From the NCBI RefSeq assembly GCF_030684315.1, contig NC_081355.1, forward strand, positions 75,478,924 to 75,542,923: 64,000 nt of DNA, in the 5' to 3' direction. The DNA comes from Stegostoma tigrinum. Taxonomy: Eukaryota. Shown piece after piece: positions 1 through 64,000 of the stretch; the stretch's first letter is position 1; every line of letters starts with the position of its first letter. A model generated the notes under the pieces. That model did not search any database. It was not told where the DNA came from and was given only the letters and a program-made list of their open reading frames with translations. The translations under genes were made by a program, and so were the position numbers.

Positions 1-80
1 TTTTCCTTTCAAGTGTGACATTTCAATACAACACTCATACACCATTTCTTTTGCTTCCCTGACTATTCTGATCATTTCAT

Positions 81-205
81 CACTTCACCTGACAAAACAG
101 CAGTGCTCTGAAAGCTTGTTTCAAATAAACCTGTTGGACTATAACCTGGTGTCGAGGTGACTTCTGACTTTGTCTATCCCAATCCACCACAGACACCTCC
201 ACATC
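81..205 (+). mobile_element. Penelope-terminus fragment (family C) with degenerate hammerhead
   Basis: cac-CTGACAA-aacagcagtgctct-GAAAGCTT followed by aataaacctgttggactataacctggtgt; matches a Penelope terminal repeat recalled from fish and shark genomes. Confidence 0.65.
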
Positions 206-3200
206 CTGGTTATTTCATTTCAGACTGGTCTAAAGTAGACGGTTTAGCCGTGCTCTTTCTTGGTATGCAACGGTGAATGAGTCAAAATTGCCCAAGTCTT
301 TCTCCAGGCATACAGAGGAGATTTCTATTTTTTAATCTGGGTAGGATTGCAACAAGATAGAATACTTGGCTAGAATCTTCCTAGGTCACTGAATGATGTG
401 GGCTCTGACAAGAAATTGGGAAAATCAGGTGAGATATTTAGCAAGGCCCTTCTTGACATCAAGAGCAAAGAAGGCATATTTTCTAACCAGTCCAGTTTAG
501 GATTCTTGAGCAGTGCAAGGCCTATTTACAAGAATCATTGCTCAAAACCACCATTATTTCTTTCTCACATCTGACTGATATGCAATTTCCTATTCTCCCA
601 CTTGCTGGATAGAAACTAGAAGCCAACAATTCCTGATATGAAGGACAGAATGGATACCTAATGACTGCAGCTCATGGTTTGTTCCTCCAGAACTCCATCT
701 CAGGACACACTTCCATCGTACACAACCCCCATGTCCATGGATACAGGCATTTGGTACATACCAGCTGCATCATGTCATCATGGCACATCCCCAATCCAGT
801 TTCTGCACTGCCACGCTGCCCTTTAGAGTGTGTTATGTCATTGTCACATCTACAGCATGTGCTGGCATTCAATGTGAAAAACACAGTGCACATGCATCAA
901 CAAATAGCCATGTCTATAAGTCAGAGGACAATAGTACTCAGTCAAGGCAAGTGGAGTTGCCATCAGTCCTTGTGCAACTGATCAAAAGCAGCATCTGCAA
1001 TTAATCCAGGGGTGTGGGCACCTTGAGACAATTAGATTCTCTCACTATCATGCAGGGACTGCACGATGGTCGGTCCTGTAGTTCCAATGCAAGCCGTCAG
1101 CGGGTTCATGGATCATCAATCAAGAGAAGCACAGATATCAGTGAAGGGTCTGGGCAGTCATGTATAAGGGCGGGGGGGGGGAGTCACAGTCAGCCCTAGG
1201 TGTCAATGGAATTAAAGTTAAGATAGGGTTTCAAGCCGAGCGGTAGTGGTAAGGAGAAAGGAACTCAATGCCGTGGAATGGAGGCAGCCAAGTGGGGTTC
1301 ACAGAGGAAAAAGCCAGTAAAGCAGGGAAATATCGACTAAGTGGGTAGGAGCTGGTAATGCCTAGATGGATAGGAGTGCTGTGAGGAGAGGGGGGTTAGA
1401 TATGGGCAGTCAACATTGTGGCCTTGATGGAGGAGTGGGTGGTGGCATGAAGGGGAATGTGGAGCAGTGGGCATGACCAAGCTGTGGACATAGAGGTCAG
1501 GAGGGGAGAATGAGAGTTGCAGTTATAATTTCAAGTGGTGACTGAGAACATTGGGGCTTTCAGGGAGTGCCAGTTAGAAGGGGACAGTGAAGTTCGGAAG
1601 GAGAGAGCCCTGATGACCAGGCTAAGGCTGGGAAGCATGGTCGCAAACAGAACCTGCAATATCTTTAATGATATCTAGATCACTTTACACAACCTACAAA
1701 TGGATAGTGGCTAAGATCAGATCCAGACGAGGCAGACTCCATTCTGAGAGATGAGATGGTCATCAAGGGAGCAATTGCAGCAATCATGTTTCTGCACTGT
1801 CCAGTTTAAGCCCTTTTCATTCATATCATTGTGCACGGGAAATGCACACTGTGTACAACTGTGTGAAGTACAAATGCTGGCTGGATCTTATTTTGACTAT
1901 CATTAGTTATTGCAGATTGCAGAGGGTATCCTAGGTGACCTTAAAAGATGTACCCATGAGCCACAAAACATATAACTAATGCAAGACCTCAAAGACTGTA
2001 CAGAGGTAGAGAGCAGGGAATTCCCTCTCACCTTGAAATGTAAACATAATGCAATATGCTTTCATATACAATATGTTTCAAGGGTGATTCAGGCCAGAAG
2101 GAGAAGGGTTCAGTACTTACTCAGCACTTACAATCTCCACTTGTCACGTTGCAACATGACTGCTGCGACATTCATCACAATAAGGTGCAATGCCAAAGTA
2201 TCAAGTAGAGTCATTCCACAAGGCGCCTTGTCTGAAGTCCCATGTCATACCATGAAAGAGTGGTTGAGGTAGGAATGTGCAAGGCAGTGTCAGGTATACC
2301 GCGTATGTACCAGGAGGAGCATTGCTTTGCGGTTAGTGTGCCACCACATGCATAGCGAAGGGCAACTTTGAACTGCCAATGCTTGAACATGGGCACAGCT
2401 GGGGTTCTAACATGGAGGTGGCACCTGGGATGCTGGAATATCCCTGCAGCAGCGAGCACATCTGCTAGTCATTGAAGTAAGTTTTGGATGATCAGATGAG
2501 AAAATATGAAGGGCATTAGTGAACCAAGCTTACAACAACTGATTATAGTTTCATGGTTACTATGATTGAGAGAACACCTTTATATTTGAGAGTTATTAAT
2601 TAAATTAATTAGCTTCCATTGTAGGGTTTGAACCCATGACCCCAGAGCATTACATTCTGGGTTATAACCAAATAGCACTGCCATGACATCACCATCTTCC
2701 TCAACGGCACCAGCATGATTTTGCCTTGAAGTATTCGCAGTGTGTAACATCACCACCTGCTGGTCAACATACAGTATCACAAATACACGTCACAGACATG
2801 AGGTGAGATGGGGTTTGGTGGCAGACACAAATAGTTATTCGCCTTTCCTGCTCTGGAGCTCTTTCTCCCAAAAGGTGAATGTTTGGGTCTCTATAGAACT
2901 CATTTCTTCTTAAAGTGAACCCAACACCTCCTCGCTTTAAACATTGGCTTAATTCATGTAACAAATAATACTAATAATGTTCAAGGTAAACATTCATATG
3001 TGGATGTTAGTTGAAGCTGCAAAGATTCGAAAAAGTCTGTCCCTGCAGCAATAGCAAGGATACATTTCAGTCATGCCTGAGTATCCAGTTACTGAATTTA
3101 GCAAACACCAGTGTGAAATTAAGGGTCATTCAAGGTGTGGAGAGGTTTACAACATTGAATACACTGTTTAAACACATTGGGCTGGAATCTTCTGGAAAAA

Positions 3201-4078
3201 TAACACTAAACATGCCATTCTGGTGTGCAACTTTGTCAAAAAGTGGAAGAATTAAATGACTTGGTGTGTTTTCTGAGGGTCCAGAATTCACTAGTCAAGA
3301 TATGCACCTTTGTTGTTTGCAATTTGTCTTTAGGTTCCTGTTATTTTTAAAGGCGTCTGGATCTTCATATTAACTGCACATTAAATACCACACGGAATAT
3401 TGAGTCTAGTAATTAAAAACATAAGTATCTTTTTAAATATGTGACTATTATTAATTGGTGACAATAAATGTCTCTGCCCCAGAAAGTACTTAACAGTTGA
3501 CTCTCCTTCCTTCAGGTGAATTCTTGTTGGAGGTCTTTAAAATTTTATATTTAAATTTAAATTATCCACCTATTGTCTTTTTTGTCCTCTCTCACTTAAT
3601 CTAATTTTTAATTACCTCTTTTTATTTCCCTTTCTGTTCGGATTTGGTTTGAATTTATCCACACCATTTTAACCCTTTTTTTAAAAGTTGTTCTGCTGCT
3701 AATTTATCATATTTTAAAACTCATTGATCAAAGAAGAACACTTTTGGCATTATTGTTGTTCATTCAGGTTCTAAATGTAAACTTTTTAACTGAAGGTGCT
3801 GGCCAGCAAATATCTGCCTGATGACATTTAATGTGTGATATCCTATTCAAGTGTATTCTAGCTCATTAATTTTGCTCGAAACCTCTTGCTGAAACTGCAG
3901 CAAGTGAATGTTGGAGTTCTGAGAACTGGTGTAAATTGCATTTTTAAAAAATTATCTGCAACATTTTTCTGTGGCTTCAGCTGGTCCCAACATAATATCT
4001 CTGGCAGTACAACATGAGAAAGTTAAAGAATTTTTGGGCCACTAGTTCGATATGCAGGTACAAACTTTACAAATGTGT

Positions 4079-5198
4079 TTTATTTAGTTTAATGCACAAA
4101 TACTCTTGGTACTGTTTTGACTATGGGACAATAGGCTTCCACATCAAAGGAAGCTGCACCATCATTAGATATAAAATTTACTAAAACCTTAAACCATTAG
4201 CTTCATTAAACTGCTTAGCATGGCATTTATGTTTATAGCACTGTTATACAGTCATTTTTTTTATTCAGCAAACTCTTCTCAAGAAGAAATACATTAAAAC
4301 GACTAAAATATCAGACAAAAATTTCTCTTCCCGGTTGCCCAATGGTGCGACATTCCACATTTTAATATGCATTAGGTTTTTACCATCACTGCTCCTGGAA
4401 ATTTTGGTCCTGAAAAGTCCTGGCAGGCTTTTAGATATGGTGATAGCTTTAACATTTTCCATCCCTTTGACAATACTGATTGCTGGAAATGCCTACATTC
4501 AGTGGTGCACAGTGTTGCTGGGAGAGGCACAGCAAGTAATTTAAAGACTCAAGGCATGGTTAGCTTTCTTTTAAGCAGAATGGGCTGCCAATTCTAATTG
4601 ATAGATTCTGCTCCTTTATTGGACCAATGGCATTTGTATTAAATATTTAAAACTAACTGCCTCTTTGAGTTGTTGTAGCTCAATGTTGTCTGCAGCAGTA
4701 ACGATTTCCTTCTCTCTTCATGCAGGTCTGCTTCTGGGCATTTTCCCAGGGCCAGTGGCAGGTTCATCCAATTGATGCAAAGTCCAATTGCCACATGTCA
4801 AGATAGAGAAGAAGGTCCTCTGTCTTTGTGTTGAGAGTTTGGCACAAGAAAAGTGAATTAAAAATTGTCTTCTGACAAATATGGACAGAACTCTGTTTTG
4901 CTTAGTTTTAGCAAACAGTAGTTGATTGATTCTTAGCTTGTTCCCTGTTCAGTGCCTCTGCCAAAAGGTTCTTGCAACATAGCTTCTTGACTGAACACCG
5001 TAGAAGTGTCTTATTAAACTAATTATTGCTTTCTCACCAAGTTGTGTCGAATTTGTATGTAAACTGTGCCTATGATTTCACAAGAGACTCATCATGTAGC
5101 ACAACGGTCCAGTCACTTTGCCACAGTTGTCTTGACTGCAATTGTGTAGCTTCTACTCAACATCAATACAGTGATCTTACAAGTTGATGGAACTTTGG
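4079..5198 (-). other. RAPGEF5: Probable RAPGEF5 3' UTR with candidate poly(A) signals
   Basis: Repeat-poor sequence after the stop. AATAAA occurs on the minus strand at 4615-4620, 4260-4265 and 4079-4084; the site actually used cannot be determined. Confidence 0.5.
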
Positions 5199-5317
5199 TT
5201 AAGATCTTGGCTCAAGTCTGTGAGAAAGCTGAAATAATGTCTCTTGGCTTTCAATAACGTGCAAGTAGTGAACATATGCTTTCACATCCTGATGGTCTTT
5301 CTGATTATCTTCCATAC
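5199..5317 (-). CDS. RAPGEF5: RAPGEF5 last coding exon: [38 protein letters not shown]
   Basis: 119 nt from ctctag|GT to TAA; the C-terminal LSHRLEPR is typical of RAPGEF3/4/5. Confidence 0.94.
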
Positions 5318-6423
5318 CTAGAGTGAGGGCAGAAATCACTGTCATTATTGTCCCGCTGAAGCTTCCTTGCTTGTCATCTAGTTGTCTTATCTGTGTGAGC
5401 AGCCAACATTGTGAGAACTTTTCCCACCCACATACTGAGCTATATCCCTTTGAATAGCCTCCTTATGTCATCTTCATGATCTTCTTTCCTACCTGAAGCA
5501 GGGTGCATTCACACAGGCACGCTACAATAAACAGTCTACAGAATTTTTTTCTTAATTCTTCATAAAAACAGAAATAATAACCCCTGATGAAAGCAGGATG
5601 ATTTCTCTAGCAAAAGGCAGAGTGTGGAGAATAATTATGTCCCAATTCTCTGTTGTCCAGAAACAATTCCAGTCACTTGCAAGCATGATTGATGGAGAAA
5701 TTATCAAACATTCTCCCCATTCTGGTCAGGAATACTGTTGTCAGTATGAGCAGCAGTAGAGTTTCTGCATGGTAGAGTTTCCAATTTGTTCTACAGTGCA
5801 TACTGTCGCCCACAAATCCAGATCAAAAGTTTACAGGGACCCTAAGATCACATTGGAGTATTTTTTAACACATGCAATCTACATTATGTTTCACTGAAAT
5901 TCCATCAAATATGAAGTGAATTGGAATTTTCATACTGTCTGGATAATAGTTCTCTTGGAAAGCCTGAATTCAAGCTTTAAAACTATCTGACTTGGAGAGG
6001 TGCCCAATGGTAGTGGAGAGAGATTTGTTGTACTTAGTTTGTGAGTTCACTTTCCTAAGTGAATTTTGACCAAATGTTAAATTTTAAGGTGAGGATTTTT
6101 CATCAAGTAATCCATTTTTATGAACTTAAAATATTAAAGAATTAATTTGCCCTTCTATATAACTCAAATCCTGTCTTCAGATGCACACGTCCACAAAAAG
6201 CTGCACTAATGGCCAATTGAGGGGGAGTAGGACATTTTCCTAACAACCTGCTCAGAGATGTTATTACACACTCTGGAGCAGGTGGGCCTTGAACATGAGC
6301 CTCCTAGTCCCGAAGTAAGGTTATTACCGCTGCAATCCTTTTATTTTCTGCTTGCTGATACTCTGTAACACTTCCCCATTCCACATCCCCAGCTCCAGGT
6401 ACACAACCACTGTTGATACTCAC

Positions 6424-6478
6424 TGATCTGATTACTTCTGCAGTGTCTCAGCAACCTGATGGAGTCTGCAATCATGTG
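6424..6478 (-). CDS. RAPGEF5: RAPGEF5 exon: HMIADSIRLLRHCRSNQI(S)
   Basis: 55 nt; tcccag|CAC ... A|gtgagt. Confidence 0.94.
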
Positions 6479-7735
6479 CTGGGAATAGAGAAAAATGGTT
6501 AAAACACCAGCAGAAACTGTTCACTGAGCCATCCGTAAGCCAAGAATTATTTTCAATATTTTCCCCTGGAAGACCACTTGGTTAAATACAGTTTCTGCAA
6601 CAAAGCCTTTCCATTTGGAAGAAGATAAAATGTTGTGCTTGCCAATATAAGTCAACAAATAACAGGTAACATATGTTGATACAAAGATAAAACGCAAATT
6701 TCACTCAATATTGTCTTAATTGCTGCTACAGGTGAGAGATTAACAAAATCCCTGCAGCAGTTTAAAAAATATTTAAACCTTCACATTGCTCACTCAGGAG
6801 TTCTGCTGATCTCCCCCTTAAGTTACAATGGCAGATAGGAACAACTAATTTAGGAACAGAACATTTTAAATTAACCTTGAACTATTGAATGGAGCAACAA
6901 CTCTCCCTTCAAGTAAAGTTAACAAAACCCTAAGCTCCTGTTCAATGCACCAGACATTGGTAAGTAGTGTTAGTACAGGAGAACAATCTTTTATGTATCT
7001 GTTCCAGTCTTTTAATGCAATTGAGTAATTGTACTTTTACTGCTTTTGTTGCTGAACTACATACACTGGAATTACAGTTGAGAATGTGGACAAGTACATG
7101 ATTTTCCACCTAATTCACTTGTTAATAAATTATGTATTACCAATCCCTATGTGCTCACCAAGTGAATGACTTCCCATAAAGTAGAAACACAGGCCTTTTT
7201 AATTAAGCAATGATTTTGGCAAAACATTGAATTTCAGTAAATTCACCTTTCATCCCCAAGCGGAACTGGCTGCCATAATTCGCTCGAAAAAAGTAATCTA
7301 ACATTGTTCAGATAATGTGAAAGATGTGACATTCCCCATTTGCAACATTATTTTTATAAAAATTTGGATTTCACTTACATAATTTAGGGAAGGAAATCCA
7401 TCATCCTTACCTGGTTTGGCCTACATGTGGCTCCAAACTCACAGCAGTGTGATTGACTCTTAACTGCCCTCAGAAATGGACTTAGCAAACTAGTCACTCA
7501 TGTAGCAATTAGGAATGGGCAACAAATGCTGACTCAGCCAGGACTGCACTCATTCCATGGACAAATAAAAGATGTAGCTAAAAAGAATGTTAAATCATCT
7601 AGAGAAGACAAACTTTAAATTCAATTGTCTTTGGATATACTGTAGACTGAGATATATCAAATACTTAAGCATGCTGGAAGGTGATCTTTGAGCGGAAGTC
7701 ATTTAGGAAAGAAAAAGTAAGTAAATTGCACATAC

Positions 7736-7800
7736 CAGCTTTTCAAAGTTGACAAGGTTGTCCAAAAAGGTTTTGTTTCCTTCATGAATAAATGTTACAT
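7736..7800 (-). CDS. RAPGEF5: RAPGEF5 exon: [21 protein letters not shown]
   Basis: 65 nt; cattag|AT ... CTG|gtatg; contains the RasGEF NFEK motif. Confidence 0.96.
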
Positions 7801-8559
7801 CTAATGGGGCAAAGGAATGGAATAACAAAAAGTCACCAAAACAGCAAAATAATAAATGCAGATTAAATTGATTAGCTCAATAATTGTGCACTGACACAGC
7901 AGAGAAATCAATGTGGTCTGCAGTGTTGACTGGGATACTTATAATAACTTCAACTATTCAGATAACGCAAGACATGAATTATGGGTATATACAATTTAAT
8001 TAAAAATTTGGGAAACTTGCTTAAAACAAAGAAATTAAAATTGTGCAACATAGAAGTTTAAAAAAAAATATTTTACACCAGTCTTATCAATTTCTATTGA
8101 TAACTACACATACAACAGACATGCAAATTTTCATTTTCACTGGCTGGGTGGTAATCTGATGAAGCACATAATTGAGCTTCTATAGACGCAGCCCGATTTT
8201 TAATCTATTCAGTACATGGTATTCAATGGGATGAGTGCTGGGTTAGTTCAGTTATGAGCTGAGATTAGTTATCTAGGATCATAAAATAATAAAAGGCATC
8301 GAAGAAAACCAGCGGGCTCTGCTCAGTGCTCATATAGATCCTTCAAAGGTGATGACAATCCCATCAGCAGAGGAAGGTGATGGAGGTCCATTTGTGTGAC
8401 TGGCAGAGATAGAAATGGTGAGGGAAAAAAAGTAGTAAGTTCAATGACACCAGAAATATGTAGGTTTGGTTTTTCAGAAAGTTTCAATGAGGTTCCTTTA
8501 TTTTTCAAATTGTGAGTTGAGTATTGCTGCAGAGGCTAACACTTACTGTTCTTTCTTAC

Positions 8560-10190
8560 TTGTCCTCAAGAAAATGGTGGTGTACTGCACTCTTCAATCA
8601 CTTGAGTTTTGTGCGGTGGAAATACACCTAGAGTGGTGTTGGGAAGAAGTTCCAGGACTTTAATCCAGAGGCAGTGGAGGAACAGCAATATTGAACCTAG
8701 TCAGGATGGTGTGTAGCTTGGAGGGGAATGTGAAGGTCTTCTAGGTGATTGAGTTTTCAAGGTTTGGAAAGTAATGTTGAACAAAGCTTTGCAAGTTTCT
8801 ACAGCATGCCTTGTACATGGGACACACTGATGCCACTCTGCACTCATGAAGTAAGGAGAAAATGTTTGAGGTGGTAGTTAGGATGCCAATCAAGCAAGTA
8901 TTTACCACCTTCAGTGTTGTTAGAGCTGTACTCATTTAGGCAAGTGCAGAGAATGCCATCGCAGTTCGGACATGTGTTGCAGATTATGGACAGGAATTGG
9001 TGGATCAGGAGCTGTATTACTCCCTGTAGAATTCCCACTCTGGCTGCTGTTGTAGCAGCTGTATTTTTATAAAAACTGAAAGGACTGCAGATGCCGTAGA
9101 TCAGGAACAAAAAGAGAAGTTTTGGGAAAACTCAGCAGGTCTGGCAGCGTCTGTGAAGTAAAATCAGAGTTAATGTTTTGAGTCCGGTGACCCTTCCTCA
9201 GAACGGGTCTATATTTTTATGACTGGTTCAGCTAAATTTGGGTCAGTAGTGACTCCCAGGATGTTTATATTGGGGAATCAGTAATGCTAATGCTATGGAA
9301 TGTCAAGACATATTATTAGATTTTCTCTTGTGTAGATGGCCATTACTGGCACTTGTGTGGCATGAATATTACTTGCCACTTATATCAACCCAGGACAAGG
9401 AGCAAATGGGCACGACTTATTTCAATGCCCGAAGAGCTGCAACTGGTGTCAAACGTTGTGCAAAAATCAGTGAACTTCCCCATTTTTGACATTATGGTTG
9501 AGGGAAAATTGTTGCAGAAGAGCTGAATTGGGCTTAGACCGCCCCGAAGAGTTACTGCAGCTTTGTTTTGGAATTGAAATAATTGGCCTCCAACAATTAC
9601 TTCCTCTTGTGCAACCTGCAGAGAGTTCCTCTCTGATTCCCATGGACTTCATTTTTGCTTTGGATCTTTAATATTTCCTTCAAGGCATCTTCAAATGTCT
9701 TAATGTCAAAAGCTGTCATTCTAACCTCAATTCTGGAATTCTTCTGTTCATATCTGGTTCAAGATGAAAATGAGACTGGTAGCTGAGTGGTTCAGTTGGA
9801 ATCCAAACTGAGCAGGTCTTTGGTTAATAATGTGGTTGATGGCTTTATCAATGATATTTTCTACCACATTGCTGATGATTGAGAGTAAATTGATGGGTGG
9901 TAATTGGCCAAATGGGATTTGACCACTCTATTGTACATAGGATATGGCTACACGATTTTCCGTATTCTTACATGGTGGGGTGGGAGTGTGGCTGTTTCTG
10001 ACTGACACATAGTCAGTACTATGGGATGTTATCAGGGTCACCAGCATTTGCTGTATGGCTCACCTGTACCTGGATATCAGATGGAGTGAACCGAATTGGT
10101 TGAAGGTTAACATGTGCAATGCTGAGCACCTCAGGAGGAGGCCAACATGGATCATCCACTCAGCACTTCTGGGTGAAGATGCTTACAAAT
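8560..10190 (-). mobile_element. Old LINE (CR1/L2 group, second family), interrupted by a Penelope-end insertion at about 9071-9207
   Basis: Colinear similarity to 14270-16110 and 44725-45795. Confidence 0.75.
9071..9207 (-). mobile_element. Penelope-terminus insertion (family B) with hammerhead motif
   Basis: Minus strand gtt-CTGAGGA-a-gggtc-accg-gactc-(A)AAA-ca-tt-aac; flanking repeat CT(G/A)TATTTTTAT at 9059-9070 and 9209-9220. Confidence 0.82.
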
Positions 10191-10770
10191 CCAAGAGCAA
10201 TATGGAACGAACAACATAAAAAGGACATGGCAATTGAGTGCAATAGAAGTCAGATTCAACATTTCTAAGTTTTATGTATTTTGTGATTGAATGTGATCTA
10301 CCGTATGTTGACATTCTTAAATTTTTCACTTGTTACGCAGAGTTCAATACTGTCATCACTGTTCTTCTGATATTTAAATGAAAACTTTAAGGTCATGTCA
10401 ACAAATAGCCAGCAGTCATTTTTACATTTAATCTTTACACCTGCTCACCTAATCTAATTATCAGTGACCCTTAGTTACTCCGCAAATCACTTCTGTCTGA
10501 GATTAACTCACTTGTTTTTCAATCACAGGATTATGTTGCCTTAGAACCAAACATGAAGGAAATCTACTGGCGTAATGGTAACTACCCAAAGGCCCAGGTT
10601 CAAGGCCCACTGCTCCAATAGTGTATCATAACATCTCTGAACAAGTTGATTACAAAATATCTAGAACAAAGAATGCTGAAGTAAATTACATTAAATTGAT
10701 CTATTTTCATGTCAGATAGCTGTACAGCTAGCCATATTCAGTCCTAGGAAAGTGCCCAGTCTAAGATTAC

Positions 10771-10858
10771 CTTTCAACAGCAGAGGCATGAAGGGAATCT
10801 TTGGTGGCTGCATCTTTTTGAAAGCATCTCTATATGCTTTATGATTCAGGGATGGATC
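10771..10858 (-). CDS. RAPGEF5: RAPGEF5 exon: [29 protein letters not shown](D)
   Basis: 88 nt; ttacag|GAT ... G|gtaat. Confidence 0.96.
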
Positions 10859-11117
10859 CTGTAAAATAGTGAGATGTTTAATGTGCTTCATATAAAAAAA
10901 ATGACAACTACACGCTACTTTGACAATGACAAAATTTTGACGCTTTCTGCATTTCTTAAAAATGTACTTAACAGAAATTTCCACGTAGATTTCTCAATTG
11001 CCTGCATTAAATTCAAAGCAAACTCCAGAGAAATTACATTAGTGATCATGTGTATTTCTTCTGGAATTTCTGCCAATCTTCCAAAATGATAGAGAGCAGC
11101 CATGGAAATACTACAGA

Positions 11118-11980
11118 AATGTAGGACATAGGAGGAGGCCATTCACCCCATTGAGCCTGCTCTGCCATTTAATACAGTCATGGTTGATTGAATTCCTCAA
11201 AGCCTTTTACCTGCATAATCCCCGTAGCCCCTAACGCCACTGATAATGAAAAAAGTATTGAGCTCTACTTAAATATACTCAAAGAGTGAGCTTCTTGTCC
11301 CATTTCTCCTCATCTTTGTCTTAATTGCATTCTCCTTATTGTTTATTGTGCCCCCTGGTTCTAGACTCCTTGATCAGAGGAACCATCCTATCTGCATGAA
11401 ACGTGTCTATCCCTTTTAAGAATTTTGTAGGCTTCAATGAGATTATCTCCCATTCTTTGAATCTCCAGAAAATACTGGCCAGTTTGCCCAATCTCTTTTC
11501 AAACAGCAGTCCCACAATCCTGGGAATAAGTGTGGTGAATGTTTGTTGCACCCCCTCTATGGCAATAATACCTTTCCTGAGGTAAGGTGACCAAAATTGC
11601 ATATTGTACTCCAAGTGTAGTCAAACCAAGCTCCAATATAATTGAACCAAGACTTCACTGCCCTGTACTCAAATCCTCTTGCAATAAAGGCTTCCTAATA
11701 ACTTGTCGGGCCTGCATGTTAGCTCTCAGTGACCAACTGACAACAACAAAGTCTCATTCTACATCTATACTTTCTCACTTTGCACCATTTAAGAAATACC
11801 CTACAAATTTTCTTCCAGCTGAAGTAAATAGCCTCACATTTTTCTACATGATGTTTTATCTGTCATGTTTTTGCCCTATCACTAAAACTGTCCAAATTCC
11901 TGAAAATATCTTTCATCTTACTCACGGAACACATTCGTAATTAGTTTTGTATCTTCTGCAAATTTTGAAATATATTAGAT
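11118..11980 (-). mobile_element. CR1 LINE fragment
   Basis: EYNMQFWSPYLRK...IEGVQQTFT...SRTRGH plus a CR1-type 3' UTR. Confidence 0.88.
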
Positions 11981-13327
11981 CCCCCATAAAGGTGGTGACA
12001 GAAAGGAAGTAAATCTTGGCACTTATCAGGGCAATAAACATTATGTTGAGGTTTGAAAACTTTCCGTGTCAATACCCATCAATCACTTCCAGGTCAAACC
12101 ACTGGTGAATCAAAACTGTTCCAACCATTTTGATGTCAGCCAGCATAGTCTTAGAGTTATTATGCCCCATTTGAGTCTTTTCCACGTGTCTGTAGCTGAC
12201 AGGTTTCGCATGCCAGTCTGTGATGGTTGCAACTTGGTCTTCATGTCAGCTCACTTCAGCTCTCAGTTAATTCTTATTCAAGCCAAGCTGGCCAAATCTT
12301 GATTTCAGCTCCACGGTTAGCCAAGCACAGCTCGCCAGCGGTTAAAACGGTTCGGTTTGTTTTAAGGGAAAACTCTTGATGCTTTATTTCAAGAATAACT
12401 TTAATGTGGGCAATCACTCCAACTCTACCCAATCGTGCCTGAATTCCAAGTTAAAGGGAAGTCCTTTTTTTTGTAGTATCCAGTGATAAACATTTCCATT
12501 TTTCATCTTCAACCATTCTTAATTTCACTTTCTGTGACTCGATGGGTTAGGGACAGCTGGTGGCAAATTGTGTTTTTGTGTTGTGCTAATAAATTGTATT
12601 AAATAGGAATGAGGCTGAGAATGCCCAAGTTATTCCTGTAATTTGGAGCCACACTGGAACACAACATATAATCCCTGTGATAGCGAATTTAAAATCACAA
12701 ATCATGGCCTTGTTATGAACAGAAGAGATCTCCAAATGTGTTTCATTGCTGGATGGTACCTCTCGTTATTTCACAGTCAATGATACAGTTTCGAAGGGTA
12801 ATCACTGCTGTAATGTTAGAAACACAGCAGTCAATTTGCACAAGCTAGGTCCAATAACAGGAAAGAAATAATTGACCAGATTATTAATTGGAAGAAGGAT
12901 AAAATTGGCTAAGACATTAAGAATTGCTCTGCTTTTCTTCCATAGTGCTGTGGAATCTTTTGCTTCTATCTGAGATTGTAGGCAGGACCCAAAAGACAGC
13001 ACCTCCTACACTGAAGCATCTCCTTACTACAGTATTGAATTGTCAGCTGATTACATGCTCACATCTCTGAAATGCATTTTGATGCCATGACCTTCTTACA
13101 GAAATAAATGTTCTACCAGAGAACCAAAGCATGAAATCTCAGAACTTCCAAGGAGTAACACTTAGGAATTTGGGCATGGAGCATAGTGGACTCTGCAAGA
13201 TTCACCTTCAAATTCATTCTTGGCATCAATATCTGCATTCCCAATATATGAAGCTTTGAATGTAAATGTATGAAATTACTCCAGAAGTTATGTTCTGAAT
13301 ATTTTAAGTTGGTGCACAAGCACTTAC

Positions 13328-13378
13328 CGTAAAACTTTCAAGTTCAGAGAACAGCTTCTTAAATTTCCCAGGTACTTT
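13328..13378 (-). CDS. RAPGEF5: RAPGEF5 exon: KVPGKFKKLFSELESFT
   Basis: 51 nt; ccttag|AAA ... ACG|gtaagt. Confidence 0.94.
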
Positions 13379-14269
13379 CTAAGGAAAAAAAAACACAACA
13401 TAAATATGAAATTCCAATTTGATAATATCTTTTAAGCAAAATGTTTAAATGGATAACAGACAGTTGTTCTCTCTCATAATTAATTTATAAACAGTGAAGA
13501 ATCAGTTGAGATCCAACACAGACACAGCATTGAAATGTAGTTTATACAGCAGTTATTCAATATAGGGATCTGGCCAGAAAGGTAAGTTGACTTCTACATT
13601 TACTAACATCTTACAGTAGTTGCCATACATTTCAATACTTTTCCAAATGTCAAGTGCCGTAATGCATTAACAATGGAAAAAGAAATCCTGTCAGGCTCTC
13701 GTGTCATGTTTTGCTCTGCGATTTAAATCTGTTCACAACTTTGGCTATTAAAACCAGCCTTGCCTTTAAATAAAAAAAATGCAATATTTGTTCCCTTCAT
13801 AAATTATAGGCACTTTGCTTTGAAATTGAAATGGGACAATATTCTATCCTGTCAATTTCAGACAATGCAACCAGAAATTTGTTTAATAATCCAATATGAA
13901 TACGTGGATGGATGTCAAAGTGATTAATCACTTTAATTCAATAGGTGGTCTATTCCTCCTTTAATTATTGAGATATTTAAGTTATAGTAACAGAATAGGC
14001 ATTGAATATAGTTTCTTGTTTGCGTATAATCCTAAACAACACTTAAAGATTACAATTTTTACACAGTCATAGGTTTTCTTCTTTTCCAATGTAATTAAAA
14101 TATTTAAATTCAGTGTTTTATTAGACTTTTAGGAGTTTAACTTATTCCAATGATTCCAAAATGATCTCCCACTGCATTTCATGGATCAGGGACTGCACAT
14201 GGCGGTCACTGGAAGAATGGCAATGGAGGGTACATGGCAGACATTGAGGATAACCTTTTATTTGTTCCC

Positions 14270-16110
14270 AGGTTTTGTGCATCGCTAACGAGGCCCACAT
14301 TTACTGCCCATCTCAGTTGGGGTGGTGAACTTTCTTGACCTTGTCCTGCTGAGCAACTGGGTGGTGAGCTACCTTCATGAACTGCTGCATTACGTGGGGT
14401 GTAGGTTGATGCACAGTGCTGTGAGGGAGGGTGTTCCAGGATTTTGGCTCAGCAACAGTGAAAGAATGGAGATTTAGTTCCAAGTCAGAATGGTATGTGA
14501 CTTGGAAGGGAACTTTCAGCTGGTGGTACACCATTTTATCTGCTGCCTTTGTACTTTTACATTGTAGAGGTTGATGATTTTCAAGGTGCTGTTGAAGGAT
14601 TCTGAATGAATTATTGCGGTGCATTGTGCAGATGGTACACACTGCTGCCACTGTGCATAAGCAGTGAAGACAGTCAATGCTGTAGATGCTGTGGTGCCAA
14701 TCAAGTGGGCTGCCTTTTCCTGGATGATGCCAGCTTGTCACATATTGTTGGACACTGGGAAGACACAAGATAAGTTATTCACCACAGAATTCCTAGCCTC
14801 TTACCTGTACATACAGCTACAATCGTTGCATCATTGGTCTGGTTCAGTCTGTGGTCAATGTTAACTCCCAGAATTTAAAAGTAAATGAATCACCGATGGT
14901 AATGCCATTGATCATCAAGGCAAGATGATTAGATTATCTATTCCAGGAAACAGACATTGCCTGGCACTTTTGTGGCATGAATGCTACTTACCACTCATCA
15001 AACCAAGAGTGGATGTTATCCAAGTCTTTTTGCAAATAGACACCAATTACTTCCTTATCTGCAGTCACGACTGGTGCTGAACATTTTGCAAACATAGTGA
15101 ATATCCCCACCTCTGACCTTTATGATTGAGGGAAGGTCATTGATGAAGTAACAGAAAATGGTTGGGCCTAGGACACTACCCTGTGAACCTCTGGGATTGA
15201 TATCCTGGGACTGAGATTATTGACCTCTAGTAACAACAACAGCTGTCTTTTATTTTGAGCTGGGTATGAGGTTCTCTGACCTGCAGAAAGATTTCCTGAT
15301 TCATTTTGATTGCAGTTTTGCCAGGGTTCTTGATGCCACACTGTCAAATGCTCCCCTGATGTCAGTGACTGTCTCTCTCACTTCACCTCTGGAGTTCAGT
15401 TCTTTTGTTTGTGTTTGAACCAATGCTGTAAGGTGGTGAGGAGCTGTGTGGCCCTGGTGAAACCTAAACTGAGCTTCAGTGAACAGATGCTGAGCAAATG
15501 CTGCTTGATAACAGTTGAGGACACCCTAACCACATCACGTTGATTGAGTAGATTAATAGGTTGGTAATTGGCCAGGTTGGATTTGTCCTGCATCTAATGG
15601 GTAGGCCCTACTTGGGAAAGTTACAACATTTCAGGGTTGATACCAATGTTGTAACTGCATTGAAACAGGTTGGAGAGGGGTGTGGAGCAAACATTGACAG
15701 AATGTTGTTGGGGACCATAACTTATGCTGAATCTAGAAATTTCAGTTGCTTCTTCTTATTATGTGGAATTAATTAAATTCACTGAAGGTCTGAGGTGCCC
15801 AGCATCAGAAGAGATGGATCATCTACTTGGCAATTCTGGTTGAATTTGGAAGCAAATGCTTCAGCTTGTCTTTTACACAAATGGACTGTGTTCCCTGCCT
15901 CACTGAGTTTGGGGATATTTGTAGAGACACTTGCTCATGTTAGTTGTGAAACTGCCTAGCACTATTCATGACTGGATGTGACAGGACTGCAGAGTTTCAA
16001 TCTGAAACGTATGCTGTGTGATCACTTAGCCCTAGTAGCTTCATGTTGCTTCCACTGATTGGTATGGAAGCATTCCGGTGTTGGAGCTTCACCAGGCTGA
16101 CACCTCATTC
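14270..16110 (-). mobile_element. Old LINE (CR1/L2 group, second family)
   Basis: QDKSNLANYQPINLL (YRPISLL-like), AFD-VWHQ, QGSVLGP, SFTVA-PKSWNTLP. Confidence 0.82.
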
Positions 16111-16112
16111 TT

Positions 16113-16601
16113 AGTGAGGGGGCTCTGAAACAAATAGACAGAGGGGGAGGCAGTGATAGAAGGTGGATAGTGGAGCAGATTGGTGGAGAGAAGACGGACA
16201 GGTCAAGGAGGCGGGGATGAAGCTGGTAAAGGTGAGTTTAGGTAAGGATTTGGGATGGGAGTTGATCAGTGAAGTGGGAGGAGAGGATAGTTGGGAGTGA
16301 AGACAGACAGGTCAAGGAGGCAAAGAGAGGGAGGGCTGGTCTTGGGATGAAGTTGGGGCTGGGGATATTTTGAAGCTCAAAGTCCACATTGAGACCATCG
16401 GGTTGTAAGGTTCCAACGTGCAGGTCCTCCAGTTTTCAGGTGACACTGGAGGAGGCCCAGGATGGACATGTCGTCCAGGGAGTGGGAGGGGGAGGTGAAG
16501 TGGTTCATGACTGGGAGGTGTTGTTGTTTGTCATGAGCCAAGGGTAGCTGCTCCATAAAGCGGTCTCCAAGCCACCGCTTAGTTTCCCTGATGTAAAGGA
16601 G
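16113..16601 (-). mobile_element. Penelope-like element fragment (GIY-YIG C-terminus and purine/pyrimidine-skewed 3' UTR)
   Basis: Minus strand LYIRETKRWLGDR; colinear with 60515-61135. Confidence 0.88.
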
Positions 16602-17039
16602 GGCAGCTAACAGTCAAGCACATCACTGTAGGTCTGGAGTCATTTTAGACCAGACCAAGTGCTAATGGCAGATTTTCTTCCCTAAGTGATATTAATGAAT
16701 CTACAGGGCATTGGATGTCGAAGGAATTTAAGTCTGTGTTGAGTGGATACAGGATGGTTTAGTTGCCTGAGAGTACCTGGGGCGGTAGAGGTAGTGGGTG
16801 TGGAGAGACAAACGAGCTTTAGGGAATCTTTAAGCAACATTGGGAGATTGACTACTGTTGTGGAGATTTTAGGCAACCTGCCTCAGTGCTAGGAACCTGC
16901 AGCAATGCATCATGATTCACAAAGTTCACCGTGAATAGAACCCATCTGAACTGACATAAACCTCAGCAAAGTCACATGTTGATTGGGTATATGGATTTTC
17001 CAGAGCCCTGTTGAAAATCTTGTCCCTGGACACCAAATG

Positions 17040-17460
17040 ATGTGAGGAGACATTACATGAACCAGAATTCAACAGGTTAAGGGCAATTTTATTGATGGCG
17101 TTGAAATAGTAAGGAGAATAAATGAAGTTATTTGGGATAAGATATTTTCTCTGGTTAAGGAGCCTAGTAATAGGAGGCATAGTCTTAAAAATAAGAGCCA
17201 GGATTGTCAGGAGTAAACTTAGGAAGCAATTTTACCCGTAACGAATGGGTAGTTGGAATTTGAAACTTAGAAATAGCAAATTACATAAATGATGCTATTA
17301 TTTTTAAATCTGAGATTTGATACTTTTTACTATTAACTAAAGGCAGTATAAGATACAGGATAAAGGTGGGACAATGGAGATGAGGTACAAATCAAGCATG
17401 GTTCCATTTTTCGCTAGTGCTCAACAGGCTAAATTATTCGAACCTGCCATTGTGTTTCTA
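17040..17460 (+). mobile_element. Old CR1 3' fragment
   Basis: Degenerate LFSLV...RRHSLKI...F sequence and 3' UTR resembling 35640-36017. Confidence 0.65.
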
Positions 17461-17772
17461 ATGATTTGCGGACGTCTGATGCCTGTTTATATTGTCTCAT
17501 TTTCGCAAGTTAATTATTTCATCCATAAGAGTTAAAAAGAATCAAGTATGGGTTGAGATCAAATTCTATTGTACCAAACAATAATTTTAAATGTGGATTA
17601 CTAACATGCCAAAGGCAATGTCATGAAATCTGTGTGCGCACGCTGAGCAGAGTTCTTTTATTCTGGTAGTTTGACATCATTGACATTCACTTGATATTTT
17701 GGTCACTTATGGAGGGCCAAGGAGGATCTCAATGAATGAGGCAACATGTCTAAAGTTTAGTTGGCCAAGGGA

Positions 17773-18220
17773 TAGAGTCATAGAGTTGTGAGCACAAACA
17801 GACCTTTCAGTCCAACTCAACAAGGCTGATCAGTTATTCAAAATTAATCTAGTCCCATTTGCCAGCATTTGACCCACATCCTTTAAACCCTTCCTAATCA
17901 TGTATACATCCAAATGCCTTTTAAATGTTGTAACTGTACCACCCTCTACCACCACCTTTGGCAGCTCCATCCCATACATGCACCATCCTCTGCATGTGTG
18001 AAAAAGTTACCTCGTAGGTCACTTTTAAATCTTTCCCCTCTCACCTTTAAACCTACACCCTCTAGTTTTGGACTCTCCTACCCTGGAAAAGACTTTGACT
18101 ATCCAGGCCCCGCATGATTTTATAATCCTCTATAAGGTCACTCCCTCAGCCTTCGACTCTCTGGGCAAAATAGCCCCAGTCCACTCAGCCTCTCTCTACA
18201 GTTTAAACCCTCCAAACTCA
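17773..18220 (-). mobile_element. CR1 3' fragment
   Basis: Tail and UTR are similar to the copy at 22185-22755. Confidence 0.8.
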
Positions 18221-18527
18221 ATGAATGAGACCATATTTACATTTTACCTCCTATCTCTTAACAGTTCTTTGTCAGCAGGATCTAAATTGATATTGAAGTG
18301 TTCTACTTCACTAGGGCACAGGCACACTTCCTGATCCAATACCACAGAAATGAAAGTAGGCCAGTATGCAGCAGATTGGACTGCATTCCCTAATTTGCTG
18401 AGGTCAAGGCAGCAGTTTAACATCAAAGCCAAAATCCCAAATGTAATATTAAATGCAAATTATGGTTCTTACTCACAATAGTCCACAAAGCTTTTTGCTC
18501 AATTGCCCTGACATCCTTTTGAACTGA

Positions 18528-18703
18528 GATAATAGGAACCGCAGATGCTAGAGAATCCAAGATAAAAAGGTGTAGAGATGGATGAACACAGCAGGCCAAG
18601 CAGCATCATAGAAGACCCCTCAAGGGCTAGGCCTGAAACATCAGCCTTCTTGCTCCTATGATGCTGCTTGGCCTGCTGTGTTCATCCAGCGCTACACCTT
18701 GTT
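18528..18703 (-). mobile_element. Fold-back Penelope-terminus mini-element (family A)
   Basis: Inverted arms; flanking direct repeat ATCCTTTTGAACTGA at 18513-18527 and 18704-18718. Confidence 0.9.
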
Positions 18704-19139
18704 ATCCTTTTGAACTGATCTATTTAGCATGCATTCTTTCGGGGGGGGAAAAATAAGTTTGAAAGGATTACAAAATATCAGTGAATTAATTACAGCCAAA
18801 TGGTTTAAAAATTACTGTATTTCATCAGCACGTAGAATTCCAAAAATGATTGGAAGTTTAGAAACAAAACATTGCGCTTCCAGTGTTTGAAAGATGCGGT
18901 TGAACTATGTCAGTCATTGCTGCTGGTTCACACCTCTCCAAATCTTTCTGCCATAAAGCAATGGGTGTGGTGTAACTGCATCCTGATTGATAGTATGTCC
19001 CTGCATGTTGACAAGAGTTAATATTGACACCAGTCTCAAACACACACTGATTCCCCATAATGTTAAACGTATTTGTATGTTTTCACTTGGTTACATAATG
19101 AGATTGTACATCTCTGATGACAATAATTTGACTGCTTAC

Positions 19140-19230
19140 CTCCCATGTCTGAGAGAGTCGACAGATGGCAGCACTGTTAAGACCCATGATTATGGCGAAG
19201 GAAGAGTTAAGGTTCCTTAATGCCCTGCAA
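19140..19230 (-). CDS. RAPGEF5: RAPGEF5 exon: CRALRNLNSSFAIIMGLNSAAICRLSQTWE
   Basis: 91 nt; cttag|T ... GAG|gtaag. Confidence 0.95.
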
Positions 19231-19903
19231 CTAAGAGATGGAAGATGACACTTATTAACATGTAGTGAAATTAGAAGTCTAGCGTCATGTGCAAAACTGT
19301 TATCTACTGAAATGCTGCAAACCTCTCACAGAATACGGAAAGCTGTCTGCTGTCCAGTAATCTTGCAGTCACACATTGAAATCTAATTTAAATATGCCAA
19401 TTTGGAGAAAAGTGGTACAGATTTTATTTTCCTATCCTGACTTTTCTGTCTCAATCACTGTAAAATATCTTTGGAAATCCAGGTTCGTGTCATTTGGTCC
19501 CGTAGGGTTCTTGATTACTTTAGGTAGGGTACAAAGTACTGGCTATGCTATTATCAATTATCTTAAGAAACTTACTATTTAATTTGATCCCTTTGTCACA
19601 TCCCAAAAGTCAGGTCATACACATGAATTCTGATCTGCTGTTACGTATGACCACATAAATGTCACATCCTCGTTGGTACTACTACCATTATAGGAATGTA
19701 ACAAAGGCTTTGCACGCCTCAATAGTTGTTACTAGCTCTCAAAGTGTAATGTACACAGATTAAAATGTGCTAACTGTACCAAAAAGAAAGGAAAATGATT
19801 GAAGCAGTTTCTGTTCATAACAAATTCCTAACTCTTATTTGCCAGCCCTTGTTATATTACAGAAATGCACGTGCAAGTTAGAAGTAACAGCAATATCTTG
19901 TAA

Positions 19904-20053
19904 GGGGTAGTGGGAACTGTCGATGCTGGAGAATCTGAGATAACAAGGTGTAGAGCTGGATTTCTGGAGAAGGGTCCAGACCCAAAATGTCAACTTTTCT
20001 GCTCCTCTGACACTGCCTGGCCTGCTGTGTTCATCCAACCTTACACCTTGAGT
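19904..20053 (-). mobile_element. Fold-back Penelope-terminus mini-element (family A)
   Basis: TSD CAGC(A/G)ATATCTTGTAA at 19888-19903 and 20054-20069; degenerate hammerhead core ctggaga-agggtccagaccc-aaaatgtc. Confidence 0.88.
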
Positions 20054-21289
20054 CAGCGATATCTTGTAATGTATTTTTCATTTCTAAGTGCATATGTGAT
20101 TGAGTTAAGTGCTTATCATAAGTGTTTGGAGCTTACATGGGCATTTTTGGATTGTTGTGCAGCCACAAAGCCATGCATTGTGCAAGGAACATTGCTATCT
20201 AGCATCAATAATAAATATCATAAGTAGACACCCATCGAGAAACCAGCCAATTCCAAAATGCTGAGGATCTTCTTTCCCAGGTTAATTCAGCTCAGTTTAG
20301 ATCAGACTGGTTGCAAAATCATGCAGAGTGTAAAATAAGTTCTGCTGGCCAGCTGTTGCCAGTCATCTAACCATCATGAAGTGTTAAGGTCAACCCCCAA
20401 ACTTTAATGTTATTTCTCTTTACAGTTCCTATTCTGCTCCCTAAATTTCACTTTGGGCTTGGTAATTGGTTGGGCTGTCATTTGAGTTTGGTCCCTTATT
20501 TGCAGGGTTGAAGTGACATTTCTTTGGGTTGTGTTCTGTTGTTTCTAATTCCATACAGTTCATTTCTTTTAGAAAAAAAACTGCTCCTGATGACATTGCT
20601 GAGGATTGATGTCTGCAGTATTCAATTGTTTGGTGCTTGATTGTGTGTGTCTGGTATTTATTCTGTGTAAATTTTTTTATTCCTGGATGTGGTAAGTTGG
20701 AAAGAGAGACTGAACTGGGGAAAAATGTAAGCACAGTAACAAGATATTTTGAAGCACTGAATAAAACTCAGAGGTCATGGAATGTATCATTTGCATCATT
20801 TTGCACATAAAACTCAACAGTATCTTCATGACAGCTGACCAGTCCTTACGTCTTCAATCTATATCATTTGTCTTTATTGATCTTTGATGGCATTTCTACA
20901 TTTAATGAGCATGTTGGTGAATATATTCTATTATCCACACAAACTGAAATATACTGCTTTTTGTACTAAAACAGGACCACAATTTTACAAAACAATCAAT
21001 CTGCACAGTTTCAGTTATGAGTCTAATATGAGCTGTCTCAAATAATTTCAACCTACACTGCCCAAGGATGAGGTCAGGAAAGGATAGCTCATAAATTGTA
21101 AAAAATGTTTAAGCATCCACTTTCAGTTTTAATGGTAGCCGGGTGGTAGGGATGGGTGTGGCAACAAAACTGCTCTGCAGCCACAGACCTGCCATCTTAA
21201 ATACAGTTACTAAGGTATGAAGTAAAATTAGCCTATAATGGGTTCGGAAAATACATGAAAGGGTAAATGAGTGAATAAGCAGGTGCAGA

Positions 21290-22157
21290 TATTTCAGTAG
21301 ATATTTCATATTGCTCAACCAAAACTTATTCCAGAAATAGAGGACGCATTGACCAAAATATTCCAGACTGGATTCCAGAAAGGTTACAGCAAGTGAGAAA
21401 ATCACTAATACCGCACCTCTGTTCAAGAAGGGAGTGAGGCAGACAGCAGAATACTACGGGTCAGTTAGGTGCTTAAGTCCATTTATTAGGGAAGAAATAG
21501 CAGGACATTTTGAAAGAGAAATCATTTTTGACAAGCTTGATAGATCTCTTTCAGGTAAAACAAGCAAAATTGATAAAGGGGAGTCAGTAGATGTACTATT
21601 TGTGGATTTCCAGAAGGCACTTGGCAAATAGACACATTTTTTTAAAAATTGCACAAGATAGGAACACACAGTATATACAGTAACACAGTTGTACAGATTG
21701 AGGATTGGTAACACACAAAAGACAAAAAGTTAGGATTAACTGGTATTTTTCAAGTTGCAAAGATATAAATAGTGAAGTGCCATAAGGATCAGTCCAAGGG
21801 CACAATGATTTACTATCTACTTGTATTCCAAGTGACTTGGTGAAGGGGCAGAGTGTTATGTGACCAAATTTAATGATGATTCAAAATAGGTCGGAGGACA
21901 TGTTGGGATGAGGGCATGAGGAATCTGCGACAGGGTTAGGGGATACACATAGGTTCAGCAAGTGGGGAAAAAAAACTTGGCAGATGGATTTCAATGTAGG
22001 AATGTGTGAGGTCATGCATTTTGGTAGGAAGAATCAAAAGATAGACTCTTATTCAAACGGGGAGACAGAAACACAAAATATGCATCATAGTGGGATCTGG
22101 GTTTTCTTGTACAAGAAACACAAAGTTAGTATTCAAATACAGCAAATAATTAAGAAG
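21290..22157 (+). mobile_element. CR1 ORF2 fragment
   Basis: PLFKKG, VDVLFVDFQKA, MDFNVGMCEVMHFGRKN. Confidence 0.85.
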
Positions 22158-22184
22158 TGTGATGTAGACTATGAGATTTATATT

Positions 22185-22755
22185 CATAGAGACATACAGA
22201 CTCTGAGTCCATGCTGACCATGGTCCCAAACTAAACTAGTCCTACTTGCCTGCATTTGGCCCATATCCCTCCAAACCTTCCTATTCATGTATCTATCCAA
22301 ATGTCTTTTAAATGTTGTAACTGTACCTGCATCCACCACTTCCTCTGGCAGTTCATTCCACAAATGAACTACTCTCTATGTGAAAAAAGTTGCCCCTCAT
22401 AACCTAGTTAAAACTTTCTCCTCTCACCTTAAAAATATGTCCCCTAGCTTTGAACAGCCCCACCCTAGGGAAAAGACACTTGCTATTCATTTTATCTCTG
22501 CCCCTCATTATTTTGTAAACTTCTATAAAGGTCAGCCCTTAACCTCCGACACTCATCAAAAAAATGTCAGCCTACCCAGCCTTTCCTTATAACTTAAACC
22601 CTTCATTCCCAGCAATATCCTAGTAACTCTGTTCTGAACCCTCTCCAATTCAATACTCTCCTTCATGTAGCAGGGTGACTGTGTACAGTATTCCAGAGGA
22701 GGTCTTAGCAATGTCCTGTACAATCTCAACATAACTTCCAAATTCCTATCCCCAA
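22185..22755 (-). mobile_element. CR1 3' fragment
   Basis: EVMLRLYRTLLRPPLEYC...LERVQNR plus 3' UTR. Confidence 0.87.
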
Positions 22756-24411
22756 ACCCTTACACAAAATATTATTTACTGTAACTGTGGGCTTTTGAGT
22801 TAACCACGGGTTTTTTGTTTGCCTGCAGTTAATAGTTAGCTTATAAGGATTTCTATCGTCATTATGATTTCTTTTAAAACAATTTTTGAAGCCTTGCTTT
22901 TAAATTGGTGTGTTATGCACATTGGTAGAGTAGGTTGTTGTTCTTTTCTCCACCTATCCAAATATCATAATCTTTGGCTTTCATTCAGGAAAGAGATCGT
23001 CAATGAACAGGATGCTTTCTCCTTAACGCCTAATGTTATATTTTTTACTTGCAAGCATGAATACAATGGTGTCAAGCATAAATGCTACTGAAGGTCTTTG
23101 TGTTTCATTAACAAACATTTGTAGCTCTGATTTTCTGGTGACGAGCTACTTGCATATATGATCCTTTGACTGGAAGTAAACAATTAGTGTTGTATAACAA
23201 CAGAAGCCAAATAATTTCACCAAGTTAATCAACGCTTAAACCCCTTCACCTCCTGCACGATACCTTTCCCTTTGCCCCTTTGAGAATACAATTCTACCCT
23301 GCAGGATCTCAACAAAAACGTGTTTCTGGAAATTTTCATATTCTACAATTAGGCAATTAAAAATAAACATGCATCTGCTTTTTTTTGTTGAAACAGAATG
23401 CTCAGGGTAAATGAAAAAAAATCGTGGGAGTAAGCAATAACATACTTCCCCGTTGGCTGGTAACTCACACCAATGAAGTATAAAACAATAATCTATCCAT
23501 GTAATGAATTATCACCAGAGAGTTGTAGTGTTCCAGGTATAAATCAAATGTTCCCTAGCATCCCAGGGCTCATTTCTGTTCATAGTGTAAAACAGAATGG
23601 CTCTCTGATGACCATGAATTCCAACTGTTCTTTCACTTGAGTTAAACAGACAATTATAACTCATTCATGGTCTTCCTCCAAGGGCCTGCTAAGGCCTGTG
23701 GCTGCTAAAAGAAGCCTTATCATCAGTATAATTAACTCTTAAGGCTCCAAATATTAGGAAGAGCATTGATGAAATTTGTTGTACATTAGTTTTTTACTTT
23801 TTTTTTGATTTTTTTTTTCTTCTGGTAATGGGTGATGACAATGTCATTGCTGAGGATGGCTCGTAGGAGTGACCAACCCAACAGAAGGAGGGAGCTGAAT
23901 TAGCAAAGCAGCGAGACTGATTAACATAAGAGTGTCCAGGAGCTACCAGCTCAGTTAAATGCATGTTAGTGAGACTTCTCTGTGCTCAGGGCTCAGTAAC
24001 TCTCAAGACAGATGCCCCTACTTAGATCATCAAGGAGCTCTCTTTTTTCAAATGGAAAGCACAGAAAGATAATTATGTTACAGTTCATTACTTTTCAGCA
24101 GAATTTTAAAATCGTTCCCACATTTTGGAAAAAAGATGTCAAATCTTCACATGTATCTCCACAATTAGAAAAGTCAGCATCTTACAAATACAATGCAACC
24201 ATGTAAATATGCATTGTTAGCATAGGATATAATGAAAATTGTGAACAGCTTCTGCTTCCTAGTACCAGAGAAAATCTCTGCCAAACACAGACGTCAATGA
24301 CATATCTCTTTTAGAGCCGCAGATGTGTCCCGGAAATAATGTGACCTTGGAACTGCTTTTGTTTTACAATCCTTTTTTAACCTTTTTGTACAGAATGCCT
24401 TTTCCACTTAC

Positions 24412-24581
24412 TGAGCAGCAACCTTTACGAACTTTTTGACAAGCTGCACTCGTTTGGATAGCTGGCTACAGAGGAGGACTTCAGTGGCAACCCACAGTTG
24501 AACCTCATTGCACCGCTGCAGCAGAAAGTCAAGGTTGGCAGTTGTGTTCCTTCTGTGGAATGTGTAATAGATCAGTTCCTG
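24412..24581 (-). CDS. RAPGEF5: RAPGEF5 exon: [56 protein letters not shown](H)
   Basis: 170 nt; tgcag|CAG (tandem NAGNAG acceptor) ... CA|gtaagt; CDC25-domain WVATE motif. Confidence 0.95.
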
Positions 24582-24801
24582 CTGCAAAGGGCACAGAAGG
24601 AGAGAAAATCAGTGAATATCCCTACACATGTACCAAGGAAGAAAATAGCTGTTATCTAATGGAAGTGATCCACTGAACCAAGCAATATCTGCATATTCAA
24701 TCTCCTTTAACCCAAGTGTTTGATTTCTTTCCGAGTAATACTTTGAGTTGTAACAAGCTGTCCTAAATCACTTTTGTAAAACATAATTTGATGCTCATTT
24801 A

Positions 24802-25200
24802 GGCAGCAACCATGGCTCACTGGGTAGTGCACTCACTTCTGACACAGAAGGTTATAGATCCAAATCCTGCTGTAGACTGCTGAGCACAAAATCTGAACTG
24901 ACAACTGATTACAGTACAGGGGAAATGTTGAACTGTTGGAAGTGTGGTCTTTTGAAAGGGTTGTCAAATCAATACTTCGACTCTTTCAAGTGTTCTTTTT
25001 ACCAATGTCTTTGCCAATATTTTAATCCCTTGAAGAAAATCACTAAAACACATTTTCTGGTTATTATCTTTTTTTTGTGGATCTCACTGCAAACAAATTC
25101 ACTGCCATTTGGAGACATTGCAACATTAATTACAATCCAAATGTATTGGGATGTTGTGAAGCACTGAAAGGTATTATATGGACACCAGTTATTTGTCTTT
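24802..25200 (+). mobile_element. Old tRNA-headed SINE, probably DeuSINE/SacSINE1-like
   Basis: A-box-like tggctcactggg, degenerate B box and an L2-like tail. A related copy lies at about 12770-13100 on the minus strand. Family assignment is from memory. Confidence 0.6.
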
Positions 25201-25579
25201 GTGCTACTCTGTAGACAGTACATGGTTCAAAGTGACCGCAGTGGAGTTTTCATTGTCTTGATTTGTAGAAAACCTTAAGATCAAATCTAGAGAGGTATCT
25301 TGTGCAGTTGTTACATGAGCAACATTTTTTGGCTTTATATTAGATAATATTTCCAATACATAAATGACATTTTTTAGATTATTGAGTCTAGTATCCAAAT
25401 GGGTCACTAATGTCTGGATTACATTTGACTACAGAACTGCAGCAACTTGGTTAACTGCCATCTGAAATAATCTAGCAAGCCATTCAGGTCAAAGCCACAA
25501 ATGACAGCACTGTCCACACCCTGTATACCAACAATAACGAGGGGGTGCAGAATCCCAGTGCCTGAGTTGCTAGACCCCC

Positions 25580-25860
25580 CCCTCACCATGGGGCAAGATA
25601 TGAATAGTTGGAGGAAATGACATCAGTGACATCCCAGATACATTCATGGATCGAGGATTGGGAGATGCAACATATGCCCCCAGTTCCTCCCCAAACTGAG
25701 CCACTGGCATAAAGACTGATGGAAGCTATGAGCAATTCAGGTGCTAGGATGTAGTTATCACCCACTCCTTCTAAGCACAAGTCCCTGACCAATAGATAAC
25801 ACATTTTGGTAATGATGGGCCTGGATAGCCTTAAATTGGTGTCTGCACTGTCTTTCAATC
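25580..25860 (-). pseudogene. PIF/Harbinger transposase remnant (HARBI1-like N-terminal region)
   Basis: LRLSRPIITKMC...ISLYASGSVWGGTGGICCISQSSIHECIWDVTDVI resembles the L.FYASGSFQ...GD..GISQ....R.I..VTDAL motif. Confidence 0.75.
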
Positions 25861-28363
25861 AGTTGAAGAAAATGGCAGTGAGGCCTCTACACGTGAAGTC
25901 TCATCATTCTCCTTCACCTCTTGGTGGACTTTCACTCATTCCTACTCCGTCTGGAAGCTGCACAGCAGCCAATGGAGACTTCTATTCCTGCTGAGCTTGT
26001 TGAAGAAGTTGTAATTACTGTATTTTTCTACACTGCCTTCAGAATAGCACTAGGCCAAAAGTTGTCCAGCAAAGGTGATGTCCACATGAGATCCACGAGC
26101 AGATAATTTATGGGTAATGTTAGAAAGATAAAGCAATTTTGATTACAAAGTTCCATGATCACAAAGACTCATGTCATGCTATCAAAGTGTGGTAGAGTGG
26201 CTCCCCGAGGAGATCATTTTCATTGCTCCATAGGGAGCTCTGAGGTATGTGACTTTCTCCAACTGTGCATTGCACACCAAAGCTTTGATACAACGTCGAG
26301 AGTAGAAACTCTGCTAGTACACCCCTTCCAAACTGCTATGGAATGTGACTTTGAAATGGGAAGTTAAGATTCTGCTTTAATGACTTGTTTTTAATATAGT
26401 TGCTCAGCTGATAATGACTAGGAGGTAATTTGAGCACACAATGTGATTGATTGATGTACTCCAATGCTGTTGACTATAATTTCCAAGCTGCAATCTTAGG
26501 CACCAATTGATGTGCCAATAAAGTGCAAATTAAAGATAGATGGGAGGCATTTCTGAGTCAATGGAAGCTTGAATAGTGCAATTACCCCAGGAGGAAATCT
26601 AATTCCAGAGTTTATTTGTTCCCAAAGGAAAAAAGCAATATCTTACTTTGCCCAATCTGCATGTAGTGTCTGTCAGTTTATGTGAACATTATTGTGCAAT
26701 TGACTTTCAATTTGACATTGCAAAGTTCTAACTTTGCTTCAGTACTAGTAAGTTGCAAGCTTCACCTGTCATACATGAAGTTCCCTCATTCTTCATGTTT
26801 CTTGTTGTCAAGCTGTTGCTTTGGCCCTGTTGGCTGTCAGCCTATCCACATTTCTGTTATCTCCTTTTACATAATCATTAAGGTCCTCAGTTTAACTATA
26901 GAACCCAGACACAGGAAATTCCTGTCCTCTTTTTAGTCCAACACCTTCCCCCTGTCAATTTTGGAGTTGCAGTGAGCTGTTTGAACACTGTACCCAATAC
27001 TCCCTGTTTCCCCCCCATTCACTTTGAGGCCTCACCCTGTTATCAACAATCATCTCTTACCATTGTCACGATCCCTTCAGGGATCCAATACAATGAAGCT
27101 CATCCTTAAATTCCAGTTGCCTGCTTTCTCCAGGACTACAAGGAATGTCCCTCACAAGGACACTGACCATTAATGGTCCAACCCCAAGTCTGACTCAGCA
27201 GGATAGCTGGCATAAGCACTGTCCATGCCCTGGATGGACAGTCTACAGCACCCCACCTAACCCACCTGTAATAACCAGAATGCTTGCATGCATCCTCCAA
27301 TACAAACACTCATCCCTGGGCTCTGGGAGGAACAAGCAGCTATGTGATGTTGGCCAAACCCCTGAACTGATCTCAGGTAAGCTCCTTGTGTGATTATGAT
27401 GGCATTCCCTGACTGTCTGTGGGCCCTCTTCACTCCACCAAGGATTTCTTGCCATTTATTTGAAGCACATGTAGTACATTTTCTGTGTAAAATGCTGGCA
27501 CGTACTGGAGGTCTCACATTGACGCAGCAGAAAGTTGTATGTTCCTGATCTGACTGATAGATTGAGTGATGAATGCTTCCTACCAAACCCAGCTGGCTGT
27601 CTTTCCCTCTGCACTTAAAACATTATTAAGTCTTATTAAGCTACTTCAAATTTATACCTGAACGTTCACTCTGCTCAACCGAAGTCATTTGTTTTCTACT
27701 GAATTTGAATGACAATGTCAAAACAACAATTTGAGTTTATATAGTAACTTTAAAGTTGAAAAACTTTGAAACAAGGAAAGTGTTGTTATGAGGATCAACA
27801 AAAGGCTTGGCAGAAGAGATGGCTCGGTTTAAGTGAAGTTTTTAAGCAGAACGAAAGTGGAGAAATCCGAGGATTTTGGGTGTAGGCAATTTCAGAGCAC
27901 AAGGTGCCTCAGTAGCTGAACACAGAAAACATTGGCATCAGAGGAATGAGAATTTGGACTCAATAACTTTTGTATAACATTTCTAATCAGACATATCCAA
28001 TAGTGAACATTTTATTCAAATACAGAATGGTTATCAATTTTTATTAGTCGTGAGAAAGAATTAACTTTAACTTACTTAATGCTGTTCAGATTAATTTACA
28101 ATCATCCATAAATGAAAATTAGACAAATTGCTAATGAGACCCACTTGTCAGTGTTCTCTAAGAAGCTAGTTAAAGGGAACAAACTGCACAGTGGCTCTCT
28201 CAGGTACCCTGCTTGGGGTATATTTAATTCAGAAGTTGTCCAGAAAAAAATCAACCACTACACAAAATGTTCACTTACAACAGTGTAGCTCCTGAACACA
28301 GCAAGTAAATGTTTTGACATGTGCAAGTAAATTACTCCATAGCATGTTTAATGAAACACTTAC

Positions 28364-28486
28364 TTCACAAATGCAGTTGAACAAATCCCAATCAAAATTG
28401 GTTAATTTGTTGGCCAATTGCCAGGTATTCATTCCAAGTATTTGGATAGTTCGTTGTAGTATTTCATCATTTTCTGCTGTAAGAGT
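28364..28486 (-). CDS. RAPGEF5: RAPGEF5 exon, start of RasGEF domain: TLTAENDEILQRTIQILGMNTWQLANKLTNFDWDLFNCICE
   Basis: 123 nt; ttccag|ACT ... GAA|gtaagt. Confidence 0.93.
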
Positions 28487-28699
28487 CTGGAATAGACACA
28501 CAAGTATCAGATTAATAACTGTATATATGATTTCTGCTGGATAAATAATGAAGAAGTTGGATGGCCCTGGAATGTTGCTAAGGGACAACTGATATCACCA
28601 TCTAGTTTTTCTGATGGCGAAATAGTCATTACTCCGCATAGATGGAGTTGTGCCTGGCAAAGCTCCGAATCCCCACCCAGGCAGGCTCAAAAGACTTCA

Positions 28700-29760
28700 C
28701 TGGGAAAGTGAAAAATCCGTTAGCAATTTCTCTTTGCCTGGAACCTTCAGAAAGTCTCCATTTAAATCAGAATTTGCAAGGTTCTGAAGAAATTAATAAA
28801 TAACTAGTCAGGAAAAATCAGACTATCTAGTGGTCTAACTCCTGAGTAACTATTTAACCGAACACACTCTAACCGGACACACTCTAACCAAATACATCTC
28901 CCCTAGATCACGCAAAGGCCCAGGCCCCAATCTAGTAACATCAGGACCTGACATTTCTGAATTGCTTTGCATCTGCCACCAGTGCTCTCCATCCTCCCTT
29001 ACCCCACTGCTGAACACAACCTCCCTTCCCCCAACAACCCTGGATACTCCTCCCACACCAGATCCAACCTGAACTGATCCGAATCCAGTGCCCACTACCA
29101 GACCAGATCAGACTCAACCTTCCTCACCCTCAAACCCTGCTGGAAAGGACCAGCTCAGACCCCCTGTGCTCAAACTCACCCGGCCCAACCCTCCTCCCCA
29201 ACAGACCTAGACCTCACCGACTACACCCTGCCAGACAGAACCTAACACTCCCCTCCCAACCCCATTGCCAGACCTTACCCACACTGTTTCTAACACACAC
29301 ACACACAAACACACACACTCCCATCCCTCAATGGACCTAAGTTCTCTCAGCTACAACAATGCATCACATACCTCATCGCACCCCCCCCCCCAACCTAGGC
29401 AACAAACAACTTTGCACACTACCCCCTTCTAACTTCGCATCCTACCCCTACCCAGCTGGAACCCTACTTACCTGGCACTCAACCCCTACCATCTGGCATC
29501 CCACCACCCTCCCCTGTCCTCCATCACCACCGCCCTGCCCCCCCACCCCAAACGAAGCACCCTACATTTTCTTAAGTACTTAAGACAGCAGGTGTCAAAC
29601 TGGACTTAAAATGCTGCAGCTGATGGCTGAGAGAAAGGGGTTATGGGTTTGCCTTCCCCCTGACAGTTCTGGTCATACGAAAGAAGTGACAGAAAAGGAG
29701 TATGGCTCCACATTTCTGAAGAAGCCTGACCAGAATCTCCCCTCAGAAATATGGAGCTCT
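28700..29760. repeat. C-rich dispersed repeat of unknown class; related copy at about 63300-63960
   Basis: Shared motifs ttacctggca...ctacca(t/c)ctggcatcc and AT-rich left flanks ending tctaac; contains (CA)n at 29293-29318. Confidence 0.5.
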
Positions 29761-29814
29761 CTCCCTTCACACAAAAAAGGAAGCAGCGGCAATCTGTGCC
29801 TGTTTCCCACTGTT

Positions 29815-30095
29815 TGAAAAAAGCATCAAAGTCCCATCACATCCTGGTAATGACCTCCTACAAACTCTTACATCAGGCACAAGATACAGAATCCTGAACA
29901 CGCACAAGCAGATTCAGGAACGCCATTATCAAACTGTTGATTGGACTCAAGCCTCAAATAATGTAATCTGTATGACTCTAAGTCTTCTTGATCTGTACAT
30001 CTTTTGCTTGTTGTGATCTGCCTGTACCACTCATAAACAAAGCTTTACACTGTATTTCGGTGCACATGATAATAACATCAGAATCAAATCAAAAC
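29815..30095 (+). mobile_element. Rex1/Babar LINE 3' end
   Basis: Translates as HPGNDLLQTLTSGTRYRILNT..SRFRN (LPSGRRYR-type motif), with a typical 3' UTR. Confidence 0.7.
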
Positions 30096-30203
30096 AAATC
30101 ATTCTATACATGAACAGTTCTCAGCAGATATCACAGAGTAGTGAGATAAGCAAGGAATGTTGTTGTATGGTACACTGCATAAAATAGGAAAATTGTTTCG
30201 TAC

Positions 30204-30301
30204 CAAGATATCAGTGGGATCTTTTTTACAAACAAATATGCGAGTAGTGGAATCCAGTGATGTAAAAAGAGACACATCATCAGGCTGAAGAATTTGCCTT
30301 T
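30204..30301 (-). CDS. RAPGEF5: RAPGEF5 exon, end of RA domain: RQILQPDDVSLFTSLDSTTRIFVCKKDPTDIL
   Basis: 98 nt; ttctag|AA ... TTG|gtacga; phase 1 to 0. Confidence 0.9.
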
Positions 30302-31210
30302 CTAGAAACAGGAAAACTTGAATTAAAAATCAGGCTAAACAACCACATCAATTCTTAAAAACCTGTTAAAACAGCAAGCAGTGGAACCACTTATCATCTG
30401 CATCAAAACAATCAATAGTTTCAAAATTAGGAACATAAATAATAATTGTATCTCCATTATTGTTGGAATTAGTATGCTAAGACAAAAGATTATAACCCTA
30501 TATCACTTAGACATTTGAAGATTTAAATACAGGGTGTATTTCTTTTCATGTACTAGCTTAGGTTTGAATGCTGTGAAGGTCACAGTTAAACAGCTACTTT
30601 TGACTTTAGTCAAAAATATTCTTTTGCCCCAAGTGCTAAAAGCCAGTTAGCTAATAAACCATTCAAAAAGAAACAGGGCAAAAGAAGGATTGATTCAGTT
30701 TGATTGCTGCCAGCCAACAAGCGTCAAAAGGAAATACGACAAAAGAATTTCAACTAACCTGCAAATCCAAGAAACCCATAATAAACTATTTAACTATCAA
30801 TAGTCCGCTGTTTATTCTCCCTGAATCATCAATACAGATTGATCTATGCATCACTTACAGTTTGGACTTATTACTCGTTTTAAATCTGTAAGTATGCATT
30901 GCATTATTATTTTTTCTTGCACTTAGCATGTAATGAACTAATTTCACTCTTAACTCGAGGAGGTCTGGTTAAAACGGGCTCCTTTTAAAACACAGGATCA
31001 TTCGGCCTCGAAGAAAGGCATTCATAAAAGAGAGATCCTTTCTAAATTAATCCTGCTGTGACCAACTGAGGGGATGGGGAAAATACAGAGCGGGAGCCAG
31101 TTCATCTGACCTCATCCGGAAGCTTGATATTTTGGGGTATCCTGGTTAGAACCTGATCATAACATGTGACAGAATCTTTAAATTGGCAGGGCAAGAAAAA
31201 AAAAACTTAC

Positions 31211-31360
31211 CATCAGTGGAAGTGACTGCCATGAGCATCAAATCTTCGTCAGATTGCTGGAGTTTCTCAGCCACAATGTGAAGAACTTGCTGTGCTGATG
31301 TTGACATCTTAGTTCGGAAACTGACATAAGAGTGATCTGCCACATAAACACGGCAGTAAA
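31211..31360 (-). CDS. RAPGEF5: RAPGEF5 exon, RA domain: YCRVYVADHSYVSFRTKMSTSAQQVLHIVAEKLQQSDEDLMLMAVTSTD(E)
   Basis: 150 nt; cggcag|TT ... G|gtaag; phase 1 to 1. Confidence 0.93.
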
Positions 31361-31681
31361 CTGCCGGGAAAGGAACGAAACATTTAAAGATAAACTAATT
31401 CTCAGCATTTTGGGATATATGGGTAAAACCTGCAGACAGCATGAAGGTATTGATTATTTAGCCTGAAAAAGAGATAATCATTACTTTCTAATGTTGTCAT
31501 ATTATAGCTGTCTGTACTTTCCAGAGAAAACAGTAATATAATACAAGAAGTCAAATGGCAATTTCAAAACAACACCTTTCTGTAAATTCGCATTCTGCTT
31601 GATGAGTGTGGGCTAATATCATAGTGAGTTAAGTGTGCATCTTGCTCACTGGTAGGACTATTCTAAATTTACAGATCACTG

Positions 31682-31815
31682 CTGAAATGAAACAAAAACA
31701 GAGGTGTCTGGAGAAACTCAGCAGGTCTGTGGAGAGAAAAAAAGTAATCATTTCAAGTTCAATGACCCTTCTTCAGAAAGTTCCAAAGTAAATTTCCATT
31801 TTATTCTATTTTTGT
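31682..31815 (-). mobile_element. Penelope-terminus element (family B), right arm split by the full-length CR1
   Basis: gagaaactcagcaggtctg; minus-strand CTGAAGA-agggtcattgaactt-GAAA; continues at about 36018-36040. Confidence 0.7.
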
Positions 31816-34800
31816 AGCTTTGAGTTGTTTTAGCGGCGGGAGTCCAGGAGAAAGTTCAAGGGCAGCCTGGGAACGTAAGCTTCCACCCAATAAATTTGGG
31901 AGCAAACTAACACCCGAGACACTACACGCATAGTGTCTCCCGCCCTTCCACCTCCTCTAGCCTAATAATAATGACTAAGTGTGGTGAGCAGGTAAGCTAT
32001 TTGCATTTTTTTCCTCATCTCTTCGTTATCTTTCGGGCTGGTCACCTCGACGCCAAACCCTCTGGGAGCCGGTAGGAAGGCAAAGCCGGACTCTGTTTGA
32101 GTACAGAACGGAGTAAACTTGCTGGTGCAGAAAACTGCAAAACTAAAAGAAAACCAACTAATTTTAAATAATTAACTAAGTAGAGATGGCAGGCCAGGTG
32201 ATGTGTTGTAGCTGTATGATGTGGGAGCTAGTGGATCCCATTGAGAACGGCAGTGGCCACATCTGCAGCAAGTATCGGCTGCTTGAGGAGCTCCGGATCA
32301 AAACTGAATCCGAACTCCAAACAGTGCGGCACGTCCAGGAGGGGGAGAAATACCTGAATGCTGTATTCCAGGAGGCAGCCACACCTGGTAGTTTAACTAA
32401 TGTTAATTCGATTGGCATGCAGGGACAGAAGTGTGTGACTGCGAGTAAGGAAAGTAGAGGGACCCTGCAGACAGGAGCACAAGAGGTGCAGCCCTTGACA
32501 TTGTCCCACAGGTATGAGGCACTTACTCCTGCGTGGATGGGGTACAGGGCTGCAGGAAGGATGAGTCAATTGACCATGGCACCATGGTCCAGGAAGCCAT
32601 TCAAGAGGGGGGAGCAAAAAGACAGAATGTAGTTGTAGGGGAATCCATCATCAGGGGGATAGACAGTATCCTTCGCGAGCAGGATAGAAAATGCCGCATG
32701 ACGTGTTGCCTGCCTGGTGCCAGGGTGTGAGACATCGCTGACCAGCTTGAGAGGGTACTAGAGAGGGAGGGGCAGGATCCAGTTGTTGTCGTCCATGCAG
32801 GTACCTACAACATAGGCAGGACTAGGAAAAAAGACCTGTTTCGGGATTAAGAAAAGCTAGGAACAAAATTTTTAAAAAAACAGGTCTTCAGAATCATAAT
32901 CTCTGGATTGCTGCCCATGCCACATGCAAATTGGCACAGGGAGGTGAGGATCAGCGGAGTAAACACGTGGCTAAAGACCGATGTGAGAAAGAGGGTTTCC
33001 TTTTCATGGGGCACGGGCATCAGTTCTGGGACAGGAGGGATCTACACCGCTGGAATGGACTCCACCTGAACAGGGCTGGCAAAAAGGGTAAATAGGTGGT
33101 TAATAGGACTTTAAACTAGTAAGTGGGGGGCGGGGGAAGGGAGAAGTGAGTGTAGAGGGAGAATAACAATTAATGTAAGGCAAAGCAGCAGGTTAGCAGG
33201 TGACGAGGAAGCTTCAACTCCATTGAAAATTAGGAAAAAAATTAAAGGGAAGAAGAACTCAACAGCTGTTAGTAATGGAGGTAATAGGACCCAAAAAGCA
33301 GGTGCAAAAACTGGCATAAGGGCACTTTATCCGAATGCTCAGAGCATTCCAAACAAGGTAGATGAGTTGACGGTGCAAATCATGGCAAATGGGTATGATT
33401 TAGTGGCCAGTACAGAGACATGGTTACAGGATGGTCATGACAGGGAGTTAAATATCCAGGGCTATCAAACTGTTCGGAAGGACAGACAGGAAGGTAAGGG
33501 AGGTGGTGGGATGGGCAATGAACATAGAAATAGCTAATGCATGTAAAAATGGTGCAGCAGTTATCAAGGGGGATTTTAAGCTACATATCGATTGCTCAAA
33601 TCAGATCAGTCATGGAAGCCTTGAGGAGGGGTTCACAGAATGCATCTGCAATAACTTCCTTGAACAATATGTAATGGAACCTACGAGGGAGTGAGCTATC
33701 CTAGATCAAGTCCTGTGTAATGACATAGGAATAATTAATGATCTCACAGTTAGGGATCCTCTCAAAAGGAGCGATCACAGCATGGTTGGATTTAAAATAC
33801 AGATGGAGCATGGGAAGGTTAAATCCCATACCTATGTCCTGTGCTTAAACAAAGGAGACTATGAAGGAATGAGGGAGGAGTTAGCTAAGGTAGAATGGGA
33901 GCAAAAACTTTATGGTGGGTCAGTTGAGGAACAGTGGAGGACTTTGAAAGCAATTTTTCACAGTGCTCAGCTGAAGTATATTCCAGTGATAAGGAAGAAC
34001 TGTAAGAAAGGAGAGAGCCAGCCATGGATGTCTAAGGAAGTAAAGGAAAGTATCAGACTGAAAAAAAAGCAAAGAGTAGTGGGAAACTAGTGGACTGGGA
34101 AATCTTTAAAGGCCAACAGAAAGCCACAATAAAGTCATAAAGAAAAGTAAGACAGATTATGAGAATAAACTAGCTCAGAATATAAAAACAGGCAGCAAAA
34201 GTTTCTATAACTATGTAAATTGCAAAAGAGTGGCAAAGGTAAACATTGGTCCTTTAGAGGATGAGAAGGCCAATTTAATAACTGGGAATGAGGAAATAGC
34301 CGAGACATTAAACAGTTATTTTGACTCGGTCTTCACACAAATAACATGCTGAAAACTAACGGCAAGAAGGTTAAAGCAGGTGAGGACCTAGAAACTATTA
34401 TCATCACTTAGGAGGCAGTGCTGGTCAAGCTAATGGGGCTAATGGTAGACAAGTCTCCTGGCCCTGATAAAATGCAATCCAGGGTGCTAAAAGAGGTGAT
34501 GGGGAAAATAGTAAATGCACTTGTAATTATTTACCAAAATTCACTGGACTCTGGGGTGGTTCCCGCAGATTGGAAAACAGCCAATGTGGCGCCACTGTTT
34601 AAAAAAGGAAGTAGACAAAAAGCCAGCATCTATAGGCCAGTTAACTTAACTTCGGTAGTGGAGAAAATGCTTGAATCTATCATGAAGGAAGAAATAGGAA
34701 GACATCTGGATGTAAATTGTCGTATTGGGAACACCCAGCATGGGTACAAGGGTAGGTCATGTTTAAATAATTTGGTGGAATTCTTTGAGAACATTACTTG

Positions 34801-36017
34801 CTTCGTGGACAATGGGGAACCTGTGGATGTGGTGTATCTGGATTTCCAGAGGCATTTGACAAGGTACCACACCGAAGGCTGCTACATAAGATAAAGTTAC
34901 ACGGTATTATAGGTAATGTATTGGCACGGATAGAGGATTGGTTGACCAGTAGAAAGCAAAGAGGAGGGGGAAATGGGTGTTTTTCTGGTTGGCAGTCAGT
35001 GGCTAATGGTGTGCCTCAGGGATCAATGTTGGGACCTCAATTGTTTACAATTTACATAGATGATTTGGAGTTGGGGGCTAAGCATAGTGTGTCAAAATTT
35101 GCAGATGATACTGAGGTGAGTGGTAGAGCAAAGTGTGCAGAATACACTGAAAGTCTGCAGAGTTATATAGATAATCTAAATGAGTGGGCAAAGGTCTGGC
35201 AGATGATATTGATAAGTGTGAGGTCATCCATTTTGTTAGGAATAACAGCAAAATGGACTATGTTTTAAATGGTAGAAAATTGCAGCACGCTGCTGTGCAG
35301 AGGGACTTGGGTGTCCTTGTGCATGAATCGCTGAAGCTGGGATTGCAGGTGCAGCAGGTGATTAAAAAGGCAAACGAAATTTTGTCTGCCATTGCTCAAG
35401 GGATGGAGTTTAAAAACAGGGAGGTTGTGCTGCAGTTGTATAGGGTCCTGGTGAGGCCACACCTGGAGTACTGTGTGCAGTTTTGTTTCTTTACTTGAGA
35501 AGAGATGTACTGGCACTGGAGGGGGTGTAGAGGAGATTCACTCTGTTGATGCCAGAGTTGAGAGGGTTGGATTATGAGGACAGACTGAGTAGACTGGGAT
35601 TATACTCATTGGAATTCAGAAGAATGAGGGGGTATCTTATAGAAAGATATAAGATTATGAAGGGAATAGATAAGGTGGAGGCAGGGAGGTTGTTTCCGCT
35701 AGCAGGTGAAACTAGGACTCGGAGGCATAGCCTCAAAATAAAGGGAAGCAGATGTAGGACTGAGGTCAGGAGGAGCTTCTTCACCCAGAGGGTTGTGAAT
35801 CTATGGAATTCCCTGCCCAGTGAAGTGGTTGAAGCTACCTCGCTGAATGTTTTGAAGGAAAGGCCAGATAAATTTTTGAACAGTAAAGGAATTAAGGGTT
35901 ATGGTGAGTGGGCGGGTAAGTGGAGCTGAGTCTCAAAGATCAGCCATGACCTTATTAAATGGCGGGGCTGGCTCGAGGGGCCAGATGGCCTACCCCTGCT
36001 CCTAGTTCTTATGTTCT
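31816..36017 (+). mobile_element. Full-length degraded CR1 LINE (ORF1 zinc finger plus SGNH esterase; ORF2 APE plus RT)
   Basis: ORF1 CCSCMMWE...HICSK and VVVGESIIRG; ORF2 TETWL, GDF, SDH, KSPGPD, PQGS, FADD; TTCTTATG tail; 9-bp TSD TATTTTTGT at 31807-31815 and 36018-36026; many stops and frameshifts. Confidence 0.95.
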
Positions 36018-36121
36018 TATTTTTGTTTTGGATTTCTAGATCTTTTACCGTCTAATTAAGGTTGTATTCATACAAAGGTAGATTCATTTCTTATACATTA
36101 AAAAATGCATCAGTTGCAGTC

Positions 36122-36472
36122 CTTTATTCATTCATGGGATGTGGGTGTTGCTGGCCAGGCAGCATTTATTGCCCATCCCTAATTGCCCAGAGGGCAGTTA
36201 GGATTCAACCATATTGCCGTGGTTCTGGGGTCACATATAAGCCAGGCCAGGTAAGGATGGCAGTTTGTTTCCCTAAAAGTCATTAGTGAACCAGATGGGT
36301 TTTTCCAACAATTGACAATGGATTCAGAGTCGTCATTAGATTCTTAATTCTAGATATTTACTGAATTCAAATTCCACCATCTGCCATGGTGGAATTCGAA
36401 CCTGGGTCCCCAGAACATTATGTAGGTCTCTGGATTAACAGTCCAGTGATAATACCACTAGGCCATCACCAC
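36122..36472 (-). mobile_element. tRNA-derived SINE, full length
   Basis: Minus strand has A box TGGCCTAGTGG and B box GGTTCGAATTC, with tail cacatcccatgaatgaataaa. Related copies at about 2510-2695(-), 7380-7570(+), 10500-10630(-), 39950-40130(-) and 40250-40575(+). Confidence 0.9.
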
Positions 36473-36565
36473 CCCCTGTCATCTGTGTAATATTTGTCAA
36501 GTTTGGATTATGTTTGAAGGCAGAGGGATGTCACTCAAATTAAATAAATCCCCTGATGCCCAAGG

Positions 36566-37451
36566 CTGTGCACAGTGTTCAGAACAGACAGGATCAAGAA
36601 CCAAAATAAATTAGTCCCCAGAACTCAATGAAATTAATCAGGTGAACTGCAGGTTCCAGTCATTGCCTAATGAAACTCAGTCTGTGGCAGCAACATAAGA
36701 CAGATCATTTAACCAACACAACTGACCTTTATGGCTGCTGATGTAATTGCAGTTCATGTTTTTGGATACAAAAGAGTCCAAACTTAACTGAAAGAACTGC
36801 AAATGCTGTAAATCAGAAACAAAAACCAAAATTGCTGGAAAAACTCAGCAGGTCCGGCAGCATTTGAGGAGAGAAATTAGAGGTAATGTTTTGAATCCAG
36901 TGAGGAAGTGTCACTGGATACAAAACGTTAACTCTGATTTCTCTCCACAGGTGCTGCCGGACCTGCTGAGCTTTTCCAGCGATTTCTGTTTTTGAATCTA
37001 AATTTAACATTATGTTGCTTGTTTTATGGACTTGAACTGGTCACAACAATAACCAATTCTTCTGTGATTTCTACCCTGGACGATTTTTTAGCGAGACTTA
37101 GTGAAACGAGGTTGCTATTTTGGTTCACTTGGGACAGTGAGAGGTTTTCAGGTTTGGAGCTACTTAAACGTAAATGAAGAGTTCTCAAAGAAAACCAAAA
37201 CGTTTTAATTATTTCTGGTGTTCGACACAACAGGAGTGTTCCTGCTGGTTTAATAAAAAGAATGACGAGCTGTTTTTGCCCTAGACTTGCCCCCTCTTAA
37301 GATCACCATCACGGCCCAGTCTTATCCTGACACAGACTGAGTTTCATTAGACAATGACTGGAACCTACAGTTCACCTGATTAATTTCATTGAGTTCTGGG
37401 GACTAATTTATTTTGGTTCTTGATCCTGTCTGTTCTGAACATTATGCACAG
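36566..37451. repeat. 125-bp inverted repeat pair (36566-36690 and 37327-37451)
   Basis: The arms align without gaps, with 5 mismatches by eye; spacer 636 bp. Confidence 0.93.
36789..36993 (-). mobile_element. Fold-back Penelope-terminus mini-element (family B)
   Basis: Arms gctggaaaaactcagcaggtccggcagca and tgctgccggacctgctgagcttttccagc; centre tgaggaagtgtcactggatacaaaacgtt is a degenerate hammerhead; degraded 15-bp flanking repeat. Confidence 0.85.
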
Positions 37452-37629
37452 TTTTCAATAACCCAGGAAGATTCTTCTCATTTATTTACTAAACTCAAGA
37501 TCTGACTCATTTTCCCACATCCACCACAAAAGTCTGTTGTAAATGCAAACCACAGAGATCTGCTGATCAGCTACAACCAGTGAGTTCATAAATATTAGCT
37601 CCTTCCCTCCAGATTGCACCCATTTGAAG

Positions 37630-37826
37630 TTACAAGGTGTAGAGCTGGATGAACACAGCAGGCCAAACAGCATCAGAGGAACAGGAAGGCTGATGTTTCA
37701 GGCCTAGATGCTTCTTCAGAGAATGTCAGCTTTCCTGCTCCTCTGATGCTGCCTGGCCTGCTGTGTTCATCCAGCTCTACACCTTGTTATCTCAGATTCT
37801 CCAGCATCGGCAGTTCCTACTATCTC
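37630..37826 (+). mobile_element. Fold-back Penelope-terminus mini-element (family A)
   Basis: TSD TGCACCCAT(T/C)TGAAG at 37615-37629 and 37827-37841; minus-strand CTGAAGA...GAAACATC in the left arm. Confidence 0.9.
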
Positions 37827-38053
37827 TGCACCCATCTGAAGACTGACTCGTTATCAAGGGCTGAAATTTGGAAAAAAAAATACTGAGCAAATCGAAGATC
37901 TCCACATGGTCTTCAGTTCAACAGAAAAGCTTGCAAGTATTTTTTCCAGAGTCTCAGGGAGATACAGCTGTTCAAGTTTAAATTCTATTGAAATGAATCT
38001 AATAGAGAGGTTGGGGTAGGTTCTTTATCCACAGATTCTCCCCCCGAACTAAC

Positions 38054-38126
38054 CTTCTTCAGCTTGATATGCCTTAGGTTGCAGCCACTTCTCTCTGCAA
38101 CTGAATTGATGGAAATTTGTTGTATT
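38054..38126 (-). CDS. RAPGEF5: RAPGEF5 exon: NTTNFHQFSCREKWLQPKAYQAEE(V)
   Basis: 73 nt; ttacag|AAT ... G|gttagt; matches the recalled NKALFHQFSLKENWLQ. Confidence 0.88.
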
Positions 38127-39339
38127 CTGTAAATAAAAATGGAATATATTGGCAAGAGAAATGATAAATATTGCTTACTAAATAAAATCATGCAGATTTG
38201 TATCTTTGTACTAATCTTAGACATTTGCTATGAACAGACTTTATAAATTTTTGGCAGGCATATACAATGGTCAGTTCACATTTAATGATCATCAAATTAT
38301 TCATGAATTCCTATTGAAATAGATAGATAATGAATGCACTGGGAAAGCCTTGAGTAGTACACAAGCATCATGCTCGAGAAAGTTAAAAATAATTAATGTA
38401 ATCTCTTCTGTTGATATCTTAAAAAAATGCATATAAATGGTTTTAGGTGTTGTGGTTTTCTGTGCAAGGTCAACTTTCCGCAGGAGCTTAAGAATAAGTT
38501 GAGCACAATAGGGGAAAAAAATGAATGCTATCTGGAGTCCACAAATAGTAGTGAAATAGTTGTCAAAACTCTTCATTAACTTTTGGTAAAACCCCTTCTT
38601 GACTTCTCCATTCTAATGAAACTGTCACAGTATCAAAATTGTGTTCTTTATACTTTAGGGACACAATAGTGGGAGGGTACAACTACAGAATAATAATTAC
38701 AGATTACAGGAGAAATCTACATTACGTGTGAATATAGGAAGTTATACAGAAGGGTTGAGGAAAACAAGATCTTGATAACATGAATCAGATTTGGGCATCT
38801 GGGAAGTGAAAACAGCTGCATTTTTTTTAATGTATAATTATTTATCATGCAGTTAAATCTACACATTTTGTACAGATATCTTTTACACCTAGTTTCTCTA
38901 TATTCAGAGACCTGACTTCAGAGCAGAATGGTTCCATCCTCTTTAATGCTTATAAAATCCCTTATTATTTCCTTTTATGTTATCTACTAGTATTTGTTCT
39001 TATTCTCTCAGAGCACTTGCTTGTTTTTAGCCCTCGCATTACGTTTTCCATATTCCTTATAATTTCATTGTTTGCTGCATCCTTATCATATACTTCTCCT
39101 TAGATTCCAATTCGGATTTAACTTCAGTTTGGCAATGGAAACTTATTTTTTTGGAGGACCCCTTTAAGCTTCAAAAAATATATTTATTTTGTTTTCTACC
39201 CATTTCCTATTTGAGGATTCCCCACTGGTGATCTGTATCATGCCTGTTAACTTTCCTGTTCAGGTCCTTTTAGACAGTTCACTTCTTATTGTGCTGAACT
39301 TTGTGTTTTTTTTCTATTCCATTTCCATTCTATTCAGCG

Positions 39340-39890
39340 CAGGATTTCTTCAGGGGAGCATCCAAGGTCCATTCTTCTTTAGCAGCTTCATCAACGACTT
39401 TCAGTCCATCATTAGGTCAGAATTGGAGATGTTCACTGATGATTAAACAGCATTCAATATCAGTCACGAATGACTCAGATACTGAAGCAGTCCATAGCCA
39501 AATGTAGTAAGATTTGAACAGTATCAGCCTTGAGTTGACGAGTGGCAGGTGATATGCACAGCATACATGTGTCAGGCAACGGCTACATCAAACAAGATAT
39601 CATCTAACCACTGAGCTTTGACATTCAATGGCTTTACCATTGCAGAATCCCCCATTATCAACATCCTGGATGGATGCCATTGACCAGAAACTGAACTGGT
39701 CTAGCCATATAGATATTATAGTAACAACAGCAGATCAGAGGCTAGGAATCCTGCAGCCAGTAACTCATCTCCTGACACCCCTGTTCACCATCTACAAGGT
39801 ACAAGACAGAATACTCTCCAGTTGCCTGGATGAGTGCAACTCTAAACTGAAGCAGCTGACAGCATCCAGATCAAGGCAGGCCTCTTGATT
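39340..39890 (+). mobile_element. Old LINE RT fragment (second family)
   Basis: LQGSIQGPFFFSSFINDF...MFTDD and IDQKLNWSSHI. Confidence 0.82.
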
Positions 39891-40249
39891 GGAATCGCAT
39901 CCTCATTCACTCACCTACAACTGACACACTTGAGCAAAGTGTTAATTTTCTTTATTCATTCAAGGGATGGGGACATAGTTGGCCAGGCAACATTTATTTC
40001 CCATCCCTACTTGCCCAGAGAGCAGTTAAGAGTCAACCACATTGCTGTGGGTCTGGAGTCACATGTAGACCAGCCAAGATATCAATGGTAGTTTCCTCCC
40101 CTTAAGGACATTCGTGAGCCAGATGGGTATTCCATCTACAGAGTGCACTGCAAAAATTCATGAAGCATGCCGATACAGCTCCTTCCAAACTCATAGCCAG
40201 TACAATGTAGAAGGATGAAGGCAACTAATGCATTGGAAAACCACCACAT

Positions 40250-40575
40250 CCTAGTATTGTTGCTACCCTATTAATCTAGAGGCCCATGCAATGTTCTGGG
40301 TACCGAGGTTTGATTCCCACCATGACAGGCAGTTTATTTTGAATTCTATAAAATCTAGAATAATGATATTAATGATGACCATGAAACTATTGCCATTTGT
40401 TGGAAAACCCATCTGGTCACTTATGTCCTTTAGGGAGGGAAACTGCTGTCCTTACCTGTTCTGCCCTACACATGACTCCAGACCCTCAGCAATGTGGGTG
40501 ACCCTAAACAGCCCTCTGGGGTGGATAACAAATGTTGGCCTAACCAGTGACACTCATTCTGTGAGTGAATAAAGA
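40250..40575 (+). mobile_element. tRNA-derived SINE (same family as 36122-36472)
   Basis: B-box-like ggtttgattccc; body ccatctggtcact...tttagggagggaaactgc; tail gtgagtgaataaa. Confidence 0.85.
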
Positions 40576-42454
40576 AAAGCCATTCATTTTGGCTTGGAAA
40601 CATGCCCTTCTTTGGTCTTTCACTGGGTCAAGTGCTGGAACTCCCTTCTTATGAGCACTGAGGGTGTGCCTACACCAAGTGGAGTACAGTGGTTCAAGCC
40701 GACAACTCATCACCACCTTAAGAGAACTAGGTGTGGGGAATGAATGCTTGCCTAGACAGCAAAGCCTGAATTTTTTCCTGAATTTTTTAAAAGTCTTAAT
40801 TATGCTTAACATTGACTCTTCATAATTCTTTTTACTGTTATGCTAAGAATGTTGTGCTCACTATTTCTCAGCTGTTCTTCCACAATCAACAGTCATGTGG
40901 CCATTTCATCTCCAAACACAAAAGCAAACAATTATTCTTTCTTTCCTGAAATACAGCACATTGATCTAATATAAGTCCTGGATGTATTCAGCAATGTACT
41001 CTCAGTCTAACGAGGGAAATACAAAATCATTCCTTATTATTTCCATTTTGTTTCAACACATCAGTATGAATAGTCTACAAATCTTCCCTTCTCCATTTAT
41101 TGGTGACCTGTAACGCAGACCAAGAATTGTCTCCTTTCTTATTGGAATAATGGCATCTGACATCACAAAAAGTAGGAGTTCAGCCATTGTACTGTTAGGT
41201 CTTTGGCAGTGCCATCTGATTTGACTTAGCGCTGGAACATTTTTCGAAAATACGTATAAAATTTCCTGTTGCAAGTTACCAAATGAAGATCCATAAATGA
41301 TAATATTCCATGTAAAGCCCTGGAACAATCATGAAATTCCTAAAAAGGCAGTAATGGAAAATTCATTGCCAAATCTGCAAAGGAGCAGCAAAAGACTTAC
41401 TACAGCTGAGAACATAAAACAATTAAATCTATCATATGAAGGTGGACCACAACCTGTGCACCAACAACTAAACAGCCAAAGGCATTACATTTATACTAGA
41501 CCCATTCATTATACAGGCTGGACAGCACAAAAAACACATCATTCAGCACGATTGATTTATGCCGGTATCTATGCTCCACATGGATTTCCAAATGCACCTC
41601 CTAATCCAAACCTTTCATAATCCTCCCCCTCACGTGTTTATCTAACATCTTAACTGCACACGAATTGTTCTTGTATAACATAAAATCATTGTAATATCAG
41701 TGATAAACAATAATAGCCAAAGATAAAAACAAATTATGTTCCACATCACTACCATTCACCTGATACCTTGTAATAAATTCCAAGTTATTACAATGATAAT
41801 AACGATCAGTGATTACTTCCCCAGACCACAAGGAAAAGCCTTGATTTTACTTATACTTAACTTTAATTACTTAAGTCGGTAAAATGTGCATCTTACGATT
41901 GGCGTATGATCTTTAATGTGCTCTAATGACTCATGCATATTTACATACTTTGTAGTTAACGATGTTATTAGGTTGTGCAAAAATTACTGCAGGAACGTGG
42001 ATTATCATTAACTGAAGAGTTGCTAATCATTGAGGCTGTATGCCAAAACAACCTTTGAATTAAGAAATTAGATGTGGAAAAGTTACAATGCAATGAAAAT
42101 GAATTACTAACTTGCAAACAAATAATCAACTGATCAATTAACATCGGGGAAAACCTGCAATTCATAGGAATCATGTTATATGTGAAAAGCATTAATTTGC
42201 TAATCAAGCTGATCATCCTGCATTTTAGTAGACCTGAATTCAGAAGTCTGAAATTTCTGAAGTTATTAGCTTTCAGAAACAGCAATTCAGTTGGGTTCTG
42301 CAGGACTACATTAGCATTAGCTGCCTGCACTGATTTCTCTACATTTGCACTTATATTTGTTAGCCAATCAAGGGATTAATTATCTGAAGTTTTGGCCGAC
42401 ACTGAGTTCCTGCAGGCTTTAATGCATGCACCAATATGATGCTGGATCATACAG

Positions 42455-42715
42455 TCATAATCAGAGTCAGACAACACAGGAGGCCCTTTGGCCCAGGTCT
42501 GAGCCACCCGATCTGCACTAATCTCACTTTCCAGCACATGGCCCCAAGCCTTGAATATTTTGACATTTCAAGTGCTCATCCACATTTTTTTTAAAAACAG
42601 TGAGGGTTCCTACCTCTACTACCCTCCCAGACAGTCCATTCAAGATTCCCACCATCTTTTGGGAGAAAAAAAATCCTTAAATCCCCTTTAAACCATGTGC
42701 TTTGCACCTTAAAAT
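42455..42715 (-). mobile_element. CR1 3' fragment
   Basis: Degenerate FF...VVGILNGL sequence and 3' UTR resembling 55700-55940. Confidence 0.65.
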
Positions 42716-42734
42716 CAACTGTGTTGGGAAGGAG

Positions 42735-42817
42735 AGATAACAAAGTGTGAAGCTGGATGAACACAGCAGGCCAAGCAGCATCTCAGGAGCACAAAAGCTG
42801 ACGTTTTGGGCCTAGAC
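42735..42817 (-). mobile_element. Single-arm Penelope-terminus fragment (family A)
   Basis: Reverse complement of about 61148-61230; stops at hammerhead stem II. Confidence 0.85.
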
Positions 42818-42997
42818 ACTGAGTTGTTGATCCTGGTTTATTTGAATGCCTTTGCTTCTCGAAAATGTTATTAAAGGGTAGTGTTCAAATTAAATATACA
42901 GTACCCCAAAGTTTATTTTTATATGAACCGACTGTAGCTCAACACTTTTCCTATCTTCAGTGTAATGTTGTGTAATTATTTCCGAATAGTTTAAACT

Positions 42998-43903
42998 TAG
43001 AACATAGAACATAGAACATTACAGCACAGTACAGGCCCTTCAGCCCCCAATGTTGTGCCGACCTGTCATACCGATCTCAAGCCCATCTAACCTACACTAT
43101 TCCATGTACGTCCATATGCTTGTCCAATGACGACTTAAATGTACCTAAAGTTGGCGAATCTACTACCGTTGCAGGCAAAGCGTTCCATTGCCTTACTACT
43201 CTCTGAGTAAAGAAACTACCTCTGACATCTGTCCTATATCTTTCATCCCTCAATTTAAAGCTGTGCCCCCTCGTGCTCGCCGTCACCATCCTAGGAAAAA
43301 GGCTCTCCCTATCCCACCTATCTAAACCGCTGATTATTTTATATGTTTCAATTAAGTCACCTCTCAACCTTCTTCTCTCTAATGAAAACAGCCTCAAGTC
43401 CCTCAGCCTTTCCTCGTAAGACCTTCCCTCCATACCAGGCAACATCCTCGTAAATCTCCTCTGCACCCTTTCCAAAGCTTCCACATCCTTCTTATAATGC
43501 GGTCACCAGAACTGTACACAATACTCCCAAGTGCGGCCGCACCAGGGTTTTGTACCGCTGTAGCATAACCTCTTGGTTCCGGAACTCGATCCCTCTATTA
43601 ATAAAAGCTAAAACACCGTATGCCTTCTTAACAGCCCTGTCAACCTGGGTGGCAACTTTCAAGGATCTGTGTACATGGACACCGAGATCTCTCTGCTCAT
43701 CTACACTGCTAAGAATCTTACCATTAGCCCTGTACTTTGCCTTCCGGTTACTCCTACCAAAGTGCATCACCTCACACTTGTCTGCATTAAACTCCATTTG
43801 CCACCTCTCAGCCCAGCTCTGCAGCTTGTCTATGTCTCTCTGCAACCTACAGCATCCTTCGTCACTATCCACAACTCCACCGACCTTAGTGTCGTCTGCA
43901 AAT
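42998..43903 (-). mobile_element. 5'-truncated CR1 LINE, relatively young
   Basis: (TTCTATG)n tail; two long ORF2 fragments (43492-43872 and 43092-43484) separated by one frameshift. Confidence 0.95.
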
Positions 43904-44821
43904 TATTCAACTTATACATAAGGTAAAAGGACCAAATACTAAATAGAGTGCAATCCATTTTTAACAATTGTGTAGCCTAATTAATTATGGACTTTGATAA
44001 AATTGATCAAATTTCATGATGACGGAGACAAAATGTCTGAATACAACCCTACTTATTCACTTAAGCATGAAACTAATACATTCACATGCTGTTAACATAT
44101 GTTAGTGAACAATAAGTTTTGATTATTGTTTGAAGGTGTATTCACACTATAACAAAAACATAGGGGCAAATTACTGGATTAACTCCAGTAAATATTAACA
44201 TGCATACAAAGCATCGCAAGGCTAAACTGCAATGGAAAAACACCTTAATCTCACTTCACTAAAGCAGCATCAACATCAATCTTAAAACAATGACTTGTTT
44301 AATGCCCTACTGGGTAGAATTTTTATTTCCTACATGCAAGCCATGCTTCAAAATCTAAGATTAAGGTAAGTTAAACTGAGACCTGTGTTACGCATGACAG
44401 TTTTAGTCTGAGGTTAGGGAACATGGTGGCACAATTTTTGGTAGATTTTGATAGATTACAAGTGATTTGTATGTCAGCAATTGCCCAGATATCATAATCA
44501 GTAGCATCTGCTGATCTTGATGCCGTGGACTGTTCCTTTTCAAATTGTTTTTTAAAACTAGCACCAAGGCAAAAGGATTTTCAGGCATGCAGCAGCTGTG
44601 ATGTCAATAAATTGAGTAAACAGCCATTCACATGGAAGCATCTGGTTAAAAGTGCTTGATATGTCAATTTTAATATATGTTTTTAGTTTGTAAAGCAAGT
44701 GATCACCCTATAATTTACATAATGTCCCCCTGACATTCAACGGCGTTCTCAACTCTGAATTCCCACACAAAAATCCTGGGAAGTTACCATTCACCACAAA
44801 CCAAACTGGACCAGCTATATA

Positions 44822-45016
44822 TTAAAGTGTGGAGCTGGATGAACACAGCAGGCCAAGCAGCATCTCAGGAGCACAAAAGCTGACATTTCGGGCCTAGGGT
44901 CTAGGCCCGAAACGTCAGCTTTTGTGCTCCTGAGATGCTGCTTGGCCTGCTGTGTTCATCCAGCTCCACACTTTATTATCTTGGATTTTCCAGCATCTGC
45001 AGTTCCCATTATCACT
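44822..45016 (+). mobile_element. Fold-back Penelope-terminus mini-element (family A)
   Basis: 75-bp inverted arms at 44823-44897 and 44901-44975; TSD GGACCAGCTATATA at 44808-44821 and 45017-45030; nearly identical to 61146-61265. Confidence 0.93.
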
Positions 45017-45231
45017 GGACCAGCTATATAAATGCCATGGCCAAAGGAACAGGTCAGAGACTTGGAATTCTGAAGCAAGCAACTCACATTCTGTCTCGCC
45101 AAAGCCTGTCTGCCATCCATAACGTAACAGTCAGGCTTCCAGTAGCATTCTCTTATTGCCTGGATGAATGCTGCTCCAACAACAAAAAGGTTGACAACAT
45201 CCACAACAAAGCAACCTGCTTAGAGACAGTA

Positions 45232-45345
45232 AGGGCCACAGATGCTGGAAACCATAGTCTATAGATGTGAGGCTGGGAAAGCGCAATAAGTCAGACAGCA
45301 TCCGAGGAGCAGGAAAGCCAACAATTTGGGCCGAAACCCTTTGTC
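45232..45345 (-). mobile_element. Diverged Penelope-terminus fragment
   Basis: cagatgctggaa...cagcatccgaggagcaggaaagcc...gggccgaaaccct resembles family A. Confidence 0.65.
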
Positions 45346-46617
45346 TGAACATTTCTGGGAATTTTCTGGCAAAGCAACCTGCTTGTTTGTTACACCATCC
45401 ATTATCTTGAACAATCACTACTTCATTGACATATAATGGCAGCATGGTATACCATGCTGCACTGCAGTAACTGAAAAGGACTCCTTCACAAGTAGCTTCC
45501 AAATTGCTCCCTCCATCACATACTAAGACAAAGACAGCACATGCGTAATAACACCACCACCTGCCAGTTTCCTCCAAGCCACTCACCATCCCGACTTGTT
45601 GCAATATTGCTGCTTCTTCACTGTCACTGGGTCAAAGTCTTGAAACTCCCTTCCTAACAGTGGCCATGTTCACTTTTACTTTAAGGTCTGCATCAGTTCA
45701 AGAAGGGAGCTCACTACTACTTTCGTCGGGCCAATTAGTGAAGGGTAATAAACGCTACCCTAGTTTGTAATGCCCACATCGCATGAAGAATAAAAGTAAA
45801 GCAACTTTAAAAACATACCTTTTTTTCCAAAAGGGTGGACTTTTTATTATACTGGAGAAATCTGTCATTCTTCAAATACGGAATTAGTTTTTAGGGTCAA
45901 TGAGAGTGTTTAGGTTCAATTATGAAAGCCAGTTGTATCGCATTGAACAAGCTGTAGTTTTTTCAAGGTTTTATGCAACAAAATTAACAGCATTAGAGTG
46001 GTAGTTCCAATTAGTTATTTTCCTTAGGCTGCAATCTGGTGTTGGAGAGACCTCGTCAGTGTCTTCTGGAAAAATGTAGGGTCGTTGACAACAAGTTCTG
46101 GATTTCCGAATTATTCTGAGCGTGTACAGACTCCACAGTTTTCTTTTTGTTTCAACGGAGTAATGACAGCAAACACTGACAGGCTGGTTATCTAATGTAC
46201 TACAACATTCAGACCATGAAGTAAATCTACCTGCTAAGGAAGCCTGCAGTAGGAGATGCTAGCCAACAAATATGGGTCAGAAATATAAATTCAATGTGCT
46301 CGGAGATCATTTATGAAAAACTGAAGCAACATGCATGCAGAGGCATAAGACGGAAATTATTTTCTGCTAGATACAACACAATTGTTTGTAAATTATAATG
46401 TAAAGACATTCAATTTCACACCTATTAGTGATAACATTCTGCTCTATTTTGTTTCCTCCCAGAACCAGTGGCTATGTTTCACAAGTAATGCATCCTGTAC
46501 CACCACCATCACTATACAAGGCAACTTCTCCTTTAGAATACAACACTGCAAAATTTTCGTGGTTAAGTGCAGGAATGCTGAAAGTAACAGATCTTGAATT
46601 TATCATAAATATGTTAC

Positions 46618-46648
46618 CTTTTTGTGTGGTGAATATTCATCAATGGTG
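46618..46648 (-). CDS. RAPGEF5: RAPGEF5 micro-exon: (H)TIDEYSPHKK
   Basis: 31 nt; tttcag|C ACC ... AAG|gtaac; phase 2 to 0; matches the recalled human HTVDEYSPQKK. Confidence 0.9.
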
Positions 46649-49600
46649 CTGAAACAGAAACAAATCAATGCTAACTAAGTGCAATGTCAAATAAATCATC
46701 ACTTTCCTTTCCCTTTCATTGTATTTGATGATGTCTAGAAGACAAGCAAAAAACAACTTGCATAAATGTCCTGACTCTTTGAAATAACCCAGTGGGAAGT
46801 ATGTAAAAATGGCTGAGATTAACCTAAACCTCACTCCTGCACTGTATACAGAAGTCAATCACGTACTGGCTGGACTTATTGTTGGCCCCTGGCAAGGCAG
46901 ACCACGATCAAAAACTTACTACAATTGGTTATAGGTGGAAATCACCTTTGTTGCTAACAATCTGCTTTATGCATGCTTTTCCAGTCCCGATTCACATTGG
47001 CAAAACAACTGATGGAAGGCAGTGGAAAGTGAGCCATAATGCGTAACACATTTATTTTGAAAGAAATAAAGGCCCTATGTGGAGCAGGAGGGATGAGGCA
47101 GGGTGCCTTGAGAAACAAAATCCGGGATGGAGTGTGTGCTTTATCTAGGGTAACTCAGACCTTGAGATTCTCACAATTGGATCGTGTTGGAGGCACACAC
47201 TTACATGATGACGTGAGAAGATCTGAATGAGCAAGGGATGTGTCAAAGAGAGGAGAAAATGAAGCAGGCTGATGCAGAATATGTCTAAAACAACAGGAGC
47301 GTGATGCCCAGTGTGGAAGTGTTTAGGACTGTCCTGGAATTTGGCCTCCTGCCTAGGGTCTGACCTTCCTGAGACACCATTGTACCTTATCTCCTCCACC
47401 GTCCTCGCTTTTTGAGTCTGCACATGTGTGAGTCTGAGGCCATTCGGCAACAAGAGAGCAGAGGGATTGTTCTCCTTGGTGAGTTGTTTGGCTTTGGAAA
47501 GTGTCTGTTTTGTGGGGGCTATTTCTAGCAGGCAGCCTGGGAGTGAATTCCAGTAATCTCCTCCCTGATACGGGGTGAGGTGTGAGTGGGTCGTGATTCT
47601 GTAATTAGTTTGAAAAGGAAAGGAGGTCTCAGGCTTAAGCCCCAACCCCAGTCACTTGCCTCATCCCCACCCCTAGCTATGCTTCTACGATATGGGCATA
47701 AACGCTTCAGCGCCATCTCCACTCTTATGGTCTTAGCAAAATGCCTCATGCACCTCTCATTGTTTTCTATGAAATGAATGATCAGAGGTCATGGGATGAT
47801 CAGAATCAAAGAACTCAAGGGACAATCTTTGAAATCATTCCAAATTTAAAGCGCAATTACATCAAGAAGCAGTGAGACTCAAGGAAGGGACAGGCAGTCA
47901 GAGTCTCTGACTTATGTTTTGGGCTAGCTTATTAATCTTTCTACTTTCTCTCATTCCACATTAAGAACTGCTTGAGGTCAGAAGTCTGTCATTTTTCAGG
48001 TAAAGGAAAATGTGTGTTGACTATGCAGGTTTGAAGGTTCACAGAAGTGTTATTATCTAAGACCCTAAAGATGATAATAGGCCTCTGCTCAAGTGATATT
48101 GGGGGATGAGTGAAGGTTGTTGGGATTTAACTAATGACAAAAACCTTACTGGGACATTGATCTCATTCACTTTTTATGCAGGCGATCGGACATTTCGGGT
48201 TATTATTCCGGGCCAAAACTCAACTCTTTGTATATTGCATATAACTGACATGCATGAGATGAATCTGTACCTGAAAGCTGACCTCATTAAACACAATTTA
48301 AATGAGTGTAAAGGGCATTATACTTTGTAATCAGGCACAACTGTGAAATGTTAGCAGCGAAATGCCTGGGACCTCACCAAAACTTAAAAACTGCCATTTA
48401 CTGCCAAAACTGAGCAACATATCTGCAGGGGGTTTAAAGCATGCTGAGAATTATGACTCCTCTGCCAAGTTTCACACTTTTCTAACAGGAAGGCGGCACT
48501 GCAATTTCTAGCAATGTCTTGAGAGAAGACAAAAGGTAGTGTGGTGAAAATTTAAATGACAGAGTTAACAATAATAGTTTGAGGTTGGATCAGATCAGGG
48601 CACCTGTTGTTGTTAGATCTGTCCCTACATCAACCACGACAAAGGACTTTGTCCTACTAGGTTGTTACTTGTTACATGTGAATTGACACCAGCACAACAA
48701 ATAACATTGGATATCTGGGCCCTGAGTAAACAGAAAAGCCATTACAGTTGTTTCATTTACAAATCAGATTAAAGGACTGGGAAATAAATAATGGAAAGCG
48801 TAAGAATTAAATGAGGTGAATTCAGTATCCAGTGCAGAGAAGAAAACAGAGAGGAAAAGAAAGGTTGGATAAGCAGAGGGAAAAAATATGCAGAATGGAA
48901 TTACAAGAGTTGTAAAAAATGATATTTTCTTAAAATTTCCTAAAACATTTCACAATTTTAAGGAATAAGGCTCCACACTTGTAATTGTTTGGTTTAGTAC
49001 CAAAGGGATTGATTGGTAGTCATTAACATTTATCACCATTCAGTAGGTGCTTATAAACTTCCCTAAATATCAGCTTGGCTTTAGTTTATTTTTTATTGTG
49101 CAAACACTACTTCACATTGTTCAAGTTATGGCAATGGTGAGGAATACAACAAGATGCTATTTTTGTGAAACTGGTGAAGTGGCACAACTCAGCCAGTAAG
49201 TTATGGATATTGTTACTTATATTTAGTGGTGGATCTGTCTGACTAGACCATATTATTTACATATGAATGACAGTGAACACCATTAGTCTATTAAGTTGAT
49301 GGTGTTATTTTGAAGAACATTTTCAAGATATTGTCATCTATTTGATGGATTGGGTCAGCCATCAATACTAAATCAAGTAAAAAGAAGTGAACATTATAAT
49401 GATGCTACAATAAACACCCTTTTGTTTGCAGATAGAATCTTCAAATGTTTTCAATGTAAATATTGTTCTGCAATATTAGGGCCAAGGGAAATTAACAACA
49501 ATAGGGACATAAGTTTAACAATTATAAAAGCTTTTTGAATTCAACTTTCAAGCCTCAACGTCATGTGAAGTAAAGTGCAGGAGTTCATTACTGTCTTGAG

Positions 49601-51006
49601 CATGATAGAATGGAAGCTTTAAATAATTAAGCCCTTGTTTTTCATGAGAGCACCTGAACTGTATTAATATTTTCACAAGGCCAAAAACCATTTACTGAAC
49701 ATTACTAAATGATATTTTGATGATGTAGAAACAGGTCTTAACCTCCGAAACTTACTCCATATACACTATTGTAGCAAGTGTGACTGGATTAAAATAAGCA
49801 CACAATATAGAAACTGATTTTCACTTTTTAACTAAAGATATATATTCTGCTTCTTTAGAATGTGAACTAGACTTATAGCTTACTACAAAGCTCCTTAAAT
49901 GAATAAAGTGGCAAGTGTACCTGTTCAGTGTAAAAGTGAGCTTCAAGGATCAGGGAGGACTCAAGCTCCATACCATGAATTAAGTAGTATCAATCTCCCT
50001 GGGCTAGTGAGGGGGAAGAATAATCAGGTAGTATTCTATCTCCTGGTCACTCTACTTAACGTCTGTGTGTGGACATCAGATTCAAAGCCTATTGTGCTTG
50101 ATCATGTATCCCCTACAGTCCACGTATTCTGTTGACACCCATGGTCTACACTTTGCCAGAGAAACCCTTCCAATTTCAGGGAATACAAACATACTAGGAA
50201 AAGGAAAGAATTTGATCAGTCAGCCTGCAACTACCTCACCATATTCAAATGGCAGCAGGAAGGCCAGAGTCCAGGATTTGACTGACCTCCCTCCACTACC
50301 ATCATCACTGTCTCTTAGAAGAATTTCAGGAATCAAATAGTAATGTTTCAGAGAACACTACTGGGAATCCTGCTATTCTTTGCAATTTGAATAAATATTT
50401 GGCACTCAATTTTTAAACTCAAATAAGTGAATCTTATTTTAAAAAGGACGTTTTAATCTAAGCAATACTAGAAAGTAAGTTAAACTATGGATGGGCACAC
50501 TAAATTGGGGAAACAGACTTTTGAGAAGGACTTTTTAAAATCAATTTACCACCACATGGTACAAACTTATAAATTTATGTTGACTAATGAAATAGCAAAG
50601 AAAATAGCATGGTTTAATTGAAATATTTCAAATTTCGATCAACACAAAATAGAAATCTTGACAGAGATTACAGTGTTTATTTAAACAAAGTGAATATTCA
50701 GGTCACTGCTGGGCACATTCTTTGCCAGATTATGTAACACTACTTGATACTATATAAGAATTAAAGGTCACTGTGGGGAAATCTTGACCAATTACTGGGT
50801 AATAAAATGTCATAAAATGGAAGTTATTACCATTCTGTTGTGGAATGTACCCATGAAATGAATTGTTAAGAGTGCCTCATGAACTATGCCCCTCCCCTTG
50901 AGTTGTCACCACAATGAATGATAACAATGTAGCCACAATTCCTCAAATATTAAAAGCAGTAAACAGCACAGTTCCAGGCAAGAAATGTTATTTTCATTGT
51001 ACTCAC

Positions 51007-51104
51007 TGCCTGCGAGGAATCCAAAACAGGCTCTGAAGTTCTTTCAATCCCTTTTCCAAACTAGGATATTCATAAAGATCATCAAGTACGCACCTATAAA
51101 GGTT
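51007..51104 (-). CDS. RAPGEF5: RAPGEF5 exon: NLYRCVLDDLYEYPSLEKGLKELQSLFWIPRR(H)
   Basis: 98 nt; ctacag|AAC ... CA|gtgagt; follows an 84-nt intron. Confidence 0.92.
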
Positions 51105-51188
51105 CTGTAGCACAAAAATTAGGAACTACATATTGTGAAGACTTTAAAAGAAAGACAGAACGTTTTTTTTCTTTCAGAAGTACTGTAC

Positions 51189-51336
51189 CTTGAAAACCAA
51201 CTTAGTATTTTCATCTTCTCGTAACAAAGTCCTGTAAAGATATACCCACTGTGAAACAATGCGTAGCACTTTGCGCTTTCGATACAAGCTGTTATCTGAG
51301 CCTTCTTGTTTTTCTGTAAATGTCTTTGAACAATAG
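51189..51336 (-). CDS. RAPGEF5: RAPGEF5 exon, REM region: (H)YCSKTFTEKQEGSDNSLYRKRKVLRIVSQWVYLYRTLLREDENTKLVFK
   Basis: 148 nt, phase 2 to 0. Donor AAG|gtacag. Acceptor is non-canonical (...tac|C TAT) and preceded by a U12 branch point. Matches the recalled human HYSAKKYQGKEENSDVPRRKRKVLHLVSQW. Confidence 0.88.
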
Positions 51337-51355
51337 GTAGCACTCAGTCAAGGAA
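51337..51355 (-). promoter_or_regulatory. U12-type (minor spliceosome) branch point and AC 3' splice site
   Basis: Minus strand reads TTCCTTGAC tgagtgct AC|exon. The branch A is about 11 nt from the junction, and there is no polypyrimidine tract plus AG at the homologous boundary. Confidence 0.8.
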
Positions 51356-53939
51356 AATATCTTTGTGATTAAGACAAAAACAATTTCTTACATGTATTGT
51401 ACATCCAGTCTGTTTGTGGAAGTCAGAATATGATTTATTTTCTGGCTCTGATGTTTGGGAGAAGTCAATATAGGAGACCAATCTTTCTATGTACATGGGT
51501 TAATCAGTGACCAACTGAAATGATGCTGACTGCCATGAGCTTATGGAGCTGCTTCTGCCTCTATAAGTGCTGAAGAAGTCTAACAATCAATATTTAGTTC
51601 AATATGTCTGAACACCAGCAACAGTATGCAGTATTTAATGGAAATTCAATAAGCTTAACACAATGGTATGGTTACAAACATTGTCCACTGATGCTCAGTC
51701 TGTGTTCCAAGAGTAGCAGACTTTATCTTAACTTCTCAGTCTCTCAAAAGATATTCTTCCAGTATGAAGCTCCTCACATAAATATCGTGTTTAACACTTT
51801 CATCCACTCTGGGATTTATCTTCATCAATTTAAATTCACGGTTTCTAATTCATAAGGTAAATTGTTGTGCTTGTGCCTGCTGCCTATTAGAACAAAATTG
51901 CACCATTTTAGTTCAGCAATATTTATTGGTTCGTGATTCCTCTAAATGCATTCCTGGTTGGAGCACAAGGAATATGAGTGGACATGACATCAAAACAAAC
52001 ACGGACTGACCAGAATGAACTTCTCAATTGGGCAATTAATTTGCTAGGGATGCCCACGTCCCACTTAAAAACGCAGCAGCTGCTGTCACAATCTCACAAG
52101 AGGAAAAAAATTGATAAAATATTATCAGTGCCCTTTAAAATATTAATTAGTTCAAAAGAAATGATGATTATGTACTGCCCAGTCCCCAAGGGTGAATGGT
52201 AGCTCCTATAATTATGTCTGTCAAAAAATACCCAACAATGTTGTCCTAAATCAATTATCTTACTTCAATCAATTGCAGGATCATAGCCAGTCTCAATGTA
52301 TGTTGTAACCAGGTTTTCCATTAAATAAAGTTACCCTCTTCTCGCCTGGAGAAGGGCTCAGATTCAAAGACCTTGCTTTTTGGGACATGAAATGATTTGC
52401 TAACTGCACTGGCAGTTCAAGCATCTTTCTGGGTATCAAAGAATCAGCTTATTTCCTGCCATTAATTTTTTCATCTCTTCTAACCTTTTTCAGATGATAT
52501 AAATTTCCAGACTGTATTCATGTGATGAATGTGCAACCATTCTGTAAATAATTGGAGCTCCAGAATGTAAATTTGGACTTTGTAATTCAGATCCTGAATG
52601 TATCAGCTTATCTCATTCACTATGTAGGGATTTGGCAGCACTGAGTTTAAAATGTTAAATTTTGTTATTAGATATTAGCTCAATACTATACGCTCTCATG
52701 GCCTTTACTTTTCTTCTCTTAGATGTGCTGAATCTTAGTGGGTTAATGATCCACCAGCATTAACCACATATTGTACCTAAAATAAATGGCCATCCTTCAC
52801 ATGGCCAAGTAGACAATGAGTGATACAGATTCAACAACCATCAAGAAATATCCTAGCAAAGCCAACTCAGTTCTCATTCAAATATTTGCTATTTTCCACC
52901 AGCAGTCAGTCATGTTTATGGGGAACAGAAACCTTGGTCGATCTTCTTCCTCCCTTTTGGCATTTAGATAAATATTGACAATTTTACTCTTGTACTGACA
53001 AAGATTATTAAAGAAGCATGGACCAGCGATGAGATCTGGGTCTCTTCTGGTCAGGAGAATTGAATTTCACACTGGGCAGTGTCTTCACCATCATTGTTTG
53101 ATGAGCAACGCGGACTATAGTGAGATTTGCCACAGAATTGGACAAGAAGTCCAGTGAAGACCATCTCAAGGTCAGAAACCTCTTGTTCCACCTTTTACGC
53201 TTTTTTCAAGCAGAGTGGTGTGTTTCTTGCTAGTTGGCAATTGAGGGGGTATTATTGCTTATTAAACAGCTTACTGAATACACCTTGTTAATATTCGGCT
53301 TCCTATTTTATGAGGTGCATTAGAGAGCTAGGCATCAAGAAAACTCAACGTGGAAATTACAGCATATACGTGGTGAAGCCAGCTGGCCCCTTGCTCCAAG
53401 AAAGCCTCCATTTTGGATACACAATGCCAACATCCCCGGATCCGCTCCACAGGCACTTGCTGTATACACTCCACATCCACAGGCATTGACATCTGACATT
53501 TGCCTGCCTCTACGAACCCTCGTTGCATATCTCTGATTCACTTACAAGATGCTTCTGCACTTTGGGCTCCAACTATGACATAACACTGCAGCTGTGCTGT
53601 CAGGAACACACTCAGCTCAGGGGCTGGACCAGGCTGTATCACAGTTCTTTGCTTGTTCTCATAGCACTCACTCAATGTGAGCTGACCTGGACGTTCACAG
53701 CAACTCTGCCTTCCATTGCATTGCCTTGCTGTGCCTTTTTGCACATTGCCCCCTCATCCAAAGATACAAGGCTCACATTGCTTCAATCTTGATCTTCCAT
53801 CTCACACAGACAAAGAAGCAAAGAGGTTTAGTTGTCAGCAAACCTCAGTCAAGTCAAGAGGGGCAGTTTTTGCTCAGGGGGTTTCAACACAATATACTAA
53901 CGGCAGCCTCTGATATCAGTCCAGGATCTTGGATACGGT

Positions 53940-54200
53940 CAATTAGCCACTGGGGAATGTCAGAGTCAAGATGCTCTCCACACAGTGAGTGAAGGCCATT
54001 AACTTCCTCCTGACAATATTCTTCTTCTGTACCTAGGTAGTGACCTCAAACCAGCTTGGCATGGCCTAATGTCACGGCCTCTTCTCCTAGTTCTGAGGGA
54101 CCAGGAAATCCCACCTGTGCACCAACCTAGCCAACAGGAGACAATCACCTGCCATATCTGTTCAGACCTGTGTCCCCATACTTGGAGTATCACAGATGGG
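53940..54200 (-). pseudogene. Possible Harbinger Myb/SANT-like ORF remnant
   Basis: Degenerate DLA...GLVHRWDFLVP...KRP....SWFEVT..V....VRR pattern with stop codons. Confidence 0.5.
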
Positions 54201-54879
54201 GGCTGTACTGGGAAATTGCCAAGACAATCATGTGGGACGTCAGAGGTCGTGAGCTGTTGTCGTGTAACATTTTGTTTTATCTTTCAACCTTCTCAAGTGT
54301 ATGTGATATGATTTTGGTATCCATCAATGCTCTTTCAACTGAGAGAATAGGCTGTCAGTAAAATTATTAGCTGCTAATGCCGTTCCATCTTTTAACCAAT
54401 TGCAAAGTACAAACACAGGCAAATCTCACTGTTATGAAACTAAGTCAGAAAGATTTCTGCAGATATACCGCAGAGGAAATGTGGCCATTTATACATCGTT
54501 TAGATCATTAAAAGCTCGGTACTCTTACATACAAGGACAAGAACCTCTCGTTAACAAGTTACGTAATCCCAAAAATTATAGCCCATGAAATACAAGAAGT
54601 ATCCTTAACTGCAGTTTGAATTGGGTTTAAATGACTAGCCACAAAGATGCTAGGGTTCTCCCATGTTTTATACTATTATTGAATATAACATACAGTAACA
54701 CTGTTTCTTTGTAGCTTTGGTGTGATACAGTATACAATTAATGTATCAGAGGAGCAAAGAAACAATGGATATACACTTTGCTTTTCTGCAACAGCTCAGG
54801 AAATGTTTTTACATTAATGGTACTTTATATTGTAAACCAATGTTTCGTGAAAACACACTGACCTTGAAATTCCTCAGAG

Positions 54880-55940
54880 TGTTTGAACAAGGGGAGGGCA
54901 GATGATGTAGTTTGCATGAATTTCTGAAAGGCCTTTGACAAGGTCCCACATGGGAAACTCAAAGAAGGTTAAAGCTCATGGGATCCAGGGAAGCTTGGCA
55001 AGTTGGATCCAAAATTGGTTTAGTGCTGGGAGACAAACGATGGTCATAGAAAGCTGTTTGTGTGACTGGAGCCTGGTGTGCAGTGGCATACCCAGGGATC
55101 CGTGCTGGCTCCCTTATAGTTTGGGATATTCACAAATGATATAGATCGTGGAAGGCATGATAACTAAGTTTGCAGATGACACAAAGACTGGCTGGGCAGT
55201 TGACAGTGTGGAGGAAAGGAATATTCAATGAATGGCAGGACACTAGGAAGCTCAGAACAACAAATGAATCTTGGGGTATTTGTCTGCAGGTTCCTGAAGG
55301 AAACAGGTCAGGTTAATAGGGTGGTTAAGAAGGAATACAACATACTTGCTTTTCTCAGTTGTGACAAAGATTAAAAGCAGGGAGGTTATGTTGAAGCTAT
55401 GTAGGATTTTGATTCGGCCACAGCTAGAATACTGCGGGCAGTTCTGGTCACTGCATTATAAGAAAGATGTGATTGTACTGCCTCGGATAGAGCATTTCAA
55501 TGATGAAACGAAGCTGCGATAGGATTAGGGTTAGGGATAATCTCAAGTTGCTTTCTTTCGAGCAAGAAAGGCTGAGAAGGAGCCTGATAGAGGTGTATAA
55601 GATTCTAAGGGACATATTCAGGGAAGATAAGAAGCAGCCATTCCCCTTAAATAAAGGAAGGGTCAAGAAGAGAAGACACAGTTTTAAATTTACAGGTATA
55701 AAGTTCAGAAAGGATTTGAAGAAAACATTTTCTCATCCAGAGAATGGTGGGGATTTGGAATGCACTGCCTGGGGGTTGGGGGGGAGGTTAGCTGAGGCAG
55801 AGAACCTCACAATCCTTTAAAAGGTAATTGCATGAGCATTTGAACCATCATACCATTCAAGGCTATTTGTCTAGTGTGGGAAAGTGTGACAGGTAAGGGA
55901 GTTGCGTCTTTTTGGTGGTACTGACTCAATGGGTCAAAGG
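54880..55940 (+). mobile_element. CR1 fragment with internal deletions
   Basis: KAFDKVPH, WIQNWFS, KFADDTK, LIEVYKIL. Confidence 0.87.
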
Positions 55941-56010
55941 GTATTGTATGATTCTATGAACCCACTGAAATCATCCTAGAGCCCACCACAGGTTTAGTCT
56001 GGGTTTTATT

Positions 56011-56012
56011 TA

Positions 56013-56053
<41 letters not shown>
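56011..56053. repeat. (TA)n/(CA)n microsatellite
   Basis: tatatatgtgtatatatatatatatatatatatatacacacac. Confidence 0.95.
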
Positions 56054-56054
<1 letters not shown>

Positions 56055-56331
56055 AGTACAGACAAATGGCCAGATTAGGGGGAGATCAGTTGGACTGACT
56101 GATACTGCATGTACATTCCATTACACCTTTAAAACCTAACATTCATGGGTGAGGCAACGTTTCAACAACAACACTATTTATAATAAATGTTGTTGAAGAC
56201 CCTACCCTAGAATTCTATGAGAAGTAAATAATCATCAATTAGTTAGTTGGAATGAAAAGTGTTAGAAAACGGTCTTTAAGTTTTGGTATACGACATTAAA
56301 TTCAAACCAAATAGATGGATCAGAATGTTTT

Positions 56332-56953
56332 AGAACATAGAACATAGAACAATACAGAGTAGAACAGTCCCTTTGGCCCTTGATGTTGCGCTGACCTGTG
56401 AACTAATCTAAGCCCCTCCCTCCTACACTACCCCATCATTATCCATATGTTTATCCAAGGACTGTTTAAATGCCCCAAACGTGGCTGAGTTAACTACCTT
56501 GTCAGGCAGGCAGGCTGCTCCACGCCCTTAACACTGAGTAAAGAACCTGCCTCTGACATCTGTCTTAAATCTATCACCCCTCAATTTGTAGCTATGCCCC
56601 CTTGTACAAGCTGAAGTCATCATCCTTGGAAAAAGACTCTAACTATCCACGCTATCCAATCCTCTGATCATCTTGTATGTCTCCATTAAATCCCTTCTTA
56701 GCATCCGTCTCTCCAATGAGAACTGACACAAGTCCCTCAGCCTTTCTTCAAAGGGCCTGCACTCCAGACCAGGCAACATCCTGGTAAATCTCCTCTGCAC
56801 CTTTTCCAATGCTTCCACATCCTTCCAGTAATGGGGCGACCAGAACTGCATGCTATATTCCAAATGAAGCCGCCCTAGCATTTTGTACAGTTGCAGCATG
56901 ACATCACGGCTCCAGAACTCAATCCCTCTATCAATAAAACATAACACACTGTA
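56332..56953 (-). mobile_element. CR1 LINE 3' part (host element interrupted by the Penelope insertion)
   Basis: (TTCTATG)n tail at the left end; ORF2 C-terminus LEYSMQFWSPHY...VQRRFTRMLPG. Confidence 0.93.
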
Positions 56954-56964
56954 CATAACATAAC

Positions 56965-57730
56965 ATGATGCATTTTGGAAGGTCGAATTTGAAAGCTGAG
57001 TACAGGATTAAGGATAGGATTCTTGGCAGCGTGGAGGAACAGAGGGATCTTGGTGTGCAGATACATAGATCCCTTAAAATGGCCACCCAAGTGGACAGGG
57101 TTGTTAAGAAAGCATATGGTGTTTTGGCTTTCATTAACAGGGGGATTGAGTTTAAGAGTCGTGAGATCTTGTTGCAGCTCTATAAAACTTTGGTTAGACC
57201 GCACTTGGAATACTGCGTCCAGTTCTGGGCGCCCTATTATAGGAAAGATGTGGATGCTTTGGAGAGGGTTCAGAGGAGGTTTACCAGGATGCTGCCTGGA
57301 CTGGAGGGCTTATCTTATGAAGAGAGGTTGACTGAGCTCGGTCTCTTTTCATTGGAGAAAAGGAGGAGGAGAGGGGACCTAATTGAGGTATACAAGATAA
57401 TGAGAGGCATAGATAGAGTTGATAGCCAGAGACTATTTCCCAGGGCAGAAATGGCTAGCACGAGGGGTCATAGTTTTAAGCTGGTTGGTGGAAAGTATAG
57501 AGGGGATGTCAGAGGCATGTTCTTTACGCAGAGAGTTGTGAGAGCATGGAATGCGTTGCCAGCAGCAGTTGTGGAAGCAAGGTCATTGGGGTCATTTAAG
57601 AGACTGCTGGACATGTATATGGTCACAGAAATTTGAGGGTGCATACATGAGGATCAACGGTCGGCACAACATTGTGGGCTGAAGGGCCTGTTCTGTGCTG
57701 TACTGTTCTATGTTCTATGTTCTATGTTCT
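56965..57730 (+). mobile_element. Young 5'-truncated CR1 LINE
   Basis: Uninterrupted 223-aa ORF2 C-terminus (RDLGV, VRPHLEYCVQFW, FFTQRVV), 3' UTR and (TTCTATG)n tail. Confidence 0.95.
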
Positions 57731-60700
57731 ATAACAAAACATAACATCACTGCGAAGCCTCTTCCAGGGATGCCTAACCTGAAGAAGTTACCCTCCTCCC
57801 TCCGGACCAACCTCAGGGAATCTCTCTCCCACTGCAACTCTCTTGTAATCTCTTCAGCCTTGAAACTGCTCGACCATGTCCTGAAGCAAACCAGGTACCA
57901 CAGCCACATCACCTTCCTCAGCACCTGCCTACGGAACCGGATCATCCCCATTGGACTACAGTCTACATTCAAGCCTTCCCAGTTTGGCCCCAACCGTGAC
58001 CACCTCTACACCCAGAATATTCAGACCCTCCAAAAGCGTTTCTCCCTGCGAGTCCTGAACAGACACTCTCAGCCATGTGCCGGCACCTCCAGGCACTGCA
58101 ATCCAGCCTGCCCCAGCTCAGAGCCTCCCTCTCCCAAACTGCAAAGGACCTCTGCTGTTTTTTGTCCTCCGCAGGATCCACAAACTGAACACCCAGTTTT
58201 ACTCAGCTTTACTGGACACCAAAAATCTAAGTACAACAAACTCACTGGCTCCTGCCACCCACAAGGGGATTCCTGCGCCTCCCATATCCCGAGCCTATCC
58301 CTGCCCCTCCCCGACCATGCACCCGCTGCCACTGACCATGAGGACACGGCCGGACACCCCACCAATGACGTCACGCCCGCCTCCGCTGGGCACACCACTT
58401 CCGGGACCGCTGCTGCAGTCACCGCCTCCGCTTCCAGTTACAACACCACACACACCACCCTCACCGCAGCTGCTGCCGCCCACCCGGCTCCTCCCACCGC
58501 CGACGGAACCCCGCGGCCGACGCCGACGGAACCCTGCCGACGGCCGACAACCTCATGACTCTGCCCACAACCTCCACAGCCAGCAACCCCACAGTAGACA
58601 GCCACACTGAGCCCTACCGAATCTTCACCATCCCCCCAGACCTCCCACTAACTGAGGACGAACGGTCAGTCCTAAGCAAGGGGCTCACCTTTGTCCCCCT
58701 ACAACCACACATCAATGAATACCAGTCACGGTTGGACATAGAACAGTTTTTCCGCCGCCTTCGCTTCCACGCTCACTTCTTCAACCGGGAACCTAACCCT
58801 CCCTCCACTGACCCCTTCACCCACTTCCAACGCAAGTCCTCCTCCTGGACACCACCCCCAGGCCTCCTACCTTCCCTCGACCTCTTCATCTCCAACTGCC
58901 GTCGAGACATTAACCGCCTCAACCTCTCCACCCCTCTCACCCACTCCAACCTCTCCCCCGCAGAACGGGCAGCCCTCCGCTCCAACCCCAACCTCACCAT
59001 CAAACCCGCAGACAAGGGTGGCGAAGTGGTAGTATGGCGCACTGACCTCTACATCGCCGAGGCCAAACGCCAACTCTCCGACACCTCCTACCACCCCCTC
59101 GATCATGACCCCACCCCCGAGTAACAAATCATCATCTCCAACACCATTCATGACCTCATCACCTCAGGGGACTTCCCACCCACAGCCTCCAACCTCATTG
59201 TTCCCCAACCCCGCATGGCCCGTTTCTATCTCCTTCCCAAAATCCACAAACCTGCCTGCCCTGGTCGACCCATTGTCTCAGCCTGTTCCTGCCCCACTGA
59301 ACTCATCTCCACCTATCTGGACACCATTTTCTCCCCTTTGGTCCAGGAACTCCCTACCTACGTACGTGACACCACCCACGCTCTCCACCTCCTCCATAAC
59401 TTCCAATTACTGGCCCCCAACACCTCATTTTCACCATGCACCTCCAGTCCCTATACACCTGTATTCCGCATGCAGATGGTCACAAGGCCCTCCGCTTCTT
59501 CCTCTCCCGCACGCCCGACCAATCCCCCTCCACCAACACCCTCATCCGCCTAGCCGAACTCGTCCTCACCCTCAACAACTTCTCTTTCGATTCCTCCCAC
59601 TTCCTACAGACAAACGGGGTGGCCATGGACACCCGCATGGGCCCCAGCTATGCCTGCCTCTTTGTAGGTTACGTGGAACAGTCCCTCTTCCACACCTACA
59701 CAGGCCCCAAACCCCACCTCTTCCTCCGTTACATTGATGACTGTATCAGCGCCGCCTCTTGCTCCCCAGAGGAGCTCGAACAGTTCATCCACTTCACCAA
59801 CACCTTTCACCCCAACCTTCAGTTCACCGGGACCATCTCCAGCACATCCCTCACCTTCCTGGTCCTCTCAGTCTCCATCTCAGGCAAACAGCTTGTAACT
59901 GATGTCCATTTCAAGCCCACCGACTCCCACAGCTACCTAGAATACACCTCCTCCCACCCACCCTCCTGCAAAAATTCCATCCCCTATTCCCAATTCCTCC
60001 GCCTCCGCCGCATCTGCTCCCACGATGAGGCATTCTACTCCCGCACATCCCAGATGTCCAAGTTCTTCAAGGACCACAACTTTCCCCCCGCAGTGGTCGA
60101 GAACGCCCTTGACCGCGTCTCCTGCATTTCCCGCTAGGCATCCCTCACACCCCGCCCCCGCCACAACCGCCCAAAGAGGATCCCCCTCGTTCTCACACAC
60201 CACCCCACCAACCTCCAGATACAACGCATCATCCTCCGACACTTCCGCCATCTACAATCCGACCCCACCACCCAAGATATTTTTCCATCCCCACCCTTGT
60301 CTGCTTTCCGGAGAGACCACTCTCTCCGTGACTCCCTTGTTCGCTCCACACTGCCCTCCAACCCCACCACACCCGGCACCTTCCCCTGCAACCGCAGGAA
60401 ATGCTACACTTGCCCCCACACCTCCTCCCTCACCCCTATCCCAGGCCCCAAGATGACAGGTTCACCTGCACATCTGCCAATGTGGTATACTGTATCCATT
60501 GTACCCGGTGTGGCTTCCTCTACATTGGGGAAACCAAGCGGAGGCTTGGGGACCGCTTTTCAGAACACCTCCACTCGGTTCGCAATAAACAACTGCACCT
60601 CCCAGTCGCGAACTACTTCCACTCCCCCTCCCATTCTTTAGATGACATGTCCATCATGGGCCTCCTGCAGTGCCACAATGATGCCACCCGAAAGTTGCAG

Positions 60701-60783
60701 GAACAGCAACTCATATTCCGCTTGGGAACCCTGCAGCCCAATGATATCAATGTGGACTTCACCAGCTTCAAAATCTCCCCTTC

Positions 60784-60895
60784 CCCCACTGCATCCCAAA
60801 ACCAGCCCAGTTCGTCCCCTCCCCCCACTGCACCACACAACCAGCCCAGCTCTTCCCCTCTACCCACTGTATCCCAAAACCAGTCCAGCCTGTCT
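60784..60895 (+). repeat. Tandem repeat, about 39 bp x3, at the end of the Penelope ORF
   Basis: Unit cccactg(c/t)a(t/c)c(c/a)(a/c)aaaccagcccag... repeated three times. Confidence 0.8.
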
Positions 60896-61135
60896 CTGCC
60901 TCCCTAACCTGTTCTTCCTCTCACCCATCCCTTCCTCCCACCCCAAGCCGCACATCCATCTCCTACCTACTAACCTCATCCCACCTCCTTGACCTGTCCG
61001 TCTTCCCTGGACTGACCTATCCCCTCCCTACCTCCCCACCTATACTCTCCTCTCCACCTATCTTCTTTTCTCTCCATCTTCGGTCCACCTCCCCCTCTCT
61101 CCCTATTTATTCCAGAGCCCTCACCCCAACCCCCT

Positions 61136-61167
61136 CTCTGATGAAGGGTCCAGGCCCGAAACATCAG
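61136..61167 (+). ncRNA. Minimal hammerhead ribozyme motif in the Penelope 3' terminal repeat
   Basis: CTGATGA (61138-61144), A, stem II GGGTC/GGCCC, GAAA (61158-61161), then C-ATC; a sister copy has GAAACGTC. Only about 2 bp of stem I are visible, so activity is unproven. Confidence 0.7.
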
Positions 61168-61269
61168 CTTTTGTGCTCCTGAGATGCTGCTTGGCCTGCT
61201 GTGTTCATCCAGCCTCACATTTTATTATCTTGGATTCTCCAGCATCTGCAGTTCCCATTATCACTCCCA

Positions 61270-61877
61270 ATAACACACTGTAAGACTTCTTAACAACACA
61301 ATCAACTGGGGTGGCAACTTTCAGGGATCTATGTACATGGACACCAAGATCCCTCTGCACATCTACACTACCAAGAATCTTTCCATTGATCTGGTATTCT
61401 GCCTTCCTATTATTCTTCCCAAAGTGAATCACCTCACATTTATCCGTATTAAACTCCATTTGCCACCTTTCAGCCCAATTCTGCAGTTTATCCAAGTCTC
61501 CCTGCAACCTGCAACATTCTTCCACAATGTCCACCACTCCACCGACTTTAGTGTCATCTGCAAACTTACTCATCCATCCACCTATGCTTGCGTTCAAGTC
61601 ATTTATAAAAATGACAAACAGCAGTGGATCCAAAACAGATCCTTGTGGCACACCACTAGTAACCGGACTCCAGGCTAAATATTTTCCATCAACCACCACT
61701 CGTTGCCTTCTTACAGAAAGCCAGTTTCTAATCCAAACTGCTAAATCTCCCTCAATCCCGTGCCTCTGTATTTTCTCCAATAGCCTACCATATGGAACTT
61801 TATCAAAGGCTTTACTGAAGTCCATGTACACCACGTCAATTGCCTTTCCCTCTTCCACATGCTTGGTCACCTTTTCA
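61270..61877 (-). mobile_element. CR1 LINE, upstream continuation of the same host element
   Basis: RT motifs DFSKAFDKV, VPQGSVL, KFADDTK. The frame joins across the insertion as KKSYSVL|CFIDRGIEF. Confidence 0.93.
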
Positions 61878-64000
61878 AGAGGTTGTCTCTCTAACAACCC
61901 TTAACGGTCATCAAATGAAATGTGGCTAGAGGACTATCAGTCCAGCATTCACTATCCAGGAGTTCACAACTCTAAACTGGTTATGAGTGTGCCTTGTTTA
62001 GCCAAAATCAGTTAAATAGATCATGCAAAAGAAAAATAGAATGTAAGGAAATAATGGGGTTAATGAGGTTGTTGCCAGGATAATGAAAACTGGTGAGGAA
62101 CTGGACTTTAGCAATTTGATGCCAAAGTTACTTTCTTAATTTTGTTTGGTTTCCTCTCTGCCTGATTTATTGTGTTATAAGTTTTTCATGTTAACTCTCT
62201 GCACTACCTATTGATGTTATTCCACTTAGTTCCTTTCATGTCAAGTTTCTCACGTAGGATAGGATCCAACTCAGTATCACCACTGACCTTTGGCTGACAT
62301 CTTAACCAGGTATTAATAAACCTGTTACATGCTGCCAGTATTTTCTACTTTTAATTCATATTTCCACCATGTCCCACCAACCATCCCTGGTTGGACCTGA
62401 TTTCCTTGGCCGAAACTTAGAAAGGCCATAAGACTGGTTAGAACAGGAAGAACATCAACCACGTTCATCTCATGGGAAATCTATACTCAGGAACAAGAAT
62501 CAAGCGCAAGTAATATACTTTTAGCTCTCGAATCCTCCTTTAATGACTGTTTCATTCTATTTCTGTACTCTATGAAGCAATTGTGATTTTTGTTAACTTT
62601 AATTTTAGTGTCCACTTTAATTGACAACAGAAGCATAGAAAAAAGCAGCACAAGGGAATACTTGATATTAAGACTATTGTTTCCTCATTGCTTGACATAC
62701 TTGCATTGGTTAGATTTAACACTGTAGGATAATCCCAAGTCAGTTCATGTTTACTGCTGTCACTGCATGCAGTACATGATGCATTGTGTCAGGGAGTACT
62801 AGCAGCTTTCAAAGACCTGCTGATCACTATTAAAGATAGTCTTCTACAGACAGTTTGAAGTGGGCAGGAACAGGAAAACAAGGCAATTTAGACTGTATTT
62901 CAGGATGCAGCTGTACAGTCCTGCAAGGAAGCGTGCATTGTGTTGGAGCTGAGCCACATTTTCCGGTGAACTACAACATCACATCAAGCTGGAAGGAAGT
63001 GGAGCATAGAACCATCATCTGTTCGCAGCAAGAGATAGAATAAGGAAGAATTTACTGCTCAATGTGCACAGCACTGGTTCAGAATGGCACTATCACAGAG
63101 GCAGCAAACAGCATCCAAATTTCTAACTCAGAAATGATGTAATTCATAACTTCGCAGTTAAGATGGTCATTCGTACTGTTATTAATATGTCAGCACTCGT
63201 TTTGACCCCACATTCTTGTGATCAGATAGTTATTGGAGCAGCTTTTTGGAATTGTGTCAAATCAATGCAGAATCAGTGTCTCTGCTGACTCGGTGGGAAT
63301 TGCCCTGGAAATTAAAGATTTTGATTGACATGTCCCTTGAGCATGGAAAGGCCTACTAAAGTAAGAGAATTCCACCTCACTTAAGATAATAGTTAATCCA
63401 GAAAAATTAGGGGGATTAAAAAATTAATCTAACCCATTCATGAGTATTAAGGAACACTGCCACCCAGTTCACCACTGATCTCCCCCTGACTACAACTCCA
63501 CTAACCCCTACATCTTTCAGACCCCTGACAACCACCTCCTAATCTAACTCAATTCTTGGCATCCAATCCAACTGTACACGTCCCACCAACCCGTCCCTGA
63601 TTGGACCTGATTTCCTGGGCCAATTCTGGGGCTCAATTCCCTGGATTGTCTGAATGGCCTCCCCACCAGACTCAAAACTGTCCACAAAGCTAGCGCTCCT
63701 TCCTCAGCAACTTGACCTACAATCCTTTGCATCCAAAACTCTGAACCCTAGCGGAGCACTCCATCATTTACCTGGCATCTACCACCTGGCATCCTAGAGC
63801 CCTACCTACCTGACAGCCTATGCACCTGATACCCTGGCACACTACCCCTTACCTGTCCCCTCACTCAACGTATCCATTTACCTTTCTTCAGTCTCTGTCA
63901 GAGTCTCTTTGGGACTTTTAATTCCTGAAATACAACGTGAGTTTGTGTAAAGGTTCAAGTCCTGGTCTGTAACTCTGCCCCTACACTGAGTGGATTTTTC

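What the first reader, a model, noticed from the sequence alone, without database searches (positions are those of the whole stretch)
18513..45030. Family of fold-back, hammerhead-derived Penelope mini-elements with 14-16 bp TSDs
Seen: at least five 150-205 bp insertions (18528, 19904, 36789, 37630, 44822) consist only of a Penelope 3' terminus joined head-to-head to an inverted copy of itself. Four have clear flanking direct repeats of 14-16 bp; the fifth has a degraded one. The template terminus for four of them is present in the same window (61136-61265). Established: Penelope-like elements carry minimal hammerheads in their terminal repeats and often have inverted 5' segments. Inference: these are either a non-autonomous hairpin (retrozyme- or SINE-like) class mobilised by the Neptune RT/GIY-YIG protein, or the stereotyped product of abortive two-ended integration. 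The narrow TSD range suggests a fixed staggered cut. Arm lengths differ between copies, which favours independent formation at each insertion.
Basis: partly seen in the sequence, partly recalled or inferred. Interest (0 to 1): 0.75.

Follow-up and report, generated by a model that had tools for sequence, protein, structure and literature searches.

The report
Penelope fold-back stubs in shark DNA
Five short mirror-image insertions are gene-less stubs of a Penelope-type jumping gene, a miniature of a layout already described, and their fixed outer ends and unique centres suggest that each was likely built on the spot by copying the element's RNA onto both cut ends of the chromosome.

Summary
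Five 150-208 bp insertions each join two Penelope (Neptune-type) terminal pieces head to head between 12-17 bp direct repeats. A contig of another species holds the target of 44822 uninterrupted, with one copy of the repeat.

The SINE/retrozyme reading is not supported: three or four subfamilies, five different junctions, a complete hammerhead core in 1 of 10 arms, no Pol III boxes, no dominant joint among those shown.

One arm always ends at about 61227-61231 and the other 33-38 nt further (the known PLE 'tail'). These match the two reverse-transcription start sites reported in vitro (PMC11167929). In 4 of 5 hairpins neither arm contains the other, which argues against simple snap-back. Best model (0.7): both nicked strands prime cDNA at the two sites and the cDNAs join by 1-3 nt microhomology. 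Short arms stop at a 5' wall near 61135, perhaps the RNA start.

The layout (inverted pLTR, tail, TSD) is published for long copies. This scan has noted the same stubs before: 196 findings in at least 23 genomes, including this genome.

The parts
18513..18718 (.). Hairpin 1: TSD 18513-18527; tail arm 18528-18614 (-); 7-nt spacer resembling an inverted piece of 61141-61149; tail-less arm 18622-18703 (+); TSD 18704-18718
19888..20069 (.). Hairpin 2: TSD 19888-19903; short tail arm 19904-19961 (-); tail-less arm 19962-20053 (+); TSD 20054-20069
36777..37008 (.). Hairpin 3 (second family, like 9071): degraded TSD 36777-36788; tail arm 36789-36903 (-); tail-less arm 36901-36996 (+), 3-nt overlap; TSD 36997-37008
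37615..37841 (.). Hairpin 4: TSD 37615-37629; tail-less arm 37630-37722 (-), the only hairpin arm with a complete hammerhead core; tail arm 37723-37826 (+); TSD 37827-37841
44805..45030 (.). Hairpin 5 (arms 97% alike, youngest): TSD 44805-44821; tail-less arm 44822-44897 (-); tail arm 44896-45013 (+), 2-nt overlap; TSD 45014-45030. Uninterrupted target seen in another species
9059..9220 (-). Single-arm stub with tail, 12-bp TSD (9059-9070/9209-9220, 1 mismatch) and a 5-nt inverted piece at its 5' end
45207..45384 (-). Single-arm stub of an older subfamily with tail, 21 nt of unexplained filler and a perfect 15-bp TSD (45207-45221/45370-45384)
42731..42820 (-). Single-arm stub ending at the tail-less site; no clear TSD
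31680..31778 (-). Old single-arm stub of the second family; no clear TSD
57740..61265 (+). Long, broken Neptune-type PLE copy without a 5' pLTR: RT region (stop codons and frameshifts), CX4CX2C linker, GIY-YIG with inner cysteines, pyrimidine-rich 3' region, hammerhead, tail
61138..61165 (+). Minimal type I hammerhead core (CUGAUGA, stem II, GAAA, no real stem III); short arms stop at or downstream of its 5' edge
   Evidence: motif as described in PMC4209133
61230..61265 (+). The 'tail' between end site A (about 61227-61231) and end site B (about 61262-61266)

Best explanation
These are single, gene-less insertions of Neptune-type Penelope-like elements, each likely built at its own site when both cut strands of the target primed a copy of the element's RNA. 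Shown: head-to-head arms of one subfamily, outer ends at two fixed sites 33-38 nt apart, unique centres, 12-17 bp target duplication. Inferred steps: (1) the GIY-YIG nuclease nicks both strands 12-17 bp apart; (2) each 3'-OH primes cDNA, one at site A (no tail) and one at site B (tail), often with 2-3 nt of primer-template pairing; (3) because A and B lie at the pLTR-ORF junction, only about 95-130 nt downstream of a 5' wall near 61135, the cDNAs are short; the wall is most likely the RNA's 5' end (about even odds; a polymerase stop at the hammerhead hairpin or a splice junction are alternatives); (4) if both cDNAs come from one RNA, the site-A copy would run to the wall first and the site-B copy would stall earlier; (5) the two cDNA ends are joined by 1-3 nt microhomology and filled in. 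The stubs are dead ends and do not copy themselves.
For: Geometry: in 5 of 5 one arm ends at site A and the other at site B. Site A is a genome-wide end: 2837 loose ends at 44978-44982 in the six rows shown for run X4 and 499 in run X13. Two RT start sites bracketing the tail, nicking and extension of both strands, and a predicted dimer are reported for the anole element PAc (PMC11167929). In 4 of 5 hairpins the tail-less arm reaches further 5' than the tail arm, so neither arm contains the other. Both arms share subfamily letters in 3 of 4 family-A hairpins. All 5 junctions differ, with 1-3 nt overlaps. Public contigs give 369 joints, 15 shown; the deepest is 0.006% of arm depth. Repeat letters next to the arm match the template continuation for >=2 nt at 5 of 10 outer ends (naive P = 2.5e-4). 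Uninterrupted target with one 17-mer: X19 record 11. 13 of 14 short arms stop at or downstream of 61135 and 6 of 14 within 61132-61139; 961 loose 5' ends in X4 share about 10 more element letters, then scatter. Penelope transcripts start inside the pLTR in Drosophila (PMC2377424).
Against: Only five hairpins were read in full; 4 of 5 arm asymmetry is not significant alone, and 18528 can be read either way because of its spacer. Later deletions at a palindrome centre could mimic the asymmetry. Four of five tail-less ends have 1-3 mismatching letters next to the repeat, against one or two of five tail ends, so the two ends may not form by the same chemistry. The in vitro paper found no homology between cut DNA and RT start. 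5 of 10 ends show 0-1 nt overlap. The 5-nt inverted piece at 9071 and the spacer at 18528 look like snap-back. No listed contig spans the 44822 hairpin; the joint table was cut, shows only joints starting at 44851-44873, and X4 was overloaded. The uninterrupted target lies in a repeat, so it may be a paralog. In run X20 the loose 5' ends read on into the upstream pyrimidine tract instead of scattering. In D. virilis the 5' end of helix I maps to an intron end, not the RNA start (PMC4209133).
Confidence: 0.7

Rival explanations
1. Snap-back: one cDNA primed at the tail end folds back near the hammerhead, copies itself, and the second arm is trimmed at site A by the element's nuclease or by repair; later deletions shorten the centre.
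For: Self-priming was proposed for Adineta inverted pLTRs (PMC3846280) and nuclease resolution for the tail (PMC8557442). 61138-61167 folds as a hairpin that a cDNA end could prime from. Hairpin 44822 has the longer tail arm; mini inverted pieces at 9071 and 18528; untidy tail-less ends.
Against: In 4 of 5 the tail-less arm holds 5' letters that the tail arm lacks, and three tail-less arms start at 61135-61139, leaving no room for a loop. A single-arm stub ends at site A without a partner (42735). Site A is an RT start in vitro for PAc.
Confidence: 0.17
2. A non-autonomous hairpin family (retrozyme- or SINE-like) whose fold-back RNA is copied as a unit by the Neptune protein.
For: Narrow size (150-208 bp), own TSDs, very high summed depth; single joints reach 10-87 times single-copy depth. 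Non-autonomous PLE derivatives exist (PMC8557442; bioRxiv 10.64898/2026.07.22.740005).
Against: Five different junctions in five copies from three or four subfamilies; deepest shown joint 0.006% of arm depth; complete hammerhead core in 1 of 10 arms and paired with its antisense arm; no tandem units; no Pol III A box and one 1-mismatch B box in 5 inserts; no one-sided A-to-G pattern between arms.
Confidence: 0.07
3. Independent neighbouring insertions, deletion of long inverted-pLTR copies down to their ends, or assembly chimeras.
For: Termini are dense (15 in 64 kb). Long copies with inverted pLTRs are common in PLEs, and an internal deletion would leave one TSD. No listed contig spans the 44822 hairpin.
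Against: 0.025 chance pairs expected, 5 seen; arms of one site share subfamily letters; one TSD frames both arms; arms differ by 3-16% where overlap is long and flanks are not mirrored, unlike a chimera; arm-to-arm joints occur in contigs of two species. Random deletions would not stop at one 5' wall.
Confidence: 0.06

Closest known systems
Insertion unit of EN+ Penelope-like elements: pLTR, adjacent inverted 5'-truncated copy, one-sided 30-40 bp tail, TSD (Adineta Pen2a_Av, PMC3846280; PMC8557442 Fig. 2 legend; D. virilis Penelope, PMC2377424)
   Same: Head-to-head inverted termini, one-sided tail (33-38 nt here), one TSD round the whole unit, minimal hammerhead in the terminus.
   Different: No ORF or direct pLTR between the arms; whole unit 150-208 bp; TSD 12-17 bp against 8-10 bp in the Adineta cases read; arms stop at a common 5' wall; half of the insertions in the window have this form.
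PAc (anole Poseidon) in vitro reaction, PMC11167929
   Same: Two internal RT start sites bracketing the tail, just downstream of a hammerhead at the pLTR-ORF junction; both strands cut and extended; uncleaved RNA used as template (arms here cross the predicted cut at 61165).
   Different: Poseidon clade, not Neptune-type; the paper (parts read) describes no joined hairpin product and no primer-template homology, whereas 5 of 10 ends here show 2-3 nt.
Twin priming of L1 (recalled, not read here)
   Same: Both target strands prime cDNA and the two cDNAs join by microhomology, giving an inversion inside a TSD.
   Different: In L1 the two pieces are successive, non-overlapping parts of one RNA and one end is poly(A); here both arms cover the same sequence and both outer ends are fixed internal start sites.
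Non-LTR retrozymes (PMC7229834; bioRxiv 10.64898/2026.07.22.740005)
   Same: Short, non-coding, pLTR-related, hammerhead-bearing, longer TSDs.
   Different: Retrozymes are head-to-tail tandems with a complete hammerhead in each unit and circular RNAs; these are head-to-head pairs that mostly lack a complete core.

Membership tests
EN+ Penelope-like element (source element) | RT followed by C-terminal GIY-YIG nuclease | tested here: met
   59400-60134 has 289 homologs at E<=1e-20 among 1154 candidates, many with RVT_1 (RVT_1 on 3 of 3 rescanned, GIY-YIG on 2 of 3). The window's own fragments gave no RVT_1 hit; GIY-YIG E 3.3e-4, just under the curated cut-off, 51% identical to the nuclease of P0037.
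EN+ Penelope-like element (source element) | [quoted passage not shown] | tested here: met
   Cysteine pair between the two half-motifs in the translation; definition from PMC8557442. The histidines were not aligned.
Neptune clade | CX2-5CxxC linker before the nuclease | tested here: met
   CX4CX2C at the end of the frame. Shared with Nematis and Naiad.
Neptune clade | RT phylogeny groups with Neptune | not tested
   No named reference set was at hand; no tree built. Hence 'Neptune-type'.
EN+ PLE insertion unit | Inverted 5'-truncated copy joined head to head | tested here: met
   5 of 5
EN+ PLE insertion unit | 30-40 bp tail on one end only | tested here: met
   33-38 nt in 5 of 5
EN+ PLE insertion unit | True target-site duplication | tested here: met
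   Repeats of 12-17 bp; uninterrupted target with one copy for 1 of 5 sites, the only site laid; ortholog or paralog not settled
EN+ PLE insertion unit | Minimal type I hammerhead in the pLTR | tested here: met
   Core pattern at 61138-61165 and 37719 (-). Rfam gathering scan found nothing; cleavage not testable.
Non-LTR retrozyme | Head-to-tail tandem units | tested here: not met
   All five are head-to-head pairs
Non-LTR retrozyme | Complete hammerhead in each unit | tested here: not met
   1 of 10 arms
Non-LTR retrozyme | Expressed as linear and circular RNA | not testable with these tools
   Needs RNA data for this organism
SINE | Pol III internal promoter (A and B boxes) | tested here: not met
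   Recalled box patterns: no A box, one 1-mismatch B box in 5 inserts
SINE / non-autonomous family | Copies descend from a master with a shared internal structure | tested here: not met
   5 different junctions; no dominant joint among 15 shown of 369; table cut, so a minor master is not excluded
MITE | Symmetric terminal inverted repeats and short fixed TSD | tested here: not met
   Ends are asymmetric by a 33-38 nt tail; TSD 12-17 bp; arms are retroelement termini

The most novel reading that the evidence does not exclude
The stubs are the commonest outcome of Penelope integration in sharks: a dimeric enzyme bound near the 5' end of one RNA copies it onto both nicked strands from two start sites, the first copy running off the transcription start and the second stalling behind it. 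Hundreds of thousands of such hairpins would then map the RNA start, both RT start sites, the nick spacing and primer pairing, and explain why full copies need tandem read-through transcripts.
Probability: 0.35. Interest if true: 0.7.

Novelty: new variant of a known kind. Interest (0 to 1): 0.38.

Why it matters
How Penelope-like elements integrate, and why they make inverted copies and tails, is still open (PMC8557442, PMC11167929). The gene-less hairpins strip the product to its ends, so a simple genome-wide table could decide between two-ended priming and snap-back and connect the in vitro start sites to insertions in a vertebrate. For annotation, these stubs should be filed as PLE ends and not as MITEs, SINEs or structured non-coding RNAs. 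The layout itself is known, and the scan has already reported it many times.

Tried and rejected
No whole genome is held for this window, so no genome-wide BLAST was possible.

Motif scans for further copies found 0 stretches in prokaryote genomes, viral contigs and metagenomes. Rfam gathering scan of the window: 0 matches. PDB sequence search with the RT fragment: 0 matches. Pfam hit 1 of 9 window frames. Run search: no RNA holder listed.

The end and junction profile on the template 61030-61300 was not obtained, so the exact 5' wall and the palindromic fraction genome-wide remain open. X13 record 2 also stops at 44804, as an empty site would, but its second piece was not shown, so it is not counted. 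Depth sums are not copy numbers; they are used only as a ratio. Two of the 15 shown joints (44852-44937, 44858-44946) have tail-like letters between and may not be fold-backs; they were kept in the table.

Checked and not found: junctions at the predicted hammerhead cut (61166) in 0 of 14 window arms, nearest 61161, and nearest shown joint 61168; a constant extra G at 5' ends (read by eye); a conserved splice acceptor at site A (AG follows in one subfamily only); a nick-site motif in seven targets; one-sided A-to-G editing between arms; a TSD for the long copy, 31680 and 42735.

Nine paper searches listed no paper on gene-less Penelope hairpins in sharks. Most subscription journals, Repbase and Dfam are not covered, and no supplements were read (Fig. 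S2 of PMC11167929 could bear on this).
Full report
Setting. The window is shark DNA, probably of a carpet shark: the RT fragment 59400-60134 is 91%, 85% and 68-73% identical to proteins labelled Stegostoma, Rhincodon and Chiloscyllium. No whole genome is held. A long, broken Penelope-like element (PLE) lies at about 57740-61265. Its homologs carry RVT_1 and GIY-YIG, its own nuclease scores just under the Pfam cut-off, and it has the CX4CX2C linker that marks Neptune, Nematis and Naiad. No tree was built, so I say 'Neptune-type'. Its last 130 bases hold a minimal hammerhead core (61138-61165) and serve as the coordinate system below.

Observation. All five fold-backs are real. A profile built from 15 window pieces found 15 strong hits and one weak one (E 0.49), and none in the reversed window: 10 arms in five hairpins, four single-arm stubs, and the long copy. 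Direct repeats are 15, 16, 12, 15 and 17 bp, far above the random background; two single-arm stubs have 12 and 15 bp. Chance adjacency would give 0.025 pairs. In run X19 (another species), record 11 joins 44731-44804 straight to 45014-45086 without a gap, so the target holds the 17-mer once. The flank is itself a repeat, so this may be a paralog; either way the repeat is a duplication of target. Only this site was laid. No listed contig spans the hairpin, but the arms differ from each other (2 of 77, 4 of 54, 7 of 67, 13 of 86, 6 of 21), flanks are not mirrored, and arm-to-arm joints occur in contigs of two species, so an assembly chimera is unlikely.

Anatomy. In 5 of 5, one arm ends at site A (61227-61229) and the other at site B (61262-61265), 33-38 nt further. 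Site A is a common end in public contigs: 1570, 535, 434 and 298 loose ends at 44981, 44980, 44982 and 44978 in X4, and 404 and 95 in X13 (24 of 911 rows shown). Loose ends in X20 read from the tail into letters resembling the start of the long copy, so the terminus is also the pLTR-ORF junction. The 5' ends are 61145, 61136, 61139, 61135 and 61152 for tail-less arms and 61176, 61207, 61149, 61161 and 61145 for tail arms (order 18528, 19904, 36789, 37630, 44822). So the tail-less arm reaches further in 4 of 5. Of 14 short arms, 13 stop at or downstream of 61135; the fourteenth (9071) stops at 61132-61136 depending on four letters. X4 shows 961 loose 5' ends whose consensus keeps about 10 more element letters and then scatters; X13 shows the same with 78; X20 (31 ends) reads on upstream. 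Junction overlaps are 1-3 nt. At 5 of 10 outer ends the repeat letters next to the arm match the template continuation for 2-3 nt (naive P 2.5e-4); four of five tail-less ends have 1-3 mismatching letters just inside the repeat.

Origin of the arms. The arms of one insertion share subfamily letters (3 of 4 family-A hairpins; the fourth overlaps by only 21 nt), and the five insertions come from three or four subfamilies. All five junctions differ. One search counted 369 joints on the 44822 hairpin and showed 15; the deepest is 87 times single-copy depth and 0.006% of arm depth. That is what independent formation in a very large family would give. The table is cut and X4 was overloaded, so a minor master hairpin is not excluded.

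Mechanism. Staggered nicks leave a 3'-OH at the inner end of each repeat copy. If each primes cDNA, the top strand reads antisense from one start site and the bottom strand from the other: exactly a head-to-head pair with both start sites outermost. For the anole element PAc, the protein cuts and extends both strands, starts at two internal sites that bracket the tail, uses uncleaved RNA and is predicted to be a dimer (PMC11167929; parts 1-2 of 4 read). Snap-back of one cDNA, proposed for Adineta (PMC3846280; passages and Discussion), needs one arm to contain the other; 4 of 5 do not, unless later deletions trimmed the centre. The 5' wall is most simply the RNA start, since Penelope transcripts begin within the pLTR (PMC2377424; abstract and passages). 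But 61138-61167 folds as a hairpin that could stop the enzyme, and in D. virilis this position is an intron end (PMC4209133; passages). The one-RNA refinement (second cDNA stalls behind the first) fits the asymmetry; I took that wording from an earlier scan note and could test it only on five copies. Nicking, priming, joining and the nature of the wall are inferred; the geometry is shown.

Comparison. Inverted 5'-truncated copy, one-sided 30-40 bp tail and TSD are published PLE features (PMC8557442, passages; PMC3846280; PMC8969392, passages). Very short PLE insertions are known too (median 128 bp in Chlamydomonas; PMC9977147, passages). Retrozymes are tandem units with complete hammerheads (PMC7229834, passages; bioRxiv 10.64898/2026.07.22.740005, parts 1-2 of 5 and passages); these hairpins fail both tests, and the SINE and MITE tests. 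PMC5753468 and PMC9004415 (passages) had nothing on this form. L1 twin priming is recalled. Nine searches listed no paper on gene-less shark hairpins; Repbase, Dfam, supplements and most subscription journals were not seen.

Earlier scan notes. The scan holds 196 findings on this theme in at least 23 genomes, several from this genome, most reaching the same two-ended reading. These are unchecked notes, not support. My reading and the run-off idea were written before I saw them. Two of their leads failed here: junctions at the hammerhead cut, and A-to-G editing.

Verdict. Real feature; the smallest form of a known PLE insertion unit; not a self-copying family. Its value is as a countable record of an unsolved integration mechanism. 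Novelty: new variant of a known kind. Interest 0.38.

Noticed in passing
36566-36690 and 37327-37451: A 125-nt inverted repeat, 96% alike, 636 nt apart, encloses hairpin 36789; no flanking direct repeat found. It is more alike than the hairpin's arms (84%). A local inverted duplication or a TIR element; unexplained.
   Followed up: partly
57740-61265: The long copy begins only about 10 nt downstream of where the tail reads into the ORF, so it is almost exactly one unit long, without 5' pLTR or TSD, between two CR1-like pieces in opposite orientation.
   Followed up: partly
16120-16605 (-): A 3' PLE fragment (template about 60511-61124) that stops about 10 nt upstream of the 5' wall of the stubs and lacks hammerhead and tail: the complement of the short copies.
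   Followed up: partly
9201-9209: A 5-nt inverted copy of stem II letters sits between the single-arm stub and its TSD, like a tiny snap-back; the spacer at 18615-18621 is similar.
   Followed up: partly
44716-45700: Hairpin 44822 and stub 45239 both lie about 180 bp apart inside one old, LINE-like repeat (depth; family not identified by a call).
   Followed up: partly
45349-45369: 21 nt of filler between the 5' end of stub 45239 and its perfect 15-bp TSD; source not found.
   Followed up: no
56624-57444: Two CR1-like pieces form an imperfect inverted repeat (326 nt, 73%, 169 nt apart); CR1-like 3' ends with 5-nt repeat tails at about 42994 and 57700.
   Followed up: no
40014-40520: Two related short repeats in inverted orientation (104 nt, 76%), with another copy at 7384-7471; SINE-like by recall.
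   Followed up: no
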